The notes under the pieces: model-generated | What the model saw: only the letters and a program-made list of their open reading frames with translations | Told to the model about the DNA's origin: nothing | Database searches by the model: none | Part shown: piece by piece, positions 1-64,000 of the stretch | Position numbering within the stretch: the stretch's first letter is position 1 | Layout of the letters: the number at the start of each line of letters is the position of its first letter | Program-made: the position numbers and the translations under genes | Virus record (IMG/VR): IMGVR_UViG_2795386114_000001 | Coordinates: 1 to 64,000 of that record | DNA length: 64,000 nt | Reading direction: 5' to 3' (one strand) | From: a virus | Lineage: Duplodnaviria > Caudoviricetes

Positions 1-157
1 GGTTGTAGGCGTAGCCGGAGCCGAGGACGCAGGCGATGCGCATCGCCGGGTCTGCGTTGGCGCCTGCTGCTCCTGTGGCGGGGAAGTAGTCGCGGCTGGC
101 GTCGAGGAGGCTCTGGCGAAGGTGGTTCCGGTCGTCGTGGTACGGCAGCGGCTTCAT
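1..157 (-). CDS. Hypothetical protein (partial, runs off the left edge)
   Basis: ATG at 157 overlaps the rusA stop (ATGA); reads MKPLPYHDDRNHLRQSLL with GC3-rich codons. Confidence 0.55.
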   Translation of the reverse strand, partial: MKPLPYHDDRNHLRQSLLDASRDYFPATGAAGANADPAMRIACVLGSGYAYN

Positions 158-696
158 GCGAGGGCTCCGGGAAGGGTGTAGAGGCGGATGGTGGCGCCGG
201 GCTCGGGCAGGGCCGCGGGGTGCTCGCCGGGGTAGACCTTGCGGACGGCGAGCTCGATGATTTGCGAGTCGTCCTTGATCACGCCGGATTCGGAGAGGGC
301 GTCGAGGCAGGCGCGGGCGTGGTGGTCGATGTCGGTGGAGAACCTGGTGATGGGCCAGGTGCGGCGGCGCTTCGGGGCGGTCTTGGGCTTGGGGACGGTG
401 ATGGTGATGTCAGCAGCGGTGGGCAGGTTGGCGTACAGGCCGTGCTGGTCCTTCTTGACGCGGCAGGTGAGGCAGATGCCGTTCCAGTCGGTGTAGCTGT
501 GGGCGCCGGTGGCGTTCTGGGCGGCGAGGATGATGGCCTTGCGCCAGGGCTTGAGCCACTTCTCGTTGGTGTGCTTGGAGCCGCGGCCCTTGCCGAGGAA
601 GGTGATCTGTCCTTGGCCGGCGGGGGTTCCGTAGACGTTGAAGGCTTCTACCTGCTGCCAGGTGTCGGTGGTCGGGTCGGGGGCGGTGATGGTCAA
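154..696 (-). CDS. rusA: RusA-family Holliday junction resolvase
   Basis: VYGTPAGQG...KPWRKAI...TDIDHHARACLDALSESGVIKDDSQIIEL matches the RusA catalytic Asp pattern; TTG start coupled to the upstream stop. The ORF-track N-terminal extension is spurious. Confidence 0.85.
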   Translation of the reverse strand: MTITAPDPTTDTWQQVEAFNVYGTPAGQGQITFLGKGRGSKHTNEKWLKPWRKAIILAAQNATGAHSYTDWNGICLTCRVKKDQHGLYANLPTAADITITVPKPKTAPKRRRTWPITRFSTDIDHHARACLDALSESGVIKDDSQIIELAVRKVYPGEHPAALPEPGATIRLYTLPGALA

Positions 697-914
697 CGTG
701 GGTACTCCGTGACGGGTATGGGGCCGTGGGGGCCTTGGCGGAGGTGAGTGGCGTTGCCGGGTAGGTGGCCCAGATGGACCAGGCCGCAGAACCAGCAGGT
801 GTAGGGCCTGAGTCGGGGGCCGCCTTCGCGTCGTATCTGGCGGGCGCGGCGTCTGGCGGTAGCCCTGTCGTAGAAGCGGCTCTTGCCGAGGCAGGCGACT
901 TCGTATTCGGTCAC
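693..914 (-). CDS. Small Zn-finger-like phage protein
   Basis: C..K.RF...YTCWFCGLVHLGH; GTGA-coupled to DUF5131 gene. Confidence 0.6.
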   Translation of the reverse strand: MTEYEVACLGKSRFYDRATARRRARQIRREGGPRLRPYTCWFCGLVHLGHLPGNATHLRQGPHGPIPVTEYPR

Positions 915-1915
915 CGCGGCTCGGGGAACTGGTCCCAGGTCCGCCCGTCGAGCTCGCGTCCGGCCTTCTTCTTGCCGACGCGGGCGAGTTCCACTCGGTG
1001 GCCGAGGTCGTCGACGGGATCGCCAGCGAGAAGCGTGCCCTTGCTGGTGCCGCCGATGACGAGGTACCCGGTGGGGGCGTACTCGCCCCACTGCTTGAAG
1101 AAGAACGGCACGTCGGCTGCGGCGCACTGGTCGCGGAGGGCTGTTGCCCACTGGGGCGCCAGGGGGCGGGCCTTACGGCCGGACTCACCACCGACGATGA
1201 CCCAGTCGATCCCGAGGGCGGATCGATCGATGACGCGCCACGGTACATGCCGGTCGTCGGTGGAGCAGTCGAGGCAGACGTAGTCGTCAGTGCCATCAAA
1301 GTCCCGCTCGTGGGTCGAGTGGTCTCCGGCAAAGAGGTCGACGGGACCGAGGAGCGGCTCACAGGAGAGGAACCGGACGGCGGCGGGGGTGTCGACGAGA
1401 GCGGGGATGCGGAGGTCGGCGCGCTTCTGATCTTCAACGGACACGCCGAGCCACACGTTCGGCAGCGGCCAGGTGGGCAGGCCGCCGCGTGCCAGGGTTG
1501 CGTAGGCGTCGTCCTCGTACATCTGCTTCCGGACCGCGTCGACGAAGGCCGAGTCGTTCAGCAGGGACCGCATCCGCCCGTGCCGCTTGGTGAGGACCTG
1601 GTAGGTGTGCTGCGGGGTGAGCGCCATGACGGCGAAGACGCGGGCGATGTACTCGTCGGGGATGTCCTTGTGGAACAGGTCGGACATGCTGTTGACGAAG
1701 ACACGCTTCGGCTTCCGCCAGCGGAACGGAAGATCCAGCCGCTCCGGCCGCAGGGTGACATCGAACCCGGGCTCGAAGTGGTGGCCGGGGATGCCGCGCC
1801 ACCGCTCGGCGAACGTCTCGGCATAGCAGTTGTCGCAGCCGGGCGAGACCTTCTCGCAGCCGGTTACGACGTTCCAAGTCGCGTCCGTCCATTCGATCTT
1901 GCTGGTGTCAGCCAT
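911..1915 (-). CDS. Phage Gp37/Gp68 (DUF5131) family radical-SAM-like protein
   Basis: SKIEWTDATWNVVTGCEKVSPGCDNCYA, VFVNSMSDLFH, RFLSCEPLLG, DWVIVGGESG, PFFFKQWG. Confidence 0.92.
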   Translation of the reverse strand: MADTSKIEWTDATWNVVTGCEKVSPGCDNCYAETFAERWRGIPGHHFEPGFDVTLRPERLDLPFRWRKPKRVFVNSMSDLFHKDIPDEYIARVFAVMALTPQHTYQVLTKRHGRMRSLLNDSAFVDAVRKQMYEDDAYATLARGGLPTWPLPNVWLGVSVEDQKRADLRIPALVDTPAAVRFLSCEPLLGPVDLFAGDHSTHERDFDGTDDYVCLDCSTDDRHVPWRVIDRSALGIDWVIVGGESGRKARPLAPQWATALRDQCAAADVPFFFKQWGEYAPTGYLVIGGTSKGTLLAGDPVDDLGHRVELARVGKKKAGRELDGRTWDQFPEPR

Positions 1916-2060
1916 GGTCTGCGGATTCCTCGGCGTCGGTGGTCTGCGGGTGGGTGAGGATCTCGGTGAGCTCGGTGGCGAGCTGGTGGACGTAGGCAGT
2001 TGCGGCTTCCATCTGGGCTGCGGCGAGGGCGGCGACATAGCCGGGCGTGTGCTCAGGCAT
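1908..2060 (-). CDS. Hypothetical protein (50 aa)
   Basis: MPEHTPGYVAALAAAQMEAA...; fills the gap with overlaps at both ends. Confidence 0.45.
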   Translation of the reverse strand: MPEHTPGYVAALAAAQMEAATAYVHQLATELTEILTHPQTTDAEESADHG

Positions 2061-2301
2061 CGGCCCCTGCCTGTTCCTCGGTCAGCGGCCCGAACTGGTC
2101 GACGACCGTGTTGATGACCCACGCGGTCTTCTCGTTCTCTCGCCGCCACATCGGGTCTCCATCGAGGATTCCGACGTAGATCCATCGGTCACCGGAGGCG
2201 TCGATGTAGTTGCGGTCGCTGCGGTAGGTCCCGTTGCGGTAGAGCGTCGTGGACGGGGCCTGGCGGATGGTGAAGGGCTGGAAGGCTTCGACCTCAGTCA
2301 T
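2053..2301 (-). CDS. Small phage protein (phiSA1p31-like pattern)
   Basis: YIDASGDRW...VVDQFGPL; AAGGAG RBS. Confidence 0.55.
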   Translation of the reverse strand: MTEVEAFQPFTIRQAPSTTLYRNGTYRSDRNYIDASGDRWIYVGILDGDPMWRRENEKTAWVINTVVDQFGPLTEEQAGADA

Positions 2302-2923
2302 GGTCGGGGTGCTCCTTCGGCGTCTCGGTGTCGATGGTGGGGATGGGCTGGGTGTCGGCGGCCGCGGCGTGGGCGCGGGTGAGGCCGTCTCCGAGCCGGC
2401 GTACGGCCGGGTTCGGGGCCGGGGTGTCGGGGGCGGTGTCGGTGCGCTGGTCGCACTGGGCGGTGAGGAGCCGGGCCCGGTGGAGTTCGAGGGCGGTGTG
2501 GATGGTGAACGGGTGGATGGCGCCGTGGGGGCAGCGGATCGCGGCGGTGAAGGTGGGGGTGTGGTCGGTTGCGGTGTGGGCGGGGGTGTGGGTGAGGACG
2601 GTGCCGTCATCGAGGTGGGCGGTGGGCCCGTTCCAGGCGCGGACGGGGACGGGTAGGGCGGCTCGGGCGGAGGCGAGGGCGGCGCGTATGGCGGCTTGTT
2701 CGGTGACTCCCATGGGGCCGACGAAGACGCGGCGGCGGACGGGCAGTGGGGGCCGGATGTCGGTGACGGTGGCCTTGTTGACCGGACGGGTGTTGGGGAG
2801 TGCCTTCTTAGCGGCGGCCTTTCGGTCCGGGGCGGTCTTGGCGGGCGCCCTCTTGGAGGTGGCCTTCTTCGCTGCGTCGCGTTGGGCGGGGGTGGTTTTC
2901 CGGGTGCCGGTCTTGGGGGCCAT
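2294..2923 (-). CDS. Hypothetical protein with Lys/Ala-rich basic N-terminus
   Basis: MAPKTGTRKTTPAQRDAAKKATSKRAPAK; C-x-H and C motifs in the C-terminal half. Confidence 0.6.
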   Translation of the reverse strand: MAPKTGTRKTTPAQRDAAKKATSKRAPAKTAPDRKAAAKKALPNTRPVNKATVTDIRPPLPVRRRVFVGPMGVTEQAAIRAALASARAALPVPVRAWNGPTAHLDDGTVLTHTPAHTATDHTPTFTAAIRCPHGAIHPFTIHTALELHRARLLTAQCDQRTDTAPDTPAPNPAVRRLGDGLTRAHAAAADTQPIPTIDTETPKEHPDHD

Positions 2924-3037
2924 GGCGGTGCTCCGTCCTGCGGGTGTGCTTGGTCGGGGTGGTGCTCCGGTGCTGGTGGTGGGTAAGGAGTGCGAGGGTG
3001 GTGAGTCCGACGGCGAGTGCGATGCCGTCGGGCCAGG

Positions 3038-3523
3038 TCACCGCTCCCTCACCGCCTCGGTGATGTCGGCCCAGATGCCTTCGGCCCACTCGGCTTCGCC
3101 GCACGACAGGGGGCGCCAGGTGTCGTTCCGGAATCGGAACCAGCCGAGGACAGTGCGCTCGCCGGTGTCGGGGTGTGCGGTGACGGTGTCGCAGCGGAAC
3201 GTCCAGGCCTCGTGCTTGTAGGTGTGGCCAGGCTGGAAGAAGTCTGTGTCGGTGGGTTCGGTGCCCTCCGTGACTCCGTAGGGCGCTTGCGGTCCCAGCT
3301 CGGCGAGGCGGACGTCGATGGCTCGGACCGTCTTGGCGACGAGCACAGGGTTCTCGGTGGCGGCGAAGGTGGGCAGTTCGGCGCGGTGGACGTCTTCAGC
3401 CGCTTCGTTCCGAACCTGGGCGCGGTAGGCGTCCAGCGCTTCCTGGACTTCCGCGGGAGACCAGACGGTCATGCTGCCTCGGTCGGTGCGGATCATGATT
3501 TGCAGTCGCTGGCGGGCGTTCAT
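3038..3523 (-). CDS. Hypothetical phage protein
   Basis: MNARQRLQIM...FFQPGHTY...; coupled to neighbours. Confidence 0.6.
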   Translation of the reverse strand: MNARQRLQIMIRTDRGSMTVWSPAEVQEALDAYRAQVRNEAAEDVHRAELPTFAATENPVLVAKTVRAIDVRLAELGPQAPYGVTEGTEPTDTDFFQPGHTYKHEAWTFRCDTVTAHPDTGERTVLGWFRFRNDTWRPLSCGEAEWAEGIWADITEAVRER

Positions 3524-3813
3524 GCGGCACGCCCCTGGCGGCGGTGGGCGGTGTGGAGGGTGGAGGTGTCGCGGCCCTGCTTGCGGGCCAGCCACGTCTG
3601 CGCTTCCTCGTAGGTGACCTGGATCTGGTGGAGGTAGCCGTCGCTGTAGCCCTGCGCCCACAGCGGGTCGTACTGGTCGGCCATGGCGGCGCGGTCGGTG
3701 GCGGCTGCGGCGGACAGCTTGCTGATGGCGTCGAGTTCGCCGTCGAAGTAGCCGGCGTCGTAGCTGTTGTTGGCGAACGCGCCGTCGGCAGGGGCGATGG
3801 TCATGGTGGTCAT
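3520..3813 (-). CDS. Hypothetical protein
   Basis: MTTMTIAPADG...YDAGYFDGELDA...GYSDGY; AGGAG RBS. Confidence 0.6.
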   Translation of the reverse strand: MTTMTIAPADGAFANNSYDAGYFDGELDAISKLSAAAATDRAAMADQYDPLWAQGYSDGYLHQIQVTYEEAQTWLARKQGRDTSTLHTAHRRQGRAA

Positions 3814-3833
3814 CGGAAGGCTCCTGGGGTGGG

Positions 3834-4142
3834 TTAGGCGACGGCGTCGGTGATGTCGGCGTCGAGCTGGTCGGTGTCCAGGGCGAGGGCGTGGACGTGG
3901 ACCGGGGTGCCGTTGCCGTGGTCGGTGTCGGTGTGGAGGGTCCAGAGGCAGACGCCGGGGCCTGCGTCCTGGCAGGTGATGCGCCCGTTGAGGGCGAGCC
4001 ACCAGGCGGTGAGGTCGTCGAGGCCGGCGGTGAAGACGTGGGCTTCGGTGCCTTGGCTGGTGATGCGGCCTCGGGGGAGTCCGTTGAGGTCGGCGGTGAC
4101 TTCGGCCTGGATGGCGGGGCTGATGCGGCGGGTGCTCGGCAT
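3834..4142 (-). CDS. Hypothetical protein
   Basis: MPSTRRISPAIQ...; GGAG RBS, GC3-rich. Confidence 0.6.
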   Translation of the reverse strand: MPSTRRISPAIQAEVTADLNGLPRGRITSQGTEAHVFTAGLDDLTAWWLALNGRITCQDAGPGVCLWTLHTDTDHGNGTPVHVHALALDTDQLDADITDAVA

Positions 4143-4217
4143 GCGGTTCTCCGGTGCTGGTGTCACCCGGCCGCGCAGACCATGGGTCGAGCGCGGCCGG
4201 GGAGCCGGTGGGTGGGG

Positions 4218-4574
4218 TTAGTCGGCGATGGGCCGGGGGTGGTCGTGGCCGCAGGTCGGGCACTGAAGCTGGGAGAGGTTGCAGTTGGGTCCGTTGGTGG
4301 CGGTGACGACGGCGCCAGGGGCGTGGGCGTCGAAGATGGCGCCGCAGCCGCAGCCGTCCGCGTCGTAGAGGCAGGAGCAGCGGGCCAGGTCGCGGGAGGC
4401 GGGGACCGGTATGCCGACGGTGAGGGCTGCTTCGGTCATGGCCTCGCGGTAGGAGTCGTGGGTGCCTGCGGTGTCGGCCTGTCGCATCCAGTGGTCGAAG
4501 GCGTCCTGGAGGGCCGTGGGGAGGGTGTTGTAGTCGGTGTTGAGGCGTGCGGGGGCATGCGTCATGAGGGCCAC
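4218..4574 (-). CDS. Hypothetical Cys-rich protein
   Basis: CSC...CGCGAIFD...CPTCGH; GGAG RBS; first gene after the operator-promoter at 4645-4676. Confidence 0.6.
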   Translation of the reverse strand: MALMTHAPARLNTDYNTLPTALQDAFDHWMRQADTAGTHDSYREAMTEAALTVGIPVPASRDLARCSCLYDADGCGCGAIFDAHAPGAVVTATNGPNCNLSQLQCPTCGHDHPRPIAD

Positions 4575-4644
4575 GGGGTGCTCCGGGAGGTCAGAAACGT
4601 GTCGTCAGGCCCGTGTTGGGGGTCCTGTCGTTGTCTGCCTAACC

Positions 4645-4676
4645 ACAGTAACCCTATGAGCATTGCATGGCAATGC
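4645..4676 (-). promoter_or_regulatory. Promoter (-35 TTGCCA, 17 nt, -10 TACTGT) overlapped by palindromic operator GCATTGC-N3-GCAATGC
   Basis: Palindrome at 4660-4676; same architecture recurs at 21576-21606 and 21503-21517. Confidence 0.7.
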
Positions 4677-4695
4677 CTAGAACGGTGCAGGCATG

Positions 4696-4732
4696 AAGAA
4701 ACCCCGACCCGCGCGATGCGGGCCGGGGCCTC
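4696..4732 (-). terminator. Intrinsic terminator
   Basis: Minus strand GGCCCCGGCCCGC..GCGGGTCGGGGTTTCTTC just after the 4748-4987 stop. Confidence 0.65.
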
Positions 4733-4747
4733 TGTGGGGGGTGGGTC

Positions 4748-4987
4748 CTACTGGCCGGCCTGGCGCCGGTCGATCTCTCTCCTATGCACCTCGAGCAGAT
4801 CAGTCCACGAGGCGAGGACGTCGCGCCCGCACTTCTCGACCTGCACGTTGTGCTTGACCGCCCACCGCTTCAACGTGCGGGCATCCACCTCGTACTCGCG
4901 GCCGCACTCCGCGAACAGGGCGGACGCTTCCTTCATGGTGACGAGGTCGGAGGTGAAAGCGTAGGGGCTGTGAACGGTGATGGCCAT
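4748..4987 (-). CDS. Small HTH (excisionase/MerR-like) DNA-binding protein
   Basis: LVTMKEASALF...VDARTLKRWAVKH; GGGAGG RBS. Confidence 0.6.
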   Translation of the reverse strand: MAITVHSPYAFTSDLVTMKEASALFAECGREYEVDARTLKRWAVKHNVQVEKCGRDVLASWTDLLEVHRREIDRRQAGQ

Positions 4988-5113
4988 GGGCGGCCTCCCA
5001 TGTTCGGCGGCCACAGTTCGCAGCTCCGGCGGCCGACATCGGGTGAACTCTGAAAGTCTAGATTGTGGTGATGGTGTGTAGGTAGGTGCTGTGTATGACT
5101 CGTGTTCCCCGGG

Positions 5114-5683
5114 TCAGGTTGCACATTCTCGAACGGTTTTTTCGGACGTGCGGGCGATGTGGTCGTACGCCAGCTGTTCGAGGGTCCAGCGGTTGGACAA
5201 ACCTTCCTGCGTGAGGCAGTTGCCGTTCGTGCACACGGCCGTCTCGAGCTCACGGCGCCACATGACACCCAGGGTGCGGCAGGCGGGGCAGCGGATGGGG
5301 CGCACCACCTTGTAGCGGCCCATGGCGATGGCGTGCTCGAGGCTTTGCCGGAAGACGAGGGTGTCGCGGCGCTGCTGCACGGCCTGCGGGGTGTTCTGCG
5401 TGTTCTCGACGCACCAGCTGTAGATGTCCGTGATGTGCTCGGGCAACGGGCTCGCGTCGGGGTTCGCTTCGCGAGTGTAGTCGGCGAGTTCACGGACCGT
5501 TGAGTCGAGGTGGTCGACGACGTCGAGGTTCACCGGGGCGCCGGGCGGTCCTGCGGTGGGGCGGGGTGCGGAGGAGATGTAGGAGTGGCCGGCGGGGCCG
5601 GTGACGGGATGCTGCCGGAACACGTGGTGGAGTTCGGCGAGGCGCTGTGCGGCGCTGTCATCGTCTGCTGCTGTGCTGCGCAA
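5114..5683 (-). CDS. Hypothetical protein with C-terminal Zn ribbon (possible late regulator)
   Basis: RCPACRTLGV...VCTNGNC; lies directly upstream of a small HTH gene. Confidence 0.6.
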   Translation of the reverse strand: MRSTAADDDSAAQRLAELHHVFRQHPVTGPAGHSYISSAPRPTAGPPGAPVNLDVVDHLDSTVRELADYTREANPDASPLPEHITDIYSWCVENTQNTPQAVQQRRDTLVFRQSLEHAIAMGRYKVVRPIRCPACRTLGVMWRRELETAVCTNGNCLTQEGLSNRWTLEQLAYDHIARTSEKTVRECAT

Positions 5684-5912
5684 GGCGTCCCCGTCCCTTG
5701 GGCGGGCCTCCGGGGGCGCGGAGCGTGCAGTGGTGTGCAGGGGCGCGCGCCGGAGGCCGGAGTTGTCTCTTCCGGGTGGATTCCGGACGCCTCATAGTGG
5801 CACGCGCGGGGCCTGTGGTGAACACGCTGTGGCAAACGATCAACATTTAGTTGCAGGTGGGGGCGGGACACGCCGATCTCAAGGCGCATGATTCCCCGGC
5901 ATATTCGGGCAA

Positions 5913-6305
5913 TCACACTAGTCGTGGGACGTGCCGCATCGCCTCGTACAACTCCGTGAGCTTCGTCCGCTGCTCGTCGTCGATGATGCCGCGGGCGTGC
6001 GCCCCGTTCAGGGTGTGCACCACCACGTCCAGCGTTCGTAGGTACACGACTTGGGTGTCAGAGTCGGTGAGGGTGCGGTCGACGCTGTTGAAGGCCGCTT
6101 CGACGTCGTCGGCGAACGCCTCGGCCGGGGTCCGCTCGGACCGCTGGTTGTCTGCGGGACGGTCGGTGCGGTTGTTCATGGCCTGCCACCGCCCCCTCGC
6201 CGCCGCGGACAGCCTCTTGGTGCGCTTGGTGATATCGATTACGGCCGCGCGTCCCGGCGTGTTCATCACGGGCGGGACGGAGTCGGCCGGCTCTGCTGCG
6301 GACAT
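5913..6305 (-). CDS. Hypothetical protein
   Basis: MSAAEPADSVPP...; GGAG RBS. Confidence 0.6.
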   Translation of the reverse strand: MSAAEPADSVPPVMNTPGRAAVIDITKRTKRLSAAARGRWQAMNNRTDRPADNQRSERTPAEAFADDVEAAFNSVDRTLTDSDTQVVYLRTLDVVVHTLNGAHARGIIDDEQRTKLTELYEAMRHVPRLV

Positions 6306-6993
6306 GGGGCGGTCTCCGCTCCTCCGGCAGATCGGGAAGGTTCTCGCATGCGGGCACGGCTGGTCATGTCCGTGCCCCAAGGCCCCGCGTCACGGCTGCC
6401 AGTCCACTCCGCGGGTGAGGCAAGAGTGACACCTCTTGCTGTGGATGGGATAGGACGCGTGCAGTTTTCACGCATCCGTAACCCGCCATGGTGTACGGAT
6501 TTGGCCTGCCTAGTTACCGGGAGCAACCCGACAGCGGTTTCTGTCGTCCGCGCCGCCCGGGAGGGGGTGCGGGAAAGCCCCCGCACGGTGGAGGGGGGCG
6601 TGTTTTGCCGACAACGACCCACTGCCCTGCGGGGGCTTCGAGGACCTCACGGGCATGCCCGTCAGATAGACGGGATTGTAGCCGCGGACGTTGCCATTGG
6701 TGCAGGGCTTGGAGGGTTTCGCTTTGCGTGTGGGGGGTGTGGTGGTTGTGTGTGGGGTGCGGGATGGCGGCCGCCATGGTCCGGGCGTGGGCGCCGTGGG
6801 CTGCGAACCAGCAGCACCCTGGGCCCGGCCTGGCGGCCGGCCGCCCACCGTGGGGGGTCGACCCGTTCACCCAACCGAGGTAGATGCCGGATGGAAAGCA
6901 TCGTGCCGGATGATCACACGAATGGTGGACGAAAAACCCCGACACACGCACCCATATTCGACACGCCGTCAACAGGATCTGACTGAATATCAG

Positions 6994-7034
6994 CGGCCCC
7001 GCACGCTCCTGAACCGGAAGGTGTGCGGGGCCGT
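6994..7034. terminator. Stem-loop terminator downstream of parB
   Basis: CGGCCCCGCAC ... GTGCGGGGCCG inverted repeat. Confidence 0.6.
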
Positions 7035-7053
7035 CTTGTGTGCGGCCGATCAG

Positions 7054-8151
7054 CTACTGCTGCATGAACCCGATGAGCATCTCCTGGAAGGCGGCGCGGT
7101 CGCGTTCACAGACCCGCACGTTCAGCAGCCGGGCCAGCTCCAGGAGGTCGCCCGCGGTCATCTTCCGGTCCAGGTGCAGGGCGATGTACTGCGGGTTGTC
7201 ATACGGCAACGCCCTCGCCTGCTTACCCTGCTCGGTCGGCAGCTCAGCGTTGGCTGACCCTGCTGCGGGCTTCGCCCTCGGCTCTGGAATGGCTTCGCCC
7301 GCAGGCGCCGGTTCGGGGACCGTGTGGGGCGGCTGAGGCGCTGGAACTGATGGGGGCGGGCTGGCGGCCTCCTCCGGAATTATCACGCCGTGATAATCCG
7401 CCGGGCCGGACTGCCGCTCGACGACCTCCCTTGGGGCCTGGGCCCTGCGCTGTGCCGCCTCGGCGCGCTCGTCAGCTTTCGCCTTCTGCTCCGCGGGGGA
7501 CAGCTTCCCGAGGTTGCGAACGTGCTCCACTGTTCGCGCGCCCGTCATCAGATCCTTCTGAAGCTCTGGGGTCAGCTTCAGCAGGGATAGCTTGCTGGAG
7601 ATGGTGCCCTGCGGGATGCCGAGCCGCTTGGCGGCCTTGGTCTGCGACCCGTAGTACTCCACGAGCTGCTTGAGGGCATGGGCTTCCTCGAGGTCGGTCA
7701 TGTCGTCGCGGTGGTAGTTCGCGACGAACGCGGCCTCAAGGAGGGCCTCGTCGGTGGCGACGCGGGCGTTGTCGACCCGGACGGGGATTGTGGCCAGGCC
7801 GATGCGGCGGGCTGCCTCAAGGCGGCGGTGTCCGTCGACGACGACGTACTGGGCGCCGTCGTCGAGGTCGTCGGCGCGGTCGGGCCGGTCGCGGAGGTAG
7901 GCGTCGACGGTGGCGACGACGATGGGCAGGATGATGCCGACCTCGCGGACGGACTCGGTGGTCTCGTCGAGGTTGCGGAGGTGGTTGCGCGGGTTGTCGG
8001 GGTTCTCGCTGATCAGTGTGACGGCAAGGTCGTTGATGTTTTCGGAGGCGTCCTCACCTCCTATCTTGCGGATGAGATCACGGCGTGAGGGGCGGGCCTG
8101 CCGGGCCGCTCCGAAGGCGGCGGATGCGCCCAGGGTGTCGGCTTTGCTCAT
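7054..8151 (-). CDS. parB: ParB/RepB/Spo0J partition protein
   Basis: NPDNPR, YVVVDGHRRLEAAR (CTP-binding GxxRxxA motif), ANYHRDDMT, HTH GSQTKAAKRLGIPQGTISSKL; coupled to parA. Confidence 0.95.
   Translation of the reverse strand: MSKADTLGASAAFGAARQARPSRRDLIRKIGGEDASENINDLAVTLISENPDNPRNHLRNLDETTESVREVGIILPIVVATVDAYLRDRPDRADDLDDGAQYVVVDGHRRLEAARRIGLATIPVRVDNARVATDEALLEAAFVANYHRDDMTDLEEAHALKQLVEYYGSQTKAAKRLGIPQGTISSKLSLLKLTPELQKDLMTGARTVEHVRNLGKLSPAEQKAKADERAEAAQRRAQAPREVVERQSGPADYHGVIIPEEAASPPPSVPAPQPPHTVPEPAPAGEAIPEPRAKPAAGSANAELPTEQGKQARALPYDNPQYIALHLDRKMTAGDLLELARLLNVRVCERDRAAFQEMLIGFMQQ
7379..7397. promoter_or_regulatory. Putative parS palindrome ATTATCACG-C-CGTGATAAT (copy 1, inside parB)
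   Basis: Perfect AT-rich palindrome, identical copy at 9398-9416. Confidence 0.7.
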
Positions 8152-9311
8152 CGGGTTGCTCCCCTGGCGATTTGCCGCATGGCCTCTGCCTGGTCACTGT
8201 TTGGGGCGTACACGAGCAGGGGCTGACGGACACGTACGGCTTCTCTCTGTTCTTTCAGGTCGCCGATGACGGCGAGGACCTTGGGGTCGCCGATGCTCTT
8301 CCAGTTGTCGAGTGAGGAAGTGGCGACGTAGCCGCGGCGGGAGTCGTACTGGTTCACGATCAGGCCGAGGTAGTCGACGGTGAGAGACAAGTCGTCGCAC
8401 AGGCTGCTGATCTGGTCGGCAAGCATGTCGTAGGCGGTGGCGGAGGAGTCTTCGGCAAGTACGGGGATGAGCGTGCCGGAGACGCCTGCGGGCTCCGCGC
8501 GCCGGCGGCGTCCGTAGTAGAGGGCGGCGTCCATGGCGATGCCCAGGCTCGGCGGGCAGTCGATGACGATGACGTCGTACTCGGACTCGAGAGGGCGGAG
8601 CGCCAACTCGAGGGAGGCTTCCTTCTGGAAGCCGCGCTTCTGCGTGCCGACGACGGCGATGCTGGCGTCGAGGAGGAACGCGTCGTAGCAGGCGGGTAGT
8701 AGGTGCAGGCGCTTATCGAAGCGCTCACCCTCTATGGTCACGACCAGGTCGGCAAGGTTGCCTTGGCCGTCTCCGCACATGTGGGAGACGAGACTGTCGG
8801 CGCCTGGTGGGATCTGCGGGATGCCGAGCTGCTGGCTGAGGTGTCCTTGCGGGTCGTAGTCAACTAGGAGAACTCGCCTGCCTGCTTCTGCGTACGCCTG
8901 GGCGATGCCAGCGGACACGGAGGTCTTGCCGACGCCGCCTTTCTGGTTGCAGACGATTTTGCGTTCTGGCTCGGTGCCGCGGTCCCCGTGTCGGGGGGAG
9001 GGGTTGGCGTCGAGCCAGTCGCGGATGGACTGGGCAAGTCCCTGGGTGTAGGAGACGCCGCGCGCTGTGCAGGTGTTCTTGAAGTCCTCGTACAGGCCGG
9101 GCGGGAGCCAGGTGGAGAACGACTTGGCGCCGGCGGTGTCGACTTCGGAGCCGGGGCGTTCGTTGGTGCGCCAGTCGGTGATGGCCGCTTCGACGGCGTC
9201 CTGGATGTCCAGGCTGAGTTCGGCGGCGCGGACCTTGAGTGCTTGCTGGAGCGCCGAGGGCAGCTTGGACGCCACCTTTTCCCGGTCTCCGTCGGGGTAT
9301 GGAGAGGCCAT
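8148..9311 (-). CDS. parA: ParA partition ATPase with N-terminal tandem RHH-like domains
   Basis: NQKGGVGKTS deviant Walker A, LVDYDPQG, IVIDCPPSLG; -10 TAAGGT 6 nt before the ATG (leaderless). Confidence 0.95.
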   Translation of the reverse strand: MASPYPDGDREKVASKLPSALQQALKVRAAELSLDIQDAVEAAITDWRTNERPGSEVDTAGAKSFSTWLPPGLYEDFKNTCTARGVSYTQGLAQSIRDWLDANPSPRHGDRGTEPERKIVCNQKGGVGKTSVSAGIAQAYAEAGRRVLLVDYDPQGHLSQQLGIPQIPPGADSLVSHMCGDGQGNLADLVVTIEGERFDKRLHLLPACYDAFLLDASIAVVGTQKRGFQKEASLELALRPLESEYDVIVIDCPPSLGIAMDAALYYGRRRRAEPAGVSGTLIPVLAEDSSATAYDMLADQISSLCDDLSLTVDYLGLIVNQYDSRRGYVATSSLDNWKSIGDPKVLAVIGDLKEQREAVRVRQPLLVYAPNSDQAEAMRQIARGATR

Positions 9312-9396
9312 GGCGTCACCTTACTGACCTCTTGGGGCAGGGTGGCACCCGGTTCACGCGTTCTGATGGGGTTTCACCCTGCCGGGTGCCCGACGG

Positions 9397-9417
9397 GATT
9401 ATCACGCCGTGATAATC
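9397..9417. promoter_or_regulatory. Putative parS palindrome GATTATCACG-C-CGTGATAATC (copy 2, upstream of parA)
   Basis: Perfect 10-1-10 palindrome about 85 bp upstream of the parA start. Confidence 0.7.
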
Positions 9418-9550
9418 GGCGGCGGGTCGTCGTCCTCGTCGTCGTCGGCGTAGGGCTGTCCGTCGGTGTACACGGGCTCCCGGAACAGCACGCGGTGTTC
9501 GTGAACGAGGGGCGGGCGGGGCCTGGACGGGGCGGGCATGGTGGCGGGCA

Positions 9551-9724
9551 TTAGGGCCTCCCTGCGACAGCGAGCTCGAGCGCCGGCGCGGCGGCGGCGG
9601 GTTCGGGGTGTGGGGTGATGGGGACGAGGTGGAGCTGGGCCCACTGGTCGAGCCAGGCGCGTTCGTCGGCTTCCTCAAGAACGTGCCAGGCGGGGGTGTA
9701 CCGCTCTGCGGTGGCTGGGGTCAT
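9551..9724 (-). CDS. Hypothetical protein (57 aa)
   Basis: MTPATAERYTPAWHVLEEADERAWLDQW...; GGAG RBS. Confidence 0.45.
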   Translation of the reverse strand: MTPATAERYTPAWHVLEEADERAWLDQWAQLHLVPITPHPEPAAAAPALELAVAGRP

Positions 9725-9813
9725 GGGCGAGCTCCGTTCGTGCGTGATCGCCTACACCGTGCACCAGAACCAGCGAAGCGTTCCCCCCGGGATTCAGGCG
9801 GTTGGCCTGAGCG

Positions 9814-10371
9814 TCACCGTCCAGCCTGTCGAATCAGCGTGAACAGTTCCTCGATCTCCACGACGTTCAGCTTGTCCCACTCCCCGAGCGCGTACCGCAG
9901 CCGGACGTCGATCTGCGCTGCCACTGCGGCCTCGATCCAGTGGCTGGCCATCTCGCGGGCCGTGTCTGGGTCCATCTGCCGCTTCATGGAGCCGCGTCCG
10001 ATGTTCACGTAGGGCAGGCCGGTCTTCATGCCGGCCACGGCTTCGATCCGCAGCGCGGTCTTGCCCTCAGGGCGGGGTCGACGGGAGCGGACATCTTGAA
10101 GGAGGTGGCCGAGCATGTTGTCGGTGAGTTCGAGGACTTCGCGGCAGGTGCGGATGAGGGCAATGTCGGCTTCGGCCGCAGCGGCTGCCGCCATGAGGTC
10201 CCGGGCGGTGGTCAGGGTCACCTCGGGGGTCAGAACGGCCTGAATGCGGCCCCACGTCATGAGGACGGCGGCCTTGCCGGTGTCATCCAGGGTGCTGCTG
10301 ACGTAGATGGTGTAGTCGCTGTCGATGTCGTTGGTCACGGAGCCAAGCCTTTCAGGCTGCTTCGGGGGCAC
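9814..10371 (-). CDS. Hypothetical protein
   Basis: Globular-looking ORF with internal repeat (A.DLMAAAAAAEAD / A.HWIEAAVAAQID). Confidence 0.65.
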   Translation of the reverse strand: MPPKQPERLGSVTNDIDSDYTIYVSSTLDDTGKAAVLMTWGRIQAVLTPEVTLTTARDLMAAAAAAEADIALIRTCREVLELTDNMLGHLLQDVRSRRPRPEGKTALRIEAVAGMKTGLPYVNIGRGSMKRQMDPDTAREMASHWIEAAVAAQIDVRLRYALGEWDKLNVVEIEELFTLIRQAGR

Positions 10372-11386
10372 GGTAGTTGTAGCGGGCCCGGTCTCGGGTG
10401 CACTGCTCGGCGGCCTTCGCGGCGAGGATCAGTGGCCAGCGCGGAGTGTCCGGGGTGACACCCTCGATGCCCCAGGAGCAGGAGAAGGTCTCGTCGCCCT
10501 TCCAGGAGTCGTTGCGGACCGGGATGCCTTTCTCGCAGTCCCACTGGGCCATCCAGTAAGTGCGGGCGCGTCCGCGGGTGCGGCGGGTCTCCCACTTCTC
10601 CAGGTGCACCAGGACGTCATGGGTGTCGCCGTCCGGCATCCGTACGACAGCTGGCACCTTCTCCGTCTCGGACACCTTCCGGTTCCTCTTGGGGCCGAAG
10701 AGGTAGTGGCGGGGGTCGGTGGGGACGCTGCCGCGCATCCACTTCGGGTCGGATGCCCGGTGTTCGTCGCGTCGGGCCCACACCTGCCAGGACAGACGCC
10801 CGCGGTAGTAGGACAGTCCAGTCTCGCGGGAGTGGTAGCCGGTGGGGTTGAGGCGGCGCTGGAGCCAGCGGCCGTGGTCCTCGGTGTGGAGGTAGAGGGA
10901 TCCGAGCGGTCCAAGGCGGAGGCTTGCGGCCAGGACCTGCTCGCTGCCGCAGTTGCCGACCTTGAAGTCGGCGCCGACGGTGCGCCACTTGGACTTGCCG
11001 ATGTGGATTTCCCCGCCGACGGTCCCAGTCGGGCTGGCTGGGATCGGGCCGGGCTGACCGCTGTGGGCGGGCTTGATGCCACGGCGGGCCAGCTGCCTGC
11101 GAACGACCGGGGAGAGCGGGCGCGTGGTGTGGAAGGGGCCCGGGTAGGGCTGGCCGATGTCCCACTGGTCGGGGTCCAGGCTGCCCTGGGGGGCGGCGCG
11201 GACCCCGCAGCGGTCGCATGCGACCCACCGGCAAGGGGTGCTGGTGCCGTCGACGACGGGCTTGTGGCCGAGGAGCCGGCACAGAGGGATGAGGCGGGGG
11301 ACGTCGCTGACCCAGAAGGTGCGGCTGACGAGCAATGCGGGCTGGCGGTCTTCTCCGGTGTTTCGGTTGATGCTGCGGGCGCGCAT
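10352..11386 (-). CDS. Hypothetical protein
   Basis: LCRLLGHKP...CDRCG motif, Trp-rich; AGGAG RBS. Confidence 0.65.
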   Translation of the reverse strand: MRARSINRNTGEDRQPALLVSRTFWVSDVPRLIPLCRLLGHKPVVDGTSTPCRWVACDRCGVRAAPQGSLDPDQWDIGQPYPGPFHTTRPLSPVVRRQLARRGIKPAHSGQPGPIPASPTGTVGGEIHIGKSKWRTVGADFKVGNCGSEQVLAASLRLGPLGSLYLHTEDHGRWLQRRLNPTGYHSRETGLSYYRGRLSWQVWARRDEHRASDPKWMRGSVPTDPRHYLFGPKRNRKVSETEKVPAVVRMPDGDTHDVLVHLEKWETRRTRGRARTYWMAQWDCEKGIPVRNDSWKGDETFSCSWGIEGVTPDTPRWPLILAAKAAEQCTRDRARYNYRAPEAA

Positions 11387-11423
11387 GGCTACTCCTGCGG
11401 GCGGGGGCAATGAGTCTCGGGGT

Positions 11424-11747
11424 CTACGCTCTCGCGGATCCGGCGGGACGTTCCCCCTGGGCCCGCGCGGCCACCCGCAGGTTGTGTTTGCACCATCGGC
11501 AGTCGCATCCGAGGGCTTCGCCGTCGCAGCACAGGCATTCCTTGTGCATCAGCCGGTACCCGATGGGCGGCAAATCTGGCGGGTCGGGGAGCGGCGTCCA
11601 GATCCGGTACAGGCCACAGCCAAGGCAGCGGTGCTGGGTGTGAGTGCGGCCCATCTGTTCAGCCCAAACGTGCCAGGCCACGTAGGTGCGAGGAGCTGGT
11701 GTGTGCTGATCGGCGTTGGGGCAGGGCGGGGTGGCTTGCTTGGCCAT
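11424..11747 (-). CDS. Hypothetical Cys-rich protein
   Basis: HTQHRCLGCGLYRIW...ECLCCDG...CDCRWC; AAAGGA RBS. Confidence 0.55.
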   Translation of the reverse strand: MAKQATPPCPNADQHTPAPRTYVAWHVWAEQMGRTHTQHRCLGCGLYRIWTPLPDPPDLPPIGYRLMHKECLCCDGEALGCDCRWCKHNLRVAARAQGERPAGSARA

Positions 11748-11758
11748 GGCGGTTCCTT

Positions 11759-12556
11759 TCATGCGACGTCGAACGCGCGGCGCGGCGTCTCGAGGCCGGC
11801 GGCTTCACGCCGCGCGTAGGCACGGGCCGCGGCCAGGGACGCCTCGACACTGCCGGGCGTCGGTCCGGCCTTCCGCTCGGCGTCGTCCTGGACCCACACG
11901 GCTTCGCGGTGTTCGGACTCGGGCTGCCGCTTCGCGCGGAGGGCGGCTTCCTGCCGGGCAATGGCTTCGACGACGTACGGGTTGGTCGGGGTGCGTTCGG
12001 GCCGGTGGGTGAGGGCGGCTTCGAGGGCGGCCCGGTACCCGTTTGACGCGGTCTCCCGCGTCTTCACGGGGGCGTCCGCCTCGGGCCGCTCGTGTTCGGC
12101 GGCCGCGGGCTGCGCGGTGGTGATGTTGCCGACGGGCAGGACCCGGATCGTGCGCACTACGGGGCGGCCCATCTTGTCGTTGATCTGCTTGGCGAGCTGT
12201 CCGCCGAGGATGCGGAGCTGGGCGGCGTAGGCGTGGGTGGCCGGTCGGAGGTCGAGGCGGCCGCGGGTCTCGTCGTAGTGGACGGGCTGGACCAGGCCGA
12301 CGTACTGGGGGCACAGAGTGGGCCACTGGTCGATGACGCTGCCGCCGGCGACTCCGGCTTCGAGGGGCATGTCGGCGCTGAGTCCGGTGATGGCGGCGGC
12401 AAGGCTGATGGGGTCGCGTCCGTCTCCGGAGCGGGTGACACGTTTGCGCCGGGACTTGGTCGTGGTGTTGGCGGGCGCGGTGCGGGCGGTCGCCTTGTAG
12501 GCGGCGAGGGCCTGCCGGGCGAGATCCTTCCCGGACAGCTGCGGAGTCTCGGTCAT
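11759..12556 (-). CDS. dciA: DciA (DUF721) family helicase-loader-like protein
   Basis: SGKDLARQALAA...GRDPISL..AI..L...GGSVIDQWP...L.LRPATHAYAAQLR...KQIN...VRTIRV, the actinobacterial DUF721 pattern. Confidence 0.8.
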   Translation of the reverse strand: MTETPQLSGKDLARQALAAYKATARTAPANTTTKSRRKRVTRSGDGRDPISLAAAITGLSADMPLEAGVAGGSVIDQWPTLCPQYVGLVQPVHYDETRGRLDLRPATHAYAAQLRILGGQLAKQINDKMGRPVVRTIRVLPVGNITTAQPAAAEHERPEADAPVKTRETASNGYRAALEAALTHRPERTPTNPYVVEAIARQEAALRAKRQPESEHREAVWVQDDAERKAGPTPGSVEASLAAARAYARREAAGLETPRRAFDVA

Positions 12557-12930
12557 CGTTGCGGCTCCCGGTCGGTGAAGTAGTCCTCGGCGGTGTCCCA
12601 GAGGCCGTCTTTGCGGAGTCGGAGCATGCCCCACTCCAGTTCGTTGGCCAGGTGATGGATCACGAACGACTGCAAGTCGGGGAAGCCGTCTTCTCCATCG
12701 GCGGCGAGGTCAGCGTTGACGTGGGAGCGCATCCGTTCCAGGGAGACGAAGCGCTCTCGCCCGTCCGGGCCGATCACGTTGAAGCCGCCGGTTGTGATGG
12801 CTGCGGATGCGGCGGTGAGGGTGTCCTGCTGGTGGGTCTCGCCGCGGGACTCCTGGCGGGCGGCAAGGGCTTTCGTCTGGCGCTGCTGCTTGACCTGCTT
12901 GCTGCTGCGGTTCTTGTTCTTCTTGGGCAT
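12553..12930 (-). CDS. Hypothetical protein, basic N-terminus
   Basis: GGAGGG RBS; lies between rep and dciA. Confidence 0.6.
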   Translation of the reverse strand: MPKKNKNRSSKQVKQQRQTKALAARQESRGETHQQDTLTAASAAITTGGFNVIGPDGRERFVSLERMRSHVNADLAADGEDGFPDLQSFVIHHLANELEWGMLRLRKDGLWDTAEDYFTDREPQR

Positions 12931-12942
12931 GGGTCCCTCCGG

Positions 12943-14286
12943 TCAGATGTAGGCGTGGTCGCTGCGGCGCTGGCGGGCGCCCTGTTCGATGGCGAAGTCC
13001 ACGAGCGGCTTGCCGTAGAGGGCGACTGCGTCGAGTTCGTCTTCCTCAAGGTGGTCCAGCACGTCGGGCCAGTTGTTCCAGTCCATGCGGGCCCGCGCCT
13101 TCTCCTCCGCCGTGTACTCGTGCTTCGGCTCGGGGGCGGCCGGGGCGAACAGCTCAGCGAGGGAGGCGCGGTCGGCCATCTCGCGGTAGGCGGTGGAGTT
13201 CTCCCAGGCGACGGCCTGCGCCAGGGTCTCCTCGTGGGCAGTGGCCTTGGCGATCTGGGCCCGGATGAACGCGGCGGGGTTCTTCGGCCGCCAGCGGACA
13301 CCGGAGCACATGCCGTTCAGCTCATCAGCGATGCGGAGGGCGTCCCAGCCGCGGTCGGTCCACGGGCGCAGCGCGTGCTCAAGCTTTCGCAGCGGCACCA
13401 ACTGGGTCCAGTTGACGAGGGCGCGTACCAGGCGGGTCTCGTTGGCGGCTTTGCGGACGTCCGAAGCGGTGCGGCGGCGCCCGTTGATGCTGGTGCTCTG
13501 CTGGGGGATCGGGTTCTTTGGCGGCCGAGCCTGCGAGGTGTAGTTAAAACCACCCACTAGCTGAACCTGACTCTCTTCCTTAACCAAGCAGAGGGAAGGG
13601 GTCTCAAGCTCCTCGGTGCTGGAGTTGTCCACAGGCTGGTTACCCGAGGTATCCACAGGGTCCTGAGGCTGGTTCCGCTGGTCGATGATGATGCGCGCGT
13701 TGTACCCGGAGCCGACGATGGTGTGGCCCTTGGCGTGGTCGTACACGGCCGGGATGACTGCGGCGTACACGGTGGCGGTGCCGGCGTATCCCTTGAGACC
13801 CATCGCGGCACGGATGTTGCGGCGGCTCCCGTGCTCCACGTAGGCGAGGGCGCCGAGCTCCCGCAGGTATCCGATGTGCCGGTACAGGTTCGCGCGGGAG
13901 ATGCCGGTGCGGGCGACCATGTCGGCCTCGCAGTAGCGGACGTGCCCGGTGTCGAAGTCCATGCGGTCGGCGAGGTCCTCGGCGACGCGCTGCGTAGTGG
14001 CGTTGGCGCGCGGGTGCAGGCCGGCTGCGATCAGCCACACCACGGCGCCACGCCACTTACGCGGGCCGCTCCGGCGCGACTTGGTGTTGGACACCTCCTG
14101 GCAGGCGCCGCGCACTGGAGCGAACCGCTCGCCACTGTAGTCGTACGCGTGTTCGAAACCGGGGGTGGGTGTGTGCGTGTCCTGTGACGGCTGGGGGTGT
14201 CTGGTGTCGCCCGCGTGGGGGGAGATAAGCCGCGAATCGCTCGTACGGGGAGCGGGAAGCTGACAAGTAAGGGTGCGCTCAGGCAC
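12943..14286 (-). CDS. Putative replication initiator (wHTH Rep); start uncertain
   Basis: HTH-like MVARTGISRANLYRHIGYLRELGAL, low-complexity linker containing DnaA boxes, C-terminal RPKNPAAFI; upstream of dciA and parAB. Confidence 0.65.
   Translation of the reverse strand: MPERTLTCQLPAPRTSDSRLISPHAGDTRHPQPSQDTHTPTPGFEHAYDYSGERFAPVRGACQEVSNTKSRRSGPRKWRGAVVWLIAAGLHPRANATTQRVAEDLADRMDFDTGHVRYCEADMVARTGISRANLYRHIGYLRELGALAYVEHGSRRNIRAAMGLKGYAGTATVYAAVIPAVYDHAKGHTIVGSGYNARIIIDQRNQPQDPVDTSGNQPVDNSSTEELETPSLCLVKEESQVQLVGGFNYTSQARPPKNPIPQQSTSINGRRRTASDVRKAANETRLVRALVNWTQLVPLRKLEHALRPWTDRGWDALRIADELNGMCSGVRWRPKNPAAFIRAQIAKATAHEETLAQAVAWENSTAYREMADRASLAELFAPAAPEPKHEYTAEEKARARMDWNNWPDVLDHLEEDELDAVALYGKPLVDFAIEQGARQRRSDHAYI
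13541..13657 (+). promoter_or_regulatory. Putative replication origin inside rep: DnaA boxes TTGTCCACA (13625-13633) and GTATCCACA (13649-13657) next to an AT-richer tract
   Basis: Exact Streptomyces-type DnaA box plus a 1-mismatch box in the same orientation; adjacent TAGTTAAAAC...CCTTAACC. Confidence 0.6.
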
Positions 14287-14518
14287 TATGGGTCCCGTCG
14301 TCGTGAGAACGAAGGCACAAAGGGCCCCCGCTTCGATGGGTGGTTCTGGTTCGGGGTGAACCAAGTAGTTCGCTCGCCGGGTTGGCGCCCGGAGGGCCTT
14401 AGATCGGATTGGCGTCCGATCCGTGGTACGAGGGCCGCAAGGCCCGGGATGGTGTTGGCGCACCGAACCGGGGGAAGCGGCCAGGCGGTCGAGGCGAAGG
14501 ACCTCCCGCCAGAACTGG

Positions 14519-14779
14519 CTATGTCACTCGATCTCCCTCAGTGGGTGGGGTCTGTCCCTGCGCCGGAGCGAGGGAAGTCTCTTCGTCGGGCAGCACTTCA
14601 CCGGCAGGCGTCCACACGACATAGCGCCGGTATCCAGGTGCAACGACAGTCAGGGCCCAGTGGTTGTCGTCGTGTCCGTCCGCCTCGTTGCAGAACGAGC
14701 CGAAGTCAGGACCGAGGGCCGGATAGGTTGCGGAGCACAGCTGGTCGTCGGGAAGGTCCGGAAGGATGCGGGCGCTCAT
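14519..14779 (-). CDS. Hypothetical protein
   Basis: C...C..ADGHDDNHW motif; TGATG coupling; GGAGG RBS. Confidence 0.5.
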   Translation of the reverse strand: MSARILPDLPDDQLCSATYPALGPDFGSFCNEADGHDDNHWALTVVAPGYRRYVVWTPAGEVLPDEETSLAPAQGQTPPTEGDRVT

Positions 14780-14985
14780 CAGCGGTCCTCCCACATGCTC
14801 TGGCAGAGGGACTTGTCGTGCGGTCCGCTGATGACGAGACACCCGCCCTCATGGCGGCCGGTCGGCACCGTGAATGGATGCCACGGTGCGCCAAGCGCGG
14901 CTGGGCGGTCGGTGTGGTAGTCCTTCGGGCGGCCGCACACGCAGCGAATCCCCTCGGGCGAGCAGTCCTCGCCCTGGGCGGTCAC
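14779..14985 (-). CDS. Hypothetical Cys/His-rich protein
   Basis: CVCGRPKDYH...WHPF; GTGA coupling. Confidence 0.45.
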   Translation of the reverse strand: MTAQGEDCSPEGIRCVCGRPKDYHTDRPAALGAPWHPFTVPTGRHEGGCLVISGPHDKSLCQSMWEDR

Positions 14986-15107
14986 GCGACTGTGCGGGTA
15001 GAAGGGGCAGAACCCGGCTGCATCGGCGGTGTGATCTTCACGCCGTATACGCGGAAACTTCGGGCTGCCCTGTCTACGGGGTTCGGTCCCCGGGTACTCT
15101 TGGCCAT
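14982..15107 (-). CDS. Hypothetical protein (41 aa)
   Basis: MAKSTRGPNPVDRAARS; GAAGG RBS. Confidence 0.4.
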   Translation of the reverse strand: MAKSTRGPNPVDRAARSFRVYGVKITPPMQPGSAPSTRTVA

Positions 15108-15328
15108 CGTCGGCACCTTCGCGGAAGTTGTGTGTCGGCCCGGCCCCGCTCCTGGTGTTGGTAGCACCGGGGAAGCAGCGGGGCCGTTCCATGTTGTCTT
15201 GTCGGCCAGGACCACATCTGAGTGGTCGTCTAGCACAAGGCTCAGCCTATCGGTTCGAGACACCATCTGTCCCAACTCCTTCCCCACGTGTCCCACGTTC
15301 GGTTAATCCGACGAACGGTGACGAACCG

Positions 15329-15748
15329 TCAGTGCCCACGCTTGCTCTCGTCGTCCGCCGGATGCGTCGACTCCGGCGCCACCAACCTCCGCGACCGGGC
15401 CACCGAACCCCCCATCGCCCGATAGCCCGCCTCCGCGAACTGACCCGCTATCCGCTCCATCTGGTCCCGGTACAGGCGCGGCGCCGCATGCACCCGGCCC
15501 GCATGCAGCCCCACCGCCAGGGCACGGTCCCAAATCGTCTGCACCACCACCGGATCCACCCCGGGGAACAGATCCGCGGGCAGCTTGTCCGGACGGCCCA
15601 CCGTCTCCAACTGGGCGTTGACGAGCAGCCCGGTCAGGAACTCCGCCGACGACATCGCCCGGCCCGTGAACACCGCGTCCGCGCGCATCACCTCGAACTC
15701 GGCGACCTCGGAAGCGGACGGGACAGGGGCGGGAGAGATCTCGGTCAT
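15329..15748 (-). CDS. Hypothetical protein
   Basis: AAGGAG RBS, ATGA coupling. Confidence 0.6.
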   Translation of the reverse strand: MTEISPAPVPSASEVAEFEVMRADAVFTGRAMSSAEFLTGLLVNAQLETVGRPDKLPADLFPGVDPVVVQTIWDRALAVGLHAGRVHAAPRLYRDQMERIAGQFAEAGYRAMGGSVARSRRLVAPESTHPADDESKRGH

Positions 15749-15918
15749 GCGCGGTACTCCTTCGAAGGCGGTACGTCGTGGCAGATGCAGGGGCAGTCGG
15801 TCTCGCCCTCTTCACAGCAGGGGATGTAGACGCCGGAGACGAAGTGGATGCGAGTGTCCCGGGTACTTCCCGGGGCAGGCGCGCGTTTGCCCCGGGGCGC
15901 CGGCAACGGGCCGGTCAT
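15745..15918 (-). CDS. Hypothetical small Cys-rich protein
   Basis: PCCEEGETDCPCICH; coupled at both ends. Confidence 0.45.
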   Translation of the reverse strand: MTGPLPAPRGKRAPAPGSTRDTRIHFVSGVYIPCCEEGETDCPCICHDVPPSKEYRA

Positions 15919-16229
15919 CGTCCGTGTCGCGGGTCGCTGTTCAGGTGGCGGGCGAGGTCCCGGTACGCCCGCCCGCGCGTCCATCCGGTGCCGCAGCGTG
16001 TCCCCAAGTGGGCGTGTTCGGCGAGGTAGCCGTTGAGGTAGCTCTTCGCCGCGCGCCACTTGCGGGCCTTGATCCTGTCCCACTCCCGGCGCAGCGAGGC
16101 ACGCAGAGTACGACGGGCGTCCTTACGGTCGGGGTTGTGAACGAAGTGCTGCCAGTCATGCAGGAGACCAACGGGGTAGATCTCGATGTCAGACAGGGTC
16201 ACTTCGTCCAGCTTCTCGTTCGGCTTCAT
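15915..16229 (-). CDS. Hypothetical protein
   Basis: Coupled to upstream WhiB gene. Confidence 0.55.
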   Translation of the reverse strand: MKPNEKLDEVTLSDIEIYPVGLLHDWQHFVHNPDRKDARRTLRASLRREWDRIKARKWRAAKSYLNGYLAEHAHLGTRCGTGWTRGRAYRDLARHLNSDPRHGR

Positions 16230-17104
16230 ACGGCTTCCTTCAGGCTCTCGACGGTGTCGGGGAACAGGTAGTGCACTTCAGCGAGGTCGGACAGCTCCGC
16301 CTCCCACAGAGCCAACTGGCCCTCGATGTCGGTGAACCGGCCACGGCGAGGGGACGGCACCCTCGTCGGCTCGTACGGGCCCGGCTCCGGCAACACAGCA
16401 TGCGACGGCTCGACAGTGGCCAGGCCGGGCACCGGGTCGGGCTCGGGCCGGTCCGGCATCCGGGTCGGCGGAGGCACCGCCGGCACCGACCCGTCATCCG
16501 CCACGACGGCCACGCCGTCCAGCAGGCCCCGCTCCTCGGCGGCCGCGAGCAGCTGCGCCCGCGACGCCGTACGCGGCAACCCCAGCAGCGTCGTCAGACT
16601 CGACCTTTGCCAGTTCGCCGTCCGCACATCCACCCCCGCCGCCTCCGCGACCTCGTACGGATCCCAGCAGGACGCGAACGCCTTCAGGACGGCCTGCTTC
16701 TGTGCGGTGTGGAACCGGCGCTCCGGCGCCGCCGGAGCCGCATGCCGCGCCTTGATGAGCGCCTTGTGCCGCTCCAGCGCCCGACGGCCACCCCACACCC
16801 CATCCGGCTCCGCCAACTTCCCGTCCGGGCGGATACTCGAGGCGTACTGGTCGCACAGCACCATCACCGGGCAGTTCAGGCACACCTCGATCGCCGCAGC
16901 CTCACGCGCCTTCCGCTCCGCCGGCGACTCCGACACCCACGCATCCAGCGCGTGATGCGCACCCACCGGCAGACTGGGGTTCCCCGCCATCCGCGACGGA
17001 TCATCCGCGTCGGGTGCGCATCCCCGGTACTTGAAGAACCGGTTCTCCACCCACGCCGTACGCGCCTGCTCCGACGACACGCCCTCGCCCACGATCCCGC
17101 TCAT
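16226..17104 (-). CDS. whiB: WhiB-family regulator fused to an HTH (LuxR-like) region
   Basis: C...AIEVCLNCPVMVLC...GVWGG, then EVAEAAGVDVRTANWQRSSL. Confidence 0.8.
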   Translation of the reverse strand: MSGIVGEGVSSEQARTAWVENRFFKYRGCAPDADDPSRMAGNPSLPVGAHHALDAWVSESPAERKAREAAAIEVCLNCPVMVLCDQYASSIRPDGKLAEPDGVWGGRRALERHKALIKARHAAPAAPERRFHTAQKQAVLKAFASCWDPYEVAEAAGVDVRTANWQRSSLTTLLGLPRTASRAQLLAAAEERGLLDGVAVVADDGSVPAVPPPTRMPDRPEPDPVPGLATVEPSHAVLPEPGPYEPTRVPSPRRGRFTDIEGQLALWEAELSDLAEVHYLFPDTVESLKEAV

Positions 17105-17418
17105 GCCAGTCCTCCTTCCGTACTCGGATCTATCCGCGCCACCTCAGCCAGCGCCTCACCAACCACCCGGCCCGCAGCCTCCACCGCCGCCTGCCGGGCA
17201 AACTCCCGCTCCAGCCGGGCCCGGAACACCTCCACCTGAGCGCGCAGCGCGGCGTTGTCCCGCACCTCACACCCCGCCATCAACCGGTGCGCCACCGCCT
17301 GCCGCTCCAGCCGGCGACACCGCTGCCGCTGCACCAACAGCAGCGCGACAGCGGAGACGGAAACCGCCGCGGCGAGTGCCGCGGCGGCAGTGACAGTCCG
17401 AGTCGTCACGACACTCAC
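17101..17418 (-). CDS. Small membrane-anchored coiled-coil protein
   Basis: N-terminal hydrophobic stretch AAAALAAAVSVSAVALLLV. Confidence 0.55.
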   Translation of the reverse strand: MSVVTTRTVTAAAALAAAVSVSAVALLLVQRQRCRRLERQAVAHRLMAGCEVRDNAALRAQVEVFRARLEREFARQAAVEAAGRVVGEALAEVARIDPSTEGGLA

Positions 17419-17445
17419 CCTTTCTCTCTCGGGAAGGCGTAGATC

Positions 17446-17730
17446 TCAGTTCGACGCCGGCTGGTCCGGCACCTCGTACAGGGCCTCCATCCGCTCGTAC
17501 GCGGCCGCCACGATCCGCTCGGCGTCCCGGGTCGCCTCAATCCGCGCCATCTCCTCCGCCACCACATCCCGCGCCCGCGGCCGGGGCTTCGGCGACCCAC
17601 ACGACGCCCGCCAATCCCTCCGGTCACGCCGCCGGCCCCGCACCCACAACAGCCCTGAGTAGATGAACGCCGCGGACATCACACCGATCGCACCCAGCGC
17701 GGACAGCCACTCGTAGACGGAAACAGGCAT
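17446..17730 (-). CDS. Small membrane protein
   Basis: WLSALGAIGVMSAAFIYSGLLWV; GGAGG RBS. Confidence 0.55.
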   Translation of the reverse strand: MPVSVYEWLSALGAIGVMSAAFIYSGLLWVRGRRRDRRDWRASCGSPKPRPRARDVVAEEMARIEATRDAERIVAAAYERMEALYEVPDQPASN

Positions 17731-17817
17731 GACGAACCCTCCGATCAGATCGGCAGCAGGTTGTGTGAAGTGGGGTGCCCCAGGATGGGGACTTGAGGGG
17801 CCCAAAGGGCCGCTAGG

Positions 17818-19023
17818 TCAGGCGGCCTTCTCGAGGGCCGTACGGACACGGGACCCAACCCAGTGCCCCAGGTTCACCGGCACCGCGTTACCGACCTGGC
17901 GCTTCAGGCTGGTCTCGGAGTCACCGGCGAAGACGTGCGTGTCGGGGAAGCGCTGGGCGCGGGCCCGCTCCCGAACGGTCAGCTGCCGTACCTCGGAGTC
18001 CTCGAGCGTCGCCCCAGGCTTCACCAGCAGGTGATGGTTCCCGGTCGTAATCGTGCTGACCGGCTCGTCCAGGCTCTGCACCGTGCAGTTGCGGCGCAGG
18101 ATCACAATGAACGGCTCACCCCCGAACTGCTCCAGCCCGAGACGCACCTTCCGTGTCGTCACCGGCCCGTACGCCTCGAACACCTTCCGGTTCGGCTTAC
18201 CGTCCCCGAACCGCTGCCCCGCAACCGACCAGTCGATGTGCTCCCGTATCGACCGGATCACCGGCTGAACCGGACGGTGGCAGCGCGCCGTGGGGCAGAT
18301 GTAGATGTACTGCTGGCGAACCCCGTACGAGCCGACCTTCCGCACCCCGGGACGGTCGAACCGCTTACCCCACCGCTGAATGCCCTCAACCGGCCCGCAC
18401 TCACTGCACAGGCACGCCGGCCGCACCCGCAGATCCGGCAGCGGCAGCCCCTTCTTCGAGAAGCAGAAGATGACCCGATTCCGCAGCTGCGGCGCCGCCT
18501 CATTCCCCACCTCACCGACGTGCGCCGCGTTCACGGACACCACCTGCACGTTCTTCCCCAGCGCGTCCCACACGTTCAGCCACGCATCGAACAACCGCCA
18601 CCGGGAAGCGAAATCGACGACGTTCTCCCCGCACACCACGTCGTAGTCATGGACCTCATCCGCACGAATCAGATCCCACGCCGTGGCCCGCGTCCGGGAG
18701 AAGTCCGGCGGCTTGGGCCGCTCGTCATCATCCAACTCGACATCCAGCGACTCCTGATCCCGCGGCGTCGCATTACGGCCCGCCGGACTGATCTCCGTAC
18801 AGATCGGGGACCCCACCAGGACGTGACTACGCGGGATGCTGCGGAAGTCCAGGTTGTTGATGTCGCACCGCTTGGCGTACACGCCGGTGAAGTTCGCCCG
18901 CACCGTCGCGACCGAGTCCTCGTCATGGTTGGCAGCCGTGACCGCCTCGAACCCGGCGTCCACGTACCCGCGCAGGTCACCACAACCACCCGTGAACAGG
19001 TGCGTAGAAGTCGGCCCCGTCAT
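17818..19023 (-). CDS. DNA (cytosine-5) methyltransferase
   Basis: Motif I LFTGGCG, catalytic SPIC, ENV, QLRNRV, R.LTVRERARAQRFP, QVGNAVP. Confidence 0.88.
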   Translation of the reverse strand: MTGPTSTHLFTGGCGDLRGYVDAGFEAVTAANHDEDSVATVRANFTGVYAKRCDINNLDFRSIPRSHVLVGSPICTEISPAGRNATPRDQESLDVELDDDERPKPPDFSRTRATAWDLIRADEVHDYDVVCGENVVDFASRWRLFDAWLNVWDALGKNVQVVSVNAAHVGEVGNEAAPQLRNRVIFCFSKKGLPLPDLRVRPACLCSECGPVEGIQRWGKRFDRPGVRKVGSYGVRQQYIYICPTARCHRPVQPVIRSIREHIDWSVAGQRFGDGKPNRKVFEAYGPVTTRKVRLGLEQFGGEPFIVILRRNCTVQSLDEPVSTITTGNHHLLVKPGATLEDSEVRQLTVRERARAQRFPDTHVFAGDSETSLKRQVGNAVPVNLGHWVGSRVRTALEKAA

Positions 19024-19568
19024 GCGACCGCACCTCCCTCACGGATGAACCACGCCACCGCAAGGTCCGCAGCCGTACACGGCTCACACGGAATCTCGTG
19101 ATGCTCGACATGCCACCGGTAGCCCGTTCGCGTACCGCACTCCGGCCGCTCCACCGGAAGCGGCGCCCGCGGAACCCAATACCGTTCAGAACCCACCTCG
19201 CGGCACGCCTCATCGACCGCCTCGCCCCGCGCATAGTGTCGTCGGAGCGCGGTCAGAGTCCCGCACCCCACCAACTCCCGCTTCCGAGCCGGCCGGGCGG
19301 GCTTCCGCGTGCGGCGGCGCGGCTTCGGCTCACCGTGCTGCACCACATACCGCTGAAGCCCATCCAGGCCCCCGCGGATGCCCTCACGGTCCGAGGACCG
19401 CAACCGCTTCTCATCCGCCAGCGTGGACGCCAGGCAAGCCTCACGCACCGGACACCGGCCACACACCGCTTTGGCTCGCTCGGCCTGGGCAGTGTCGCCC
19501 TCAGCCGGGTAGAACAGCGCCGCGTCCAGGTTCCGGCACGCCGCCTGAGCCTCCCAGTCCCCGGTCAT
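19020..19568 (-). CDS. whiB: WhiB-family regulator with two C-terminal CGT..Y/L..H...C repeats
   Basis: WEAQAACRNLDAALFYP...AKAVCGRCPVREACL...GIRGGL. Confidence 0.9.
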   Translation of the reverse strand: MTGDWEAQAACRNLDAALFYPAEGDTAQAERAKAVCGRCPVREACLASTLADEKRLRSSDREGIRGGLDGLQRYVVQHGEPKPRRRTRKPARPARKRELVGCGTLTALRRHYARGEAVDEACREVGSERYWVPRAPLPVERPECGTRTGYRWHVEHHEIPCEPCTAADLAVAWFIREGGAVA

Positions 19569-20527
19569 TAGGCCGCCTGCCCTTCCGTCGCGCCGCCCTG
19601 AGCGGCCTGGATCTCGGCGATACGGTCGTCCAACACCTTCCGCAACGTCGTCACGACACCGCGCTTGTCCACGAACTCCTCGTCCAGGACCCCGTGCTGG
19701 GCGCCGTCCTCCCCGATCTGGTTGAAGATCAGGACGTTCCTGCTCTTCCAGCAGTCGGACACCTGCCGCAGCAGCTTGGCCAGGTGCTCACTGGGCGGGC
19801 CAGGCGTCGGCCGGCTCGGCTCCACAGGCTGCTCGGCAGGCTCGGTCACGGGGACCGGCTCATCGTCCGTCTCAGCGCTGGTGCCCGGCTCCGGCTTCAC
19901 CGGCGGGTCCTCCGGCTCCGGCTGCGGCGGCGGCTGCTGCTTCCACTCCTGCGGCGGATGCGCAGCCGAGAAGCACACCACAGCGTCCCGGGAGCCGTCG
20001 TTGTACAGCGACAGACCAAACTGGTCACCCAGGTTGACCGCGCACCGCTTCAGCGCCTGCGACAGGCTCGTCTTCATGGCCATGTCGTGCGCGTCGCCCA
20101 CCGAGGGCTGGTTCACCGCATCCCCGGCAGCGCCGTCCTCCCAGTGGCAGATCTCCTGCCCAGAGGTGTCGAACACGGTCAGGCGGATCTGCGCTCGGTA
20201 GACGATGGTCCACGCCGTGTACGGATCCCCGTACTCCTCCCCGTTCCTGTTCTTCTTGCGGTGGTTGGGGTTGGCGTGCTCGTGCACCAGGTCCAGAGAA
20301 AGCGTCTCGATGGAGTAGCCGCCGAAGCCGAAGATGCGGATGAGCTGGCGGCGGACGTCCCACGCCTCAAGGTGGGCCAGCTTGTTCAGGGTGCGGACCC
20401 GGTTCGGGTTGATCCCTCCGTGCAGCATCCGCAGCTGGTACGGGGACAGGCGCGGGGCCTGGTTTTGGGTGTGCGAGGTCTGGCCCTCCGCCGTCGTGCT
20501 GGCGGGGGCCTCAATGGCAGACGCCAT
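19568..20527 (-). CDS. Rad52/Rad22 (Sak)-family single-strand annealing protein
   Basis: HLEAWDVRRQLIRIFGFGGYS...DAHDMAMKTSLSQALKRCAVNLGDQFGLSLY. Confidence 0.9.
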   Translation of the reverse strand: MASAIEAPASTTAEGQTSHTQNQAPRLSPYQLRMLHGGINPNRVRTLNKLAHLEAWDVRRQLIRIFGFGGYSIETLSLDLVHEHANPNHRKKNRNGEEYGDPYTAWTIVYRAQIRLTVFDTSGQEICHWEDGAAGDAVNQPSVGDAHDMAMKTSLSQALKRCAVNLGDQFGLSLYNDGSRDAVVCFSAAHPPQEWKQQPPPQPEPEDPPVKPEPGTSAETDDEPVPVTEPAEQPVEPSRPTPGPPSEHLAKLLRQVSDCWKSRNVLIFNQIGEDGAQHGVLDEEFVDKRGVVTTLRKVLDDRIAEIQAAQGGATEGQAA

Positions 20528-20610
20528 GAGGTCTCTCCTTGGGTTATGCGATGTACGAGGCGCGTGGCCGAACCGGTGTCGGCATCCAGGCCGGCCCGCA
20601 CCCGTGAGGT

Positions 20611-21411
20611 CTACGCGGCGGGCTCTCCCAGCCGGTCAGTGAGAATCGCGCGGACGATCGTGCCCGGATGAACCCGGACACCCAGCTCCCTGGACAACTC
20701 CGGCGCCATCTCGTGCAGGGCCTCCCGAGTCTCGTGGTCGACCCGCACGGACAGCTTCTCCAGCGAAACGTCCTCCCTGGAGCCCTTCGGTGCGCGCTTC
20801 GGCCTCGGCAGCTCCCACGTACCGGCCACCAACTCGCCGACACGCCCGTCCACTACATCCTCCAGCGACACACCGGAAGCCGCAGCGGCACGGAAGTGAG
20901 CTGCCACCGGGGCCGGAAGGACCAGCGTCATCGCCGACCCCACCCCCTGGTCAACGCCCAGCTCCTCGCACATCCAGGACAGGGCAATGCTCGACTCGCT
21001 GACCCGGTAACCGGTCTCCTCGGTCAGCCTGGGCAGCTCCTGCTGCACCCGCTGGCGAAGCTCAGCACTGATCTCGAAGTTGATCGTCGTGCGCTTGCCG
21101 CTGTTCGGGGTCTTCCGGCGACCGATCGCCGGCGGCCGCCAACCGGTCTCCAGAACGGCCCGGTATCCAGCCTCGGCCACCGCGGGAAGCGGCCAGCCGA
21201 ACTCCTTGGACGCCTCCTGCAAGGCCAGCTTCAACTGCTCGGGCACCGTGTACGAGATGTGGCTCAGACCGGTGCGCTCCTCACTGTCCCGCAGCTGCAC
21301 CCAGCCGCCACGGGCCAGGAACGCCTCAATGGCGGCAGCCTCGTCGTGGTCTCCGTACTTCTTCAGCTTGGCGACACCACGGGCAGCGCGTTCGCGGGGC
21401 GAGTCGGTCAC
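20611..21411 (-). CDS. Internally duplicated protein with four RHH-like units; candidate repressor
   Basis: Two related halves, each beta-strand/helix/helix twice (ISYTVPEQLK / INFEISAELR / MTLVLPAPVA / LSVRVDHETR) with a W..P basic linker; divergent from the WYL gene. Confidence 0.6.
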   Translation of the reverse strand: MTDSPRERAARGVAKLKKYGDHDEAAAIEAFLARGGWVQLRDSEERTGLSHISYTVPEQLKLALQEASKEFGWPLPAVAEAGYRAVLETGWRPPAIGRRKTPNSGKRTTINFEISAELRQRVQQELPRLTEETGYRVSESSIALSWMCEELGVDQGVGSAMTLVLPAPVAAHFRAAAASGVSLEDVVDGRVGELVAGTWELPRPKRAPKGSREDVSLEKLSVRVDHETREALHEMAPELSRELGVRVHPGTIVRAILTDRLGEPAA

Positions 21412-21502
21412 AGCATGGGTCCTTCCGGCGGGGCGCCGGCCAGACCGGGGATGGCCGGGCGGGCGCGTGGGGGCATGTCGCACGCCAGTCTCCTCCATTC
21501 AG

Positions 21503-21517
21503 CATTGCTACGCCATG
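21503..21517 (-). promoter_or_regulatory. Degenerate CATTGC-N3-GCAATG operator copy upstream of the RHH gene
   Basis: Minus strand CATGGC-GTA-GCAATGCTGA aligns with the other two copies. Confidence 0.5.
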
Positions 21518-21575
21518 ACGGATTGTCGTGACGGCCGGAGCAGCGCCCCAACACCTCAAAGAATACCGTCATTGA

Positions 21576-21606
21576 CATTGCTTGGCAATGCTCAATGCCC
21601 TATGGT
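21576..21606 (+). promoter_or_regulatory. Promoter (-35 TTGCTT, 17 nt, -10 TATGGT) overlapped by operator CATTGC-TTG-GCAATG
   Basis: Same spacing and sequence context as the 4645-4676 element. Confidence 0.7.
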
Positions 21607-21640
21607 GGACCCGCCGCACCACACCAAGGGGGAACCACCA

Positions 21641-22039
21641 ATGCGACTGACGGCGAAGCAGACCACCACCAAGACCCTGGCTGACCTGTACCGCAGCGTC
21701 GACCGCCAGCAGGTCGTGACCCTCACGTACCGCGACGCCGATGGGACCGAGACCATCCGCACCGTCGAGCCGTGGGACATCCGCACCACCAAAGCCGGTC
21801 GCATCCAGCTCCGCGCCGGATGCCGCCTCCGCGGCGACGCCCGCTCCTTCTACGTCGACCAGATCGTCTCCTACACGCTTCACCGGATCGGCTTCGTCCT
21901 GGAGCAGCCCGAGGCAACGACTCCCGCCGGACGCGGCATCGTGGTCCGCAGCGAAAGCCAGCTCATCGCCCGCGAACTCGGCCGCGACTACCTGCCCACC
22001 CGCCGACTGGTGCGCACCGACACTGACCTCGCCGCCTAG
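21641..22039 (+). CDS. Stand-alone WYL-domain protein
   Basis: VVTLTYRDADGTETIRTVEPWDI...LRAGCRLRGDARSFYVDQI; no HTH; AAGGGGG RBS. Confidence 0.85.
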   Translation: MRLTAKQTTTKTLADLYRSVDRQQVVTLTYRDADGTETIRTVEPWDIRTTKAGRIQLRAGCRLRGDARSFYVDQIVSYTLHRIGFVLEQPEATTPAGRGIVVRSESQLIARELGRDYLPTRRLVRTDTDLAA

Positions 22040-22048
22040 GAGGATCCC

Positions 22049-22210
22049 GTGGCCGACACCACCGACACCGAGGACCGCGAAGCCTCAGAGTCCAGCGGCC
22101 GGAGCGTCCGGCCCGTCATCGAGCACGCTCTCACCGTCTACTACGACGGCAACGCCGAGCTCGCCCGTACCCTCATCGACCGCCTGCTCGGCGAGAACCG
22201 GAGCCAGTGA
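22049..22210 (+). CDS. Hypothetical protein (53 aa)
   Basis: AGGAGG RBS, GTG start, TGATG coupling. Confidence 0.5.
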   Translation: MADTTDTEDREASESSGRSVRPVIEHALTVYYDGNAELARTLIDRLLGENRSQ

Positions 22211-22659
22211 TGCCAATCCACCTGAAGGCCCCTGAGCCCGTTCGCGGCGGCCCGGACGGTCGCGGCTGGACCCGCTTGTCCATCGCCTCCATGGGCGGCC
22301 TGGCCGGTGACGAGTGTGCGCTGCGCCCCCGCGACTACAGCCATCTGCGGGAGTCGCAGGACACGCGGCGGGCCCGCTATGGCGGCTACGGGCCGTGCAT
22401 CGGCAGCGGAGACTGCGAGCAGTGCCCGATCCTTCAGTCCGCGCCGCGACGCCTGGACTCGCTGGACGACCGGGTTCTGGTCCGGGTCCACCCGTCGGAC
22501 GGGCGCCCGTACCTGATGAACCGGCCCGAAGACGGCTGGGCATCGCTCGGGCTCCGATGGACGTGGCAGGACCTCGCCCGGCTTGAAGGTTGGGAGATCG
22601 GCCGCCGTCACCACGACGAGCACAGCGACGGCTTCTGGATTGAGCGAGCATCGGGCTGA
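22210..22659 (+). CDS. Hypothetical protein
   Basis: C...CEQCP motif, Trp-rich C-terminus. Confidence 0.6.
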   Translation: MPIHLKAPEPVRGGPDGRGWTRLSIASMGGLAGDECALRPRDYSHLRESQDTRRARYGGYGPCIGSGDCEQCPILQSAPRRLDSLDDRVLVRVHPSDGRPYLMNRPEDGWASLGLRWTWQDLARLEGWEIGRRHHDEHSDGFWIERASG

Positions 22660-22786
22660 CTCCGGATACGGCGAAGGCCACCATCCCGTCTCGGGTGGTG
22701 GCCTGAAGCACAGTCAGCGCGTAATGCGCAGCATAGCTTTCCATACTGCCATCGCACCAGCGTTTCCGTGGATCAGACTGGACATC

Positions 22787-22981
22787 ATGGCCAGAGAGCA
22801 GCAGGCGGCGCTTCCCGAGGTTCCTGCCGGGCCCCGCCGGCGCGTGTGGTGCCGGGGCTGCCGACGGGAGTTGAGTGACCCGGAATCTCGTCAGCGCCAA
22901 CTGGGGCCCGAATGCGATCCGGAGCCCCGGCATGCCAGTGCACGGTTCGACGTCGATCAGGAGCCGCTCCCCGGGATGTGA
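22787..22981 (+). CDS. DUF6011-like Zn-finger protein
   Basis: CRGCRRELSDPESRQRQLGPEC. Confidence 0.7.
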   Translation: MAREQQAALPEVPAGPRRRVWCRGCRRELSDPESRQRQLGPECDPEPRHASARFDVDQEPLPGM

Positions 22982-23181
22982 CCCGGGTTGTCAGCGGCAC
23001 GCTCTAGACTTCAGCATCAGCGGCAAGTCGCGTACGCCGCCAACCGCATGACCCGTATGTCGCACCCACGCGGCGACAGGGGAAGGTGAAGGTCTCCCGG
23101 GGCCCGCGAAGCCAGACACTACCGTCACGGACTCCCTTTGTGCGGCGGCAGGGCGTGGGCGGCCGCCGAGAAGCGGAGACG

Positions 23182-23565
23182 ATGACCGTGCCGAAGAAGC
23201 AGTCCACCGCGGCGAAGAGGGCCCGCGCTGTGCAGCGCCAGGCCGGCGGCAAGCACACCGTCCTCCTCGCCCAGCAGTCCGTGTGCGGGGAGCTGCTGGA
23301 CCCGTTCCTGATCCTGCCCGAAACGTGCGCCCGTCCTCCGCACCCGCATGATGAGCCGCACTCCAAGAACCGCGACTTCGACGCCAGGGCGTGGCGGCAG
23401 CGTGTGGCTGACGCGTGGGCGGCGGAGGAGGCCCGGCGTGCTGCCCTGACGCCGCAGGAGCGCGCCGAGGAGGACGAGCGGGCCCGGGAGTGGGAGTACG
23501 ACGAGATGCGGGCGGCCGCGGACGACTTTGACCCGTACGCGAAGGACTACAGCGATGTGGACTGA
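23182..23565 (+). CDS. Hypothetical protein
   Basis: PKKQSTAAKRARAVQRQAGGKH..., C...C...PH...PH; GGAG RBS. Confidence 0.6.
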   Translation: MTVPKKQSTAAKRARAVQRQAGGKHTVLLAQQSVCGELLDPFLILPETCARPPHPHDEPHSKNRDFDARAWRQRVADAWAAEEARRAALTPQERAEEDERAREWEYDEMRAAADDFDPYAKDYSDVD

Positions 23566-23791
23566 CCCGGTTACCGGGGAACGTGACGTGGAAGCGATCG
23601 CCCGGGCCAGCAACTATGTGCGGCATGGCACCACGTTCATGGGCGGCATGTTCGCTTCCTGCGTGTGCCCGAGGGCTGCGTGCGGCGGTGTGGCTTCCGA
23701 GCGGGAGCGGGACGACTGCCCCCACCACCGCAGGACCCCGGCCCAGTTGTGGCACTGGGCGGCCGAGTGCCCGGGCGGGGCCGGCGCCTGA
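23555..23791 (+). CDS. Hypothetical Cys-rich protein
   Basis: CVCPRAACG...CPHH...HWAAECP. Confidence 0.5.
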   Translation: MWTDPVTGERDVEAIARASNYVRHGTTFMGGMFASCVCPRAACGGVASERERDDCPHHRRTPAQLWHWAAECPGGAGA

Positions 23792-23935
23792 ACCACTGTG
23801 CCCCCGGACCACCCGGCCGGGGGCACGCCCGCAGGGGGAGTCAGGGGAACACTTCCCCGGATCCGTCGTAGCGTGCTTGCAAGGGTCCCCGCCCAGGGCT
23901 CCGACCCCCACCCCTGCCCCATGATCGCCATAGTC

Positions 23936-24049
23936 ACAAAACTTCTGGACCCACCACCCTCCTACCCGCACGCGCGCGACCCCGCCCTGCACCTCCCCAC
24001 GACGCCCGACCACAGCAACGAGTGGGATGAGGTAGCTCAGAAGTTTTGT
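23936..24049. repeat. 12-bp inverted repeat ACAAAACTTCTG / CAGAAGTTTTGT, 90 bp apart
   Basis: 23936-23947 and 24038-24049; AT-rich in a high-GC background; directly upstream of the recombinase-like gene. Confidence 0.75.
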
Positions 24050-24081
24050 AATCGATCACACGGGTGGGCAGACTAAGGGGC

Positions 24082-24951
24082 ATGGACGCCGAGGAACTCC
24101 TGCACACCTGGCTCGACGGCTCAGCCCTGCGCCCCTCCACCCGCGCCGAATACACCCGCGAACTCGCCGGACCCCGCGGCTTCCTCACCTGGTGCACTGG
24201 GCAGCAGCCCCCCATCGACGCGCTCACCGCACGGCCCAAGGACATCGCCGCCTGGGCCGCCGACTGTCACCTTGAGCCCTACCTCGACGGCCGGCCCTTC
24301 AACGGACCCGACGCCCTCGCATATCTCGCCCAGCATCACCCCGAAGCCGCCCGCTCCCACGACCGCCGCATCTCAGCCCTCACCCAATACTTTGAGGCCG
24401 CCTACGACCGGCAGATCATCACCCTTCCCCCCAACCTCACCGCGCTGCGCTCCGGCGTCACCAGACCCGCCGGCGCCAAAAACCGCCTCGACCGCATGGA
24501 ACGCGCAACCCTCTTCGCCGTCATCGGCGGCTGGGGCCCCCACCACTCCCGCTACTGGCAACGCGACCAACTCGCCGTCTGGCTCCTCCTCGAAGGCCTA
24601 CGCCCCGCCCAAGTCGTCCGCGTCGACACCCGCCACCTCTACCCCCAGCCCGACGGCACCTACCAACTCCGCGCCCCCGACGAACACGAAGCCGTCGGCA
24701 AACAGTTCGTCCTCGAACCCCTCACCGCGGCCGCCATCAAGGCCTACCTCAAGGTGCGGCCCGAACCCGCCGAGCCCGGCGAGCACGCGCTGCTGCTGAA
24801 CAAAGACCGGCGCGCCTTCCAATCCCGCTGGGTCAACAAACTCGTCGGACAGATGGCCGCCACCCACCCCCTCCTCGCCGACCGCGAACCCCCCGTCACC
24901 GCCGACACCATCGCCCACACCGGCTTCTGGGACACCCCCCAGGGCGGATAG
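24082..24951 (+). CDS. Tyrosine-recombinase-like protein lacking HxxR and the catalytic Tyr
   Basis: Core-binding domain (PSTRAEY...RRISALTQYF), RDQLAVWLLLEGLRPAQV; ends VTADTIAHTGFWD. Confidence 0.7.
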   Translation: MDAEELLHTWLDGSALRPSTRAEYTRELAGPRGFLTWCTGQQPPIDALTARPKDIAAWAADCHLEPYLDGRPFNGPDALAYLAQHHPEAARSHDRRISALTQYFEAAYDRQIITLPPNLTALRSGVTRPAGAKNRLDRMERATLFAVIGGWGPHHSRYWQRDQLAVWLLLEGLRPAQVVRVDTRHLYPQPDGTYQLRAPDEHEAVGKQFVLEPLTAAAIKAYLKVRPEPAEPGEHALLLNKDRRAFQSRWVNKLVGQMAATHPLLADREPPVTADTIAHTGFWDTPQGG

Positions 24952-24960
24952 CCTGCGCAC

Positions 24961-25164
24961 ATGTCCACACGCACCACCATCACCTGCACCCGCTGCTCCG
25001 CCCAGGCAGACGTCCCTGAAGACGGCGACCACCGGGCCTTGTGGGATGCCGGATGGCGCTGGCTCGGCTCGCAGGACCTGTTCTCCTGCCCCGGCTGCCC
25101 TGCTGTCGTCACGGTCACCGCAGACGGGCAACACCAGCGCGGTCCAGGAGCACCAACCGAGTGA
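24961..25164 (+). CDS. Small Zn-ribbon protein
   Basis: CTRC...AGWRW...CPGCP. Confidence 0.55.
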   Translation: MSTRTTITCTRCSAQADVPEDGDHRALWDAGWRWLGSQDLFSCPGCPAVVTVTADGQHQRGPGAPTE

Positions 25165-25192
25165 CGCCCACCCAGCCCGCTACGCTCCCCGC

Positions 25193-25474
25193 ATGAGCGA
25201 GACCAAGCAGCCGCCCATCCGGCTCGAGCTGGACGGCGTTGAAGACTTCATCGGAGTTGCGGCATCCCTCCGAGCCACCGGGGCCCGCCGTATGCAAGCC
25301 GGGCGCGGCCGCGGCAACCGCACCTTCGCCATCGACCACGACATCACCGCTCTGCAAGCCGCAGCGCTCATCGAGTTCATCGAGATGGGCACCTCCGAGG
25401 GCTGGCTGAAGGTGTCCGTCAACGCTGGCGAACTCGACGAGGACGGCGTAGTGGAGTGGTGGGAGAAGGCGTAG
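25193..25474 (+). CDS. Hypothetical protein (leaderless)
   Basis: -10 TACGCT 6 nt before the ATG; MSETKQPPIRLEL. Confidence 0.55.
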   Translation: MSETKQPPIRLELDGVEDFIGVAASLRATGARRMQAGRGRGNRTFAIDHDITALQAAALIEFIEMGTSEGWLKVSVNAGELDEDGVVEWWEKA

Positions 25475-25540
25475 GCCCCGTCGGGGGGTAACCGGCCGGT
25501 ACGGCGCGCGTCGGCCCTTCGGGCGCGGCAGGATCCAGGC

Positions 25541-25861
25541 ATGACCTGCGAAGACACTGCGGGCACTCCCACCCGCATCACCTGGGAAATCCAGCTGTAC
25601 GAACCCGCCAGCCGCGCATGGATCTGTGAGGGCTACGGGCGGGCCACCACCACCGCCCAGCCCGACGCCATCGCCCGCGCAGCCCTCGCCGGCTACCTCG
25701 CCGCGAACCCGCCCGGCTCTGGGGAGACGGTGCGTGCGACCGCCCGGCCCGACGGCGGCGAGACCGTCACCGTGACCGCCGCCGACCTGAACGACGACGC
25801 CACCACCGATCCGGCCGTCCGCCAGGCCCTGCCCCTCTACCTGTGGGAGGCGCTGGCCTGA
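25541..25861 (+). CDS. Hypothetical protein
   Basis: GC3-rich ORF convergent with the recombinase gene. Confidence 0.55.
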   Translation: MTCEDTAGTPTRITWEIQLYEPASRAWICEGYGRATTTAQPDAIARAALAGYLAANPPGSGETVRATARPDGGETVTVTAADLNDDATTDPAVRQALPLYLWEALA

Positions 25862-25865
25862 CGGG

Positions 25866-26927
25866 CTAGGTAAGGTCGGCGGTGGAGTTGTCCTCCCAGC
25901 CATCCTCGATCTGGAAGTAGCCGTTCATCGAGCGGGAGTGCCGGGCCCAGCCGCCTTGGTCGGCGATGATCACGGAGTCCTTGCCCTTCTTCCGTCCTGC
26001 GACGGCGTGGCCGATGCGCAGGCTGTGCCCGGTCCAAGTGAGCTGGACGCCCGCGCGCACGGAGATGCGTTTGACGGCGCGGGTGACGGAGTCGGGGACC
26101 ATGCCGCCGGTGACCTGCCCCCACCGGTTGATGCCCACGAACGCGGGAGCATCAGGCGCGGACCAGCGCGGGTCCGCCTCCGTGACGAGCCGATCCCGGT
26201 AGGTCTTCCACGCTTCGACCGGGCAGATCTCGGGATCGCTCTGGTATCGGATCTTGGCGTCGCGCACCGAGTGCTTGGTCTTCCCGGTGAGGATGGAGAC
26301 GATCAGGCCGCGCGGGTGGAGGGTGACGTCCTGGGCGAGGAGTCCGGCGGGGTCCTGGGCGCGGGCGGCGTAGTGGAAGCCGGTGAGGATGAGCGCCTTG
26401 TCGCGTGCGCCGGCCAGGGTGTCGGGGCATGCGCGTACGACGCGGTACAGGTCGGGAACCTGGGCGGTGGCGGCTTTCCCGCGGCCGCGGCGCTCCTTGT
26501 TCTTCAGGAGCTTGACGGCCAGGCCCTCGAGGCCGCGGCGCGCTTCGGCCTGGTCGTCGCGGCTGACGGTGACTTTGCGGCGGCGGAGTTCAACGACGGT
26601 TCCGGCGAGGATGGTGGAGGCCGAGCTGGGGGCGTAGCCGGATCCGTTGGCCTGTCCTTCGCGGAGCATCCAGGCGACGTAGGTGGCGAGGGCGCCGCGG
26701 GAGCCCTCGAGCAGGGGCAGGTTCTGGGTGGTGGTGAAGCGTTCCCAGACTCGCCAGGCCTTGGTGTAGGTGTCGGTGGTGTTTTCGGGGGTGATTTCGC
26801 GGGCGACGGCGTCGGCGAGGTCTTCTGCTTGGGCGAGGCGGTGGGCTGCGTCGATACCGTGCCGGGCGGCCCACTTCTGGATGAGGGCGGTGCGCTCGAG
26901 CTCTGCCGCAGGAACGAGGTCAGCCAC
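25866..26927 (-). CDS. Cre-like tyrosine recombinase (probable resolvase)
   Basis: ENTTDTYTKAW, RDKALIL.GF.YAAR, GKTK, PEICPV, GHSLRIG, QGGW, MNGY: full R-K-H-R-W-Y set with Cre-type Trp. Confidence 0.88.
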   Translation of the reverse strand: MADLVPAAELERTALIQKWAARHGIDAAHRLAQAEDLADAVAREITPENTTDTYTKAWRVWERFTTTQNLPLLEGSRGALATYVAWMLREGQANGSGYAPSSASTILAGTVVELRRRKVTVSRDDQAEARRGLEGLAVKLLKNKERRGRGKAATAQVPDLYRVVRACPDTLAGARDKALILTGFHYAARAQDPAGLLAQDVTLHPRGLIVSILTGKTKHSVRDAKIRYQSDPEICPVEAWKTYRDRLVTEADPRWSAPDAPAFVGINRWGQVTGGMVPDSVTRAVKRISVRAGVQLTWTGHSLRIGHAVAGRKKGKDSVIIADQGGWARHSRSMNGYFQIEDGWEDNSTADLT

Positions 26928-27258
26928 GACCGTTCTCCGGGTGAGTGGTGTGCATGTCTTCCTCGTTCCACTCTCCGAGGATCTCGTCCTCATGAATTGG
27001 GCCGCTGTGGCCGTGGTGGCGGATGCACTCGGCGTCACATGCTTCGTCGTCCGGCCAGAACACGGTGCGCGCGCCACAGGTTTGTTGTGGGACGTCGTAT
27101 GGCATCTCGGTGTCCCAGATGGTGCGGCACTGCTGGCACTCGATGATTGCGGTGTCGCATCCGTCGGAGTTGCCGAAGCCGCCTTCTACTCGGCCGCGTT
27201 CCTCAAGGTCGGCGCTGCCGCACTGGGGGCACCTCTTGTCGTACCGGTTGAGGCTCAC
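26920..27258 (-). CDS. Hypothetical Zn-binding protein
   Basis: CPQCGS...CQQC...C...C..HHGHSGPIH. Confidence 0.55.
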   Translation of the reverse strand: MSLNRYDKRCPQCGSADLEERGRVEGGFGNSDGCDTAIIECQQCRTIWDTEMPYDVPQQTCGARTVFWPDDEACDAECIRHHGHSGPIHEDEILGEWNEEDMHTTHPENGRG

Positions 27259-27278
27259 GGTCGCTCTCCCCTATGTGA

Positions 27279-27301
27279 TCGGATAAGGAGAGGTTATCCG
27301 A
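27279..27301. other. Putative lox/dif-like crossover site TCGGATAA-GGAGAGG-TTATCCGA
   Basis: Perfect 8-bp arms with asymmetric 7-bp spacer, extendable by ATGTG/CACAT; immediately upstream of the operon with the Cre-like gene. Confidence 0.6.
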
Positions 27302-27383
27302 CGCCACATGAGGTGATCCCTCCGCCGGGCGCTCTTAGGTCCTGGTTATGAGCGTCTGAGGGAGCGGTCCTGTGCCGTCAAAC

Positions 27384-27632
27384 TCAGGCGGGGTCGGGGA
27401 AGGCGTGGTCGACGCTGCCGAGCACGTCCTGGCAGATGCATCCGTCGACGGGCGACCAGGACGGGCAGAGACTGGTGATGCCGGCGGTGTGCTCACACGG
27501 GTCGTTCCAGAACGTCGCGTCGCAGCCGCACTTGTCGTTGTTGTGCCAGCGCGGGACGGGCTCCCGGCAGAGGTCGCAGACGAGGAACGGGTTGGCGAAC
27601 TCGACGTAGACGTGGGTCCTGGTGAAGGTCAT
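27384..27632 (-). CDS. Hypothetical Cys-rich protein
   Basis: CDLC...CGC...NDPCEH...CPSWSPVDGCIC. Confidence 0.6.
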   Translation of the reverse strand: MTFTRTHVYVEFANPFLVCDLCREPVPRWHNNDKCGCDATFWNDPCEHTAGITSLCPSWSPVDGCICQDVLGSVDHAFPDPA

Positions 27633-27699
27633 AGGTCCATGCTGGCGCTTCTCGGGCGCGGCGTTCCCCCTGCGGGCAGCCAGCCCGAGTGAAGGAACA

Positions 27700-27885
27700 T
27701 TATTCGTAGTCAGGCGCGCCGTTGCCTCGGTGACGCGCTTCGCTTAGTCGGCGCACCGTCGGGGCGAGGATGCGCCGCAACTCTTCCACAACCTCCCAAG
27801 GCGGTTCGGGTGCTTCAGCGACGCAGGCCTGGATGTGGGCGATGACGTCGTTGCCGAGGATCCGTCGGCGTTCTTCTGCGTGCAT
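27700..27885 (-). CDS. Hypothetical protein
   Basis: MHAEERRRILG.DVIAHI..CV.EAPEPP.EVVEELRRIL. Confidence 0.5.
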   Translation of the reverse strand: MHAEERRRILGNDVIAHIQACVAEAPEPPWEVVEELRRILAPTVRRLSEARHRGNGAPDYE

Positions 27886-28049
27886 GCCGTTCCAACGGGA
27901 CGGCTGCGGGGGTGGACACGTGCGGCATTGGTGATGTGCCATCAGATTCTTCGTCAGGAGCGATTTTGCGCACGACCGCAGATCTCGGGTCGACGGGTGG
28001 TTCCCTGGCTTCCTTGTGTAGCGTTCGCGATGCGTGTATCGTTTGAGTC

Positions 28050-28493
28050 ATGCGCAAGATCTATGCCGAGTTCGAAGACCCCGACAACCTCGAAGGACCC
28101 AAGCTCGCCGCCTTCGATATCGCCCCCGATCTGGCCGACGCCATCCGGGAAGCACTCTGTAACGTCCGCACCGTCGAACCGCCCCGCCATGTCCACTCCT
28201 TCGACGACCTGACAGAGACCATCGCCCAGACGTCCCGTCTGATCCAGCACCTAGAAGCCTTCCGGGAGCTGGCTATGGTCGCGGCCGACAAGACTGGCCC
28301 GCACGCTGACCGCAAGGCCATTGCCGTTGCTGCCGCCATGCCGCCGTCGCGGCTGTATCGGGTTCTGGAGAAGCACGGGCGACCGAAGAACCGCGCGAAG
28401 GCGTACGACGACGCAGTGCACCAAGCCATCGACGAAGGCGTAGAGGGCATCCCTCAAATCTTCGCCCGAGCCAACGAAATCACCAAGACGTGA
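28050..28493 (+). CDS. Putative HTH regulator (leaderless)
   Basis: -35 TTGTGT/17/-10 TATCGT 7 nt before the ATG; DRKAIAVAAAMPPSRLYRVL HTH-like segment. Confidence 0.6.
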   Translation: MRKIYAEFEDPDNLEGPKLAAFDIAPDLADAIREALCNVRTVEPPRHVHSFDDLTETIAQTSRLIQHLEAFRELAMVAADKTGPHADRKAIAVAAAMPPSRLYRVLEKHGRPKNRAKAYDDAVHQAIDEGVEGIPQIFARANEITKT

Positions 28494-28504
28494 GGACACC
28501 GACC

Positions 28505-28741
28505 ATGCTGGCAACACGCGAGCGCGCCCAGGGAAAGACGGTCTGGGAGGAGACGATCATCTGGCACAAGCCGATCGGGCGGGTCTCGGAGGAGTTCCAG
28601 GCCATCGCCTGCTCCGACACCGACGGGATCGTCTTCCCGCCGCCGAAGCAGGACGTACCGCTGCGCCTGGACAAGGCGGGCGAGAGCTGGTGCCCGGACT
28701 GCCTCGCCATCATCCAAGCCGACCGCACCGACGAGCAGTGA
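28505..28741 (+). CDS. Hypothetical protein
   Basis: WH...C...WCPDC; GAGGA RBS. Confidence 0.55.
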   Translation: MLATRERAQGKTVWEETIIWHKPIGRVSEEFQAIACSDTDGIVFPPPKQDVPLRLDKAGESWCPDCLAIIQADRTDEQ

Positions 28742-28752
28742 GGGCACCGGCC

Positions 28753-28932
28753 ATGGAAGACGAGCACGCACGGAAGGTCGCATCCCTCAACGCCGAACTC
28801 CGGGACCGCATCATTGAGAACCACGAACTCCGCCGGGAAGCGGCCCGCGCTCTCCGATTCATCGAACGCGGCGACCTAGACTCCGCGACGACCCTTCTGC
28901 GGCGTCTGTCCCTCAGCGTTGCCGAGAAGTAA
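28753..28932 (+). CDS. Hypothetical coiled-coil protein
   Basis: MEDEHARKVASLNAELRDR; operon context. Confidence 0.5.
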   Translation: MEDEHARKVASLNAELRDRIIENHELRREAARALRFIERGDLDSATTLLRRLSLSVAEK

Positions 28933-28943
28933 GGACCCCCACC

Positions 28944-29348
28944 ATGGCCCGAACGAAGCCCGTTCCCATCTTCACCCCTTGGGATGGACAGGCCATGACC
29001 ATCCGCCATCACGAACACCACGAGCGCATCGCAAAGATCAGCTACGCGGAGACCGATCCGGCAGAGCCAGAATGTCTCACCGGGTGGGTTCTCTGCTGGG
29101 CATGGAACCGTCTTCCGGTAACCATCCACGACACTGCTCTTGAGGCTGTCGCCCATGCCCGGGATGCGTATCCCGAGTATTTGAAGGCCGAGAACGAGGC
29201 CACGCGGGGGTTCCGTGAGCGGGAAAAATATGAGGAGCGCTTCGTTCGCCGTCGTGCCAATTCCGTGGCGCGCGCCCTGCGAGTACCGACCGGCGGTCAA
29301 AAAGGGTGGCAGAACCGTCGACCGTCAGCTCCTGACGCCGAACAGTGA
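28944..29348 (+). CDS. Hypothetical protein
   Basis: AAGGA RBS; operon context. Confidence 0.5.
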   Translation: MARTKPVPIFTPWDGQAMTIRHHEHHERIAKISYAETDPAEPECLTGWVLCWAWNRLPVTIHDTALEAVAHARDAYPEYLKAENEATRGFREREKYEERFVRRRANSVARALRVPTGGQKGWQNRRPSAPDAEQ

Positions 29349-29942
29349 CGACAGCGCCCCGTCTGAGGAAAGCAGGCGGAGGCACCGTCATGCAGGCTAC
29401 CGGCCGGCGGCGAGATTCGGACAACACGCGAAGTCGCAGGTCATTGACACCTACCGGGTACTAACGGTTCCTGGCGTTACATTGCCGAGTCACTGCGGGT
29501 GCCTTTGAGCTCCCGTGACTTCACCTGCACCCAGGTGCCCTGTGGCTGCGAATTGCAGCCCCCCAACACGCGAACCTACCGATGTGTTCTACCGTTCCCG
29601 CATCCGTCCATCGAGGTGGCTCAGGAAGGGAGGACACTGCCATGCCCGGAAGATGTGGCGACTTTCACACTGCGACAGAGGAGCGTGGCGGTCCGGTGGC
29701 GTTCCGTGGTGCTGTGTGGCCATGTGTGGTCATGTGTACGCACCAGCGCGTGACGGGCCGTCACATCACATGCGCGCAGGGCGTCTCGCCCAGACGCGGA
29801 CGCACGGTTGTCTACCCCCGCCGATACACTCGGCACGCAGAAGGAGCCCACCCCCGACGCGAGTTTCTCAGGCCAGTGTCGGGAGGGCTCCCTATGCGAT
29901 GTCCCATTCGCCAAGTCACTGAAAGGCAGTGAAAGGAACAAC

Positions 29943-30128
29943 ATGAAGCAGGGTAACAAGGAGCCCGGTCCCGTGGACAGGTGGCTCGCCCGAGTGGCCC
30001 GCTACCTGCGGGAATGGCCCCGTCGGCACGCGCGGACTGTCCACGACCAGATCCTCAACGGGGTCGCGTACGGGGTCGGGAGCGGCGCGGTCAGCCTGCT
30101 GGTCCTCTGGTATGAAACCCGCCTCTGA
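29943..30128 (+). CDS. Small membrane protein (61 aa)
   Basis: AAAGGA RBS; C-terminal ILNGVAYGVGSGAVSLLVLWY; followed by hairpin 30146-30173. Confidence 0.6.
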   Translation: MKQGNKEPGPVDRWLARVARYLREWPRRHARTVHDQILNGVAYGVGSGAVSLLVLWYETRL

Positions 30129-30223
30129 CGGCGAACAGATCCATGATGGCCCCCGCTACGGTGGGGGCCATCCTCATGCCCGACGCCTTTGGCTGCCCGC
30201 CTGGCTGCACTCGCTGATGTTCT

Positions 30224-30406
30224 TCATCGACGAGCCGACACCTGCGCCCGCCACTCCTCCAGCTCCCGGGTGCACAGCACGCACAGAGGGTTCCCGCCCA
30301 ACCCGTACCTGTGTGTCGGATGCTGGCACTTCGTGCACGGGCCCACCTGCGCGGGGGCGCACACGGGGGCCGGCGGGACGGGTCTGGCGGAGGTCGGGGT
30401 GCTCAT
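30224..30406 (-). CDS. Small Zn-finger protein
   Basis: GPCTKCQHPTHRYG.GGNPLCVLC; -10 TACGAT 7 nt before the ATG. Confidence 0.55.
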   Translation of the reverse strand: MSTPTSARPVPPAPVCAPAQVGPCTKCQHPTHRYGLGGNPLCVLCTRELEEWRAQVSARR

Positions 30407-30455
30407 GACGGCCATCGTACGAGCGTGCGGGCGTGGCAGTGCGGCCCGTCCTCGC

Positions 30456-31112
30456 TCACGCGCCGACTGCCGCCCACGGCCCGGCGAAGTCCGTTCCCGT
30501 GTTCGACCCCGGCGTGATTGACGACGGCAGTGCCGTCCGGCCGGTGCCGTTCTTCGCGAACCGGTAGGCCGATGCGGTCAGGCCCAGGTTCGAGGCCGTG
30601 TCGACGCCCGTCCAGCCGGAGCCGCGCGTCAACGTCGGAGGGGACGACGCGTTGAACACCATCCCTACCCAGTAGAACGCGCCGGCCGTCAGCGACTGGC
30701 TACTGATGGTGGTGGCCTTCAGCGTGGCCGACGAGATCGCCGAGTCGACGTTCGCGGACGCCAGCAACGTGCCGCTCGAGTTGTACAGGCCGACCTCGTT
30801 CTGGCCTGCGACGGGCCCGAATCCCTCGCCTCCGACCCACCAGTAGATTTTGGTGACGTTCACGTTGGCGGCGATGTTGATGCGGGTCAGGTACAGAACG
30901 CCGCCGGACAGCTGCGTGGAGTTGACCGCCAGGGCCGGGTCGTAGCACCAGGCGGCGATCCCGTGGGCGGACGGAGTGGCCTGCCCCAGCGCGTTGCCGG
31001 TGACGGCGAGTGTGCCGTCCACGGCCAGGTTTCCGGTGACCGCGGTGTTCCCGGCGAGCTGCCACGCGGTGCGCAGGCGGGACCAGGCAAGAGGGATGCC
31101 CTGGAGAGTCAT
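30456..31112 (-). CDS. Putative virion/fibre-associated beta-rich protein
   Basis: Ala/Gly/Thr/Ser-rich, VTGNLAVDGTLAVTG, VGLYNSSGTLLA; GAGGAG RBS. Confidence 0.65.
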   Translation of the reverse strand: MTLQGIPLAWSRLRTAWQLAGNTAVTGNLAVDGTLAVTGNALGQATPSAHGIAAWCYDPALAVNSTQLSGGVLYLTRINIAANVNVTKIYWWVGGEGFGPVAGQNEVGLYNSSGTLLASANVDSAISSATLKATTISSQSLTAGAFYWVGMVFNASSPPTLTRGSGWTGVDTASNLGLTASAYRFAKNGTGRTALPSSITPGSNTGTDFAGPWAAVGA

Positions 31113-31122
31113 GGCCGTCTCC

Positions 31123-33534
31123 TCAGTTGTACAGCCGGAGGACGTCGCCCACCGGGAGGACAGGGATGCCACGCGAGTTGATGGCGTCCATGATCAGATT
31201 GAAATCTGTCTGGCTGCATTGGTTCGACGTGGTCACCGAGCCGGTGACGATCTCGTGGAAGGTGAGGATCAGCCAGTCACCTTGGAGTTGGCAGCGGTCC
31301 AGGGATCCGCCCGCGCCGGTCAGGTTCGAGGGGAGGCCTCTGGCGGAGGCGCCGGCGAGGGAGCCGATGCCGGTGATCGAGCGCATGCGGTACGGGGCCG
31401 GGGGCGGAAAGATCTCAAGGTTGTCGGCGCTGCTGATGCCTCGCCCGGATGAGAAGTAGCGGCAGGCGAGGGACTCGATGGACACGTTGTCGCTGGTCTT
31501 GGAGAACCAGCCGCCGGGGTAGGCGAAGGAGGCGGACGGGAAGCCGTTGGAGGCCATCCACATGCGGGTATTGCGGATATCGTCCTCCACCACGGCCGCG
31601 GTGAGGGTGTTGTATTTCGCGTTGTGGTTGGTCACCGAGTAGGCGTGGCCGGCGACTTCCCACCCGGAGTTGTTCTGGACGGACTGGAGTTGCGCCGTGG
31701 TGAGGTAGCCGCCGGTGCCGATGACGTCGCAGATCGTGTAGAGGGTGCCGCGGAAGCCGAGGCTGTCCATCTTGGGGCGGGCGCCGGTGTACTGGGTAGC
31801 GTAGGAGTCGTCGAACGTGACGCTGACGACGCCATTCGGGAACGTCTCGGTGGTGTCGTTGATGACCTCGATGGCCTGGAGGTTGACGGTGAGCGGATTG
31901 CCGGTGTTGTCATCGACGACCTGGAACAGCAGGTCGGTGAACCCCGACGTCGTCGAGGGGACGCCCGTGGACGAGATCGAGTAGGTGCCCGTTGCGGATC
32001 GGACGTCCGCCCACGACAGCGTCATCACCGCCCACTCCCCGCTGAGGACCTGGTTCTCCGCGGTGGAGGCGTGGGTGTGGAGCCGCCAGGAGAACGTGTT
32101 GGCGATCGTAGATGTGCCGACCTGCACGTTGATCTGGTTCAGGTGCGTCACGTCACTGACCCGGAACACCAGCCGGAGCGCCTTGCCCGTCAGGTCGGGC
32201 AGGGCGCTGCCCAGGCGACGAATGTTCGCGACCGCGCCCGTACCGGTCGTGACGACCTGAAAGGACTGCGTACCGCGGCAAAACGTGTCGGTGTCGTTGA
32301 CGTTCGACGAAGCGACACCGGATCCGGACGCCGTCCAACCGTGCCCGGACTGGAACTGCTGCGACCAACTGGCGGGCCGCCAGGCAGGCCTCGGGCTGGA
32401 CGGCAGCATCAGCGGCAGGGTGACACCCGCTGTGCTGAGTCGGCCGCCAACGATCAGATTGTCGTCGGTGGCGAGGGTGTCGGCACCGGCCCGGTACAGG
32501 TTGGTGTCCCGGGCTGCGTTTCCGGGACCCCATTCTTGTCGTCCAGCGGCGTCGCGCCGGTACCGGTCGAAAGTGTCCCCGGAGGCCAGGGACGCCTGCG
32601 CGACGGTTGTTGAGCTGGTCAGGGTGGCGTTGAGGGTGCCGGTCATGGAGCCACCGGCGAGCGCAAGAAGGCCGCCGAGCGCGGTGGTCAGGCCAGTCAC
32701 TTGGGATTGGGCGACGGTGACGGGGTCGGTGCCGCCGGACGCGTGGCTGCTGGAGTGCGCAGTTGGGGTGCGGGCGTTGGTGGTGGTGGGGTCGGTCGAC
32801 TTCAAGGCGATCGTGTCGCCTGCGCCGGCCGCCCCGAGCGGGGGCTGCGGGCCTTGCGGCCCGGTGTCGCCGGTGTCGCCCTTCGGGCCCTGCGCTCCGG
32901 TGGCTCCTGCGGGCCCCTGATCGCCCGTGTCGCCCTTGGGGCCCTGCACACCCTGGACCCCCTGCGGGCCGGTCTCGCCGGTGTCACCCTTCGGGCCCTG
33001 CGGCCCGGTCGCGCCCGCCGGGCCGGGGTCGCCTTGCGGCCCCTGCGGTCCGACGAGGCTAGCCAGCCATTCCTCCTCTGTGGTGCCTGAGAAGCCGTTC
33101 AGTTGGGCTAGCTCGTAGGCGGACAGGCCTGCCTCGCCCGTGTCTCCCTTGTCGCCCTTCTGCCCGGCCAGGTAGACAACCGTGCCGTCCCCGGTCTGTG
33201 TGTCGGACAGGTCAGCGCGGATGGAGCCCACCCAGTGCTCGCCCGTCGCGGGGACGGCGATGAACGTGCGCATCGGGGTGCCGTCCAGGGCGCGGCCTTC
33301 GGTGATCGCCCACAGGGTGTCGCCCGCGTCGGAGACGATCTCACTGTTCGGGGTGAGGTCGACGGTCCAGACGCCGTCGCTGTTGGGGGTGATGCGCTGC
33401 GACTGGACGACTTCCCCGGGGACGCTGGCGACGTAGCCGACCGCTGGCTTCCCGGTCACGTCGACGAGGGTGGCGGTCATCTCCACCCGCTGCGGGTTGG
33501 GGGCCCCGATCAGTTTCCCGTTCACCGTGGTCAT
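31123..33534 (-). CDS. Collagen-repeat fibre protein with C-terminal polysaccharide deacetylase (CE4/NodB) domain
   Basis: G-X-Y repeats; [15 protein letters not shown]...NH, FAYPGG, ILTFH motifs. Confidence 0.85.
32842..33052 (-). repeat. Collagen-like GPQGP/GPKGDTG tandem repeats
   Basis: About 23 consecutive G-X-Y triplets in the translation. Confidence 0.85.
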
Positions 33535-33551
33535 GGCTGCTGTACTCCAGG

Positions 33552-33902
33552 TCAGGCGGTCGGCGGGCCGGGATCATCAGACTCGTGCTGGGTGTCGTGC
33601 AGGGCGCCCTGATGCTGGGCTTTGAGGACCATGAGGGTGCGCTGCATCACCAGCGCGGCAATCAGCAGCAGGATCAGCGTGCGCACGAACCGCATGGCCG
33701 AGGCCGGTGCACCTTCCTGCCAGATCGTGATCAGCACGGTGTACGCGCCGAGCGCCCCTATAGCGAGCGTGAACATCATCAAGTGGCGGCCCACCGCAGT
33801 GGACCGCCATGGCGCGTGCCGGTGGTAGACGACGGCGAACACGGCGCAGCACAGGGTGACCAGGCCCGATGCGGCTGTGTTGGCGAGCTGTGCGCAGTCC
33901 AT
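33552..33902 (-). CDS. Putative holin-like membrane protein (3 TM)
   Basis: Three hydrophobic segments, [12 protein letters not shown]; lysis cassette position. Confidence 0.65.
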
Positions 33903-34147
33903 CAGTGACGGCCTCCCTCCAAAGCGGCGCGGAACATTTCCGCGAAATGGTTGCGTTGCCGCTCCCGTGCCAGGCGGGCGGCGACTTCAGCGACGGCCGG
34001 CCGGTGCGCTTCAACTTCCCGGCGCGCCCGTTGTGCGCGGGTCAGAGCCGACTCGGCGGCCTTCTGCCCCGCTGTCTGTCGGGGTGTCTCCGAGTCCTGG
34101 GGGGTGGGCTTAGGACGGCGGCGCAGCAACCGGCTTATCCATCGCAT
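33902..34147 (-). CDS. Lysis-cassette protein
   Basis: MRWISRLLRR...RERQRNHFAEMF. Confidence 0.6.
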   Translation of the reverse strand: MRWISRLLRRRPKPTPQDSETPRQTAGQKAAESALTRAQRARREVEAHRPAVAEVAARLARERQRNHFAEMFRAALEGGRH

Positions 34148-34442
34148 CCCCTGGCACCTCCCCCCTGATCGCGCGCAGCACGTGGTCGGCGGTGCGGGAC
34201 AACTCCAGCAGTTCACCGACCTGTGCCTGCGACTCCACGCGTGCGGCCTCGCTCTCCCGGTAGGCGTCACGCCAGGCGTCTCGTTCCGCGACGAGAGCCT
34301 GGATACGGTCGTTGCGGTCCTGGCGGACGTCCTCGACCACGGAGCGGGGGACGAGGTTGCCGCGCAGGATGAGCAGCACGATGAGGGTGACGAGGGCGAT
34401 GGCTCCGCCTTGGGCGATGTTGATGCCCATCAGCTCGTTCAC
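34110..34442 (-). CDS. Lysis-cassette membrane/coiled-coil protein
   Basis: N-terminal TM then LVPRS...ERDAWR coiled coil. Confidence 0.65.
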   Translation of the reverse strand: MNELMGINIAQGGAIALVTLIVLLILRGNLVPRSVVEDVRQDRNDRIQALVAERDAWRDAYRESEAARVESQAQVGELLELSRTADHVLRAIRGEVPGDAMDKPVAAPPS

Positions 34443-34516
34443 CGGTGCCGCTCCCTAGTGGTGGGGCACGCCCGCACTGCTGCCAGACGGTGCCGCGCGT
34501 GCCAGGTGGTCATCGG

Positions 34517-34903
34517 TCAGACCGCGGTCGGCTTGGGCGCCCGCTCCAGCGGGCTGGACTGCTCGAGCCGGACCTCGGGCACCGGGGCGGTCACCTCGCG
34601 CCGCAGGAAGATGGCAACCGCGCTCTCGACGATCAGCATCCACAGGGCCTGCTGCTCGGCGCTCATCTCCAGGCCGAAGCCGAGGAACAGGGCCAGGCTG
34701 GCTTGGGCGAGGTTCACGATGGCGGCCGCGGCCGCGCCGGTGCGCAGCACGATCGCCTCGATGAGGGCGACGGCGCAGGACAGGACGGCCATGATGACGG
34801 CCTGCTGGTCGGCGCTGACGTCGAGGCCGTAGGCGGATGCCAGCTTGAGGGCGACGGCGATGAAGCCCAGGATGTAGACGGGCTCTCTTCCGAGGATCTT
34901 CAC
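34517..34903 (-). CDS. Holin
   Basis: ILGREP start, about 4 TM, R.EVTAP end; directly after the endolysin. Confidence 0.75.
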   Translation of the reverse strand: MKILGREPVYILGFIAVALKLASAYGLDVSADQQAVIMAVLSCAVALIEAIVLRTGAAAAAIVNLAQASLALFLGFGLEMSAEQQALWMLIVESAVAIFLRREVTAPVPEVRLEQSSPLERAPKPTAV

Positions 34904-34937
34904 GGGTTTCTCCAGGTGGGAGGGTGGTGGGGGGTGG

Positions 34938-36278
34938 TCAGACGTTGGGGACCTTGAGCCGGTCCCAGGAGGTCTTGCCGGGGATCCCGTCGGCGTCCGC
35001 GCCGGCGTAGCCGAGCTTCTTCTGCCAGCGCCTGTAGGACTCCCTGTCGGCGTTGGTCCAGTTCGGGCCCGGCCCGTTGCGGTAGACCGCGCAGCCTTCC
35101 TGAACGAGGCGCCTCCCCATCGCGGTGATGACCGGGGAGTGGCGGCCGCCGTGGAAGAACTCGGCGCCCGGGAACGGCTCGTACTGCGGCGCGGCCGGCT
35201 TGGTCGCGGGCAGCTTCAGCTTCTGCCCCACCGTCAGGTCGTCGGGGTCCCGCAGCGCGTTCAGCGACACCAGCTTGGCAACAGTCGTACCGTGTGCCTT
35301 GGCGATGCTGGTGAGGGTGTCGCCCGGCTTCACCGTGTATGTCGACGCGCTGGGCGCAGGGGTGTCGTTGCCGCCGGACTCGTTGACGACGGCCTTGCCG
35401 GGAACGACCGAGGTGTCGATGGCGCCCGGATCCCAGTGGCTGTTGCCGGGCACGTGCATGTGCCCGAAGTGGCCGCCCTTGGTCTGCCACGTGGTCCGGT
35501 TGCGTGTCGTCTTGGCGACGGCGGTAGCGGTGGCCAGTGGGGCGCCGGCGGGCCATACGTCGGGGATGCCGTGCGCTCGCATCGCAGCGAGCAGCTTGCG
35601 GAAGTTGGGCTTCTTGGCGGGGTCGAAGCCCTTCGTCCACGGGGAGCTGGCGCGCCCGAGGACCTCCACCTGGATGTTGACCTTGCCTTCGCGGTTGGTG
35701 CGGCGGGTGCCGTCGTTCTGGAGCGCGCGGGCGGACTGGGTGAGCGGCCCGAACTGGCCGAGCTTGTCGCTGTCGGGGTCGTAGATGACCTGCGGTTCCG
35801 AGGCGACCCGGATCAGGTAGGCGGCGATGGAGGTGAAGTAGCCGCCGCCTGCTGGGGACTCGGTGGTGTGCCAGGTCGCGCGGGGCGGGTTCTCCGGGTG
35901 GTCCATGGCGCCGCCGATGGACTGATCCCCGAAGCGGACAGCGACGTCAATGTAGGCGGGGCCGGACGCGCCGCGCGGCAGGTCGATGCCCTCAATCTGG
36001 GTCTTCGGGTCCGGGTCCGGGTCGTACACCCGGTACTCGAGGGCGCCCACGGGCACGTACACGTCCAGGTCACCGTCGTTGCGGAGCACCATGAAGGCGC
36101 CGTCGATGTGCGGGTGCTGGCGGACGAAACGCGGGGAGGTCTTCAGGGCGGCGATGGCGCGTACTTCGTCGACGTGGGCCTGGTCGACGACGCCGAGGTA
36201 GGTGGTTTCCACCTGCTGCCCGTCGGTGTCCGGATCCGGTGAGGCGAGGTGGTCGATGGCGACGTGGTACTCGGTCAT
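34938..36278 (-). CDS. Endolysin: amidase + LysM + peptidoglycan-binding domain, with about 100 aa N-terminal extension
   Basis: WHTTE...QVEV...GHMHVPGNSHWDPG; YTVKPGDTLTSIAKAHG LysM; ADGIPGKTSW. Confidence 0.92.
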   Translation of the reverse strand: MTEYHVAIDHLASPDPDTDGQQVETTYLGVVDQAHVDEVRAIAALKTSPRFVRQHPHIDGAFMVLRNDGDLDVYVPVGALEYRVYDPDPDPKTQIEGIDLPRGASGPAYIDVAVRFGDQSIGGAMDHPENPPRATWHTTESPAGGGYFTSIAAYLIRVASEPQVIYDPDSDKLGQFGPLTQSARALQNDGTRRTNREGKVNIQVEVLGRASSPWTKGFDPAKKPNFRKLLAAMRAHGIPDVWPAGAPLATATAVAKTTRNRTTWQTKGGHFGHMHVPGNSHWDPGAIDTSVVPGKAVVNESGGNDTPAPSASTYTVKPGDTLTSIAKAHGTTVAKLVSLNALRDPDDLTVGQKLKLPATKPAAPQYEPFPGAEFFHGGRHSPVITAMGRRLVQEGCAVYRNGPGPNWTNADRESYRRWQKKLGYAGADADGIPGKTSWDRLKVPNV

Positions 36279-37102
36279 CGCGAGTTGTCCAATCGGGGCT
36301 GGATCAGGTCGATTTCGTTGCGGAGCTCCTGGTAGAGAGCGAGGGTCATGCGGAAGCTGCCGGAGTCGCCCCAGGACTGTGACCAGGAATTTTGCACGCG
36401 CAGGATGGTGTGGTCGTAGAAGATCCGGTTGGTGGATTCGTCCACTGCCACGGCTTCCAGGGCGGTGATGCAGACTTCGTGTCCGCCGACTACAGGCGAG
36501 TTCTGCCAGTTCGGGATCTCGTCCAGGAGGGCCAGGTCTCCGGTCGGGGAGCTGAATGCGTCATGCCAGGGCATTCCCATCAACACGGGGCCGGTCTGGA
36601 GGAGGGTGCAGAGTTCCTCTGCCGTGGTGGCGTGCCCGTACTGGTCGATGAGGCCGCGGGTGCGCAAGGCCTTGGCGACGCCGAGGCCGGAGGAGCCACA
36701 GTCGGTCGTGGGCCACGTGTAGTCGTTCCACTGGTCGCGGTGGGTGGCGTCGGAGTACAGGCCGATCGCCCACGCCTCGGCGGCCGCCGGATCGGTGACG
36801 TCGAGTCCGGCCTGGGCGAGCTCACCGGCGGTGTGGAGGGCGGAGATGAGGGCGGTGGCGGCGTTGCCCGTGCACGAGCCGAGAGCGTCGACGTCGTCGG
36901 CGCCCTCGAAGAGTTGGCTGGTGTGGATGTTCTGGGCGAGGAGGTTCTGCTGGTCCAGGACCGGGATCTTGGGCGCCCATTCCACGGGGTGGAGGGGGCT
37001 GCCGCTGTAGGGGCGCCGGTAGGCGAGGCTGCGCGGGTCCAGCACGAGGTGCCGGCCGAGGCCCGGCCGTACGTCGTACTTTTTGATGGTGAGGTCGGGC
37101 AC
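36275..37102 (-). CDS. Papain-like (C1) cysteine peptidase
   Basis: DQ...LGSCTGNA (Cys), GGHEV (His), QNSWSQSWG (Asn); ATGA-coupled to the endolysin. Confidence 0.85.
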   Translation of the reverse strand: MPDLTIKKYDVRPGLGRHLVLDPRSLAYRRPYSGSPLHPVEWAPKIPVLDQQNLLAQNIHTSQLFEGADDVDALGSCTGNAATALISALHTAGELAQAGLDVTDPAAAEAWAIGLYSDATHRDQWNDYTWPTTDCGSSGLGVAKALRTRGLIDQYGHATTAEELCTLLQTGPVLMGMPWHDAFSSPTGDLALLDEIPNWQNSPVVGGHEVCITALEAVAVDESTNRIFYDHTILRVQNSWSQSWGDSGSFRMTLALYQELRNEIDLIQPRLDNSR

Positions 37103-37150
37103 TCGCCCGTGCTCCTGCACTCCCCGCGCCCAGAGCTGGTGATTCGTGCG

Positions 37151-37172
37151 GGCCACTGTTGTGTGGCCGTCC
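37151..37172 (-). promoter_or_regulatory. Leader hairpin GGAC-GGCCAC-ACAACA-GTGGCC (copy C)
   Basis: One of three covarying copies; 48 nt before the peptidase start. Confidence 0.75.
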
Positions 37173-37263
37173 CTCAGGCGGTGATGCAGGGGCGCGGGCG
37201 GAGGGTCGCCCGGCTGATCTCAGGCTAAGGCCTGCCGGGAACGGTGTTCCCCCTGTGGTGTGG

Positions 37264-37485
37264 TTACTGGGGTGCGGGCGGGAGGGGCGTGACGGGGAAC
37301 AGCTGCTCGTGGCGTTCGGCGTTGGTGGAGGTGACGTAGTCGACGTTGTCGAGGAGCCACTGCTCGATGTGGTGGGCGAGGGCGGTCTCGTCGACCTGCG
37401 TGTATTCGGACTGCACGTTGACGTACACGCGGACTGGGTCGGCTTCGCCGTTGCCGTTGATGAGGGTGTAGGGGTACTCGGCCAT
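37264..37485 (-). CDS. Small tail-associated protein
   Basis: MAEYPYTLING...; follows the tail-fibre gene. Confidence 0.55.
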   Translation of the reverse strand: MAEYPYTLINGNGEADPVRVYVNVQSEYTQVDETALAHHIEQWLLDNVDYVTSTNAERHEQLFPVTPLPPAPQ

Positions 37486-37487
37486 GG

Positions 37488-40139
37488 TCACGCTACTTTC
37501 GTCAGGCGGATACGGGAGTCGGTGTAGAGGGTGGTGGCGGTGGCGTTGGCGCCGCCTTGGGCCCAGCGCAGAGCGAACGTTCCGCCGGTGCTGCTCACGC
37601 GGAGGGTGCCGCGGACGATGACGCCGTAGGCGTTGGTGGAGACACCGCCGTAGACGCGGGTGGCGGCGATGTCTGTCGTTTCGGTGCGCACCGTGTAGCC
37701 CCAGGGGCTGGTGACGTCCTGCTGGGTGCCGTTGGAGGCGGTTCCGGAGACGACGGTGGTTCCGTTGCCGAGGCCCATCCACTCGCCGGCCGCGCCGGAG
37801 GGGGTGCTCCAGCCCATCTGGAAGTCACCGGGACCGCTGTACTTCAGCCAGCCGTCGATCTCGTAGATGGCGTTGGCGTCGACAGTGAAGGTGATCTGGG
37901 TGTCGTTGGTGGGGGTGGTGGTGTTGGTGCGGGTGTCGTCGGTGCTGCGCCGCTTGCTCTGGAATCCTCCGGTGCCGGCGACAGTGAGGTTGCCGTCCTT
38001 GTCGACGGAGAACTTGGAGACGCTGTTGACCAGCAGGTTCAGCAGGGTTCCGGTGTGTCCGGTGGCGGTGTTGACGTAGAGGGCGGCGTTGGAGGAGGCG
38101 GGCGGGTACACCTCGAGGCGCCCGTTGGTGAGCTGACCGCGGCCTGCTTCCACGATGAAGATGTTGTTCTGGCTGGAGTTGTCGGCGTTGATGTAGCTGA
38201 CTGATCCGTATCCGGAGCGCAGGTCGATGCGGCCGCCGATGGGCAGGCCGGTACTGGAACGGATGCGCTCGATGACAGCGAAGTCGTTACCCATGAAGGT
38301 GCGCCACTTCATGTCCGTGTAACCGGATCCGGTGAAGGTGCCGCTGTTCATGCCAAGGTCGGCTGCGCCTGCGGTGTTCTCGGAGACGTTGATGACGGCG
38401 CTGTTGGTCTGCGCGGCGTTAGTCATCCGCAGGTTGGGGTAGGTGGCGTCGGGGTCCAGCCACAGGACTGCTCCGGTGGTGCCCTGGACGAGCAGGCCGC
38501 GCTCGGAGAGTTCACCGATGGCGGTGGAGATGACCCCGTCGTAGACGAGGACTTTGTTCGCGGCGGACTCGTTGATCGTGATGCGGGCGCCCGAGGCGGC
38601 GGTCTGGAGGAGGGAGCCGGTGATGGTGCCGCCGGTGATGGTTTTGCCGGTAATAGCGTCCGCTGCCAGTGCGGTCGCGTCGACTGCGCCCGCTGAGATT
38701 TTGGCGGCGGTGATGGCGCCGTCGGCGATGTTCACCGCGTTGACGACGCCGGTGGGGACGGTCTCCAGGGTGACCTGGTCGACCTGCATGGTGCCGCCGG
38801 AGGTGGAGCCGATGAGGAGGCGTACCAGGGGGCGGATGTAGCGGACGCTGGTGTGGAGCTGTCCGGGGGCTTTGGGGTCGGGGCACGCGGTGATTGTGCC
38901 GGTCGCGGCGGTGCCCTTGGCGTAGCCGGTGACGGTGGTCCACGTGGTGCCGACCGAGACGGTGAGGTTGGCGGCGGCGATGTAGTGCTGGTTTGCGATG
39001 AGGTTGGCGCCGGTCTGGTTGACGCGGGTGGTGCCGTCGGCGGCGATGCCGGTGAGGCCGATGTACACGGTCGGTGTGCCGCTGACGGGGGTGACGGTGG
39101 TGCGGATGCGGGCGGTGACCTTGTACAGGGCGTCGGGGTCGAAGGGGGTGTTGGTGGTGCGTTCCAGGGTGGTGCGGCCGGTGGCCTGAATGACGGTGCT
39201 GCCCGCGCCGGCGTCGGTGACCCCGGTGACGACAGCCCAGGCGCCGGTGTCGGTGGGCTGCGTCCACAAGGTGGCGTCGCCCATCGCGTCGGTGATCTTC
39301 TGGGAGATGGAGTCGGCGATACCGACGGTGAGCTGGTTGGTGCTGATGGCCCCGGCTGCGACCTTCCCCGCGATGACCGAGTTGGCCGCGAGCTTGTCGG
39401 AAGTCACGGCGAGCGCGTCCAGCTTGGCGGTGGTGACCGCACCTGCGGCAATCTTCGACGCGTTGACGGCGTCGGTGTCGATCTGCGCTGCCTGCACGGC
39501 TGCGGCCACGATCTTCGGGGTGGTGATGGCGTTGTCGCTGATCTCCGTGGTTCCGATCGCCCCGACGGCGACCTTCGCCTGGGTGACCGCGTCGTCGGCG
39601 AGCTTGACGGTCGTGATGATGCCGTCCACGACATCGTCCGCGACAACCGGTGTCGGCTCCGTCGGCCCGACGATCCTTGACGGGGTGGAGGCCGTCCCGG
39701 AGGTGTTGCGGGCCACCAGCAGCACGTAGACGGGTTCATCGCACGCGACGACGGCGGTGGCGCCCTGCGCGGTTTCGATCGTCGCCTTCAGCGTGTCCGC
39801 GCCCGGCGTGTACGACGCGAGCGGGGAGACGTGGACTTCCGTGCGCTGCCAGTCCAGCGGCACCACTGCCCCGTCGGCGAACTGGCCGTCCCAGGACACG
39901 GTGACCCCGTTGATCATGCCGGTCACGATCGGGTCGGACGGCTGCGGCGGGGGCGGCCCGTTGACGATGTTCACCGCGGTCGTGCCGTCGGCCTGGACAC
40001 CGAGGAGGCCGCGCAGGCTTCCGTCGCCGTCGCGGACTTGTACGGCGGTGTTGTCGATGCTGGCGTGGGAGAGGCGAGCGGAGTTCTCCAGACGCTCGAG
40101 GCGCGCCCGCATGGACGCGAGTTCACGGCCGATGTCCAT
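37488..40139 (-). CDS. Minor tail / tail fibre protein
   Basis: FnIII-like segment, repeated ITT.KI.A.A motifs, carbohydrate-binding-like module. Confidence 0.8.
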   Translation of the reverse strand: MDIGRELASMRARLERLENSARLSHASIDNTAVQVRDGDGSLRGLLGVQADGTTAVNIVNGPPPPQPSDPIVTGMINGVTVSWDGQFADGAVVPLDWQRTEVHVSPLASYTPGADTLKATIETAQGATAVVACDEPVYVLLVARNTSGTASTPSRIVGPTEPTPVVADDVVDGIITTVKLADDAVTQAKVAVGAIGTTEISDNAITTPKIVAAAVQAAQIDTDAVNASKIAAGAVTTAKLDALAVTSDKLAANSVIAGKVAAGAISTNQLTVGIADSISQKITDAMGDATLWTQPTDTGAWAVVTGVTDAGAGSTVIQATGRTTLERTTNTPFDPDALYKVTARIRTTVTPVSGTPTVYIGLTGIAADGTTRVNQTGANLIANQHYIAAANLTVSVGTTWTTVTGYAKGTAATGTITACPDPKAPGQLHTSVRYIRPLVRLLIGSTSGGTMQVDQVTLETVPTGVVNAVNIADGAITAAKISAGAVDATALAADAITGKTITGGTITGSLLQTAASGARITINESAANKVLVYDGVISTAIGELSERGLLVQGTTGAVLWLDPDATYPNLRMTNAAQTNSAVINVSENTAGAADLGMNSGTFTGSGYTDMKWRTFMGNDFAVIERIRSSTGLPIGGRIDLRSGYGSVSYINADNSSQNNIFIVEAGRGQLTNGRLEVYPPASSNAALYVNTATGHTGTLLNLLVNSVSKFSVDKDGNLTVAGTGGFQSKRRSTDDTRTNTTTPTNDTQITFTVDANAIYEIDGWLKYSGPGDFQMGWSTPSGAAGEWMGLGNGTTVVSGTASNGTQQDVTSPWGYTVRTETTDIAATRVYGGVSTNAYGVIVRGTLRVSSTGGTFALRWAQGGANATATTLYTDSRIRLTKVA

Positions 40140-41242
40140 CACAGGCTCCCGTAGTGGTACATCGAGGCGGGCTTGAGGCTGACGACGGCCTGCGGGCCGC
40201 CCCGGGCGGTTGGCTTGATCGTCCATCCGGTGACGCGGCACCAGCCGGTGTAGGACGTCCACGCGTTGTGGATGCGGGTGTAGATGTCGTCGCCGACCTG
40301 CCACGCCCCGAACGGTGCGGCGTCGGTGTCGCGCAGAACGACCTGTTCGACGCTGCCGAGGGTCTGCCGCCTGGCCCGCTCCCATGCGACGCGGTCTTTG
40401 AGGACGTCGTTGCCGTTGATCTCCGGGTACTGCACGGCGGCCTCGAGGCGGAGGCGGCCGTTGCGGACAGCGGAGATCTGCCTCAGTTTCGCGCTGCCGT
40501 CACCGGCACCCGTCCCGATCACGACCTGCGCGTAGTCGTCACCGGAGAGGATCTCTTCGGGTTCTTCGATGATGTTGACGCCGGAAGAGAACGTGATGTC
40601 GGTGCGGCGGGTTCCCAGGCGTGGCCAGCCCAGCTGGATGCGTTTGATGACGTCGGTCTTACCCGTGTTCCAGGCGGTGGTGCACGTGTACTCGGGGGTG
40701 GCGTTGTCGGAAACGAGTTCGTCGACCTGGTCGCCGAGGCTCTTCGTGTCGTACCAGTAGGAGTGGTACTCGTCGCCAGGCACGCCGACCTTGGAGGTGC
40801 TGGTGGTGGTGTCGACGATGACGCCGAGGTCACCGTCGGGAACAGATTGGGCGTACTCCCAGATGTTGCGGATGACCTCGCAGCGGTCCGTGTACACGTA
40901 GGGGCCGCGGCCGCCGTGCTCGCCGTCCAGGTCGAAGCGGCGTTGCAGGTACGACGACCAGGAGGCGGCCTCGAGGCTGTAGTCGTTGCCGGAGGATCGG
41001 ACGTCCCAGATGAGGCCTCCCCACTGGATCTGCCCCTCGGATTCGACGTAGATGGCGGTGGTGCCGGGGTCGACGGTGGCTGGCTGGGAGGCGATCAGGC
41101 GCGGCGACAGCTTCCCCGTCAGACTGCCGGGCCCGGACAGTTCCGGCCCGTACTCCAGTTCCGTGACCGGGAGCGCGGTCGCCAGCCAGTCCCCGGTGAG
41201 GAGGTTCTGGGTGAGGACCCGGTCCGGGATGGGCTGGGTCAC
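40139..41242 (-). CDS. Minor tail (hub/Tal-like) protein
   Basis: WGGLIW...LGWPRLG...GTGAGDG; post-Dit position. Confidence 0.75.
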   Translation of the reverse strand: MTQPIPDRVLTQNLLTGDWLATALPVTELEYGPELSGPGSLTGKLSPRLIASQPATVDPGTTAIYVESEGQIQWGGLIWDVRSSGNDYSLEAASWSSYLQRRFDLDGEHGGRGPYVYTDRCEVIRNIWEYAQSVPDGDLGVIVDTTTSTSKVGVPGDEYHSYWYDTKSLGDQVDELVSDNATPEYTCTTAWNTGKTDVIKRIQLGWPRLGTRRTDITFSSGVNIIEEPEEILSGDDYAQVVIGTGAGDGSAKLRQISAVRNGRLRLEAAVQYPEINGNDVLKDRVAWERARRQTLGSVEQVVLRDTDAAPFGAWQVGDDIYTRIHNAWTSYTGWCRVTGWTIKPTARGGPQAVVSLKPASMYHYGSL

Positions 41243-42174
41243 CGGGGTGCCTCTTCGAACTGCACGTCGGCGACGAGGGTGGTGCCGGAGTCGACGTAGA
41301 TCCGTCCGGCCTGTCCGGAGGCGAGGCCGGCGGCGCGCACGCGCAGAAGCTGGGTGGTGTTGCGGTAGGCGGAAGGCAGGGTGAGGGTGTCGGCCATGAT
41401 GGCGGCGATACGGCGGGCGCCGCTGCCCTGGTTGTCGTCGAGGGTGGTGGGCTGCACGGACAGGCTGGCGCCGAACGTGGCGCTGATCTGGCCGTAGAAG
41501 TTGCCGAGGTCGTAGCGCAGGGGGCTGACGTCGATCTTGATGATGGCTTTGGTGGCCCAGTCGGGGATGGCGATGTTCCACCCGGCCGCCGTGCTGAAGT
41601 AGGAGTAGCTGGTGCTGCTGCCGATGCCGCTGCTGATGCTGGACGGTGACTGGGTGACCAGGGTGCGGGAGCGGCGCGGATTGGCGCACTTCCGCAGGTC
41701 GGTGATCATCGCGTTAGTGATGGTCCCTGTGGAGGCTGGGATGTCGATGCGCGCCAAGGGGATACCGGTGCCGGTCGGAACCGTAGTCGCCGAAGATGAG
41801 ACGTTCGATAGGACATCAATGAAAACGATCTCGTCGGTTGCCGGGTTGTGGCTGTATCCGTACTCGGGATCCTCAACGCGGACGATGACCATGTCCGAGC
41901 GCGGTGTGGCCCCAGTGGCCGCAATGTCAACGTTGATGGACCCGACGTTGCATGCGGCGTAGTGGCCTTGGAAGGTGTTGTCGCGCCCTTTGATGACACC
42001 CGAGCCATCGCCCACGGTTACTCCACCGCCAGGCGTCGATCGCTGCGTAACTTTCAGATCGTCGCCCTGAGTAATGCCCTCCGCCCCGTTGGCGAGGTCG
42101 CGGACCAGCATGCGGAACTGCTGCGCGGAGTGGGTGGCCCCGTTGGTGAGGATGGGCGCCGGGAAAAAGGCCAT
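41239..42174 (-). CDS. Minor tail/baseplate protein
   Basis: RSDMVIVRVEDPEY...IPLARIDIPAST.TIT..MITDLR. Confidence 0.75.
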   Translation of the reverse strand: MAFFPAPILTNGATHSAQQFRMLVRDLANGAEGITQGDDLKVTQRSTPGGGVTVGDGSGVIKGRDNTFQGHYAACNVGSINVDIAATGATPRSDMVIVRVEDPEYGYSHNPATDEIVFIDVLSNVSSSATTVPTGTGIPLARIDIPASTGTITNAMITDLRKCANPRRSRTLVTQSPSSISSGIGSSTSYSYFSTAAGWNIAIPDWATKAIIKIDVSPLRYDLGNFYGQISATFGASLSVQPTTLDDNQGSGARRIAAIMADTLTLPSAYRNTTQLLRVRAAGLASGQAGRIYVDSGTTLVADVQFEEAPR

Positions 42175-42186
42175 TGCGGCTCTCCT

Positions 42187-43089
42187 TCAGAGGGCTATGT
42201 AGGCGTCGCGCCAGGTGACGCGCAGGCGGGACGAGTTGGTGTTGTCGAACGCCGTCCACCGCATCTCCGATGTGCCGGGCAGCAGGCTGAACAGGTCGAG
42301 GCGGCTGCCTGGGGAGAGGTAGGTGGTGGCGTTGCCACCGTTGTCCCAGGTGACGGTGCGATAGCCGGGCCGGGTGTCGATCTGCACCCACCGGCCTGCC
42401 GTCAGGTTGAGGGTGGGCAGGGCGAGGGCGCGGCCGGTGGCGACGTTGGTGATGGTGACGTTGGCGCACGGCCCGGTGATCCGCAGGATCGGCCAGGCGG
42501 GCGCATCCCCTTCGTTGGTGACCCAGCCGGGCCGGTCCGCGGCGACGGTGCCGTCCTGGACGTAGATCGGCGCCACGACTGGGGCGGCGAAGCCGCCGCC
42601 GGTCAGCCAGCCGAGAGGCAGCTCGGTGACGGACTCCTCGTCCGCGTAGAACGTGGGGTCGTGGGCGAGGAACTCCATGTCCAACGGCACGTAGCCGTGG
42701 ATGACCTGCCGGTACTCCGGCTCGAGCTTCCGCGCCCGTACCGTGAGCCGCTTGACCGGCCGTCCGGGGCGCTTGAGGCGGAGCGCCATGCCCTGACCTC
42801 CCAGCAGGCGTACGGCGGCCGGGTCGGTGGCGGCCTGGAGAGCGGCGACCATGTCGTGGCAGGCGTCCGGCTCGCCGGGGATGCGGATGGCGGCATCGAT
42901 CTGGATCTGCCTGCCTGCCCAGTAGTCGGGTCCGGCAAACTGGCCGTCCATGGACGGCTGGTCGACATCGGAGTCCCTGACCGGTGGACGGCCGAGCCCG
43001 GTGGTCTCGATCACCTGCACGTTGGTGCCGGCGCCGATGAGGACGCCTCCGACGTCGTACTGCCAGTCATCGAGCTCAAGCAACGGCAC
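42187..43089 (-). CDS. Distal tail (Dit-like) protein
   Basis: Directly after the TMP; F.AHDP.FY, NEGDAPAWP...GP, L.PG.SE. Confidence 0.8.
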   Translation of the reverse strand: MPLLELDDWQYDVGGVLIGAGTNVQVIETTGLGRPPVRDSDVDQPSMDGQFAGPDYWAGRQIQIDAAIRIPGEPDACHDMVAALQAATDPAAVRLLGGQGMALRLKRPGRPVKRLTVRARKLEPEYRQVIHGYVPLDMEFLAHDPTFYADEESVTELPLGWLTGGGFAAPVVAPIYVQDGTVAADRPGWVTNEGDAPAWPILRITGPCANVTITNVATGRALALPTLNLTAGRWVQIDTRPGYRTVTWDNGGNATTYLSPGSRLDLFSLLPGTSEMRWTAFDNTNSSRLRVTWRDAYIAL

Positions 43090-46000
43090 GAGCGTCCACT
43101 CCTCCCCTGCGGGCCCGGCGCACACTGCGGCCGACCTGGAATCCGATGTCGGATGCGCTCGCCCCGGTCCGGACGGGGGTCACGGTGACCTGGGTGGTGT
43201 CGCCGGAGCGGACGATGACGATGGGCCTGCCGGCTTGCGCGTCGGTGAGGCCGACTCCGAAGCGGCTGGCGACGTCCCGCAGGACGGGCAGCGCGGTGCG
43301 CCGCTTGCTGGGGCTGAGCGGCAGGTACGCCTCTCCGCCGGTGGAGGGCTCCGCGAAGCGGATGATCCCGGCCCGGGTCGCGTACATTCCGGCGCGGATG
43401 CCGCCGTCCGCGTACGCCATGTGCCGGTTGGCTTTCGTCAGGTCGGCGAGGAAGCGGTCGGAGCGCGGTCCAAGACTGGACTGGATCTGCCTCTTTGCCT
43501 TGTTGGCGACGTCGATGATGACGTCCTCGCCGAGCCCGGTCTTCGCGGCGACGTCGTGGATGCCGGTCTTGCTGGTGGAGATCGCGGCGATGATCTGCAC
43601 CAGGTCGGCGACCTGCTCGGAGGTGAGGGCCTTGTTCGCGGTCTTGGCTTGCGTGTTCGCCGCTCGGGCCTTCTTCTTGTCCTTCACGGCGGCCGCGGCG
43701 AGTTGCTGGGCGGCTTCGTCGTTCTGGCTGGCGAGCTGGGCTGCGAGGTCGCCGTAGCCCTGCGCGGCGAGCTTGGCGAGGTTGTCGGAGAACGTTTTGT
43801 TGACCTTGTTGGCGCTGGTCAGCTGCCGCGTGTAGTCCGTCAACGATGCCTTGGCGGTGGCCTGGAGGTTCCTGAGGGCCTTGGACATGTCGTTGATGTA
43901 CTTCGTGGAGCCGGTGGCCATCTTGTGGGCGAGTTTCATGCCGTCCTCGCCCATCGCCGCCAGCGCTTGTGCAACGTCGCCGCCGACGCGGTCGGCGACC
44001 TTCTCCAGGTCCTTGTTCCAGGCTTGGGTGGCTTTCGAGGCGCTCTTCAGCTTCTTCTCGACGGCGCCGAGGTCGAAGTACTCGACTTCCTTGGTCGTGG
44101 TCTTCTTCCCCTTGACCTTGACCTTCACTTTCTTGGTCTTGTGGCCGGCCTGCCCGGCATCGGAGGCGCTGTAGAGGGAGCCGGTGCTGGGGTCGTAGCG
44201 CCAGTCGGTGACGTTGCCGTCGGCGTTCCACTGGATCCCGCGCGGATCGCCGCCCAGACGGCGCACGATCTCCTCGGTGATGGCGCGGGAGCGGGGCCGC
44301 GCAGACATGCGGAAAGGCACGTATCCCTCGCCCTGGGTCTCCCGCTCCCCCCAAACCCGGTAGGAGCCCGCCTGGGTGATCTGCGCGATGTGCTGGTTTG
44401 GCCTGTCGCCCCGCTCCATGCCTCCCCCGGCATAGGCGCGGATGCCGCCGCGGGCGTAGAAGTCCAGGACGTTGCCGCGGGAGTTGGGCGTCACGCCCGG
44501 GTACTTCTTCCCGTCCACCGCGCCGGTGCGCACCGTGTTCAGGTATTCGGTCTTGTAGATGCCGATGCCGATGGTCTTGCCGTGCATCCCGTTGATGGCG
44601 CCCTGGATGGCGCTGACCGCGGAGGTGGGCGGACCGGTCGGGATGGTGATGGTGACGTTCTTCGATCCCGGCACGTCCCGGATCTTGAAGCCGAGGGCTT
44701 CCAGCTGCTTGCGGGCCTCCGCGGTCGGCGCCCGCATGGTGATGGTCTTGCCGTTGGTGGATCGGATCTTTCCCTGAACGGCTTCCAGGTCCTTGATGGC
44801 CGCGGCGGTCTTGGCATCGACCTTCACCGCCTTCCCGCCCGGCGTCTGGGACAGCTTCGTGATGAGAAGGTCCAGCTGGTCACGGGCGGCCTGCGTCGGC
44901 GCTGTGATCTTGTATTCGCGGGTGCCGGGAATCAGCTGAATCTTGTAGCCAAGGTCCTCGAGTTCCCTCTTCGCCTGCTCGCCGAGCGCATCAACGGTAA
45001 TGGTCTTCTTGTCGGGGAACTGCTCGAACTCCGCCTGCACGGCCAGCAGCTCGGCCAGGGTCGCGTCGACACCTTCCGTGGACAGCAGAATCGACACCTG
45101 GCCGGGGATCAGACCCAGGGAGTCGGCTACCTTCCCGGCCTGCTTCTCCGTCATGCCGTAACCGGTCATCAGGTCGATGGCCGCGTCCCGGCTCTTCTTC
45201 ATCTCCCCGCGGGCGGCGGCCAGCGACTCGGGCAGGGTCTTGCCCTGAGACTGAGCGAAGTCGTAGGAGGCGATCGCGGCCTGCGCGGACCCGTCGGAGA
45301 TCGTGTTCAGGGTGTTGAAAAGCTGCTGCCCGTTCTTGGTGGTGGTGTTCAGGGTGCCGTTGGTGTTCAGCAGGGCCTTGCCCCAGCCGTCCGCGTGGTC
45401 GATGCCTTCCTTCAGCGCCTCGTTGGCGTTGGTGATGGCCTCGTTGACGCGGGCCTGCGCGGCCTGCAAGGACACCGAGCCGCCGGAGAGGAGATCCAGG
45501 GCGTCGCGCAGGGCGCGGGTGCGGGAGTCGGCGTCCGCGGTCTTGTCGGCGAGCGCGGCGACGGCGTCCTTCAACCGGCTGTAGGCGGACACTCCGTCGC
45601 CGGTGCCCTTGGTGGCCGAGTCGAGGTCCTTGGCGTTCTTGGCGGCCGTCTTGGCGTCGCCGGACATGCTGCGCAGGGCCTTGGCGGCGCCGGCGTAGGC
45701 GTTGGCCTTGTCGAGGATCGCCTTGCGGTCCTTGTCGCCGCGACCGGTCTCGTTGAAGGCCTGCGCCTGCTCCTTGGCCAGGGCTTCCATCTTGTCGGCG
45801 AGCTTGTCGACGCTGTCGCCCTGGCCGAGGTAGGAGTCGGTGAGGTCGGACAGGGAGTAGCCCTGCTTGGCCATCACGTCGGCGAGGGTCTGGCCCGTGT
45901 TGGCGAGCTTGGTGTTCTGGATGGTCTGGGCGGCTTGCTGGCGTACGTTTTCGTCGATGGCGCCGTTGGACTGGCGCATGGCCTGCGTAAGTCCGTCGAT

Positions 46001-48352
46001 GTTCGCTTTGTGCTCTGCGGCGCGGGTGGCTGCCTGCTGCTGGGAGGTGGCCAGCAGGCCGAGGCCGACGGTCAGGCCGGTCAGGGCGAGGCCCCAGGGG
46101 CCGCCCATGGCTCCCATTAGTCCGCCCATGGCGCCGCGCAGCCCGGCGCCGGCGGCGGCGGTGATGCCGCTGATGGCGCCGGCGAGGCGGCCGCCCTGCC
46201 CGGAGGCGGTACGGAAGGCGTCGCCCATGCGGCCGATGACCGGGACCCTGGTCTGGAGGACTGCCATGGCGGCGCCGTAGCGGGACAGGGACTGTCCGGC
46301 GTTGGTGGCCAGGGTCCGCTGGAGGGTCATCTGGTCGTTGAGGGAGCGGAATGCGGTGGTGACGCGGCCGGAGACGGTGCCGGCGAGGGTGGCCATGCGG
46401 GGCTGGATCCGGCCGACGAGGAGCGCGGCAAGGACGAACTGCTGGATCGGGCCGGGCAGGCCGGCGAATGCGGATACCAGGCCGCCGACGATGTGCCCGA
46501 TGGGCACGAGAACGGCGGAGAGCGCACCTGCGGCGGTAGCGGCCAGGTCGAGGACGGTGACGACGAGGTCGAGGGTGGAGGCGACGGTGCCGCTTTCGCC
46601 GGAGAGGTCGCTGAGCGCGGAGACGACCGGTTCGGCGCCGCTGGCGAGGTTCTGGAGGACTTCAACGACGAGCTGGCCGACGGTGAGCAGCAGGTGCAGT
46701 CCGTCGGTGAGGGCTTTCCCGGCGAGGTCTTTGAAGGGTTCGGCCAGGCCGGAGGCGGCGTCGGCGATGCTGGAGAACTGCTCGCGTGCGGCGGCCGCAA
46801 TGTCTGGGCCGAACAGGGTGGCGGCGTCGTTCAGATAGCCGAAGAAGGACTTGATGTGCGGGGTGGCCCTGGACAGTCCGCTGGTGATGCCGCGGACGAG
46901 GAACTCAAGTCCGGGCGCCATGCCCTGGTAGATCGTCAGCCCGGTCTGCTTGGCCTGGGTTTTCAGCTGGAGCATCGCGCCGGCGAGGCCCTTGCCCTTG
47001 GCTGCGGCGATGTCGGAGGCGGCGCCGGTGTCGGACACGGCTTGCATCAGCGCGTCGAAGGAGTCGACGCCCTGGTGGGCCAGGGCGATCGCGCCGGACA
47101 TGGCGGGCTTGCCCATGGCCTTCTTCACGGCGGCCGCGAAGTCCTGCTGGCTCATCTCGTGCTGGGCGTGGGAGAGGCCTTCGATGACGTAGCGCAGGCC
47201 CTTGAAGTTTCCTTGCGCGTCCCAGGCTTGGATGCCCATGGCCTCGAGGCCTTCGGTCATCTGCTTGGTGGGGGCGGCGAGGTTGGCGAACATGCCGCGC
47301 AGGGTGGTTCCGGCGGTCTGTCCGAGGATGCCCGCCTTGCCGAGCATGCCGACCGCGGCTGCGGTTTCCTGCATGCTGACGCCGAGCCCGTTGGCGACGG
47401 GACCGGCGTACTTCATGGCGTAGTAGATGTCGATGATGTCGCCGCTTGCTGCGTTCGCGGTCGCGGCGAGGGTGTCGGCGGCTTGGGATGCCTGGTCGGC
47501 GCCCATGCCGAACTGGTCCATCATGTCGCCGAGGTACTTGGCCGAGTCGGCGGCGTCGACCTGTGCGGCGGAGGCAAGGACGAGGCTGGCGCGGGTGGAT
47601 GAGATGGCCTGGTCGGTTCGGAAGCCGGCCTTGGCGAGTTCCACCATGGACTCGGCTGCGTCGGTGGCGGTCGCCCCGGGCAGGCTGAGGTCGTTGCCGA
47701 GCTGGTCGGCGGTGGCCGCGGCGCGCTGCATCTGCATGGAGGTGGCGCCGGTGACGGCGCCGAACGTGTTCATGGCCTGCTGGTATTCGCCGCCCATTTT
47801 CAGCAGCTCCGCGCCGCCGATGGCGAACGCTCCCCCGGTGAGGAGGGTGGCGAGGTGGGCCATTTCACGGCGGGCGCGGCCGGTCTCGTCGGCGTAGCGG
47901 CGCATGCCGTTGGTGCGGCCGCCGACGCTGTTGAGGCGGGAGTCGGCGCGGCGTGCTGCGTCGGCCAGGCGCAGCAGGTCACGGACGGCGGTGTCGATCT
48001 GACCGGACATGCGGGCCAGCTGCCGACCGGTGGTGCGGGAGTTGTCGCCGAGGCTGTTGACCTGGCGGTTGGCTCGCTGTGCGGCGTCGCCGTACTGGCC
48101 GAGGCGGCGGGCTGCGGTGCGGGCGCCGTCGCCGAGGCTGTTCAGGCGGCGTGCGCTCGTGCGTGCTTCGCTGCCCAGGCTGCGCAGGTGGCGGGCTGCG
48201 CTGTCGGCGGCCTGACCGAGCTCGCGTACTTCCTTCTTCGCTTCCCGGGCAGCGGTGGCCAGGGAGCGGGCGTGTTTCGCGGACGACTTCAGGGACTGGG
48301 CGAGGTCGTTTCCGTGGCCGCGGATGTCGACCGACAGGTTCCAGTTGGCCAC
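43076..48352 (-). CDS. Tail tape measure protein
   Basis: 1758 aa, Ala/Gly-rich helical; TP901-type core (ELAKAG...AGTTLR). Confidence 0.95.
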   Translation of the reverse strand: MANWNLSVDIRGHGNDLAQSLKSSAKHARSLATAAREAKKEVRELGQAADSAARHLRSLGSEARTSARRLNSLGDGARTAARRLGQYGDAAQRANRQVNSLGDNSRTTGRQLARMSGQIDTAVRDLLRLADAARRADSRLNSVGGRTNGMRRYADETGRARREMAHLATLLTGGAFAIGGAELLKMGGEYQQAMNTFGAVTGATSMQMQRAAATADQLGNDLSLPGATATDAAESMVELAKAGFRTDQAISSTRASLVLASAAQVDAADSAKYLGDMMDQFGMGADQASQAADTLAATANAASGDIIDIYYAMKYAGPVANGLGVSMQETAAAVGMLGKAGILGQTAGTTLRGMFANLAAPTKQMTEGLEAMGIQAWDAQGNFKGLRYVIEGLSHAQHEMSQQDFAAAVKKAMGKPAMSGAIALAHQGVDSFDALMQAVSDTGAASDIAAAKGKGLAGAMLQLKTQAKQTGLTIYQGMAPGLEFLVRGITSGLSRATPHIKSFFGYLNDAATLFGPDIAAAAREQFSSIADAASGLAEPFKDLAGKALTDGLHLLLTVGQLVVEVLQNLASGAEPVVSALSDLSGESGTVASTLDLVVTVLDLAATAAGALSAVLVPIGHIVGGLVSAFAGLPGPIQQFVLAALLVGRIQPRMATLAGTVSGRVTTAFRSLNDQMTLQRTLATNAGQSLSRYGAAMAVLQTRVPVIGRMGDAFRTASGQGGRLAGAISGITAAAGAGLRGAMGGLMGAMGGPWGLALTGLTVGLGLLATSQQQAATRAAEHKANIDGLTQAMRQSNGAIDENVRQQAAQTIQNTKLANTGQTLADVMAKQGYSLSDLTDSYLGQGDSVDKLADKMEALAKEQAQAFNETGRGDKDRKAILDKANAYAGAAKALRSMSGDAKTAAKNAKDLDSATKGTGDGVSAYSRLKDAVAALADKTADADSRTRALRDALDLLSGGSVSLQAAQARVNEAITNANEALKEGIDHADGWGKALLNTNGTLNTTTKNGQQLFNTLNTISDGSAQAAIASYDFAQSQGKTLPESLAAARGEMKKSRDAAIDLMTGYGMTEKQAGKVADSLGLIPGQVSILLSTEGVDATLAELLAVQAEFEQFPDKKTITVDALGEQAKRELEDLGYKIQLIPGTREYKITAPTQAARDQLDLLITKLSQTPGGKAVKVDAKTAAAIKDLEAVQGKIRSTNGKTITMRAPTAEARKQLEALGFKIRDVPGSKNVTITIPTGPPTSAVSAIQGAINGMHGKTIGIGIYKTEYLNTVRTGAVDGKKYPGVTPNSRGNVLDFYARGGIRAYAGGGMERGDRPNQHIAQITQAGSYRVWGERETQGEGYVPFRMSARPRSRAITEEIVRRLGGDPRGIQWNADGNVTDWRYDPSTGSLYSASDAGQAGHKTKKVKVKVKGKKTTTKEVEYFDLGAVEKKLKSASKATQAWNKDLEKVADRVGGDVAQALAAMGEDGMKLAHKMATGSTKYINDMSKALRNLQATAKASLTDYTRQLTSANKVNKTFSDNLAKLAAQGYGDLAAQLASQNDEAAQQLAAAAVKDKKKARAANTQAKTANKALTSEQVADLVQIIAAISTSKTGIHDVAAKTGLGEDVIIDVANKAKRQIQSSLGPRSDRFLADLTKANRHMAYADGGIRAGMYATRAGIIRFAEPSTGGEAYLPLSPSKRRTALPVLRDVASRFGVGLTDAQAGRPIVIVRSGDTTQVTVTPVRTGASASDIGFQVGRSVRRARRGGVDARAVA

Positions 48353-48385
48353 CGGCCTGCCCCTCCCTTCCTTGTGTGGTGTCGG

Positions 48386-48766
48386 CTATCGGTTGGTGAG
48401 TTCGTCGGCGATCTGCTGTGCGGCGTAGATGTGGGCGGGCATCAGCAGGACCTTCATGCCGTCTCCGGCTTTGCCTTCGGGGATCTCACGCTGCTTCATG
48501 GCGATCTCCTCGCAGCCCATACACTTGTGGGAGACGGCGATGTAGGCGTCGACGTAGGCGCCGTGGTCGTCGGCCCATTCCGATTCGCGGGTGCCGCACT
48601 GCGGGCACACGCTGCGCTGGTAGACGGCGTAGGCGAGGGCCTTGTCCCGGTCCAGGGCGGTCCAGGTGCCGTCACCGGTTCCGCGGAACAGGCTGTGGGG
48701 GATGCCCCACTGGTGGCACAGGGCCAGCTCGGACCGGAACCGTTCATCGTCGATCAGCCTTTTCCC
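48386..48766 (-). CDS. Tail assembly chaperone, -1 frameshift extension
   Basis: -1 frame after GGGAAAA reads GKRLIDDERFRSELALCHQWGIPHS...CPQCGT...CMGC. Confidence 0.75.
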   Translation of the reverse strand, partial: GKRLIDDERFRSELALCHQWGIPHSLFRGTGDGTWTALDRDKALAYAVYQRSVCPQCGTRESEWADDHGAYVDAYIAVSHKCMGCEEIAMKQREIPEGKAGDGMKVLLMPAHIYAAQQIADELTNR

Positions 48767-49302
48767 AGGTCGGCCCGGGTGGTGTTCTGCACGCTGAACG
48801 CTGCGTTGAACATCGCCCGCGCCTCGGACAGGGACCAGGAGTCGAGGAGTTCCTGCGCTTCGGGTTCGGTCATGCCGTCCACGGAGGCCGCCGCGATGAG
48901 GGCCGCGTAGAAGGTGTCGGCCCACTCCTGGCCCTCGTCGGCGTCGGCTTCCGAGGGCTGGTGCTGCTTGGTCAGCGCCTCGAACGCTTTCCTGGGCAGG
49001 GCCCGGAAACGCAGCGGAATGGCGACCTGGTCGTAGGCGCTCTTCGCCTCGTCGAACTCCACCGACGCCTTCACTGCTTCGGCGGCGGCATCGGTGTCGT
49101 CGGGGTGTTCCTTGACGTAGGCCTGGGACAGTTCGTGGGCGCGCTGGGCGCGCTGGAACCGTGTCCGCACGTCGGGGTCGTCGCAGATCACGAACGTGGT
49201 CTCGGCGAGCTGCCGGTCCCGCAGGCGGGCCATCTTCTGCGCCCAGTGGGCGTCGGCGGCAACCGCCTGGGCGGGCGGCTCGGGCTTCCTGGTGGTGGTC
49301 AT
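48754..49302 (-). CDS. Tail assembly chaperone
   Basis: Between MTP and TMP; ends DLGKG with slippery GGGAAAA at 48760-48766. Confidence 0.8.
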   Translation of the reverse strand: MTTTRKPEPPAQAVAADAHWAQKMARLRDRQLAETTFVICDDPDVRTRFQRAQRAHELSQAYVKEHPDDTDAAAEAVKASVEFDEAKSAYDQVAIPLRFRALPRKAFEALTKQHQPSEADADEGQEWADTFYAALIAAASVDGMTEPEAQELLDSWSLSEARAMFNAAFSVQNTTRADLGKG

Positions 49303-49401
49303 GTGGGGTGTCCTTGGTCAGGGGGGCGGACCTGGCCGGGCGGCAAACGCCCTTCCCGAAGCGTGTACGCCCGGCCAGGAACTGAGGGGACGGTGGGCGG
49401 G

Positions 49402-50202
49402 TCAGCCGCCCGGCGTGGTGGTGGTGACGGTGACGGCCGGGCTGGTGCCGCCCGTCAGGCCCGCTGCGGAGGCCGTCATCTGCGGGACGTCCTCGCCGTC
49501 GTAGGCGCCGCCACCGAAGTTCACGGTGACCGGCGTGCCGGGCAGGGCACCGCCGGCGCAGGTGACGTCGCCGACGGCGATGTTCGACAGCGCCTCCAGT
49601 GCGGACTGCACCGCGGACGCGGCCGCGTTGTAGGCGATCCCGGACGTTGTCTGGCCGGAGAAAGTGAGCGTGAACGTGCCGCCCGTCGGGGATCCGGTGA
49701 TGGTGACCGTCTGAACCTCGTCGGTGCCCGCCGCGGGGACCGGGGCACCCTGAAGGGGGCGGGAGGTGATGGAGCACGTGGCCATGAACTTGGCGGCCTC
49801 GTTGTCGGCGGTGTACTGCGGCGACAGCGACGCCACCCGGATCGGGAAGACGTCCATGCTGTTGTTGGCGGGGACGTCGCCCTTGCGGAGGATGACCACG
49901 TAGCCCGTGGTGCCCTTGGCGAACGTCTGCTCCAGGGTGGCGGTCTCCTCGTCCTCGTAGAACGTGAACGAGGAGGAGTCGGCCTTGTCGGAGCCGGGGA
50001 TGGTGGAGTCGTAGGTGTCCGCCATGTTCGGCGTTTCGATCTCCTGGTTGGTGACCGTCCAACCGTCCATCGCGGCGATGTACTCGGAGAACTCCGTGCC
50101 GGCGTTCAGCTCGGAACGGGTGGGGATCATGTTTTCGGCGGCGATCGTCGGCACGAAGTAGAACTTCGACGTGCCGCGCCGCATGTACTTCTTGACCGGC
50201 AT
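49402..50202 (-). CDS. Major tail protein with C-terminal EVQTVTITG.PTGGTFTL extension
   Basis: FYFVPTIA...PTRSELNAG...; position after neck genes. Confidence 0.88.
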   Translation of the reverse strand: MPVKKYMRRGTSKFYFVPTIAAENMIPTRSELNAGTEFSEYIAAMDGWTVTNQEIETPNMADTYDSTIPGSDKADSSSFTFYEDEETATLEQTFAKGTTGYVVILRKGDVPANNSMDVFPIRVASLSPQYTADNEAAKFMATCSITSRPLQGAPVPAAGTDEVQTVTITGSPTGGTFTLTFSGQTTSGIAYNAAASAVQSALEALSNIAVGDVTCAGGALPGTPVTVNFGGGAYDGEDVPQMTASAAGLTGGTSPAVTVTTTTPGG

Positions 50203-50275
50203 TCGTGGGCCCCTTGGTCCCGGGGCCTCCCGTCTGGTGCGGGCCCGGCCCCTTACACGGTGGTGTATGGGTTCG

Positions 50276-50297
50276 GCCACCTGTTGTGGTGGCGTCC
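50276..50297 (-). promoter_or_regulatory. Leader hairpin GGAC-GCCACC-ACAACA-GGTGGC (copy B)
   Basis: One of three covarying copies; 73 nt before the MTP start. Confidence 0.75.
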
Positions 50298-50340
50298 GCG
50301 GAGGGGTCCCGCCGCGGTGCGGTTGTTCGCCTGACGCGGG

Positions 50341-50790
50341 TCAGGCGCTGTTCACTTGGAAAGCGAACCTGCTGGCACTGCTCATGATTCCATCGGTTGG
50401 GTCGGGTGTTCCCCCCACCTCGATGTCGGGCCGTCTGGCGATGACCCTGATGCCCGGCGGGTTTAGTTCGTGGAGCCATCTGCGGGTGGCCGGGTCACGG
50501 CCGAGGATGACCTCGCGGGCCTTGTCCTCCAGCCACTCCAGCTGGTCCTGGGTGCCGTAGGAGTCGGGGTCGCTGGGGTCGGGCCCGGATACGGCGGTGA
50601 CCTGGTAGACGAGGGTGGCGTCTTCGTTGAGGTCGGTGTAGGGAGCGCCGTCGGTGTTCCGGTCGACCCGCCACAGGATGTAGTAGCTGGCGGGGTTGCC
50701 GTCGGGGCGGCGCCCTTTGCCGACGGGTTTTCCGCTGCCCGCGGCGAGCATGGCGGCCAGCGCGTTCGTGAACACCCGTGTTTTGATCAC
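50341..50790 (-). CDS. Tail terminator/completion protein
   Basis: Position before MTP; YQVTAVS. Confidence 0.65.
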   Translation of the reverse strand: MIKTRVFTNALAAMLAAGSGKPVGKGRRPDGNPASYYILWRVDRNTDGAPYTDLNEDATLVYQVTAVSGPDPSDPDSYGTQDQLEWLEDKAREVILGRDPATRRWLHELNPPGIRVIARRPDIEVGGTPDPTDGIMSSASRFAFQVNSA

Positions 50791-51173
50791 GCGAGGACCT
50801 CCGCGACCGCGAGCCGCATGCTGGCCATCAGCGTCGTCTCGATGAACGGCAGGGCGGGCTGCACGTGGGGGAAGGGCGGCTGGTTGTAGTGGCGGCCCAG
50901 GCTGTCAACGCCTACGAACCCGAACTCGAGGCGGCGCCCTTGGGGGGCGTCGGTGGCCAGGGTGCATATCGCGCCGTAGGGGATGCGGCGGGTGTGGGTT
51001 TGCCAGGAGTTGCGGTAGGCGCCGGTGATGACGTTGGGTCCGGGCCGTCCGGAGGCGTTGCCGCGGATGCGGGCCTGGCCGAGGGTTCCGGCGTGTTCCA
51101 CGCCGCGGGCGATGGCCGGGCCGATGCGGGTGGCTGCGTGCTCGAGCTTGTCGGCGAGTTCGTCGGGGGTCAT
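50787..51173 (-). CDS. HK97 gp10-like neck protein
   Basis: PNVITGAYRNSW...RLEFG...QPPFPHVQPA. Confidence 0.8.
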   Translation of the reverse strand: MTPDELADKLEHAATRIGPAIARGVEHAGTLGQARIRGNASGRPGPNVITGAYRNSWQTHTRRIPYGAICTLATDAPQGRRLEFGFVGVDSLGRHYNQPPFPHVQPALPFIETTLMASMRLAVAEVLA

Positions 51174-51619
51174 GGTGTGCTCCCGCGGGCCTGGTTCTGG
51201 TCCAGGGGGGTGATGCGGACGGCTTCGATGGTGGCGGCCCGGCCGGGGTCCTGGCAGATCCACGACCGGCCGATCAGGGCGGTGTTGGCCGGGTTGTGGA
51301 CCTGCACGACGGTGACGATGGCGTCCTTGGGTGCGAGGGGCGCGGTGAGGGGGGTCAGGAGCCGGAAGCGGGACTTGGTCTCCTGGATCCACGGCTGGAG
51401 GGCGTTGGGGGTGGCTGAGATTTCCGACTGTGCGGTGCCGCCCTGCACGGCCCCTGGCCCTTCGTACAAGACGTCGCCCTGTGGCCGGGTCAGCTCGCCG
51501 GTGTCCTCGTTGAGGATGGGATCGCCGGTGGCGGGCAGTTCGATGCGCACGGTGTCCAGGAGGATGTTCTTGCCGATCCACGCGGCCACCGAGGCGAGCA
51601 CAGCGTCGAGGCCGGCCAT
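51170..51619 (-). CDS. Head closure/completion protein (DUF6093-like)
   Basis: LLDTVRI...TG......VLYEGPGAVQ. Confidence 0.7.
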   Translation of the reverse strand: MAGLDAVLASVAAWIGKNILLDTVRIELPATGDPILNEDTGELTRPQGDVLYEGPGAVQGGTAQSEISATPNALQPWIQETKSRFRLLTPLTAPLAPKDAIVTVVQVHNPANTALIGRSWICQDPGRAATIEAVRITPLDQNQARGSTP

Positions 51620-51999
51620 CAGGTCCTCCCCTGGGCCCAGTCGGCGATCTGCTTCAGGACCGCTTCGGTGATCTCATGCTTCTCGCCGGACAGGTCCGTA
51701 CGGTCGAGGGCGGCGCGCTGCACGGCGGCCGGGTCCAGTCCGAGAACGAAGTCAGCGACCGCCTGCCCCGGATCCTGCGGTGCGGCGACCGCGACGCGTG
51801 CGAGACCTTCCCAGATGACGCCTTCGGGCTGCCGCGTGTGCAGGACCAGCATGGGCAGAGCGTCGGCAATCGAGTGCTCCAGCTGGTAGCCAACGACCTG
51901 ACCCGCAGGAAGGTGGGCGCCGTCGATGCTGATGGCGGCGTGGCCGGGCTGGGCTTCGATGCGGACACCGTGGGCAGTCGGCTCGCTGGGAGTGCTCAT
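51619..51999 (-). CDS. Hypothetical head-module protein
   Basis: Coupled at both ends in the head operon. Confidence 0.6.
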   Translation of the reverse strand: MSTPSEPTAHGVRIEAQPGHAAISIDGAHLPAGQVVGYQLEHSIADALPMLVLHTRQPEGVIWEGLARVAVAAPQDPGQAVADFVLGLDPAAVQRAALDRTDLSGEKHEITEAVLKQIADWAQGRT

Positions 52000-52841
52000 A
52001 TGGGGTCTCCGGATACGAGGCCGCGTCGGTTATTGAGGTCGGGGCGGGGGATCCACTGGCGTATGCAGCCGTGGTGAGCGACGGGGTAGGCGGCTGCGTC
52101 GTCGGCTGAGCGGATGGTGCCGCTGGCGTGGTCGGTGTCCTGATGGGAGACGAATCCGCACTCCGGGCCGTCCACGCACTCAAACCAGGCGGCCTGAAGG
52201 TCCAGCGTGCCGGTGTTGATGGCGCCGTGGTTGGCGGTGACGACGCCCTGGTAGGTGAGCGCGGAGCGCGCCCAGTCCTTCACCGGATGCCGCGCGTTGT
52301 TGCGGTAGACGATCGTGGACAGCGGATGGTCGGCCGCCAGGCGTGCGGAGTCGATGCCAGCATGGTTGCGGCCCAGGGTGACGTCGCGGGCCGCGCTCTG
52401 CGCTGTCCGGGCGAAGGCCTGCGCTCGGCGTACGGTCTCCTGGATGCGGCCGATGAGGTCGGTGTAGAAGGTGGCGGTCAGGGCGGTGATGGCTGCCTGA
52501 TGGTCGGTGGTCCACCGGAAGAGGCTGATGTCGGCTCCGGCCTGCCGGAGGGCGCGCTGGGCGCCGTCGCGGTAGGCGACGGGCAGGTCCTGGGCGGCCC
52601 ATCGTTCGGCCAGGGCGCGGGCGAGGCGGTCGAACTCGCCGACCTGCTGGTTGAAGCTGGCGATGATGAGCCGGATGCGGGTGGTGGCGCCGAATCCGGG
52701 GCGCAGGCGTTCGAGAAGGCGCAGCAGGTTGTCCTGGGCGGTGGCCAGGCGCTGCCAGTGGCGTACGAGTTCCGCGGTCATCACGGCGATGAGGGCGGTG
52801 AGTTCGGCGCGGCCGTTGTCCTGCTGGACGGGGGTGGTCAT
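51996..52841 (-). CDS. Minor capsid / MuF-like protein
   Basis: ECVDGPECG...H...YPVAHHGCIR.W.PRPD (HPxC-like MuF C-terminus). Confidence 0.7.
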   Translation of the reverse strand: MTTPVQQDNGRAELTALIAVMTAELVRHWQRLATAQDNLLRLLERLRPGFGATTRIRLIIASFNQQVGEFDRLARALAERWAAQDLPVAYRDGAQRALRQAGADISLFRWTTDHQAAITALTATFYTDLIGRIQETVRRAQAFARTAQSAARDVTLGRNHAGIDSARLAADHPLSTIVYRNNARHPVKDWARSALTYQGVVTANHGAINTGTLDLQAAWFECVDGPECGFVSHQDTDHASGTIRSADDAAAYPVAHHGCIRQWIPRPDLNNRRGLVSGDPI

Positions 52842-53176
52842 CGGCGGGGCCGTTCAACGAGGTAGAACACGCCGAGCTGGGGGTCGCTGCTTGTGGTGTC
52901 GGCGGGGTCGTCGGGGGCGGGTGAGGCTCCGGCTTCCAGGAGGGCGATCTGCCGTTCGTAGGCCTTGATGTTCTCGACGTAGGACACCGAGACGACGCTG
53001 GAGACGTTGATGGTGGAGGCCTGTGCGCGCAGGTCTGCCAGTCGCTGGTTGAGGACTTCGAGGGCGACGGCGCGTGCGGTGCCGAGGCGGCTGTAGCGGG
53101 CTTCCAGGTCGGCGGTGTTGGTGTCGGTGCCGAGCTGGCCGGTCAGCCAGGCTTGTACTGCCGTGTCCAGGGCCAC
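52838..53176 (-). CDS. Head-tail adaptor
   Basis: Position after the MCP; GGAGGA RBS. Confidence 0.6.
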   Translation of the reverse strand: MALDTAVQAWLTGQLGTDTNTADLEARYSRLGTARAVALEVLNQRLADLRAQASTINVSSVVSVSYVENIKAYERQIALLEAGASPAPDDPADTTSSDPQLGVFYLVERPRR

Positions 53177-53217
53177 GACGTCCTCCCGGGGGCAGGTGGG
53201 TGGGGTGGGAAGAGTGT

Positions 53218-53273
53218 GCGGGGTGCGGGCCCGCCTGTTGGCGCCCCCACCATGGGGCGGGCCCGCACCCTGC
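53218..53273. terminator. Stem-loop after the capsid genes
   Basis: GGGTGCGGGCCCGCC ... GGCGGGCCCGCACCC. Confidence 0.6.
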
Positions 53274-53641
53274 TATTCGCCGCTGGTGCCCTCGCCGGCG
53301 GCGTCCCGGCCCCGAGACCGGCTGGTGGCCGCAGTGGTCTTGCGTGCGGCGGTCTTCTTGGCCGCCGGGGCGGCCGTGTCGGAGTCCCCGGACGGGGGCT
53401 GGTCAGCGTCGCTGGACGAGTCGTCGCCAGAGGCGTCGTCCTGGTCGTCGCCGGTAGGGCCCTGGGCGCTGTCGTTGTCCTGCTTCTTCGGCAGGCGGGG
53501 CAGCTTCCCGTCGACCCAGGCGGCCGGGTTCGTCACCAGTGCCGCCAGGCGCGGCTCGGGGAGCGTCCCTTGCGCCAGTTCGACCGTTTGGTGGGTCTTC
53601 GGATCTCTCACGTACACCGTCGCTGCGAGTTGGGCGCCCAT
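53273..53641 (-). CDS. Hypothetical post-capsid protein
   Basis: LVTNPAAW N-terminal domain plus low-complexity tail. Confidence 0.65.
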   Translation of the reverse strand: MGAQLAATVYVRDPKTHQTVELAQGTLPEPRLAALVTNPAAWVDGKLPRLPKKQDNDSAQGPTGDDQDDASGDDSSSDADQPPSGDSDTAAPAAKKTAARKTTAATSRSRGRDAAGEGTSGE

Positions 53642-53644
53642 GGC

Positions 53645-54709
53645 TTACCACACCGTCGCTGCGATGTGGATGTCCGGCACGTACATGACCGGCAGCGCGG
53701 CCGCCGAGCCCTTCGTCCACACCTGCGGCGGGTCGTCCTGGTAGCCGCGGGTGACGACGATGCCGGGGGCTTCCTCCCGCTCGATGGCGGGGTTGCCGCC
53801 GGAGGAGAGGATGAGGCCGTCGGCGGTCAGGCCGTACTGGGTCTCGGCCCACTGGGTGGGGTTGGGCGGCAGGAGGAAGAACATGTTCTCCGGCAGCGCG
53901 CGGACGTCCGTGCCGTTGTCCAGCTCGATCTTCACGTCGTACGTGGTGATCGGCGGAAGGTTGTAGCGGGACCGGACGACGTTGACTTCGTTGGGAGCGA
54001 GCACCGCGGTGGGGATCGTCGACGCGGAGTTCACCGAGCCGTAGTAGGCGGCGCGGTAGGAGTCGTTGCCCATCATCAGCGCTGCCGTCTTGTACGACGT
54101 CAGAGCGCGGCCGGGAGCCGGGGCACCGGAGGCGCGCAGGACCTCGATCCAGCGCATCTCGTCGCCGAGGATGTCGGCGGTCGGGTCGGTCCAGTTCGTC
54201 GGCGCGGTCGGCCGGTTCGCCGACGGAACCGAGTAGTCGGCCTCCAGGGTCAGGCCGTTCTCGCCGACGAGGGAGAACTTGCCGTCGACGAGGAGGTCAC
54301 CGACGGCCAGCTCGAGGCGCTTCTTGATGGACAGGACGTGCGCGCCGACGTCGTCGTAGACGGCGTTGACGAGGTCGCGGCTGTCCATGCCGCGGTCGAG
54401 GCTTTCGAGGATGGTCTCGAACTCGCCGACGATGTACTTCTGGCCGAGCGGGAGGAGCTTGCCGGAGGTCGCGAACTGCGTGATCTCACGCGTGGCGACC
54501 TTGGTCTGGGCGTCCCATGCGCGGTAGGAGGCGGCGGCGATCCGGCGGCGGGTGCCGCGGGTCTCCCACTTGACGGAGTTGATGGTCCGCTCGGGCATGA
54601 CCGTGCGGGTGAGTTCGTAGTCGGCCGGCGTCTGGACTTCGCGGGCGAAGGCCTGGATTTCGGTCGGGCTGAGGTCGCGGAGCAGGAGCTCCAGCATGTC
54701 GTTCGGCAT
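53645..54709 (-). CDS. Major capsid protein (lambda gpE-like family)
   Basis: 354 aa; KLLPLGQKYIVGE, RLELA, DPPQVWTK.SA.ALP. Confidence 0.92.
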   Translation of the reverse strand: MPNDMLELLLRDLSPTEIQAFAREVQTPADYELTRTVMPERTINSVKWETRGTRRRIAAASYRAWDAQTKVATREITQFATSGKLLPLGQKYIVGEFETILESLDRGMDSRDLVNAVYDDVGAHVLSIKKRLELAVGDLLVDGKFSLVGENGLTLEADYSVPSANRPTAPTNWTDPTADILGDEMRWIEVLRASGAPAPGRALTSYKTAALMMGNDSYRAAYYGSVNSASTIPTAVLAPNEVNVVRSRYNLPPITTYDVKIELDNGTDVRALPENMFFLLPPNPTQWAETQYGLTADGLILSSGGNPAIEREEAPGIVVTRGYQDDPPQVWTKGSAAALPVMYVPDIHIAATVW

Positions 54710-54724
54710 GTCGGTGTCTCCTGA

Positions 54725-55459
54725 TCAGGCCTTGTAGACGAACTGGGTGTTGGATCCGGCCGGGATGTCGGCCGGGTCGAATGCGACGGGCAGCTTGGAT
54801 GCGTCGATCTGTCCGTGGACCATGAGCGGGGCTGCGACCTTGGTGGCTCCCGGGTGGAAGGCGACCTCGGTGAAGAGGAATCCGCGGAAGGTCTGGGTGC
54901 CGTCGGATGCGGTGGCGGTGCCACCGGCGGTGGTGGTGGCCATGGTGACGCCGGGGCTGGTGCCGCCGGTGAGGGAGGCGGTGGCGGTGATGGAGGCGAC
55001 GTTGTCGCCGAGGTACTGGCCGCCGAAGGTGAGCGTGTAGGGTCCGCCCGCGTTGCCGGTGACGGTGATGTCGCCGGGGTTGACGTTCGACAGGGCCTCC
55101 AGCGCGGTCTGCACAGCCGCCGCGGTGGCGTTGTACGCGATCGCGCTGGTGGTCTGACCGGAGAAGGTGAGGGTGAACGTGCCGCCGGTCGGGCCGCCGG
55201 TGATGGTGGCGGTCTGGACCTCGTTGGTGACCGCGGCGTACGGCTCGTACAGCCCGGTTGACGTGTTCTTGCCGAGCGGGATGCCGGACTTCAGCTTGCG
55301 GTCGGGCTGGTAGGCGGAGGCCTCCGTCCAGTGGAGGTTCTCGTCGAAGGCGGTGAGGTCGAGGGTGACGCTGACGTTGGCTTCGATGCCGAGCATGCTC
55401 ATGAGCCACGGGCGGCCGACAGCGAGCGTCTCGGTGCTGGTGTACGGCTGGATGTCCAC
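54725..55459 (-). CDS. Head decoration protein (gpD-like) with inserted EVQT.TITG.PTGGTFTL domain
   Basis: KSGIPLGK.TSTGLYEPY...[insert]...DGTQTFRGFLF...HGQID.SKLP. Confidence 0.8.
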   Translation of the reverse strand: MDIQPYTSTETLAVGRPWLMSMLGIEANVSVTLDLTAFDENLHWTEASAYQPDRKLKSGIPLGKNTSTGLYEPYAAVTNEVQTATITGGPTGGTFTLTFSGQTTSAIAYNATAAAVQTALEALSNVNPGDITVTGNAGGPYTLTFGGQYLGDNVASITATASLTGGTSPGVTMATTTAGGTATASDGTQTFRGFLFTEVAFHPGATKVAAPLMVHGQIDASKLPVAFDPADIPAGSNTQFVYKA

Positions 55460-55499
55460 GCCGTAGCCCCTTTCGCGATGTACGCGGGTGTGTGGTGAG

Positions 55500-55521
55500 G
55501 GCACCTGTTGTGGTGCCGTCC
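55500..55521 (-). promoter_or_regulatory. Leader hairpin GGAC-GGCACC-ACAACA-GGTGCC (copy A)
   Basis: One of three covarying copies; 40 nt before the decoration gene. Confidence 0.75.
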
Positions 55522-55565
55522 ACGTGGGGTAGGGCGTGGTTCCCTTGGCTGTGCTGGTCTAGGGG

Positions 55566-56405
55566 TCAGGCTGCGTCGTCGGTGCGCAGGCCCATCCGTT
55601 GTGCCCTTTCGCGGGCGGCCTTGTGGATGGCGTCTTTGGTGCTGGCGGGCTGTCGGGGTGCGTTGCCTCCGGCGGGGCCACCGGACGGGGCCGGCGGGAG
55701 GGTCTGCGGCGCTGGGGTGGTGCCGAACATCTCGGCGCGGCGGCCCTTGAGCTCCTCAGCGGCCTTGGTGATGTCGTCGTCCGTGGCGTCGTCCGCAATG
55801 CGCATGAGGGCGGCGGCGTCTTCGAGGTCGGCACCCGTGGCGCCGAGGGTGACGAGGGCCTGCCGGATACGGATCTCGCGGTCGCGGTCGGCGGCGGCCT
55901 TCTCCTTCGCAGCGAGTTCCGCCTGCCGGGCTTCGAGGGCCTGCTCGCGCCTGGCGAGCTCTTCGGTGCGGCGCTGCTCTTCGGTGAGCTGCTGCTGGCG
56001 GGCCGTCTCGGCTTCCTTCAGCAGCTGCCCGAACAGCTTGGGGTCGAACGTGGCCGGGTCGTAGTCGAGGCCGGCGGCTTCGGCCATCTCCCGGAACGCG
56101 CTGTGACGGGACTTGTCGTACTGGCGGGTCATGATCTGGGAGAAGCGGCCCTGGGTCATGGGCTGCCCGGTGTCCTTGTCGAGGAGGACCTGGGTGTCGT
56201 CCGTGCCGCGGGGTGCGGGGGGTGCTGCCGTGGGGGCGGGCGGCTGCGGGGTGCGGGCGGCGAGGTCGGCGGGGCTCGGCGCCGGGGCGGGCGGCGTGGC
56301 CGGGTCGCCGTTGTAGAACACGGCCAGCGACTGCATGCCGGTGTAGGGGCGGGTCCAGCCGGGGGCGGCCGGGCCGGGGCGGTGGTGCTGCGCGGGGCGA
56401 CGCAT
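55566..56405 (-). CDS. Capsid scaffolding protein
   Basis: Coiled-coil, between portal and decoration/MCP; GGGAGG RBS. Confidence 0.75.
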   Translation of the reverse strand: MRRPAQHHRPGPAAPGWTRPYTGMQSLAVFYNGDPATPPAPAPSPADLAARTPQPPAPTAAPPAPRGTDDTQVLLDKDTGQPMTQGRFSQIMTRQYDKSRHSAFREMAEAAGLDYDPATFDPKLFGQLLKEAETARQQQLTEEQRRTEELARREQALEARQAELAAKEKAAADRDREIRIRQALVTLGATGADLEDAAALMRIADDATDDDITKAAEELKGRRAEMFGTTPAPQTLPPAPSGGPAGGNAPRQPASTKDAIHKAARERAQRMGLRTDDAA

Positions 56406-56430
56406 CGAAACAAGTCCTCCCAGACTCGTC

Positions 56431-56448
56431 GTTCCAGGCCCCGCGCCT
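56431..56448 (-). promoter_or_regulatory. Late leader motif AGGCGCGGGGCCTGGAAC (scaffold)
   Basis: Identical 18-mer at 58386-58403. Confidence 0.7.
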
Positions 56449-56470
56449 AGATCCAAGTGGAGCACAGATT

Positions 56471-58369
56471 TCAAGAGGTGTTCCCCCTACTCCCCTGCGC
56501 CCCAGCGGCCGTGCCCGAATCGTCGTCCTCCAGGTCGTCGAGGTGGTCCCCGACGGCGGGCAGGACGACGGCCGGGGTCTCGGGCTCGTCGGGTGCCTGC
56601 CGGCCGAGGAACGCGGCAACCTCGTCCGGGTTTCCGAGGGCGTCAGCAAGGTCTCGGGCTTCCGTGAAGGAGCGGGCGTCAATCCGCTTGATCTCCTCTT
56701 CGGCGTCCTCGATGGGCCAGCCGATCTCCTGCAACCTGCGGATCGCGGTCTCCAGGGAGATGAGGCCGGCCTTGCGGGCGGTGGCGACTTCCTCGAGGAC
56801 CGCTGTCTTGTCCGTCGGGGTGTAGGCGCCGCGGGTCAGCTTCGCGGGGAGGACGGGGAGGCCGATCCAGTCGGGGTGCTGTCCGGCCTGGAAGAGGCGT
56901 TGCACGAACTTGGGGAGGAGCCGGTCGGCGTGGTCGCGGGCGAGGCGCATGCCGGAGATCAGGGAATCGAGCGGGCCGAGGGCGAGCTCGAGCTGGTAGC
57001 CGGAGGTGAACTGGGCGGGGTCGGCGGTGCCGAGGGCGACGGCGGGGAGCCGGGCGGTGCTGGCGGCCCGGTCCTTCAGATCGTGGACTTGGTTGCGGAG
57101 TTCGGCGAGGTTGGCGCTGGTATCGACGGTTCCGATGGAGCCGCCTTCGCCGAGGGTGAAGACGATGCCGGGGCCGGCGGTGTACTGAGACTGTGGGGTG
57201 AGGGCCTTGCCCGCGATGCCGATCATCGGGGAGCCGGTGGTGGCGGAGGCGCGGGCGGAGTCGGTGTCGGAGCCGGACAGCTCGTCGAACACCTGCAACA
57301 CCTTCGCCAGGCTGCTCTGCCCCCAGTGTTCGCCGGGCTCGGGGACGGTGTTGGGGACGTGGATGACCGGCACGAAGTCCTGATACAGGTCGAGCTGGTC
57401 GAGGACCTCGCCCTGGCCGTTGGTCGCGAAGTGCGCCTTGTCCATGGGCAGGGAGTCGATGTCGACGGGGCCTTTGAGGTCGCCGAGCTCCCAGGTGGCG
57501 TCGGTGAGGTAGACGGTCTTGTAGGAGGGCTGCTCGGACCACGGGTACAGGCGGGTGATGGCGCCCTGCCGGTCGAGGGTGTCACCGCGGGCGAGGAGAG
57601 GCTGGGCGGGCTGGTCGTCGGTCGCCTCGGACATGACCGAGGCGCGCACGGGGCGGCCGGTGCGGTCGACGCCGTTGGCGGTCTGGGGGCGGATCCAGTC
57701 GAGGTGGTAGGTGATGCGGCGCAGCCTGGCGGGGAGGTGGCGGGCCTTGTCTTCGGGGAGTTCCCACGCGAAGTGGACGCGGTCGGGGAAGTCGGAGCCG
57801 TCGGAGTCCTCGTCGATGACGGGGAAATAGAAGCCCGGGTCGTAGGTGCGGACCCGTACGCGCTGTTTGTCGGCATCCCAGTGCAGCAGGTACACCCCGT
57901 CGCCGAGGGAAACGGCCTTGCGTTCCGTCTGGAGCAGGCGCATGGGGAGAAGTTCCTCGTCGGCCCACTCGCGCAGCAGGGTCTGCACCTTCTCCGCGGT
58001 CTCCGCATCGGTGGTGGTCTGGTCTCCGCCGGCCTGCTCGGCGCCGGGCACGGTGATGGTCTGCTCGTCGCCGAGGACGTGGCTGGTGACCGTGTCGACG
58101 AACATGGACGGGTCGCCGAACTCGCGACGGTCGCGGGCGGCGTCTCCGTCACGGAACGCGGTGAGCTCGGCAACCTGGTTGTTGTCGTAGGCGGTGAGCA
58201 TCTTGTACGCGGCGAGGCGGCGTTCATCGGCGGCCGGCACCCAGGTGGCGTGGGCTTCGGGGAAGGCGCGCCGGTTGGGCATGCCGAGGTTGTCGCTGTA
58301 CAGGGGCTTGTAGTTCAGCCACGACCAGGCGTCGATGACGGCTGACTTGACGCCGGAGAAGAGGCCCAC
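56471..58369 (-). CDS. Portal protein
   Basis: SLGDGVY.L.WD, YDPGFYFP, FVPVIHVPN, WGQSSL, SGYQLEL; follows terL. Confidence 0.85.
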   Translation of the reverse strand: MGLFSGVKSAVIDAWSWLNYKPLYSDNLGMPNRRAFPEAHATWVPAADERRLAAYKMLTAYDNNQVAELTAFRDGDAARDRREFGDPSMFVDTVTSHVLGDEQTITVPGAEQAGGDQTTTDAETAEKVQTLLREWADEELLPMRLLQTERKAVSLGDGVYLLHWDADKQRVRVRTYDPGFYFPVIDEDSDGSDFPDRVHFAWELPEDKARHLPARLRRITYHLDWIRPQTANGVDRTGRPVRASVMSEATDDQPAQPLLARGDTLDRQGAITRLYPWSEQPSYKTVYLTDATWELGDLKGPVDIDSLPMDKAHFATNGQGEVLDQLDLYQDFVPVIHVPNTVPEPGEHWGQSSLAKVLQVFDELSGSDTDSARASATTGSPMIGIAGKALTPQSQYTAGPGIVFTLGEGGSIGTVDTSANLAELRNQVHDLKDRAASTARLPAVALGTADPAQFTSGYQLELALGPLDSLISGMRLARDHADRLLPKFVQRLFQAGQHPDWIGLPVLPAKLTRGAYTPTDKTAVLEEVATARKAGLISLETAIRRLQEIGWPIEDAEEEIKRIDARSFTEARDLADALGNPDEVAAFLGRQAPDEPETPAVVLPAVGDHLDDLEDDDSGTAAGAQGSRGNTS

Positions 58370-58385
58370 AGCTGTCCTTCCCGCT

Positions 58386-58403
58386 GTTCCAGGCCCCGCG
58401 CCT
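58386..58403 (-). promoter_or_regulatory. Late leader motif AGGCGCGGGGCCTGGAAC (portal), 7 nt after -10-like TACCCT
   Basis: Identical to 56431-56448. Confidence 0.7.
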
Positions 58404-58673
58404 GTGATCAGGGTACGGGCAAATGTGGGATGAGTTCCCCGCGGCCCAGGTGGGGCGCACGTTCCGGAACGTGCGCCCTCTAAGCGCATTAAGGCGGTAT
58501 TTGCACGATATGGAATGTGCTCCGTATCGCACTTCACACCAAGTTTCGGAGCATCGGGCTTAGTTGGGCTCCGCGAGTTCTAGAGTGGTCCACACGGTTC
58601 TGCGGGACCCCGTCCACCTTCCGGATCTAGATCGGGGGGAGGTCTTCCGATCATGTGAAGAAGGGGCGTGCAG

Positions 58674-58781
58674 GTGTTCGGAAACGACAAGCCGTCAGAC
58701 CTGGAGATCCTGATCCTGGTAGTCGCAGTGATCCAGTTGCAGCTGGATCTGACTCAGTGGATCAGTTCCCTCCCTGTCTGA
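58674..58781 (+). CDS. 35-aa hydrophobic peptide MFGNDKPSDLEILILVVAVIQLQLDLTQWISSLPV; candidate type I toxin
   Basis: AAGAAGGGG RBS, GTG start; ORF lies within a long hairpin; below the ORF-track length cutoff. Confidence 0.55.
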   Translation: MFGNDKPSDLEILILVVAVIQLQLDLTQWISSLPV

Positions 58782-58866
58782 CGGCTACCGTCACCCCCGG
58801 CGGTCGGCCATCCAGGTCGGCCGCCGGACTCGTTTCCGGTGCTCCCTCGCAAGGGAGCAACCCGTA
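58770..58866 (-). ncRNA. Candidate antisense antitoxin RNA (boundaries approximate)
   Basis: Minus-strand -10 TACAGT (58872-58877) followed by hairpins at 58840-58859 and 58797-58827, convergent on the peptide ORF. Confidence 0.35.
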
Positions 58867-59020
58867 CGGACACTGTAGGCATGTTGCTAGTACAGCGCTG
58901 CTGTTTCAGTGTAGAGAAATCACTTCGCGGGAAATGAAATCCCCATCTTGCTGGGCGTTCCTGGCACCAACGTAACTGATTTCACAGATCCCACATGCCA
59001 TCAGATTGTTGCTGTGCAGG

Positions 59021-60580
59021 TCATCGGCGTCCGCGCAGTCGCTGATCGCTGTAGTGCTGGGTGCCAAGTCCTTCACCTGCCGGGTCGGCGAGCGAGGTGA
59101 GGGCGTGCACGGCGGCGTCCATGCGGTCCGGCGAGTCCATGCCAGGAAGCCACGTCACCATCTGGCCCTCTAGCTCGGTGAATTCACCAACGTGGTGCAC
59201 TTTCCCTTGTTTGTACAATTGAGCGATTGGTTCGGCACGTAGGCGTTTGCCCTGTTTTGCGTGGACTTCGATAATTGAGGGCATCAGCATGCCGCTGGTC
59301 TCACCAGCGCGTACCAGTTCGGCCCAGGCCTGGCGTACGACCTGGGAGGCCATGTCGCCCCCGAAGTTGTTCTCCACGATGATCGCGTCGGCCTGGCGGT
59401 CGATGGCCAGCTTGCAGACCTCGGTACCCCAGGTGTCGGCGCCCATGGTGCGGGAGCGGTCGTCCAGGACGTACAGGTCGCCGTCGGCGTCTCTGGCGGC
59501 GCAGATGAGGCCGACTTCGTCGTTGCGGAGGGAGTCGCCGCCGGCGTGGTCGACGGCGACGACGATGCGGGTTGGGGTGATGCCGGGCCAGGCTTCGGGC
59601 CTGGTGCGGTTGCTGGTGATCCATGCCCACTTCCACACGCCGCCCTCGAGCGGGCGGGGCTTTTGCTGGTAGAGGGCGTACCAGACGCGTTCGCCGACGC
59701 TTTCGCGGATGTCTGCGAGTTCGTTGGCGTCGTACTGGTCGGGCCAGAGGGGGTCGCCGATCGCACGGTGGAGGGGGTCGTTGGGGCTGTCGGCGATGGC
59801 GGGGAGGTCGATCTGGAGCCAGCGGTGGGGTTCGTGTTGGAGGAGGCGGCCGGAGAGGTCGTCTTCGTGCCAGCGCGTGTTGATCAGGATCAAAGAGGCG
59901 CCGGGGGCGCGGCGGGTGAAGAACACGGAGCGGTACCACTCCCAGACTCGTTCGCGCTGGGCTGGGCTGGCGGCGTCGTCGTGGCCTTTGAACGGGTCGT
60001 CGATGATGCCGAGGTTGAAGCCCTTGCCGGTGAGGCCGCCGCCGACGCCTGCGGTGACCATGCCGCCGCGGACGCTTGAGCCGCGTTTCTGCTCGAGGTC
60101 GAAGCGGTTGGCGGCGTGGGAGGCGGCGTGGAGGCGGACACCGAGGACGCCGGAGTACTCGCGCAGCTGGTCGCGCACCCAGCGGCCGTGGTCGTCGGCA
60201 AGGTCGGCACCGTACGAGGCGATCATTACCCGGTGTTCGGGGTGTCGGCGCAGGTACCAGAGCGGGCCCCAGCGTGAGGCGCGCTGGCTCTTCCCGTGAC
60301 GGGGCGGGCACGTCAGCATCACTTGCAAGCGTTCCCCCGCGGCGATCCGCCGGAAAGCGCTGTCAATCATGTCCAGGTGGGGGGCCTGCTTCTCCCGACG
60401 CTCGGTGAGGACCGCGGCGAGCGCGCCCGGGGAGCGGTCCATCGCCATCTCGCGTTCGATGCGCGCGAGCTTGATGCGGGTCTCCGGGCGTGCCCTGGCC
60501 ACGACGCGGCGCCGCTGGGCGGGCGGAAGCGTCCGGTACTTCTCCTCAAGGGACGCCTGCCGTTCAGGCGCTGTCGTCAT
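59021..60580 (-). CDS. terL: Terminase large subunit
   Basis: PPRHGKS Walker A, IIDDP Walker B, TRWHEDDL, YQQ.P, VAVD, ENNFGG, PDRMDA. Confidence 0.95.
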   Translation of the reverse strand: MTTAPERQASLEEKYRTLPPAQRRRVVARARPETRIKLARIEREMAMDRSPGALAAVLTERREKQAPHLDMIDSAFRRIAAGERLQVMLTCPPRHGKSQRASRWGPLWYLRRHPEHRVMIASYGADLADDHGRWVRDQLREYSGVLGVRLHAASHAANRFDLEQKRGSSVRGGMVTAGVGGGLTGKGFNLGIIDDPFKGHDDAASPAQRERVWEWYRSVFFTRRAPGASLILINTRWHEDDLSGRLLQHEPHRWLQIDLPAIADSPNDPLHRAIGDPLWPDQYDANELADIRESVGERVWYALYQQKPRPLEGGVWKWAWITSNRTRPEAWPGITPTRIVVAVDHAGGDSLRNDEVGLICAARDADGDLYVLDDRSRTMGADTWGTEVCKLAIDRQADAIIVENNFGGDMASQVVRQAWAELVRAGETSGMLMPSIIEVHAKQGKRLRAEPIAQLYKQGKVHHVGEFTELEGQMVTWLPGMDSPDRMDAAVHALTSLADPAGEGLGTQHYSDQRLRGRR

Positions 60581-61103
60581 CCTCGTCCTCTTCGGCGTCC
60601 TCCAGCGCTTGGTCTTCGTCGTCCAGGTCGGCGTCGGGGTCGATGACCGGGATCTCGGCGTGTTCCTGGTCGGAGATGTCGATGAGTGCCATGAGCTCGG
60701 CTGCCTCGCCGGAGGAGAACGGGATGGCACCGCCGTCGGGGCCGGAGATCTCGGTGCGGACGGGGACCTTGAGGCCGAACAGGTCGGTGATGTCGGCGAT
60801 GTACTTGCGGGCCTGCTCGCCTGCCTTCAGGTCGGCTTCTCCGGTTTCGCCGACTGCGGCCGGCCAGACGGCGCGCAGGAGTTCCTCCAAGCGGGCGCCT
60901 TGGACGAAGCGGTACAGCTCGGCGTCGTGGACCTCGAGCTCCTTGGCCTTCTTGATGGCGCGGGAGAGGTCGGAGCGTGCGGTTGCGCGGGAGATGTTGA
61001 AGTGTTCGGCGATCTGGGCGGCGGTGCGGCCCTGGATCTTCATGATGAGCATCTCGCTGCGCCGCTGGGCAACGACGGCCTGCTTGGCCTTTGAGGGTGG
61101 CAT
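60564..61103 (-). CDS. terS: Terminase small subunit
   Basis: HTH GRTAAQIAEHFNISRATA, LFGL, TEISGPDGGAI; overlaps the terL start. Confidence 0.8.
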   Translation of the reverse strand: MPPSKAKQAVVAQRRSEMLIMKIQGRTAAQIAEHFNISRATARSDLSRAIKKAKELEVHDAELYRFVQGARLEELLRAVWPAAVGETGEADLKAGEQARKYIADITDLFGLKVPVRTEISGPDGGAIPFSSGEAAELMALIDISDQEHAEIPVIDPDADLDDEDQALEDAEEDEDDDSA

Positions 61104-61136
61104 GGCGGTGGGGCTCCCGCTCGTGTGTGGTTGTCG

Positions 61137-61148
61137 GGCCCCGCGCCT
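61137..61148 (-). promoter_or_regulatory. Late leader motif AGGCGCGGGGCC (terS)
   Basis: 12-bp core shared with the portal and scaffold leaders. Confidence 0.6.
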
Positions 61149-61217
61149 GCAACGAATGATCGCCGATTTCCTCGTTTGTGTTCCCCCTGACGGGGTGTGA
61201 GGGGGATGCTGCCCGGC

Positions 61218-61919
61218 ATGAACGTGATGCGTAGGGGGTGGGCTCCCGTGGTTGCCGGGGCGGCCGTGGTGGTGTTGGCGGGCTGCGGGGGCGGCTCGGA
61301 CGAAGGGGGGAAGCCGGAGACGTCGCTGTCGGCGAGCGTGGAGACGGCGCCTTCGGATGATGGTCTGTCTGGTGATGACCTGACGGAGGAGGAGCCGGCG
61401 GATGAGTATCCGGATACGGATGCGTCGCTGGCGTTCGATGAGAAGGCCGCCGGGGAGGGGTGGGAGGTGGACGGGTACGTGCAGCCGTCGGAGTACGTGC
61501 TGATGATGTGCGAGTCGATGGATGCGTGGGAGCCGGGTGCCGCTCAGACCCTCGCTCAGAATCATGTGCCGGACATGACCGATGTGGAGAAGTCGGTGCT
61601 GAAGGCGGGGGCGAAGCCGTTGTGCCCAAAGCATGCTTCGGAGGTGGCGGAGGCTTTGGGCGGGGATGTGTCGGTGCGGACGATGTCGTCGGGCACGTAC
61701 GAGATCGTCAAGGGTGCCGGGCTGGGGGAGGGTGTGGCGCCGCCGGGGACGTACAGGACGTCGGGGGATCTCGAGGGCTGCTACTGGGAGCGGACGACGA
61801 AGGCCGGGGGCATTGTCGACAACCAGTTCGCTACGGCTGCGCGTGAGATCAAGGTGACGGTGAGGGCGGGTGAGTTGTTCACGTCTCGGAAGTGCGGGAC
61901 GTGGACGTTGGTGAAGTAG
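61218..61919 (+). CDS. Lipoprotein
   Basis: Signal peptide with lipobox LAG-C, acidic linker, C..M...LCP domain, PGTYRT...CYWER...F.S..CG.W domain. Confidence 0.85.
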   Translation: MNVMRRGWAPVVAGAAVVVLAGCGGGSDEGGKPETSLSASVETAPSDDGLSGDDLTEEEPADEYPDTDASLAFDEKAAGEGWEVDGYVQPSEYVLMMCESMDAWEPGAAQTLAQNHVPDMTDVEKSVLKAGAKPLCPKHASEVAEALGGDVSVRTMSSGTYEIVKGAGLGEGVAPPGTYRTSGDLEGCYWERTTKAGGIVDNQFATAAREIKVTVRAGELFTSRKCGTWTLVK

Positions 61920-61937
61920 CCGGCCCGGAGACGTCAG

Positions 61938-62086
61938 ACGGCCCCGTGCGCCAGCCAGGGGGATTGGGTGGCTTACGGGGCCGTTGTGCTCGGGTGCCGG
62001 GTGGGGTGGGCGGTCCCGAGCGGTCTGGGGGTGTGCACGGCCCGGGGGTCCTTGGCGCGGGGACACTAAGGGTCCGGGCCGTGCAC
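61938..62086. terminator. Three consecutive stem-loops between the convergent lipoprotein and traB genes
   Basis: 61938-47/61975-84, 61988-94/62015-21 and perfect 14-bp 62032-45/62073-86. Confidence 0.6.
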
Positions 62087-62144
62087 AACTGATGGTGGCG
62101 TACGGATCGCGGTTTGTCTGAGGTGCCTTCCCCCCCCCAGGGGG

Positions 62145-63998
62145 TCAGGCGTTGTCGTCCGGGACGCGGCCGAGGCCGACACGGACGTTCTTGCCCTCAG
62201 TGACACGGTGGATCTTCCCTGCGGCTTCCAGCTTCTTCAGGGTGTTGGCGAAGGTCGACTCCTTCAGGCCGGTGGCTGCGAGGAGTTCGGGCCGCTCCAC
62301 GTAGAGGATGTCGAAGTCCCCGGGCTGGATGTCGTCGGATCCGTCGAGGTATTCGAGGTGGAGGGGGTCGGCGTCGCCGCGGAGCGCGTCGAGGACTTTG
62401 TCCTCGGCGGTGAGCTCCCTGCGCGCGGGCAGGTCGATTCCGGATGCGATGACTGGTCCGCTGTCGTCGTCTGCGTCGCTGGAACCGCTCTTCTCGAACC
62501 CTGCGATCGGCGTGTTCGCCAGTTCCTCCAGGTAGGCGTCCGACCAGTCGGGGAAGTCTTCGGGGAGAGCGACCTGGTCGGGCTGGATGTGGGGGGTTGC
62601 GTCTTCGAGGGTGTCGATGCGCATCATGCCGGGGTCGCCGCCGGGGGTGGCGAGGTAGCCGAGTCCGAAGGTTCGTGACGGGTCGTCCTCGGGGATCTCG
62701 GGATCGTAGATGAGGGATTCGTCTGCCGTGTTCCACACGGCGGGGATCATCGCCGGGTCGATGCCTTCGAAGCCTGGGGGGAGGTCGCCGAGGTTGGTCT
62801 GGCCGGAGTCGGTGCGCAGGATCAGCCAGGCGCCGCCCTGGATGAGGTTGGCGCGGATGGCCTGTTCTCCGCCGAGCTGGTCCAGGTTGACGGTCTGGTT
62901 GATCAGGGCCCAGGGCATGCCAAGGGAGCGTCCGAGGGAGGCGCCGGCCTTGGTAATGAAGACGGCTTCCTTCCGGTCGGGTGCGCCGGGGCCGAGGACT
63001 TGGGCGGCTTCGTCGAGGACGGTGGGCGCCCAGGGCCGCATCTTGGAGGCGGTGAAGTTCTTCAGCTCGTACTTGGCGGCTTCGTTCTTGCGGTGCATGA
63101 GGAGGGCGTAGGAGATGCGGAGGGTGCCGAGGGCGCCGTACTGGGAGAGGCCGGAGTAGGCGGCCATCTTGGGGATGGAGGGGTTGCTGGCGCCCTTGGG
63201 GTCGGCGTAGAGGATGGCGGCGCCGTTGGCGTGGTAGCCAAGGCAGATGAGCTGTGCGGCGCCGCCCTTGCCGGAGCCGGTGGTGCCCGCGATGACGATG
63301 TGGAGGGCGCCCAGCTTGGGGTCGTACATCTGGAACATGGCCGGCTTGCCGGAGACGGCGCCGCCGATACGGAAGCGCCCGCCGGCGGTTGCCTTCAGGG
63401 AGTCGAGGCCGCGGAAGGTGTAGCCCTTCTCGAGGGGGTTCTCCTTCATCATGCGGATCTTGGCTTTGCGGGGGTTGTTCGCGATCGGTTCGTACGACAC
63501 GAGGAGGGGGGAGGTGCGCAGCGCCCCGGCGAGTTCCATGCGGTTGGGGGCGCGCAGGACGTCGAGGTCGTCGTCGGCGACGATGTAGGCGGCCTGGCCG
63601 CCGGTGTGGGGGTCGTCGGTGATGTTCTCCAGGTGGGTTTTCTCCATGAGGCCGCCGCGGCGGGCGACGTACTTCTTCCAGGCCCCGGCGAGGGTGGTGG
63701 GGTCGAGTTCGGCGGGCTTCTTGAGGGCGACGGTGATGCGGGCTTCGCCTGCGTGGTCGCCGTGGTTGATGTGGATCCAGGCGGGGTCGGTGCGGTAGAC
63801 GCTGGAGACGGCTTCTTTGGTGACGGTGACGGAGGCGCCGGCGGGGGCGATGATCCGGCCGGTCCAGCGGTCGGCGTAGACGAGGACGTCGGTGAGGACC
63901 TGGTGGCGGTGGAAGCCGGTGTCGGGGTGGGAGATGTGGCGTTCCCAGGCGGCGAGGATCTGGTCGGCGAGGGTGATGGGGGCGGCGGGAGCGTGATT
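62145..63998 (-). CDS. traB: TraB/FtsK-SpoIIIE-type conjugative DNA translocase (5' end beyond the window)
   Basis: IAGTTGSGKG Walker A, ADPKG, VLDEA Walker B, GRSLGM, C-terminal wHTH; frame open to the window edge. Confidence 0.85.
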   Translation of the reverse strand, partial: NHAPAAPITLADQILAAWERHISHPDTGFHRHQVLTDVLVYADRWTGRIIAPAGASVTVTKEAVSSVYRTDPAWIHINHGDHAGEARITVALKKPAELDPTTLAGAWKKYVARRGGLMEKTHLENITDDPHTGGQAAYIVADDDLDVLRAPNRMELAGALRTSPLLVSYEPIANNPRKAKIRMMKENPLEKGYTFRGLDSLKATAGGRFRIGGAVSGKPAMFQMYDPKLGALHIVIAGTTGSGKGGAAQLICLGYHANGAAILYADPKGASNPSIPKMAAYSGLSQYGALGTLRISYALLMHRKNEAAKYELKNFTASKMRPWAPTVLDEAAQVLGPGAPDRKEAVFITKAGASLGRSLGMPWALINQTVNLDQLGGEQAIRANLIQGGAWLILRTDSGQTNLGDLPPGFEGIDPAMIPAVWNTADESLIYDPEIPEDDPSRTFGLGYLATPGGDPGMMRIDTLEDATPHIQPDQVALPEDFPDWSDAYLEELANTPIAGFEKSGSSDADDDSGPVIASGIDLPARRELTAEDKVLDALRGDADPLHLEYLDGSDDIQPGDFDILYVERPELLAATGLKESTFANTLKKLEAAGKIHRVTEGKNVRVGLGRVPDDNA

Positions 63999-64000
63999 GA

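Follow-up and report, generated by a model that had tools for sequence, protein, structure and literature searches.

Three short hairpins on the minus strand of a 64,000-nt stretch of viral DNA (the window), for which a preliminary description had cited boxB/nut-type hairpins as precedent, are, as judged by sequence comparison, not free-standing boxB-like units but each one helix within a more extensive leader whose fold is conserved in a Streptomyces plasmid-prophage family. The hairpin is helix P2 of a two-helix core of ~55 nt, A-CC[NNN]-(C-rich loop)-[NNN]GG-AC-(P2 hairpin)-C, in which P1, a 5-bp helix with a C-rich loop, lies 5′ of P2. The GGAC that had been described as invariant is so throughout the family but not as a unit, since its GG closes P1 and its AC is the linker. 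The full leader runs in the order P1, linker AC, P2, CA-rich linker, P3 and SD (Table 1), and the core stands in the 5′ untranslated leaders of three late messages, ahead of the genes for capsid decoration, tail tube and lysis; pZL12-like Streptomyces plasmid-prophages carry it at the same three gene positions. It is tentatively proposed that this is a new cis-acting post-transcriptional leader that gates translation initiation and in which P2 would serve as a clamp or as a handle for a protein, a reading that we consider quite possible though somewhat short of probable.

Re-reading of the sequence located the three hairpins as they had been reported, intergenic, co-oriented with their genes and 40–73 nt ahead of a start codon (decoration 40 nt, tail tube 73 nt, lysis peptidase 48 nt), and PHROG and Pfam comparisons agreed with the gene identities given for them, namely head decoration and major head, major tail (tail tube), and peptidase and endolysin. 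The pattern GGAC-N6-ACAACA-N6-C has three matches in the window versus a mean of 0.05 in shuffles, none of 100 shuffles reaching three, and of the 22 ACAACA sites in the whole 92,782-bp virus record only three have 6/6 complementary flanks, the remaining 19 showing flank complementarity of at most 4/6. The three stems differ through compensatory changes, as claimed. The hexaloop is invariant within the source genome, but among relatives this loop takes many sequences and lengths.

A covariance model of the core found only the three known sites in the source genome (60.5, 58.8 and 36.8 bits; next best 14) and 2–3 leader sites in each related plasmid-prophage record, plus a few weak extra matches, the element being kept at orthologous positions in dozens of relatives. 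In 86 distinct cores the paired cells make up 89.9% of the total versus 79.8% in shuffles and 31–50% in slid controls, and double-change cells number 94 versus 28.5, with 0/500 shuffles reaching 94. P1 columns are 97% paired and the P1 arms differ compensatorily between gene classes; because the arms are invariant inside each class, the support for P1 comes from few between-class changes and, for lysis P1, solely from comparison with the other classes. The invariant core positions are the A-CC at the P1 start and GGAC. Loop lengths vary (8–25 nt in P1 and 3–12 nt in P2), which argues against recognition of spaced DNA boxes. The family has 34 distinct P2 stems, in which the wobble pairs give no indication of the strand (4 G-U versus 5 A-C). 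At orthologous decoration sites one P2 pair is AU in 25, GC in 14 and CG in 1, tail P2 in relative L188 is GCTGCC/GGCAGC, a double compensatory change, and lysis P2 in relatives reads GACCAC/GTGGTC, GACCGC/GCGGTC or CGCACC/GGTGCG. The source-genome leaders give better folds than their shuffled versions do (z −4.0, −2.6 and −2.5) at a genome G+C of 68%, a composition at which predicted folds are generous. Rfam gave 0 matches at the gathering threshold, and no match to 6C RNA or any other family was accepted in a search to E up to 10 (best E 0.12 and 2.6, scores far below gathering). Because of this and of the orthologous conservation, the element neither matches a known Rfam family nor is peculiar to one genome, which bears out its earlier description as an unrecognised RNA element, with real covariation. 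The 6C RNA of Actinobacteria is a trans-acting small RNA whose two C-rich loops are thought to pair with G-rich SD-like sequences; it shares with the leader a hairpin-displayed C-rich loop, here in P1 only.

Table 1. Features of the three leaders and their surroundings, in window coordinates.
Feature	Position	Strand	Description	Basis
Decoration hairpin	55499..55521	-	GGAC-GGCACC-ACAACA-GGTGCC-C	
Tail-tube hairpin	50275..50297	-	GGAC-GCCACC-ACAACA-GGTGGC-C	
Lysis hairpin	37150..37172	-	GGAC-GGCCAC-ACAACA-GTGGCC-C	
Decoration P1	55520..55539	-	5′ arm CCACG (55539-55535), C-rich loop CCCTACCCCA (55534-55525), 3′ arm CGTGG (55524-55520)	
Decoration linker and P2	55499..55519	-	AC (55519-55518), P2 GGCACC/GGTGCC with loop ACAACA (55517-55500), conserved C (55499)	
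Decoration 3′ part	55457..55486	-	P3 CGCG-TACAT-CGCG (55486-55474), SD AAAGGGG (55473-55467), GTG (55459-55457)	
Hairpin, 3′ bracket of decoration-capsid-next-gene block	53221..53270	-	15 bp, GC-rich	fold, source genome only
Hairpin on stop codon of gene preceding tail-tube leader	50329..50346	-	GCCTGAC-CCGC-GTCAGGC	fold
Tail-tube P1	50296..50317	-	CCGCG (50317-50313), loop GCGGGACCCCTC (50312-50301), CGCGG (50300-50296)	
Tail-tube linker and P2	50275..50295	-	AC, P2 GCCACC/GGTGGC, loop ACAACA, conserved C	sequence
Tail-tube 3′ part	50200..50267	-	P3 (50267-50254), first G-box AAGGGGCC (50254-50247), inserted hairpin, SD, start	
Tail-tube real SD and start		-	AAGGGG (50215-50210), ATG (50202-50200), downstream of inserted hairpin	
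Hairpin directly 3′ of tail-tube gene	49331..49379	-	long, GC-rich; gene stop 49404-49402	fold
Predicted ECF-type promoter before lysis leader	37223..37253	-	GGGGGAAC (37253-37246), 16-nt spacer, CTTAGCC (37229-37223)	
Lysis P1	37171..37205	-	CCCTC (37205-37201), 25-nt C-rich loop, GAGGG (37175-37171)	
Lysis linker and P2	37150..37170	-	AC, P2 GGCCAC/GTGGCC, loop ACAACA, conserved C	sequence
Lysis 3′ part	37100..37130	-	conserved GGCGCGGGGAG box (37130-37120), SD CAGGAG (37117-37112), peptidase GTG (37102-37100)	
Second predicted ECF-type promoter, before portal gene	58405..58440	-	GGGGAAC-N16-CGTACCC-TGATCA; portal GTG 58369-58367	

In the decoration leader, where the last two G of the P1 3′ arm are the GG of GGAC and the same P1 arrangement occurs in 50+ distinct relatives, the lowest-energy predicted fold pairs GGGG and GGCGTGG with the P1 loop and 5′ arm (z −4.02). 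Long-range pairing of at least 6 bp between the P1 5′ strand plus loop and the SD-to-start region is found in the minimum-energy folds of 43/43 class-A and 15/15 class-B leaders (58/58 together), and the RNAalifold consensus of decoration leaders shows the same pairing. Against composition-matched shuffles the duplex energy has a mean z of −3.23, 15 of the 19 non-redundant leaders lie below −2, and cognate strand pairs beat re-paired ones (0/20,000 permutations). Anti-SD and SD strands co-change, as in CCCC:AAAGGGG, CCCTCTCCTC:GAGGAGAGGG, the perfect 11-bp ACGCCCCTACC:GGTAGGGGCGT, and CTTCTC of the loop CCCCTTCTTCT with GAGAAG of the SD GAGAAGAGAGG (6 bp contiguous). With the P1 loop alone the mean z is only −0.95 (10/49 below −2), and decoration leader L160, which combines a class-A loop and a class-B SD, gives −1.87. 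Forcing P1 in decoration leaders costs 12–15 kcal/mol relative to the long-range fold, and P1 may therefore rarely form there.

The tail-tube P1 belongs to the minimum-energy fold in the source genome and to the RNAalifold consensus of 39 leaders, and its loop is complementary to the first G-box, z lying below −2 for 17/31 distinct pairs. Where that G-box is the SD, the loop GGGACCCC complements GGGGTCCC perfectly, and covarying loop:G-box variants include CGGCCCCT:AGGGGCCG, GGCCCCT:AGGGGCC and ACCCCT:AGGGGT. The gene is bracketed by the leader in front and a long GC-rich hairpin behind, an inverted repeat that is complete in 31/33 distinct relatives, the other two being cut by a 110-nt window; the hairpin on the stop codon of the preceding gene keeps its CCTGAC...GTCAGG arms in relatives, with varying loops. 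No SD/start complementarity beyond composition was found in the lysis leaders (mean z −0.99, 1/6 below −2), nor any between the lysis P1 loop and the downstream GGCGCGGGGAG-box/SD part (mean z +0.79, 0/16 below −2), and anti-SD complementarity was tested and none found in the chromosomal small-ORF copies of the element, so that the anti-SD reading fails for some copies.

The lysis core lies ~20–30 nt past the −10 box of its predicted promoter, near the expected transcript 5′ end. The promoter pattern has 20 distinct matches, 17 of them lysis leaders and three unrelated, and in the 17 the −35/−10 spacing is 15–17 nt (mostly 16) with a variable spacer sequence; the chromosomal small-ORF copies sit downstream of the same predicted promoter type. 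The predicted portal promoter, present at the homologous place in 5/5 complete genomes examined, is the nearest one upstream of the decoration and tail leaders, which are 2.9 and 8.1 kb downstream of it. No core follows it (best covariance-model match nearby, 59092–59129, 13.5 bits), and no sigma-70-like promoter was found in 36.9–56.0 kb.

Among the mechanisms suggested earlier (antitermination, processing or stabilisation, translational activation), translation control has the most direct sequence support at the decoration and tail sites, and the lysis site is without it. The anti-SD/anti-start strand of the decoration leader would be made up of the P1 5′ arm and C-rich loop and would pair with GGGG and GGCGUGG ~60 nt downstream, and the P1 3′ arm (CGUGG, then AC), which copies the start-codon context GGCGUGGAC, could compete for the anti-start strand. 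At the tail tube the P1 loop may pair with the first SD-like G-box, forming a candidate pseudoknot that encloses P2 and P3. P2, which adjoins the P1 3′ arm via the invariant AC, would influence the choice of fold, either as a structural clamp or as a handle for a trans-acting factor. From the observed helices, covariation, SD/start complementarity and family conservation we infer an RNA-level action of the element, in which the pairing would repress translation, this repression would somehow be lifted and P2 would be bound by a factor.

The suggestion that a protein reads the element is indirectly supported by within-genome loop identity and weakened by loop discordance. P2 loops are identical at the decoration and tail sites in 10/29 records versus 1.89 expected, equal in 4/23 distinct combinations versus 0.57 expected (p 1.5e-4), and the same at tail and lysis sites in 3/11; the decoration and tail loops differ in 19/29 records, and a Pfam overview of the 77 phage ORFs showed no recognisable RNA-binding protein family. 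The same figures bear on nut- or put-like processive antitermination, which we regard as rather improbable and in which the RNA with its two hairpins, by itself or together with a phage protein that reads the P2 loop, would modify polymerase for read-through of strong hairpins in the 21-kb late region, several copies reloading the modification along the operon. Lambdoid nut sites are short hairpins that recur within a phage genome and whose stems may differ and whose loops are phage-specific, and HK022 put RNAs are two adjacent stem-loops. Here too hairpins occur at several sites per phage genome, the core consists of two neighbouring hairpins joined by 2 nt, the late region contains strong hairpins, copies follow one predicted promoter type at the lysis leader and the small-ORF loci, and the above-chance loop identity resembles lambdoid boxB loops. 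The loops, however, are A/C-rich, variable in length and discordant in the majority of records noted above, and the placement among promoters and terminator-like hairpins fits poorly, as no element follows the main predicted late promoter, the one ahead of the portal gene, the decoration and tail copies lie kilobases beyond, and the tail copy comes after, not before, the hairpin ending the preceding gene. The late-region hairpins may not be terminators because they have no U-tract, and Rfam and Pfam give no hint of a partner protein, with no N-, Q- or NusG-like family in the overview of the ORFs.

An mRNA processing or stability module, unlikely but to be taken seriously, would have the P1-AC-P2 core mark or protect 5′ ends and post-gene hairpins protect 3′ ends, and the capsid, tail-tube and lysis messages would therefore outlive their neighbours. 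It accords with the bracketing of high-demand genes (tail-tube leader and 3′ repeat complete in most relatives, decoration-capsid block ending in a 15-bp hairpin), with the lysis copy near the expected 5′ end, and with P2 stems kept as structure under varying loops, as a purely structural protector would allow. It leaves unexplained the invariant AC linker, the CC/GG closing pairs, the C-rich P1 loop, the covariation of that loop with the SD and the within-genome P2 loop identity; no cleavage site or RNase was identified, and E. coli 5′-terminal stabilisers tolerate few unpaired 5′ nucleotides, fewer than the ~10–15 nt that, by position, are expected to precede lysis P1 unpaired. A signal at the DNA level, either an ECF-type late-promoter variant (GGGAC ... 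CGTGGAC) or an inverted repeat bound by a dimeric regulator, is very improbable. Most relatives do have GGGA(A/C)C 13–15 nt ahead of CGTGGAC at the decoration site, these boxes resemble the GGGGAAC-N16-CGTA promoters before the lysis and portal genes, and extra transcription of the capsid and tail-tube genes would be sensible given the hairpins that precede or follow them; but the spacing is not fixed (decoration P1 loop 8–18 nt, P2 loop 3–12 nt), the boxes of the tail and lysis copies are spaced quite differently, the P2 arms covary without a half-site consensus, and the search for sigma-70-like promoters was negative. Chance similarity or a non-functional repeat, to which we give practically no weight, might be invoked because short GC-rich hairpins are common in DNA of this composition and because, once the descriptor is loosened to any 5-bp P1 and a P2 of 5 bp or more, the genome has 5 sites versus 4.1 expected from Markov shuffles; the excess of the exact motif speaks against it, and it was rejected on the orthologous conservation and covariation in dozens of relatives.

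For translational gating the closest known systems, as far as they are described in PMC3014915, are the leaders of T4 genes e (lysozyme), soc (capsid decoration), 49 and I-TevI, in which an upstream strand pairs with the SD/start and lowers translation, so that a product that is dangerous or belongs late is not made from the wrong transcripts (PMC3014915). The decoration leader has the same kind of predicted SD/start pairing. In T4, as described there, the block is lifted by late promoters whose start points lie within the structure, whereas no promoter is evident inside the leader here and the predicted promoter of the lysis copy is upstream of that copy; the T4 leaders described have no equivalent of the P1-AC-P2 core and no sequence relation to it. 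In pseudoknot operators (T4 gene 32, E. coli rpsO/S15) a loop pairs with a downstream leader strand and a protein sets translation (PMC3014915), a topology shared by the predicted pairing of the tail-tube P1 loop with the G-box; those operators, as described, are autoregulatory and single-copy, whereas the element here precedes three different genes. The start-associated sequences (SAS) and extended SAS (ESAS) of Cluster K mycobacteriophages are, like the leader, actinophage repeats at translation starts, and their function is given as unknown (PMC3203893). In that account about half of SAS have, immediately upstream, imperfect 17-bp inverted repeats whose variable spacer measures 4–13 bp, certain positions are specific to a genome, and the 11–19 copies, which have an arm sequence consensus, lie among non-structural genes (PMC3203893). 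The arms of the present element, in contrast, covary, and its three copies stand before structural and lysis genes.

The sequence bears out the three minus-strand hairpins of the form GGAC-N6-ACAACA-N6-C, and their positions, that the preliminary description had reported, and profile searches agree with the genes it had placed behind them, namely a head decoration gene (PHROG 3583, 4.8e-32) followed by the major head protein gene (Phage_cap_E), a tail-tube gene (Phage_TTP_16, 1.7e-44) and, at the lysis site, genes for a peptidase and a LysM endolysin. The full pattern occurs three times in the window against a shuffle mean of 0.05, with 0 of 100 shuffles reaching three. The string ACAACA alone is not enriched (20 found, 15 expected), and fully complementary 6-nt flanks stand at only three of its 22 sites in the 92,782-bp record, the others matching at 4/6 or fewer. 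This virus record is complete, with direct terminal repeats, the window making up its first 64 kb, and its closest named relative is the Streptomyces plasmid-phage ZL12.

Relatives were gathered through the tail-tube protein (13 full-length loci among 27 in species genomes, 34 among 78 in IMG/VR), the decoration protein (79 loci) and the peptidase (5 loci), and whole intergenic leaders are kept among them in all three gene classes, which is the conservation that the preliminary description would lead one to expect. The hairpin is the second helix (P2) of a larger core in these leaders. Both G of its GGAC close a 5-bp helix, P1, in every class (CCACG...CGTGG before decoration genes, CCGCG...CGCGG before tail-tube genes and CCCTC...GAGGG before lysis genes), the loop of which is C-rich and ends in CCCC in each class, and an AC linker, P2 and a C then follow. 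On the 3' side of P2 lies a CA-rich linker, to which the decoration and tail leaders add a 4-bp hairpin, P3, adjoining an AAGGGG-type Shine-Dalgarno sequence (SD).

Alignment of 86 distinct cores leaves two stretches invariant, A-CC where P1 begins and GGAC. In a pair count that is conservative because it keeps those lysis and class-B decoration rows that MAFFT misaligned (A and B being the two classes of decoration leader), 89.9% of P1 and P2 cells are paired, compared with 79.8% in shuffles and 31–50% in slid-register controls, and 0 of 500 shuffles reach the observed value. Double-sided changes number 94 cells against 28.5 in shuffles and occur in 9 of the 11 pairs. As a predicted helix P2 is well supported, since its pairs covary within decoration class A, where P1 and P3 are invariant and one P2 pair is AU in 25 cases, GC in 14 and CG in one, and since the whole family holds 34 distinct P2 stems with arms of 5–9 bp; support for P1 comes from a few changes between classes. 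Wobble pairs are uninformative on the strand of action (4 G-U against 5 A-C). The leaders are C-rich, with 44–47% C and 19–27% G compared with 40% C and 29% G in the late region.

The hairpin and its covarying stem thus stand as first described, but the invariant hexaloop holds for this genome alone, for the P2 loop varies across relatives from 3 to 12 nt (ACGCA, AGGCA, ACCACA, ACAACA, GACGCA, ACAA, AAGA, ACTTC and CCGT are examples). ZL12 has an ACGCA loop before its tail-tube gene and an 8-bp stem with CCGT before its decoration gene, and its lysis genes are preceded by a different structure. In a hand-compiled loop table with one row per record, in which class-B decoration hairpins were read with some register freedom, the decoration and tail loops are identical in 10 of 29 records against 1.89 expected on re-pairing (0 of 100,000 permutations), or in 4 of 23 distinct combinations against 0.57 expected (p 1.5e-4). 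Tail and lysis loops agree in 3 of 11 cases, and the same loop stands at all three sites in two genomes, the present one (ACAACA) and the related genome G002 (ACCACA). Gene conversion is an unlikely source of these matches because the stems differ beside the loop. A shared trans-acting reader of the P2 loops would be the simplest idea suggested by the sequences, although not a strict requirement, as the decoration and tail loops differ in 19 of the 29 records. A trans-acting RNA partner was rejected: in five complete genomes (loops ACAACA, ACCACA in two genomes, AGGCA and ACGCA) the only flank-conserved loop complements are the hairpins' own antisense strands, and no second site is both complementary to and covarying with the P2 loops.

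Searched with a covariance model built on the core, the present genome yields its three sites and no others (60.5, 58.8 and 36.8 bits, the next best scoring 14), and related plasmid-prophage records yield two to three leader sites each plus a few weak extra matches. In a Streptomyces sample the model matches (E <= 1e-4) 24 of 151 genomes, a tally that takes in the unpublished genome G135; several strong matches lie on one contig in four of the 24, and among the single matches are leaders of the decoration type from other prophages (loci L227, L228, L242, L243 and L245). The tail leader is present in 22 Streptomyces plasmids of 85–94 kb (PLSDB), and pZL12-type plasmid-prophages are common in this genus. 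Among cultured phage records the decoration leader has no blastn match. The core is also seen before small variable ORFs in Streptomyces chromosomes (L223, L224/L246, L232, L233 and L212), where a predicted ECF-type promoter is followed about 70 nt later by P1, AC and P2, the latter with arms GACACC/GGTGTC. These ORFs have 27–96 codons and start M-x-R-D. Judged by eye, two of the longer products are hydrophobic in parts of their C-terminal region. One copy sits 895 nt away from a chromosome end, and the opposite end carries it again.

The decoration leaders are complementary to their own ribosome-binding sites. In the minimum-energy fold of the present decoration leader (z -4.02), CCACGCC (the P1 5' arm and first loop bases) pairs with GGCGUGG at the start codon and CCCC pairs with GGGG of the SD, with P2 and P3 enclosed. 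Such long-range pairing is present, and P1 absent, in the minimum-energy folds of 43/43 class-A and 15/15 class-B decoration leaders, where enforcing P1 costs a mean of 15.3 and 12.1 kcal/mol, respectively, and the RNAalifold consensus of the decoration leaders is likewise the long-range fold. The P1 3' arm and linker, CGUGGAC, copies the start context GGCGUGGAC, so that P1 and the long-range helix compete as alternatives for one strand. Against composition-matched shuffles the decoration 5' strand has a mean z of -3.23, with 15 of 19 non-redundant leaders below -2, and the longest perfect matches are 4–11 bp compared with 3.4–5.3 in shuffles. Re-pairing the strands never gave a result as good as that of the cognate pairs (0 of 20,000 permutations); locus L227 is a mis-parsed row in this permutation and was left out of the 19-leader z test. 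When the four classes are compared in a 4-by-4 matrix, the best partner is the cognate 5' strand in 4/4 columns but in only 2/4 rows. At least four SD types are found with matching P1 loops, the two strands changing together: CCCC with AAAGGGG, CCCTCTCCTC with GAGGAGAGGG, ACGCCCCTACC with GGTAGGGGCGT, and CTTCTC (loop CCCCTTCTTCT) with GAGAAG of the SD GAGAAGAGAGG, the last giving 6 contiguous bp. Locus L160 is an exception to this co-change (z -1.87), and the P1 loop alone gives a weak signal against the SD.

In the tail leaders it is the P1 loop that complements the first G-box (an SD-like G-rich box) 3' of P3, with z below -2 in 17 of 31 pairs and a mean of -1.94. Where this box serves as the SD, with the ATG 12–14 nt further along, GGGACCCC:GGGGTCCC is a perfect match, and the covarying variants CGGCCCCT:AGGGGCCG, GGCCCCT:AGGGGCC and ACCCCT:AGGGGT complete four loop/G-box pairs. 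P1 is part both of the minimum-energy fold of the present tail leader and of the tail alignment consensus, and since its loop at the same time complements the G-box, the topology would be a pseudoknot. Tail leaders occur in two lengths. The first G-box is the SD in the short type (L207, L273, L053, L244 and L010), and the present tail leader (50200–50254) and those of most relatives have an extra hairpin of about 40 nt with a second copy of AAGGGGCC; GGCCCC is able to pair with either G-box in this long type. Between the P1 loop and the real start window of long-type tail leaders there is no signal (0/17). Complementarity to the SD or start does not exceed composition in the lysis leaders, whose P1 loop gives no signal against the conserved GGCGCGGGG box either, nor does it in the small-ORF copies, for which one test covered three of the five leaders. 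The anti-SD property is thus supported at two of the three sites, in part only at the tail one, and does not belong to the core itself. Coupling of translation to the preceding gene was rejected because its stop codon, 20–35 nt (decoration), about 25 nt (tail) and 59 nt (lysis) before P1, is too distant for a ribosome that terminates there to disrupt the pairing directly.

About 25 nt 5' of the lysis P1 stands GGGG(G/C)AAC-N15-17-CGTA(G/C)(C/G)CTGA, with boxes that are kept in relatives and a spacer that is mostly 16 nt long and variable in sequence; this signal has the shape of an ECF-sigma promoter. It is found in 17 of 20 distinct matches, the other three being unrelated. A predicted promoter of this type also precedes the portal gene in 5/5 complete genomes and the chromosomal small-ORF copies, and the spacing is kept at 16–17 among lysis, portal and small-ORF promoters (lysis range 15–17). 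The two predicted ECF-type promoters are likely the late promoters of the pZL12-like phage family. Over the 165 nt that precede the decoration leader no such box occurs. Some 95 nt before the tail leader relatives share GGGGGAAC, which was not taken for a promoter, as it lies inside the coding sequence of the preceding gene, the box is GGGGGATC in several relatives and a -10 box is not kept. A scan of the minus strand from 36.9 to 56.0 kb found no sigma-70-like promoter and no U-tailed terminator.

Predicted promoters and strong hairpins near the late-gene leaders
Feature	Pattern	Window position	Strand	Location
Predicted ECF-type promoter	GGGGAAC-N16-CGTA(C/G)CC-TGA(G)ATCA	58405-58440	-	before portal gene
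Predicted ECF-type promoter	GGGGAAC-N16-CGTA(C/G)CC-TGA(G)ATCA	37223-37253	-	before lysis cassette
Strong GC-rich hairpin without U-tract		49331-49379	-	directly after tail-tube gene
Strong GC-rich hairpin without U-tract		53221-53270	-	after gene following capsid gene

Of 33 distinct relatives, 31 have the full inverted repeat of the long hairpin directly 3' of the tail-tube gene, and in the other two it runs past the end of the 110-nt stretch compared; in the present genome a 15-bp hairpin ends the decoration-capsid block. The high-demand genes are thus bracketed by a leader in front and a 3' hairpin behind. The post-tail-tube hairpin is kept in relatives, with a compensatory C-G to T-A change in locus L030. 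The portal leader (58385–58410, minus strand) reads ...ATCACAGGCGCGGGG..., and the lysis leader (37120–37215, minus strand) has ATCAGCCGGGCG, then P1, AC, P2 and the linker, then GGGCGCGGGG, and the lysis core looks like an insertion, flanked by a GGGCG repeat, into a simpler leader. The intergenic region at 58390–59020 is unusually rich in A+T and holds, a little upstream of the portal promoter, a perfect 13-bp palindromic stem, GGGCGCACGTTCC/GGAACGTGCGCCC (58465–58492, minus strand), which could either terminate the terminase unit or act as an operator.

The element in these leaders is real, of RNA type, conserved and covarying, and Rfam does not contain it. The preliminary description had allowed that a known family might account for it, and no family was matched by the leaders: Rfam 15, with its 6C, phage and riboswitch families, gave 0 matches at the gathering thresholds over the whole window, and for the tail and decoration leaders at E up to 10 the best scores were 11.7–16.9 bits compared with gathering thresholds of 39–70. 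A riboswitch was rejected, as unpaired positions are not conserved and there is no Rfam match. An intrinsic terminator would need a U run, whereas P2 is followed by C(U/G)CAC. A T4-like promoter inside the structure, though still conceivable for the decoration leader, is not supported, given the absence of a sigma-70-like site and the variable GGGAC...CGTGG spacing; the distance from GGGAC to CGTGGAC varies with the P1 loop (8–18 nt in decoration leaders) and differs among the three classes, in contrast to the 16–17 bp of the ECF promoters. The variable P1 and P2 loop lengths, covarying arms, fixed orientation and SD complementarity together argue against a spaced DNA site and make a folded transcript the natural reading. 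The Cluster K mycobacteriophage paper describes start-associated inverted repeats of unknown function, a 13-bp SAS at the start codon and beside it an ESAS whose 17-bp inverted repeats retain a consensus in their half-sites (PMC3203893), whereas the P2 arms are 5–9 bp, covary and form many stems. The core belongs to none of the Rfam, terminator, SAS/ESAS and ECF-promoter systems compared, and probably not to the nut or put systems. Probably its mechanism is of a familiar class, in which a structured leader sets how accessible the ribosome-binding site is, perhaps with the help of a protein reader; what is new is its architecture and its distribution. In function it comes closest to boxB/N and put and to SAS/ESAS. 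Equally close are the T4 leaders that sequester the RBS of e, soc, 49 and I-TevI and the pseudoknot operators in the T4 gene 32 and rpsO leaders, as treated in PMC3014915; the core is a member of neither group.

How the core acts can be modeled in several ways that are not mutually exclusive. Our tentative preference, held at somewhat short of an even chance, is for a cis-acting leader that gates translation initiation, in which P2, beside the competing P1 3' arm, would be a clamp or protein handle; the lysis copy, however, does not fit this simply. A role of the leader in transcript stability or processing, to which the bracketing of genes by a 5' leader and a 3' hairpin would point, seems unlikely. 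Less likely still is a nut- or put-like role, even though the two-hairpin shape, the link of copies to promoters and the matching of loops within genomes speak for it. BoxB is a short hairpin with a conserved purine-rich, GNRA-like pentaloop, whereas P2 loops are A/C-rich, 3–12 nt long and of many sequences. HK022 put RNA consists of two adjacent stem-loops with about one unpaired nucleotide between them, acting in cis on RNA polymerase; the core has two helices with a 2-nt linker. A nut site is close to its promoter and upstream of the terminators to be overcome. The lysis copy follows a predicted promoter, and the decoration and tail copies lie 2.9 and 8.1 kb from the nearest predicted one.

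A more specific proposal, drawn by analogy and doubtful on present evidence, is that the core would serve as operator for a late regulator encoded by the phage, an allele-specific RNA-binding protein that would unlock the pseudoknotted or sequestered ribosome-binding sites, its loop specificity co-evolving with the phage as that of N does with boxB. If so, it would be a translational late switch silencing the decoration, tail-tube and lysis proteins in the plasmid state, and the core behind the same promoter type before chromosomal small membrane-protein ORFs would be a wider regulon. Pfam searches of 77 non-structural ORFs found two WhiB-like, two GerE/LuxR-type, GntR, WYL, Rad52-like and TnpB-like proteins; no RNA-binding or antiterminator family is among the 25 listed of the 29 Pfam families matched, although small arginine-rich proteins would escape Pfam. 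Ten small ORFs of the present genome matched no regulator family. A phage sigma factor was rejected, as ZL12 gp7, annotated "sigma-H," has no homologue here; a small LuxR/GerE-type protein does have one (88182–88451, minus strand). The present genome also encodes ParA/ParB and a C5 DNA methylase; its TnpB-like protein is of the IS605 OrfB/TnpB type and the Rad52-like one an annealing protein.

Late-gene control in actinophages is poorly understood. The leader offers a testable handle on protein stoichiometry and on lysis-gene silence in the carrier state, the core would add an RNA family to the catalogue, and the leader could serve Streptomyces engineering as a compact, orthogonal part for controlling expression. 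With the predicted late promoters of ECF type come the first candidate transcription signals for the pZL12-like phage family. No such leader was found in the literature searched, the scope of which did not extend to the original pZL12 paper (PMC2897331); in PMC4487206 the passages on pSLE1 and pZL12 are silent on leaders and the main text lacks the term "transcription start." In ZL12 itself the annotated GTG of gp64, the decoration homologue (positions 6333–6335 of locus L002), lies inside the P1 3' arm CGTGGAC, and because the conserved SD and start are downstream of it, the annotated start is probably too far upstream.

Follow-up and report, generated by a model that had tools for sequence, protein, structure and literature searches.

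The DNA analysed here (the window) is a 64,000-nt stretch of the viral record IMGVR_UViG_2795386114_000001, a 92,782-bp element with direct terminal repeats. In its right part the portal gene and terL are separated by a 651-bp gap, the G+C content of which is 0.57–0.62 vs ~0.68–0.70 in both flanks; the initial annotation of this sequence had described the gap as lower in G+C. The carrier terL is 70% identical to pZL12.67c and the portal 65% identical to pZL12.66c, and, by this sequence relationship and the synteny of both genes with phage ZL12 / pZL12, the carrier is a ZL12-like Streptomyces phage-plasmid.

The gap holds an autonomous accessory cassette that belongs to an undescribed family residing on Streptomyces mobile elements (Table 1). 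The cassette is ~455 bp in size, and its limits are set by homology: the alignment with the copy in pSglau1 spans from about TTAGTTG (58561) to GTTGCTGT (59008–59015). The initial annotation had described a discrete unit with its own -10 hexamer, leader, ribosome-binding site, small ORF, hairpins, and convergent -10 hexamer; all these elements are present, and every hexamer, hairpin, and ORF coordinate was recovered from the sequence. The same interval varies among related elements. In a related S. chartreusis plasmid the terL-portal gap is only 94 bp, in phage ZL12 it contains a different small hydrophobic ORF, and in a JCM17656 plasmid it contains a divergent member of the cassette family. 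The portal gene has its own conserved 47-bp leader, which is common to twelve plasmids of ~88–94 kb.

Table 1. Features of the terL-portal gap and the flanking genes (positions in the window).
Feature	Position	Strand	Remarks
Portal gene	56471..58369	-	phrog_64, E 1.5e-18
Whole accessory cassette	58561..59015	+	homologous over this span to copies from unrelated contexts
Sense -10-like TAGAGT	58581..58586	+	conserved hexamer
Putative 5' leader	58593..58673	+	conserved hairpin ~58630-58651 and Shine-Dalgarno site; start site presumed
Shine-Dalgarno GAAGGGG	58660-58666	+	7 nt ahead of GTG 58674
35-codon ORF MFGNDKPSDLEILILVVAVIQLQLDLTQWISSLPV	58674..58781	+	GTG start, TGA stop; 35 aa + stop
Long nested hairpin around ORF	58690..58786	+	outer stem and three inner stems
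Outer stem	58690-58706 / 58770-58786	+	17 nt, 88% complementary
Inner stem CTGATCC/GGATCAG	58710-58716 / 58759-58765	+
Inner stem AGTC/GACT	58721-58724 / 58751-58754	+
Inner stem GATCCAG/CTGGATC	58730-58736 / 58743-58749	+
G+C-rich post-stop hairpin	58797..58827	+	13-nt arms, two G-U pairs; read as sense terminator
Second hairpin	58840..58859	.	8-nt arms, 100% complementary; sequence variable
Convergent -10-like TACAGT (plus-strand ACTGTA)	58872..58877	-	candidate antisense-RNA promoter
Right arm	58878..59015	.	conserved; upstream of antisense -10
terL	59021..60730	-	Terminase_6N/6C; phrog_38, E 1e-101

A profile search of 1.84 billion representatives returned 20 matches at E<=1e-3, of which 19 are small proteins of 26–92 aa with the motif in register, while the top match, the 3678-aa tandem-repeat protein P0006, matched through 52 weak repeats and was discarded as artefactual. 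The alignment of family proteins was made without P0007, P0016, P0018, P0019, P0022, and P0024, which have extended or truncated ends. A copy is present in 8 of the 401 sampled Streptomyces genomes, and together with the 19 small-protein relatives this answers in the affirmative the check on peptide conservation that the initial annotation had proposed. At the DNA level 16 loci (the window and 15 others) possess the same architecture, namely, a sense -10 hexamer, a leader, a Shine-Dalgarno sequence, an ORF of 26–35 codons, a long stem, a G+C-rich post-stop hairpin, and a minus-strand TAnnnT. Seven of them lie in ZL12-like terL-portal gaps, two at the trailer ends of type I-E CRISPR arrays, one at a tRNA/integrase site (between tRNA-Thr and a tyrosine integrase), and six elsewhere, which amounts to at least four unrelated contexts. 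The carriers are mobile elements (phage-plasmids, the tRNA/integrase site), in agreement with the initial interpretation.

Searches of curated collections placed the family in no known group. Pfam and NCBIfam gave no family at E<=10 for 3 members (the type I toxin families Hok, Fst, Ldr, TisB, Ibs, and TxpA included), PADLOC gave no matches, PHROGs gave none for 17 members, and the best ESM Atlas score of 0.76 was uninformative. The tBLASTn search with the peptide against plasmids and phages returned nothing and missed even the known pSglau1 copy, which marks it as insensitive, probably due to low-complexity masking. The blastn search of the 401 Streptomyces genomes yielded matches at E<=0.01 in 52 genomes, with the ORF present only in G162, G001, and G116; the other matches were chance G+C-rich stretches of 23–77 nt, mostly corresponding to the terminator hairpin. 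In the degenerate-pattern scan the true stretches made up 4/13 in genome contigs, 4/5 in viral contigs, and 1/15 in metagenome contigs.

The ORF behaves as a coding unit in several respects. It is preceded by a Shine-Dalgarno sequence and a start codon in the window and in nine further loci (including L031, L013, L059, L063, L064, L065, L067, and L068); a stop occurs in its frame at codon 28–35 in 9/9 loci, and the remaining two frames are unconserved. Its length is kept across members at 38–77% peptide identity with differences of whole codons, and hydrophobic positions are exchanged conservatively among the family peptides. Two other candidates in the same region, a 106-aa frame (58655–58975, plus strand) and a 42-aa ORF (58754–58882, minus strand), were rejected as unconserved, with stops at codon 4–9 in L001, L004, and L042 and no ATG in pSglau1.

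The predicted peptide begins with an acidic tail (consensus E-P-P-D-W), after which comes a 23-residue helix with a conserved Gln/Asp stripe. AlphaFold2 (AF2) modelled a single helix over residues 9–31 (mean pLDDT 85.9), which would be long enough to span a membrane, and the 35-aa window peptide can accordingly be counted among small (<60 aa) proteins with a hydrophobic, potentially membrane-spanning helix. The initial annotation had called the ORF hydrophobic. This is retained in part: the helix is predicted and the best 19-residue Kyte-Doolittle mean of the window peptide is 1.88, but the peptide is only moderately hydrophobic and net anionic, and a mean of at least 1.6 is reached in only 8/17 family peptides. 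The net charge is -3 in the window peptide, the C-terminal tail of which has no basic residue, and -2 to -5 in 17/17 peptides examined. The charged, usually cationic terminus flanking the helix, given as a trait of type I toxins in the available text of PMC5961336, was found in none of these 17 anionic peptides.

Peptides that are anionic and moderately hydrophobic, unlike classic type I toxins, would suit an ordinary accessory small-protein gene ("moron"), the product of which could be a non-toxic effector helix that, for example, binds a membrane or a protein and serves to exclude superinfecting elements, to modulate the host, or to counter its defences. The hairpins would then only set mRNA stability and termination, and the minus-strand hexamer would be the promoter of the neighbour or nothing at all. 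The conservation of gene, promoter, and terminator, the carriage on mobile elements, and the nature of the terL-portal gap as a hot spot with different small ORFs in relatives are all consistent with such a gene. This explanation is possible, if on the unlikely side, since it has to face the RNA-level features described below.

The sense RNA (58590–58870) folds with a minimum free energy (MFE) of -146.3 kcal/mol vs -113.0 +/- 5.5 for 200 shuffled sequences, none of which was as good (z -6.05), and the fold is strong on both strands (z-scores of -6.05 and -6.33). In the MFE structure the Shine-Dalgarno G-run is paired with an upstream C-run of the leader, and the long stem pairs the E-P-P-D codons with the stop-codon region. 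The RNAalifold consensus comprises 51 pairs, of which 10 show compensatory changes, and includes the leader hairpin (alignment columns 39–60). In the long stem compensatory changes were found in pSglau1, L042, L067, and L068, and the duplex of a locus' own 5' and 3' arms surpasses the mean of the cross-locus duplexes in 15/16 loci, ranking 1–3 in 11/16. Structure conservation, also among the checks proposed at the outset, was in this way confirmed by the 10/51 covarying pairs and by the own-versus-cross comparison. The accessory-gene explanation leaves unexplained why a co-varying stem should close the whole ORF.

The post-stop hairpin also varies in a compensatory manner (column pair 239/261 is CG in 6 members and GC in 3) and its stability as sense RNA exceeds that of the antisense form in 9/9 loci by 3.9–8.7 kcal/mol (-27.6 vs -19.2 kcal/mol in the window). 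At the position of the second hairpin, hairpins of unlike sequence occur in L001, L005, L039, L052, L010, and L004. The right arm has 58/156 invariant columns among the window, L001, L005, L039, and L052, but neither strand yielded a consensus structure that was convincing (-13.8 / -16.9 kcal/mol).

The coding and folding constraints overlap. Codons 20–22 and 24–26 are base-for-base invariant in the six 35-codon members, TTG and GAT included, and the conserved residue pairs I-Q..L-D (V-Q..L-D in L064) are the translated arms of one hairpin (ATCCAG/CTGGAT, GTCCAG/CTGGAC). The pN/pS ratio ranges from 0.29 to 2.04 across pairs, which indicates that synonymous sites are constrained as well, as would be expected if the RNA fold and an antisense partner both matter; being near 1 in many pairs, the ratio does not independently prove that the protein is under purifying selection. 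A synonymous constraint equal to the non-synonymous one is not accounted for by the moron explanation. It would suit, together with the apical hairpin invariant at the nucleotide level, the peptide pairs mirroring the hairpin arms, and the strong z-scores of both strands, a primarily RNA element, either one structured small RNA or two RNAs, sense and antisense, that serve regulation or act in cis, with the ORF as a by-product of a G+C-rich palindrome or a secondary dual-function feature. The start codon and Shine-Dalgarno sequence in the window and nine further loci, the kept ORF length with whole-codon differences, and the conservative exchange of hydrophobic residues speak against it, and Rfam gave no family match (five sub-threshold hits, all to eukaryotic families). 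A mainly RNA-based nature of the cassette is therefore considered unlikely.

The promoter-like hexamers are conserved on both sides of the ORF. TAGAGT is located 73–125 nt ahead of the start codon in 11/16 loci with another TAnnnT in the remaining 5, and a minus-strand TAnnnT is found 63–132 nt past the stop in 16/16 loci, having the form TA[CG]AGT in 9/16; in L010 and L064 TAGAGT replaces TACAGT with the -10 pattern kept. The consensus scan of 58300–59100 found no canonical sigma-70 promoter, no canonical -35 element, and no U-tract terminator, so that the promoter calls rest on the -10 hexamers and their conservation only. Among the sequencing runs listed for this stretch none was recorded as RNA; the two entries were of DNA, one of them the likely source. 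According to a base-composition estimate TAnnnT would occur by chance in a 140-nt span at ~4 of 10 loci, and relatedness among the 16 loci is widespread; thus, the antisense promoter is well supported only in the clade of the window and a few outliers. The convergent hexamer at a similar distance despite no common neighbour is the third feature unexplained if the cassette is an ordinary accessory gene.

High-G+C DNA yields many spurious ORFs, and this, like the lack of a canonical promoter or terminator in the scan, might suggest a chance ORF with chance hairpins in a non-coding spacer. The likelihood of this is practically negligible: the fold z-score of -6.05, the 19 small-protein relatives, and the one architecture shared by 16 loci in at least four unrelated contexts are at variance with it, and it is refuted because of this conservation.

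The interpretation favoured here is tentative and has slightly less than even odds, namely, that the cassette represents a type I toxin-antitoxin module, the convergent transcripts of which would overlap at their 3' ends. This was the proposal of the initial annotation, and it holds as far as the architecture is concerned, while the anionic peptides are atypical of the class. The plus-strand promoter (-10 TAGAGT) would direct the synthesis of an mRNA of ~240 nt with an 80-nt structured leader, the Shine-Dalgarno sequence, the ORF, and the terminator hairpin. The peptide, consisting of the acidic tail and the 23-residue helix, would insert into the membrane or act on it and might be harmful if over-made. 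Two layers of control can be proposed. In the first one the mRNA, being strongly folded, may limit its own translation by shutting the ORF in one long hairpin with the E-P-P-D codons against the stop-codon region. In the second one an antisense RNA from the convergent -10 hexamer (TACAGT) would be complementary to the 3' end of the mRNA or to all of it and would act as the antitoxin. Read-through from the convergent neighbour possibly adds to the antisense RNA, and the initial annotation had supposed that terL read-through would silence the ORF; in the phage-plasmid the portal gene has its own leader, and hence terL read-through is not demonstrably needed. Such a module would help its carrier to persist or take part in conflicts among mobile elements.

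In a stricter variant of the toxin-antitoxin reading the module would sense the transcription of its neighbour. The cassette would in each case lie tail-to-tail with this neighbour, be it the late operon in phage-plasmids, the type I-E array trailer, or an integrase gene. Read-through, added to a weak antisense promoter of its own, would supply the antitoxin, and the anionic helical peptide of 26–35 residues would be freed when the neighbour is silenced, deleted, or lost. This variant is quite unlikely, slightly more so than a primarily RNA element. If true, the cassette would protect phage-plasmids as well as integrative elements and CRISPR arrays and, as far as literature searches show, no type I system would have been described earlier from Actinobacteria.

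The two CRISPR-associated loci, pSglau1 and L004, raise the question of a CreTA-type guard, in which Cascade with a crRNA-like guide represses a toxin and addicts cells to the type I-E system next to it, while the copy in the phage-plasmid would be a hijacked one. Both loci are placed directly at type I-E trailer ends; in pSglau1 cas3 and cse1-cas6e are ~4 kb from the cassette copy, and one pSglau1 spacer matches this phage-plasmid over 32/32 nt. The cassette shares with CreTA the presence of a small toxic-element candidate tied to type I CRISPR loci, although in 2/16 loci only. It differs in lacking a crRNA-like guide, degenerate repeats, and any match of a spacer to the promoter. Neither a crRNA-like antitoxin with repeat-like flanks nor a guide partly complementary to the toxin promoter was found: the cassette contains no repeat-like sequence, no I-E repeat core occurs in the window or in L005, L010, L034, and L039, the longest exact match between 83 spacers and three cassettes was 10–12 nt, which is the chance level, and no array lies near 14/16 loci in the DNA examined. 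Moreover, the candidate toxin of the cassette is a protein, the ORF of which has its own Shine-Dalgarno sequence, while CreT toxins are RNAs according to the available text of PMC8501985 and PMC10097628. A CreTA-type guard is hence highly improbable. A degenerate I-E repeat suspected at 58432–58461 was rejected since the loop and the 3' handle are mismatched, and the 694-aa frame beside the pSglau1 copy proved to be the conceptual translation of a CRISPR array and not a portal.

The type I toxin-antitoxin reading, if validated, would have several consequences. Type I toxin families are phylum-restricted according to a survey (PMC5367252, available text), and literature searches revealed no type I system that had been described from Streptomyces or from Actinobacteria, in accordance with the initial remark that such systems are poorly described in Streptomyces. 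A validated family would bring the type I class into a major phylum of antibiotic producers and would add a toxin of unusual anionic design. Co-localisation of CRISPR and type I toxin-antitoxin loci had been reported only in C. difficile, as stated by the authors in the available text of PMC5961336; the two copies at CRISPR trailers and seven in phage-plasmids suggest that this link may be more general. The cassette is, in addition, a candidate for use in stabilising Streptomyces vectors and marks an insertion hot spot of ZL12-like phage-plasmids. Even if no toxin is encoded, it represents a compact, well-defined gene in which a joint constraint acts on protein sequence and RNA fold.

In hok/sok-type systems the toxin mRNA is kept inactive through long-range intramolecular pairing. 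The pairing of the cassette E-P-P-D codons with the stop region and of the Shine-Dalgarno G-run with the leader C-run in the MFE fold is similar to this, but the cassette has no overlapping mok-like leader ORF, its candidate antisense promoter is at the 3' and not the 5' end, and there is no homology. With txpA/RatA, bsrG/SR4, and yonT/SR6 of B. subtilis the cassette shares putative convergent promoters, a predicted 3'-end overlap, and prophage-like residence, as far as these are described in the available text of PMC5961336 and PMC5848175; it differs in the lack of a Pfam/NCBIfam relationship and in the toxin charge pattern, and its antisense RNA is a predicted one. The C. difficile modules CD2517.1/RCd8 and CD2907.1/RCd9 (PMC5961336, available text) belong to another phylum and accompany another CRISPR subtype, and their toxicity, antisense RNAs, and rescue were demonstrated experimentally, whereas the cassette is known from sequence. 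By description, their toxins of 50–53 aa with a hydrophobic N-terminal region and a charged, lysine-rich C-terminus are set apart from the anionic 26–35-aa cassette peptides with an acidic N-terminus. Nevertheless, the plan of these modules, which have 83–88-nt leaders, structured mRNAs, and overlapping convergent transcripts and reside beside CRISPR arrays and in prophages (PMC5961336, available text), is that proposed for the cassette: a small ORF within a structured mRNA, the leader of which measures 80–90 nt, a putative convergent unit overlapping the 3' part, and location at prophage-like and CRISPR-adjacent sites.

The small ORF between terL and portal has relatives well outside the window. 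A profile built from three copies was searched against 1.84 billion representative proteins (E ≤ 1e-3) and returned 20 matches, 19 of which are proteins of 26–92 aa, mostly 30–35 aa, with the common pattern M-x3-E-x-P-P-D-W-x2-W-x-L-x-V-A-L-I-Q-L-x-L-D-L-T-x-W-I-S; one of them is a hypothetical protein of S. antimycoticus, and the others are unnamed or designated "hypothetical protein". The remaining match, a 3678-aa tandem-repeat protein that scores via 52 weak repeats, was discarded. The same profile matches 8 of 401 sampled Streptomyces genomes, and scanning with the pattern gave true stretches in 4 of 13 cases in species-representative genomes (Streptomyces contigs only), 4 of 5 in viral contigs, and 1 of 15 in metagenome contigs. 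The ORF product had no match among the family models of Pfam, NCBIfam, PADLOC, and PHROGs, a protein Atlas search provided nothing usable for the peptide, and a full-text literature search found no description of the E-P-P-D-W peptide family. The source record holds one copy of the cassette only. Judged from these sequences, the ORF is a genuine gene and its family is undescribed, and the conservation of the peptide, which the initial annotation had proposed as a check, is borne out by the 19 small relatives.

The source record (92,782 bp), whose first 64 kb are the window, has direct terminal repeats, and its terL and portal are 70% and 65% identical to those of Streptomyces phage ZL12 (pZL12.67c and pZL12.66c, respectively). 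The 47-bp leader just upstream of portal (58372-58420) is 88–100% identical in phage ZL12 and 12 Streptomyces plasmids of approximately 88–94 kb, while the remainder of the gap is without such identity in those plasmids. Because of the terL and portal identity and this common leader, the carrier is identified as a ZL12-like phage-plasmid. On the minus strand the leader carries TACCCT approximately 45 nt before the portal start and may be the portal's own promoter or else a processing site. The 569-codon terL ORF as called probably starts too far upstream, since alignment with the homologue in ZL12, a protein of 486 aa, begins at residue 85 only; the extra 5′ part runs into another ORF (60564-62066) that lies upstream, encodes a sigma-70 region 4 helix-turn-helix, and matches phrog_645.

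The gap measures 651 bp with G+C of 0.57–0.62 versus approximately 0.68–0.70 in the surroundings, in agreement with the lower-GC interval of about 650 bp in which the initial annotation had placed a hidden type I toxin-antitoxin-like cassette. The same gap is 94 bp long in an S. chartreusis plasmid; in phage ZL12 (542 bp) it contains an unrelated 39-codon plus-strand ORF (locus L058, 3670-3790) with a basic N-terminus, a hydrophobic tail, and a hairpin after it, and in the JCM17656 plasmid (828 bp) a divergent 26-codon family member (locus L059, 3858-3945, plus strand; HMM E 5e-4), also followed by a hairpin. Since the content differs among related phage-plasmids, the gap can be considered a hot spot where small genes of hydrophobic peptides sit in the opposite orientation. 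A perfect 26-bp palindrome (GGGCGCACGTTCC / GGAACGTGCGCCC; 58453-58478), which is not conserved in the relatives inspected, lies between the cassette and portal.

Sixteen distinct DNA loci were assembled with identical copies counted once (L005 = L006 = L007; L010 = L034), and they divide by context into 7, 2, 1, and 6. Seven occupy the gap between terL and portal in ZL12-like elements (the window, L005, L010, L039, L042, L052, and divergent L059 of the JCM17656 plasmid), and their right flanks match the window terL at its 3′ end; the neighbour in L005 is terL according to Pfam. Two (plasmid pSglau1 and locus L004) are immediately beyond the trailer (old) end of a type I-E array and convergent with it, one has tRNA-Thr on one side and a tyrosine integrase, convergent with it, on the other, and six belong to other or unassigned contexts, where G+C is often lower. 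When the inner gap was used as a query, the sole match in the plasmid collection was pSglau1, a 170-kb linear plasmid of S. glaucescens (79.7% over 274 bp), and direct alignment widened the homology to about 58561 - about 59015. This copy is away from phage genes, between two type I-E CRISPR arrays, with cas3 and cse1-cas6e a few kb away. As compared across these contexts, the cassette is a discrete, movable unit. The initial annotation had suggested that read-through from terL may silence the ORF. In phage-plasmids, at both CRISPR loci, at the integrase locus, and in locus L031, which are the contexts with a downstream neighbour of known orientation, cassette and neighbour are tail-to-tail; with approximately five independent cases, this constancy is suggestive only. 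The reading of the cassette as a CreTA-like CRISPR guard fails on its defining features, because there is no repeat-like guide in the cassette and no spacer matches it beyond 10–12 nt, and it is considered very improbable.

One pSglau1 I-E spacer (array beside cas3, record position about 30789) matches window positions 40953-40984 over 32/32 nt, inside the overlapping long ORFs 40139..41689 (minus) and 40154..41299 (plus), so that pSglau1, itself a cassette carrier, holds an immune memory of the phage-plasmid family of the window; a second spacer matches weakly (26/30 nt at 19581-19610). In L004 the cassette at the CRISPR trailer is flanked by direct repeats of approximately 80 bp (803-880 and 1510-1590, 72% identical over 67 nt), which span the ribosome-binding site and initial codons (..HWPFSIEP..) of two small plus-strand paralogues and may be a trace of cassette insertion or duplication.

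All of the elements named by the initial annotation, namely, the hexamers, ribosome-binding site, ORF, nested stems, and hairpins, are present where it had placed them.

Elements of the cassette and flanking genes in the window
Feature	Position	Strand	Basis
Sense -10-like hexamer TAGAGT	58581-86	plus	sequence reading
Shine-Dalgarno site GAAGGGG	7 nt before GTG 58674	plus	sequence reading
35-codon ORF	GTG 58674 to 58781	plus	sequence reading
Outer stem of nested hairpin	58690-706 / 58770-86		sequence reading
Inner nested stems CTGATCC / GGATCAG, AGTC / GACT, GATCCAG / CTGGATC			sequence reading
Hairpins 3′ of ORF	58797-827 and 58840-59		sequence reading
Convergent -10-like hexamer TACAGT	58872-77	minus	sequence reading
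terL (large terminase)	59021..60730	minus	Pfam Terminase_6N/6C; phrog_38 E 1e-101
Portal (follows terL)	56471..58369	minus	phrog_64 E 1.5e-18

A simple consensus scan of the region found neither a canonical sigma-70 promoter nor a U-tract terminator, so the promoter and terminator calls rest on the -10 hexamers, the hairpins, and their conservation. The palindrome CCGTACGG (58862-58869), where the antisense RNA is predicted to begin, and a related GTAC(G/A)GCGCTGC block (58889-58900) on the opposite side of the antisense -10 are both conserved in four collected loci (L001, L005, L039, and L052) and may be operator sites bracketing the putative antisense promoter.

The plus-strand RNA 58590-58870 is predicted to fold at -146.3 kcal/mol (z -6.05; equalled by 0 of 200 shuffles), and the architecture is common to the loci. 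In the 16 loci a plus-strand TAnnnT (TAGAGT in 11) stands 55–125 nt before the start of an ORF of 26–35 codons with a Shine-Dalgarno site ahead, and a minus-strand TAnnnT (TA[CG]AGT in nine) is found 63–132 nt past the stop in every case. Within the family the E-P-P-D codons pair with the stop codon and adjoining 3′ bases in a long stem, the I-Q and L-D codons build an apical hairpin, and a G+C-rich hairpin 15–25 nt past the stop is followed by a second one of variable sequence. RNAalifold predicted 51 pairs for nine copies, 10 of them with compensatory changes, and the structure conservation proposed as a further check was thus found. These and the following results speak for selection on the RNA structure. 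For example, the pair at the foot of the long stem is G-C in pSglau1 instead of A-U, L042 has two compensated changes, ATCCAG/CTGGAT becomes GTCCAG/CTGGAC in L064, and L067 and L068 keep perfect 9- and 11-bp stems, the 3′ arm having changed along with the proline codons. The 5′ and 3′ arms of a locus pair better with each other than the cross-locus mean in 15 of 16 loci (the exception is L039), ranking 1–3 of 16 in 11. With its G-U pairs, the post-stop hairpin is more stable by 3.9–8.7 kcal/mol in the plus-strand RNA in 9/9 loci, which fits a terminator of the small gene that minus-strand transcription could still pass. An alternative partner of the long-stem 5′ arm (58693-58705) is the 3′ half of the terminator hairpin (58811-58823; 13 nt, 85% complementary), and the RNA might accordingly alternate between a form with the ORF closed and an anti-terminated one.

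The coding evidence is mixed but, at the sequence level, sufficient. Pairwise pN/pS of the six 35-codon copies ranges from 0.29 to 2.04, because the constraint on synonymous sites nearly equals that on non-synonymous ones, and dN/dS therefore gives no proof of a protein. Codons 20–22 and 24–26 are base-identical in these copies and include TTG and GAT, which are disfavoured in high-G+C Streptomyces genes. Such double constraint is expected if the mRNA fold, perhaps the complement too, matters as much as the product. The reading of the cassette as an RNA-first element is judged improbable. The case for translation is made by the start codon and Shine-Dalgarno site visible in the window and nine further loci, conservation of the stop position in a single frame, length differences of whole codons, and conservative exchanges at hydrophobic positions even where the identity of members falls to 38%. 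TTA leucine codons are present in 3 of 16 family ORFs (one in L013, about 1454-1549; two in L064 and one in L065, oriented index about 1494-1593), and as such codons require the bldA tRNA in Streptomyces, some members may be translated in a development-dependent manner.

The AlphaFold2 model (17-sequence alignment) consists of one helix (residues 9–31, mean pLDDT 85.9) with an acidic tail ahead; the nearly invariant Gln21 and Asp25 are one helical turn apart. The hydrophobic character claimed by the initial annotation is moderate: the window peptide has a best 19-residue Kyte-Doolittle mean of 1.88, and only 8/17 relatives reach at least 1.6. All 17 peptides are anionic (net charge -2 to -5). 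A membrane-active helix is a plausible but tentative reading of the peptide. That the ORF is a harmless accessory peptide gene is rather unlikely, although a serious alternative; if the peptide is not toxic, the loci still make up a new and clearly delimited family of small genes carried by mobile elements of Streptomyces.

The proposed type I toxin-antitoxin module would produce a small, predicted membrane-active peptide from the plus-strand ORF, hold its output in check by the fold of its own mRNA and secondly by RNA from the candidate convergent promoter, and stabilise the mobile carrier or compete with other elements. The full-text literature search found no type I system described in Streptomyces or Actinobacteria, which sustains the earlier remark that such systems are poorly described in Streptomyces; as far as the excerpted text of a survey goes, type I families are phylum-restricted and Actinobacteria are not mentioned (PMC5367252). 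From likeness to the type I modules of C. difficile, this module is rated a tentative reading, somewhat short of an even chance. According to excerpts of the C. difficile report, those modules combine leaders of 83–88 nt with structured mRNAs, in which the ribosome-binding site is sequestered, and with antisense RNAs that overlap them, and they adjoin CRISPR arrays and also occur inside prophages; the authors stated there that co-localisation of type I systems with CRISPR arrays was not reported elsewhere (PMC5961336). The charge pattern of the C. difficile toxins, as far as these excerpts describe it, is unlike that of the family peptides, which are all anionic. By analogy, the closest functional counterpart of the cassette would be a type I toxin-antitoxin module with convergent, 3′-overlapping transcripts.
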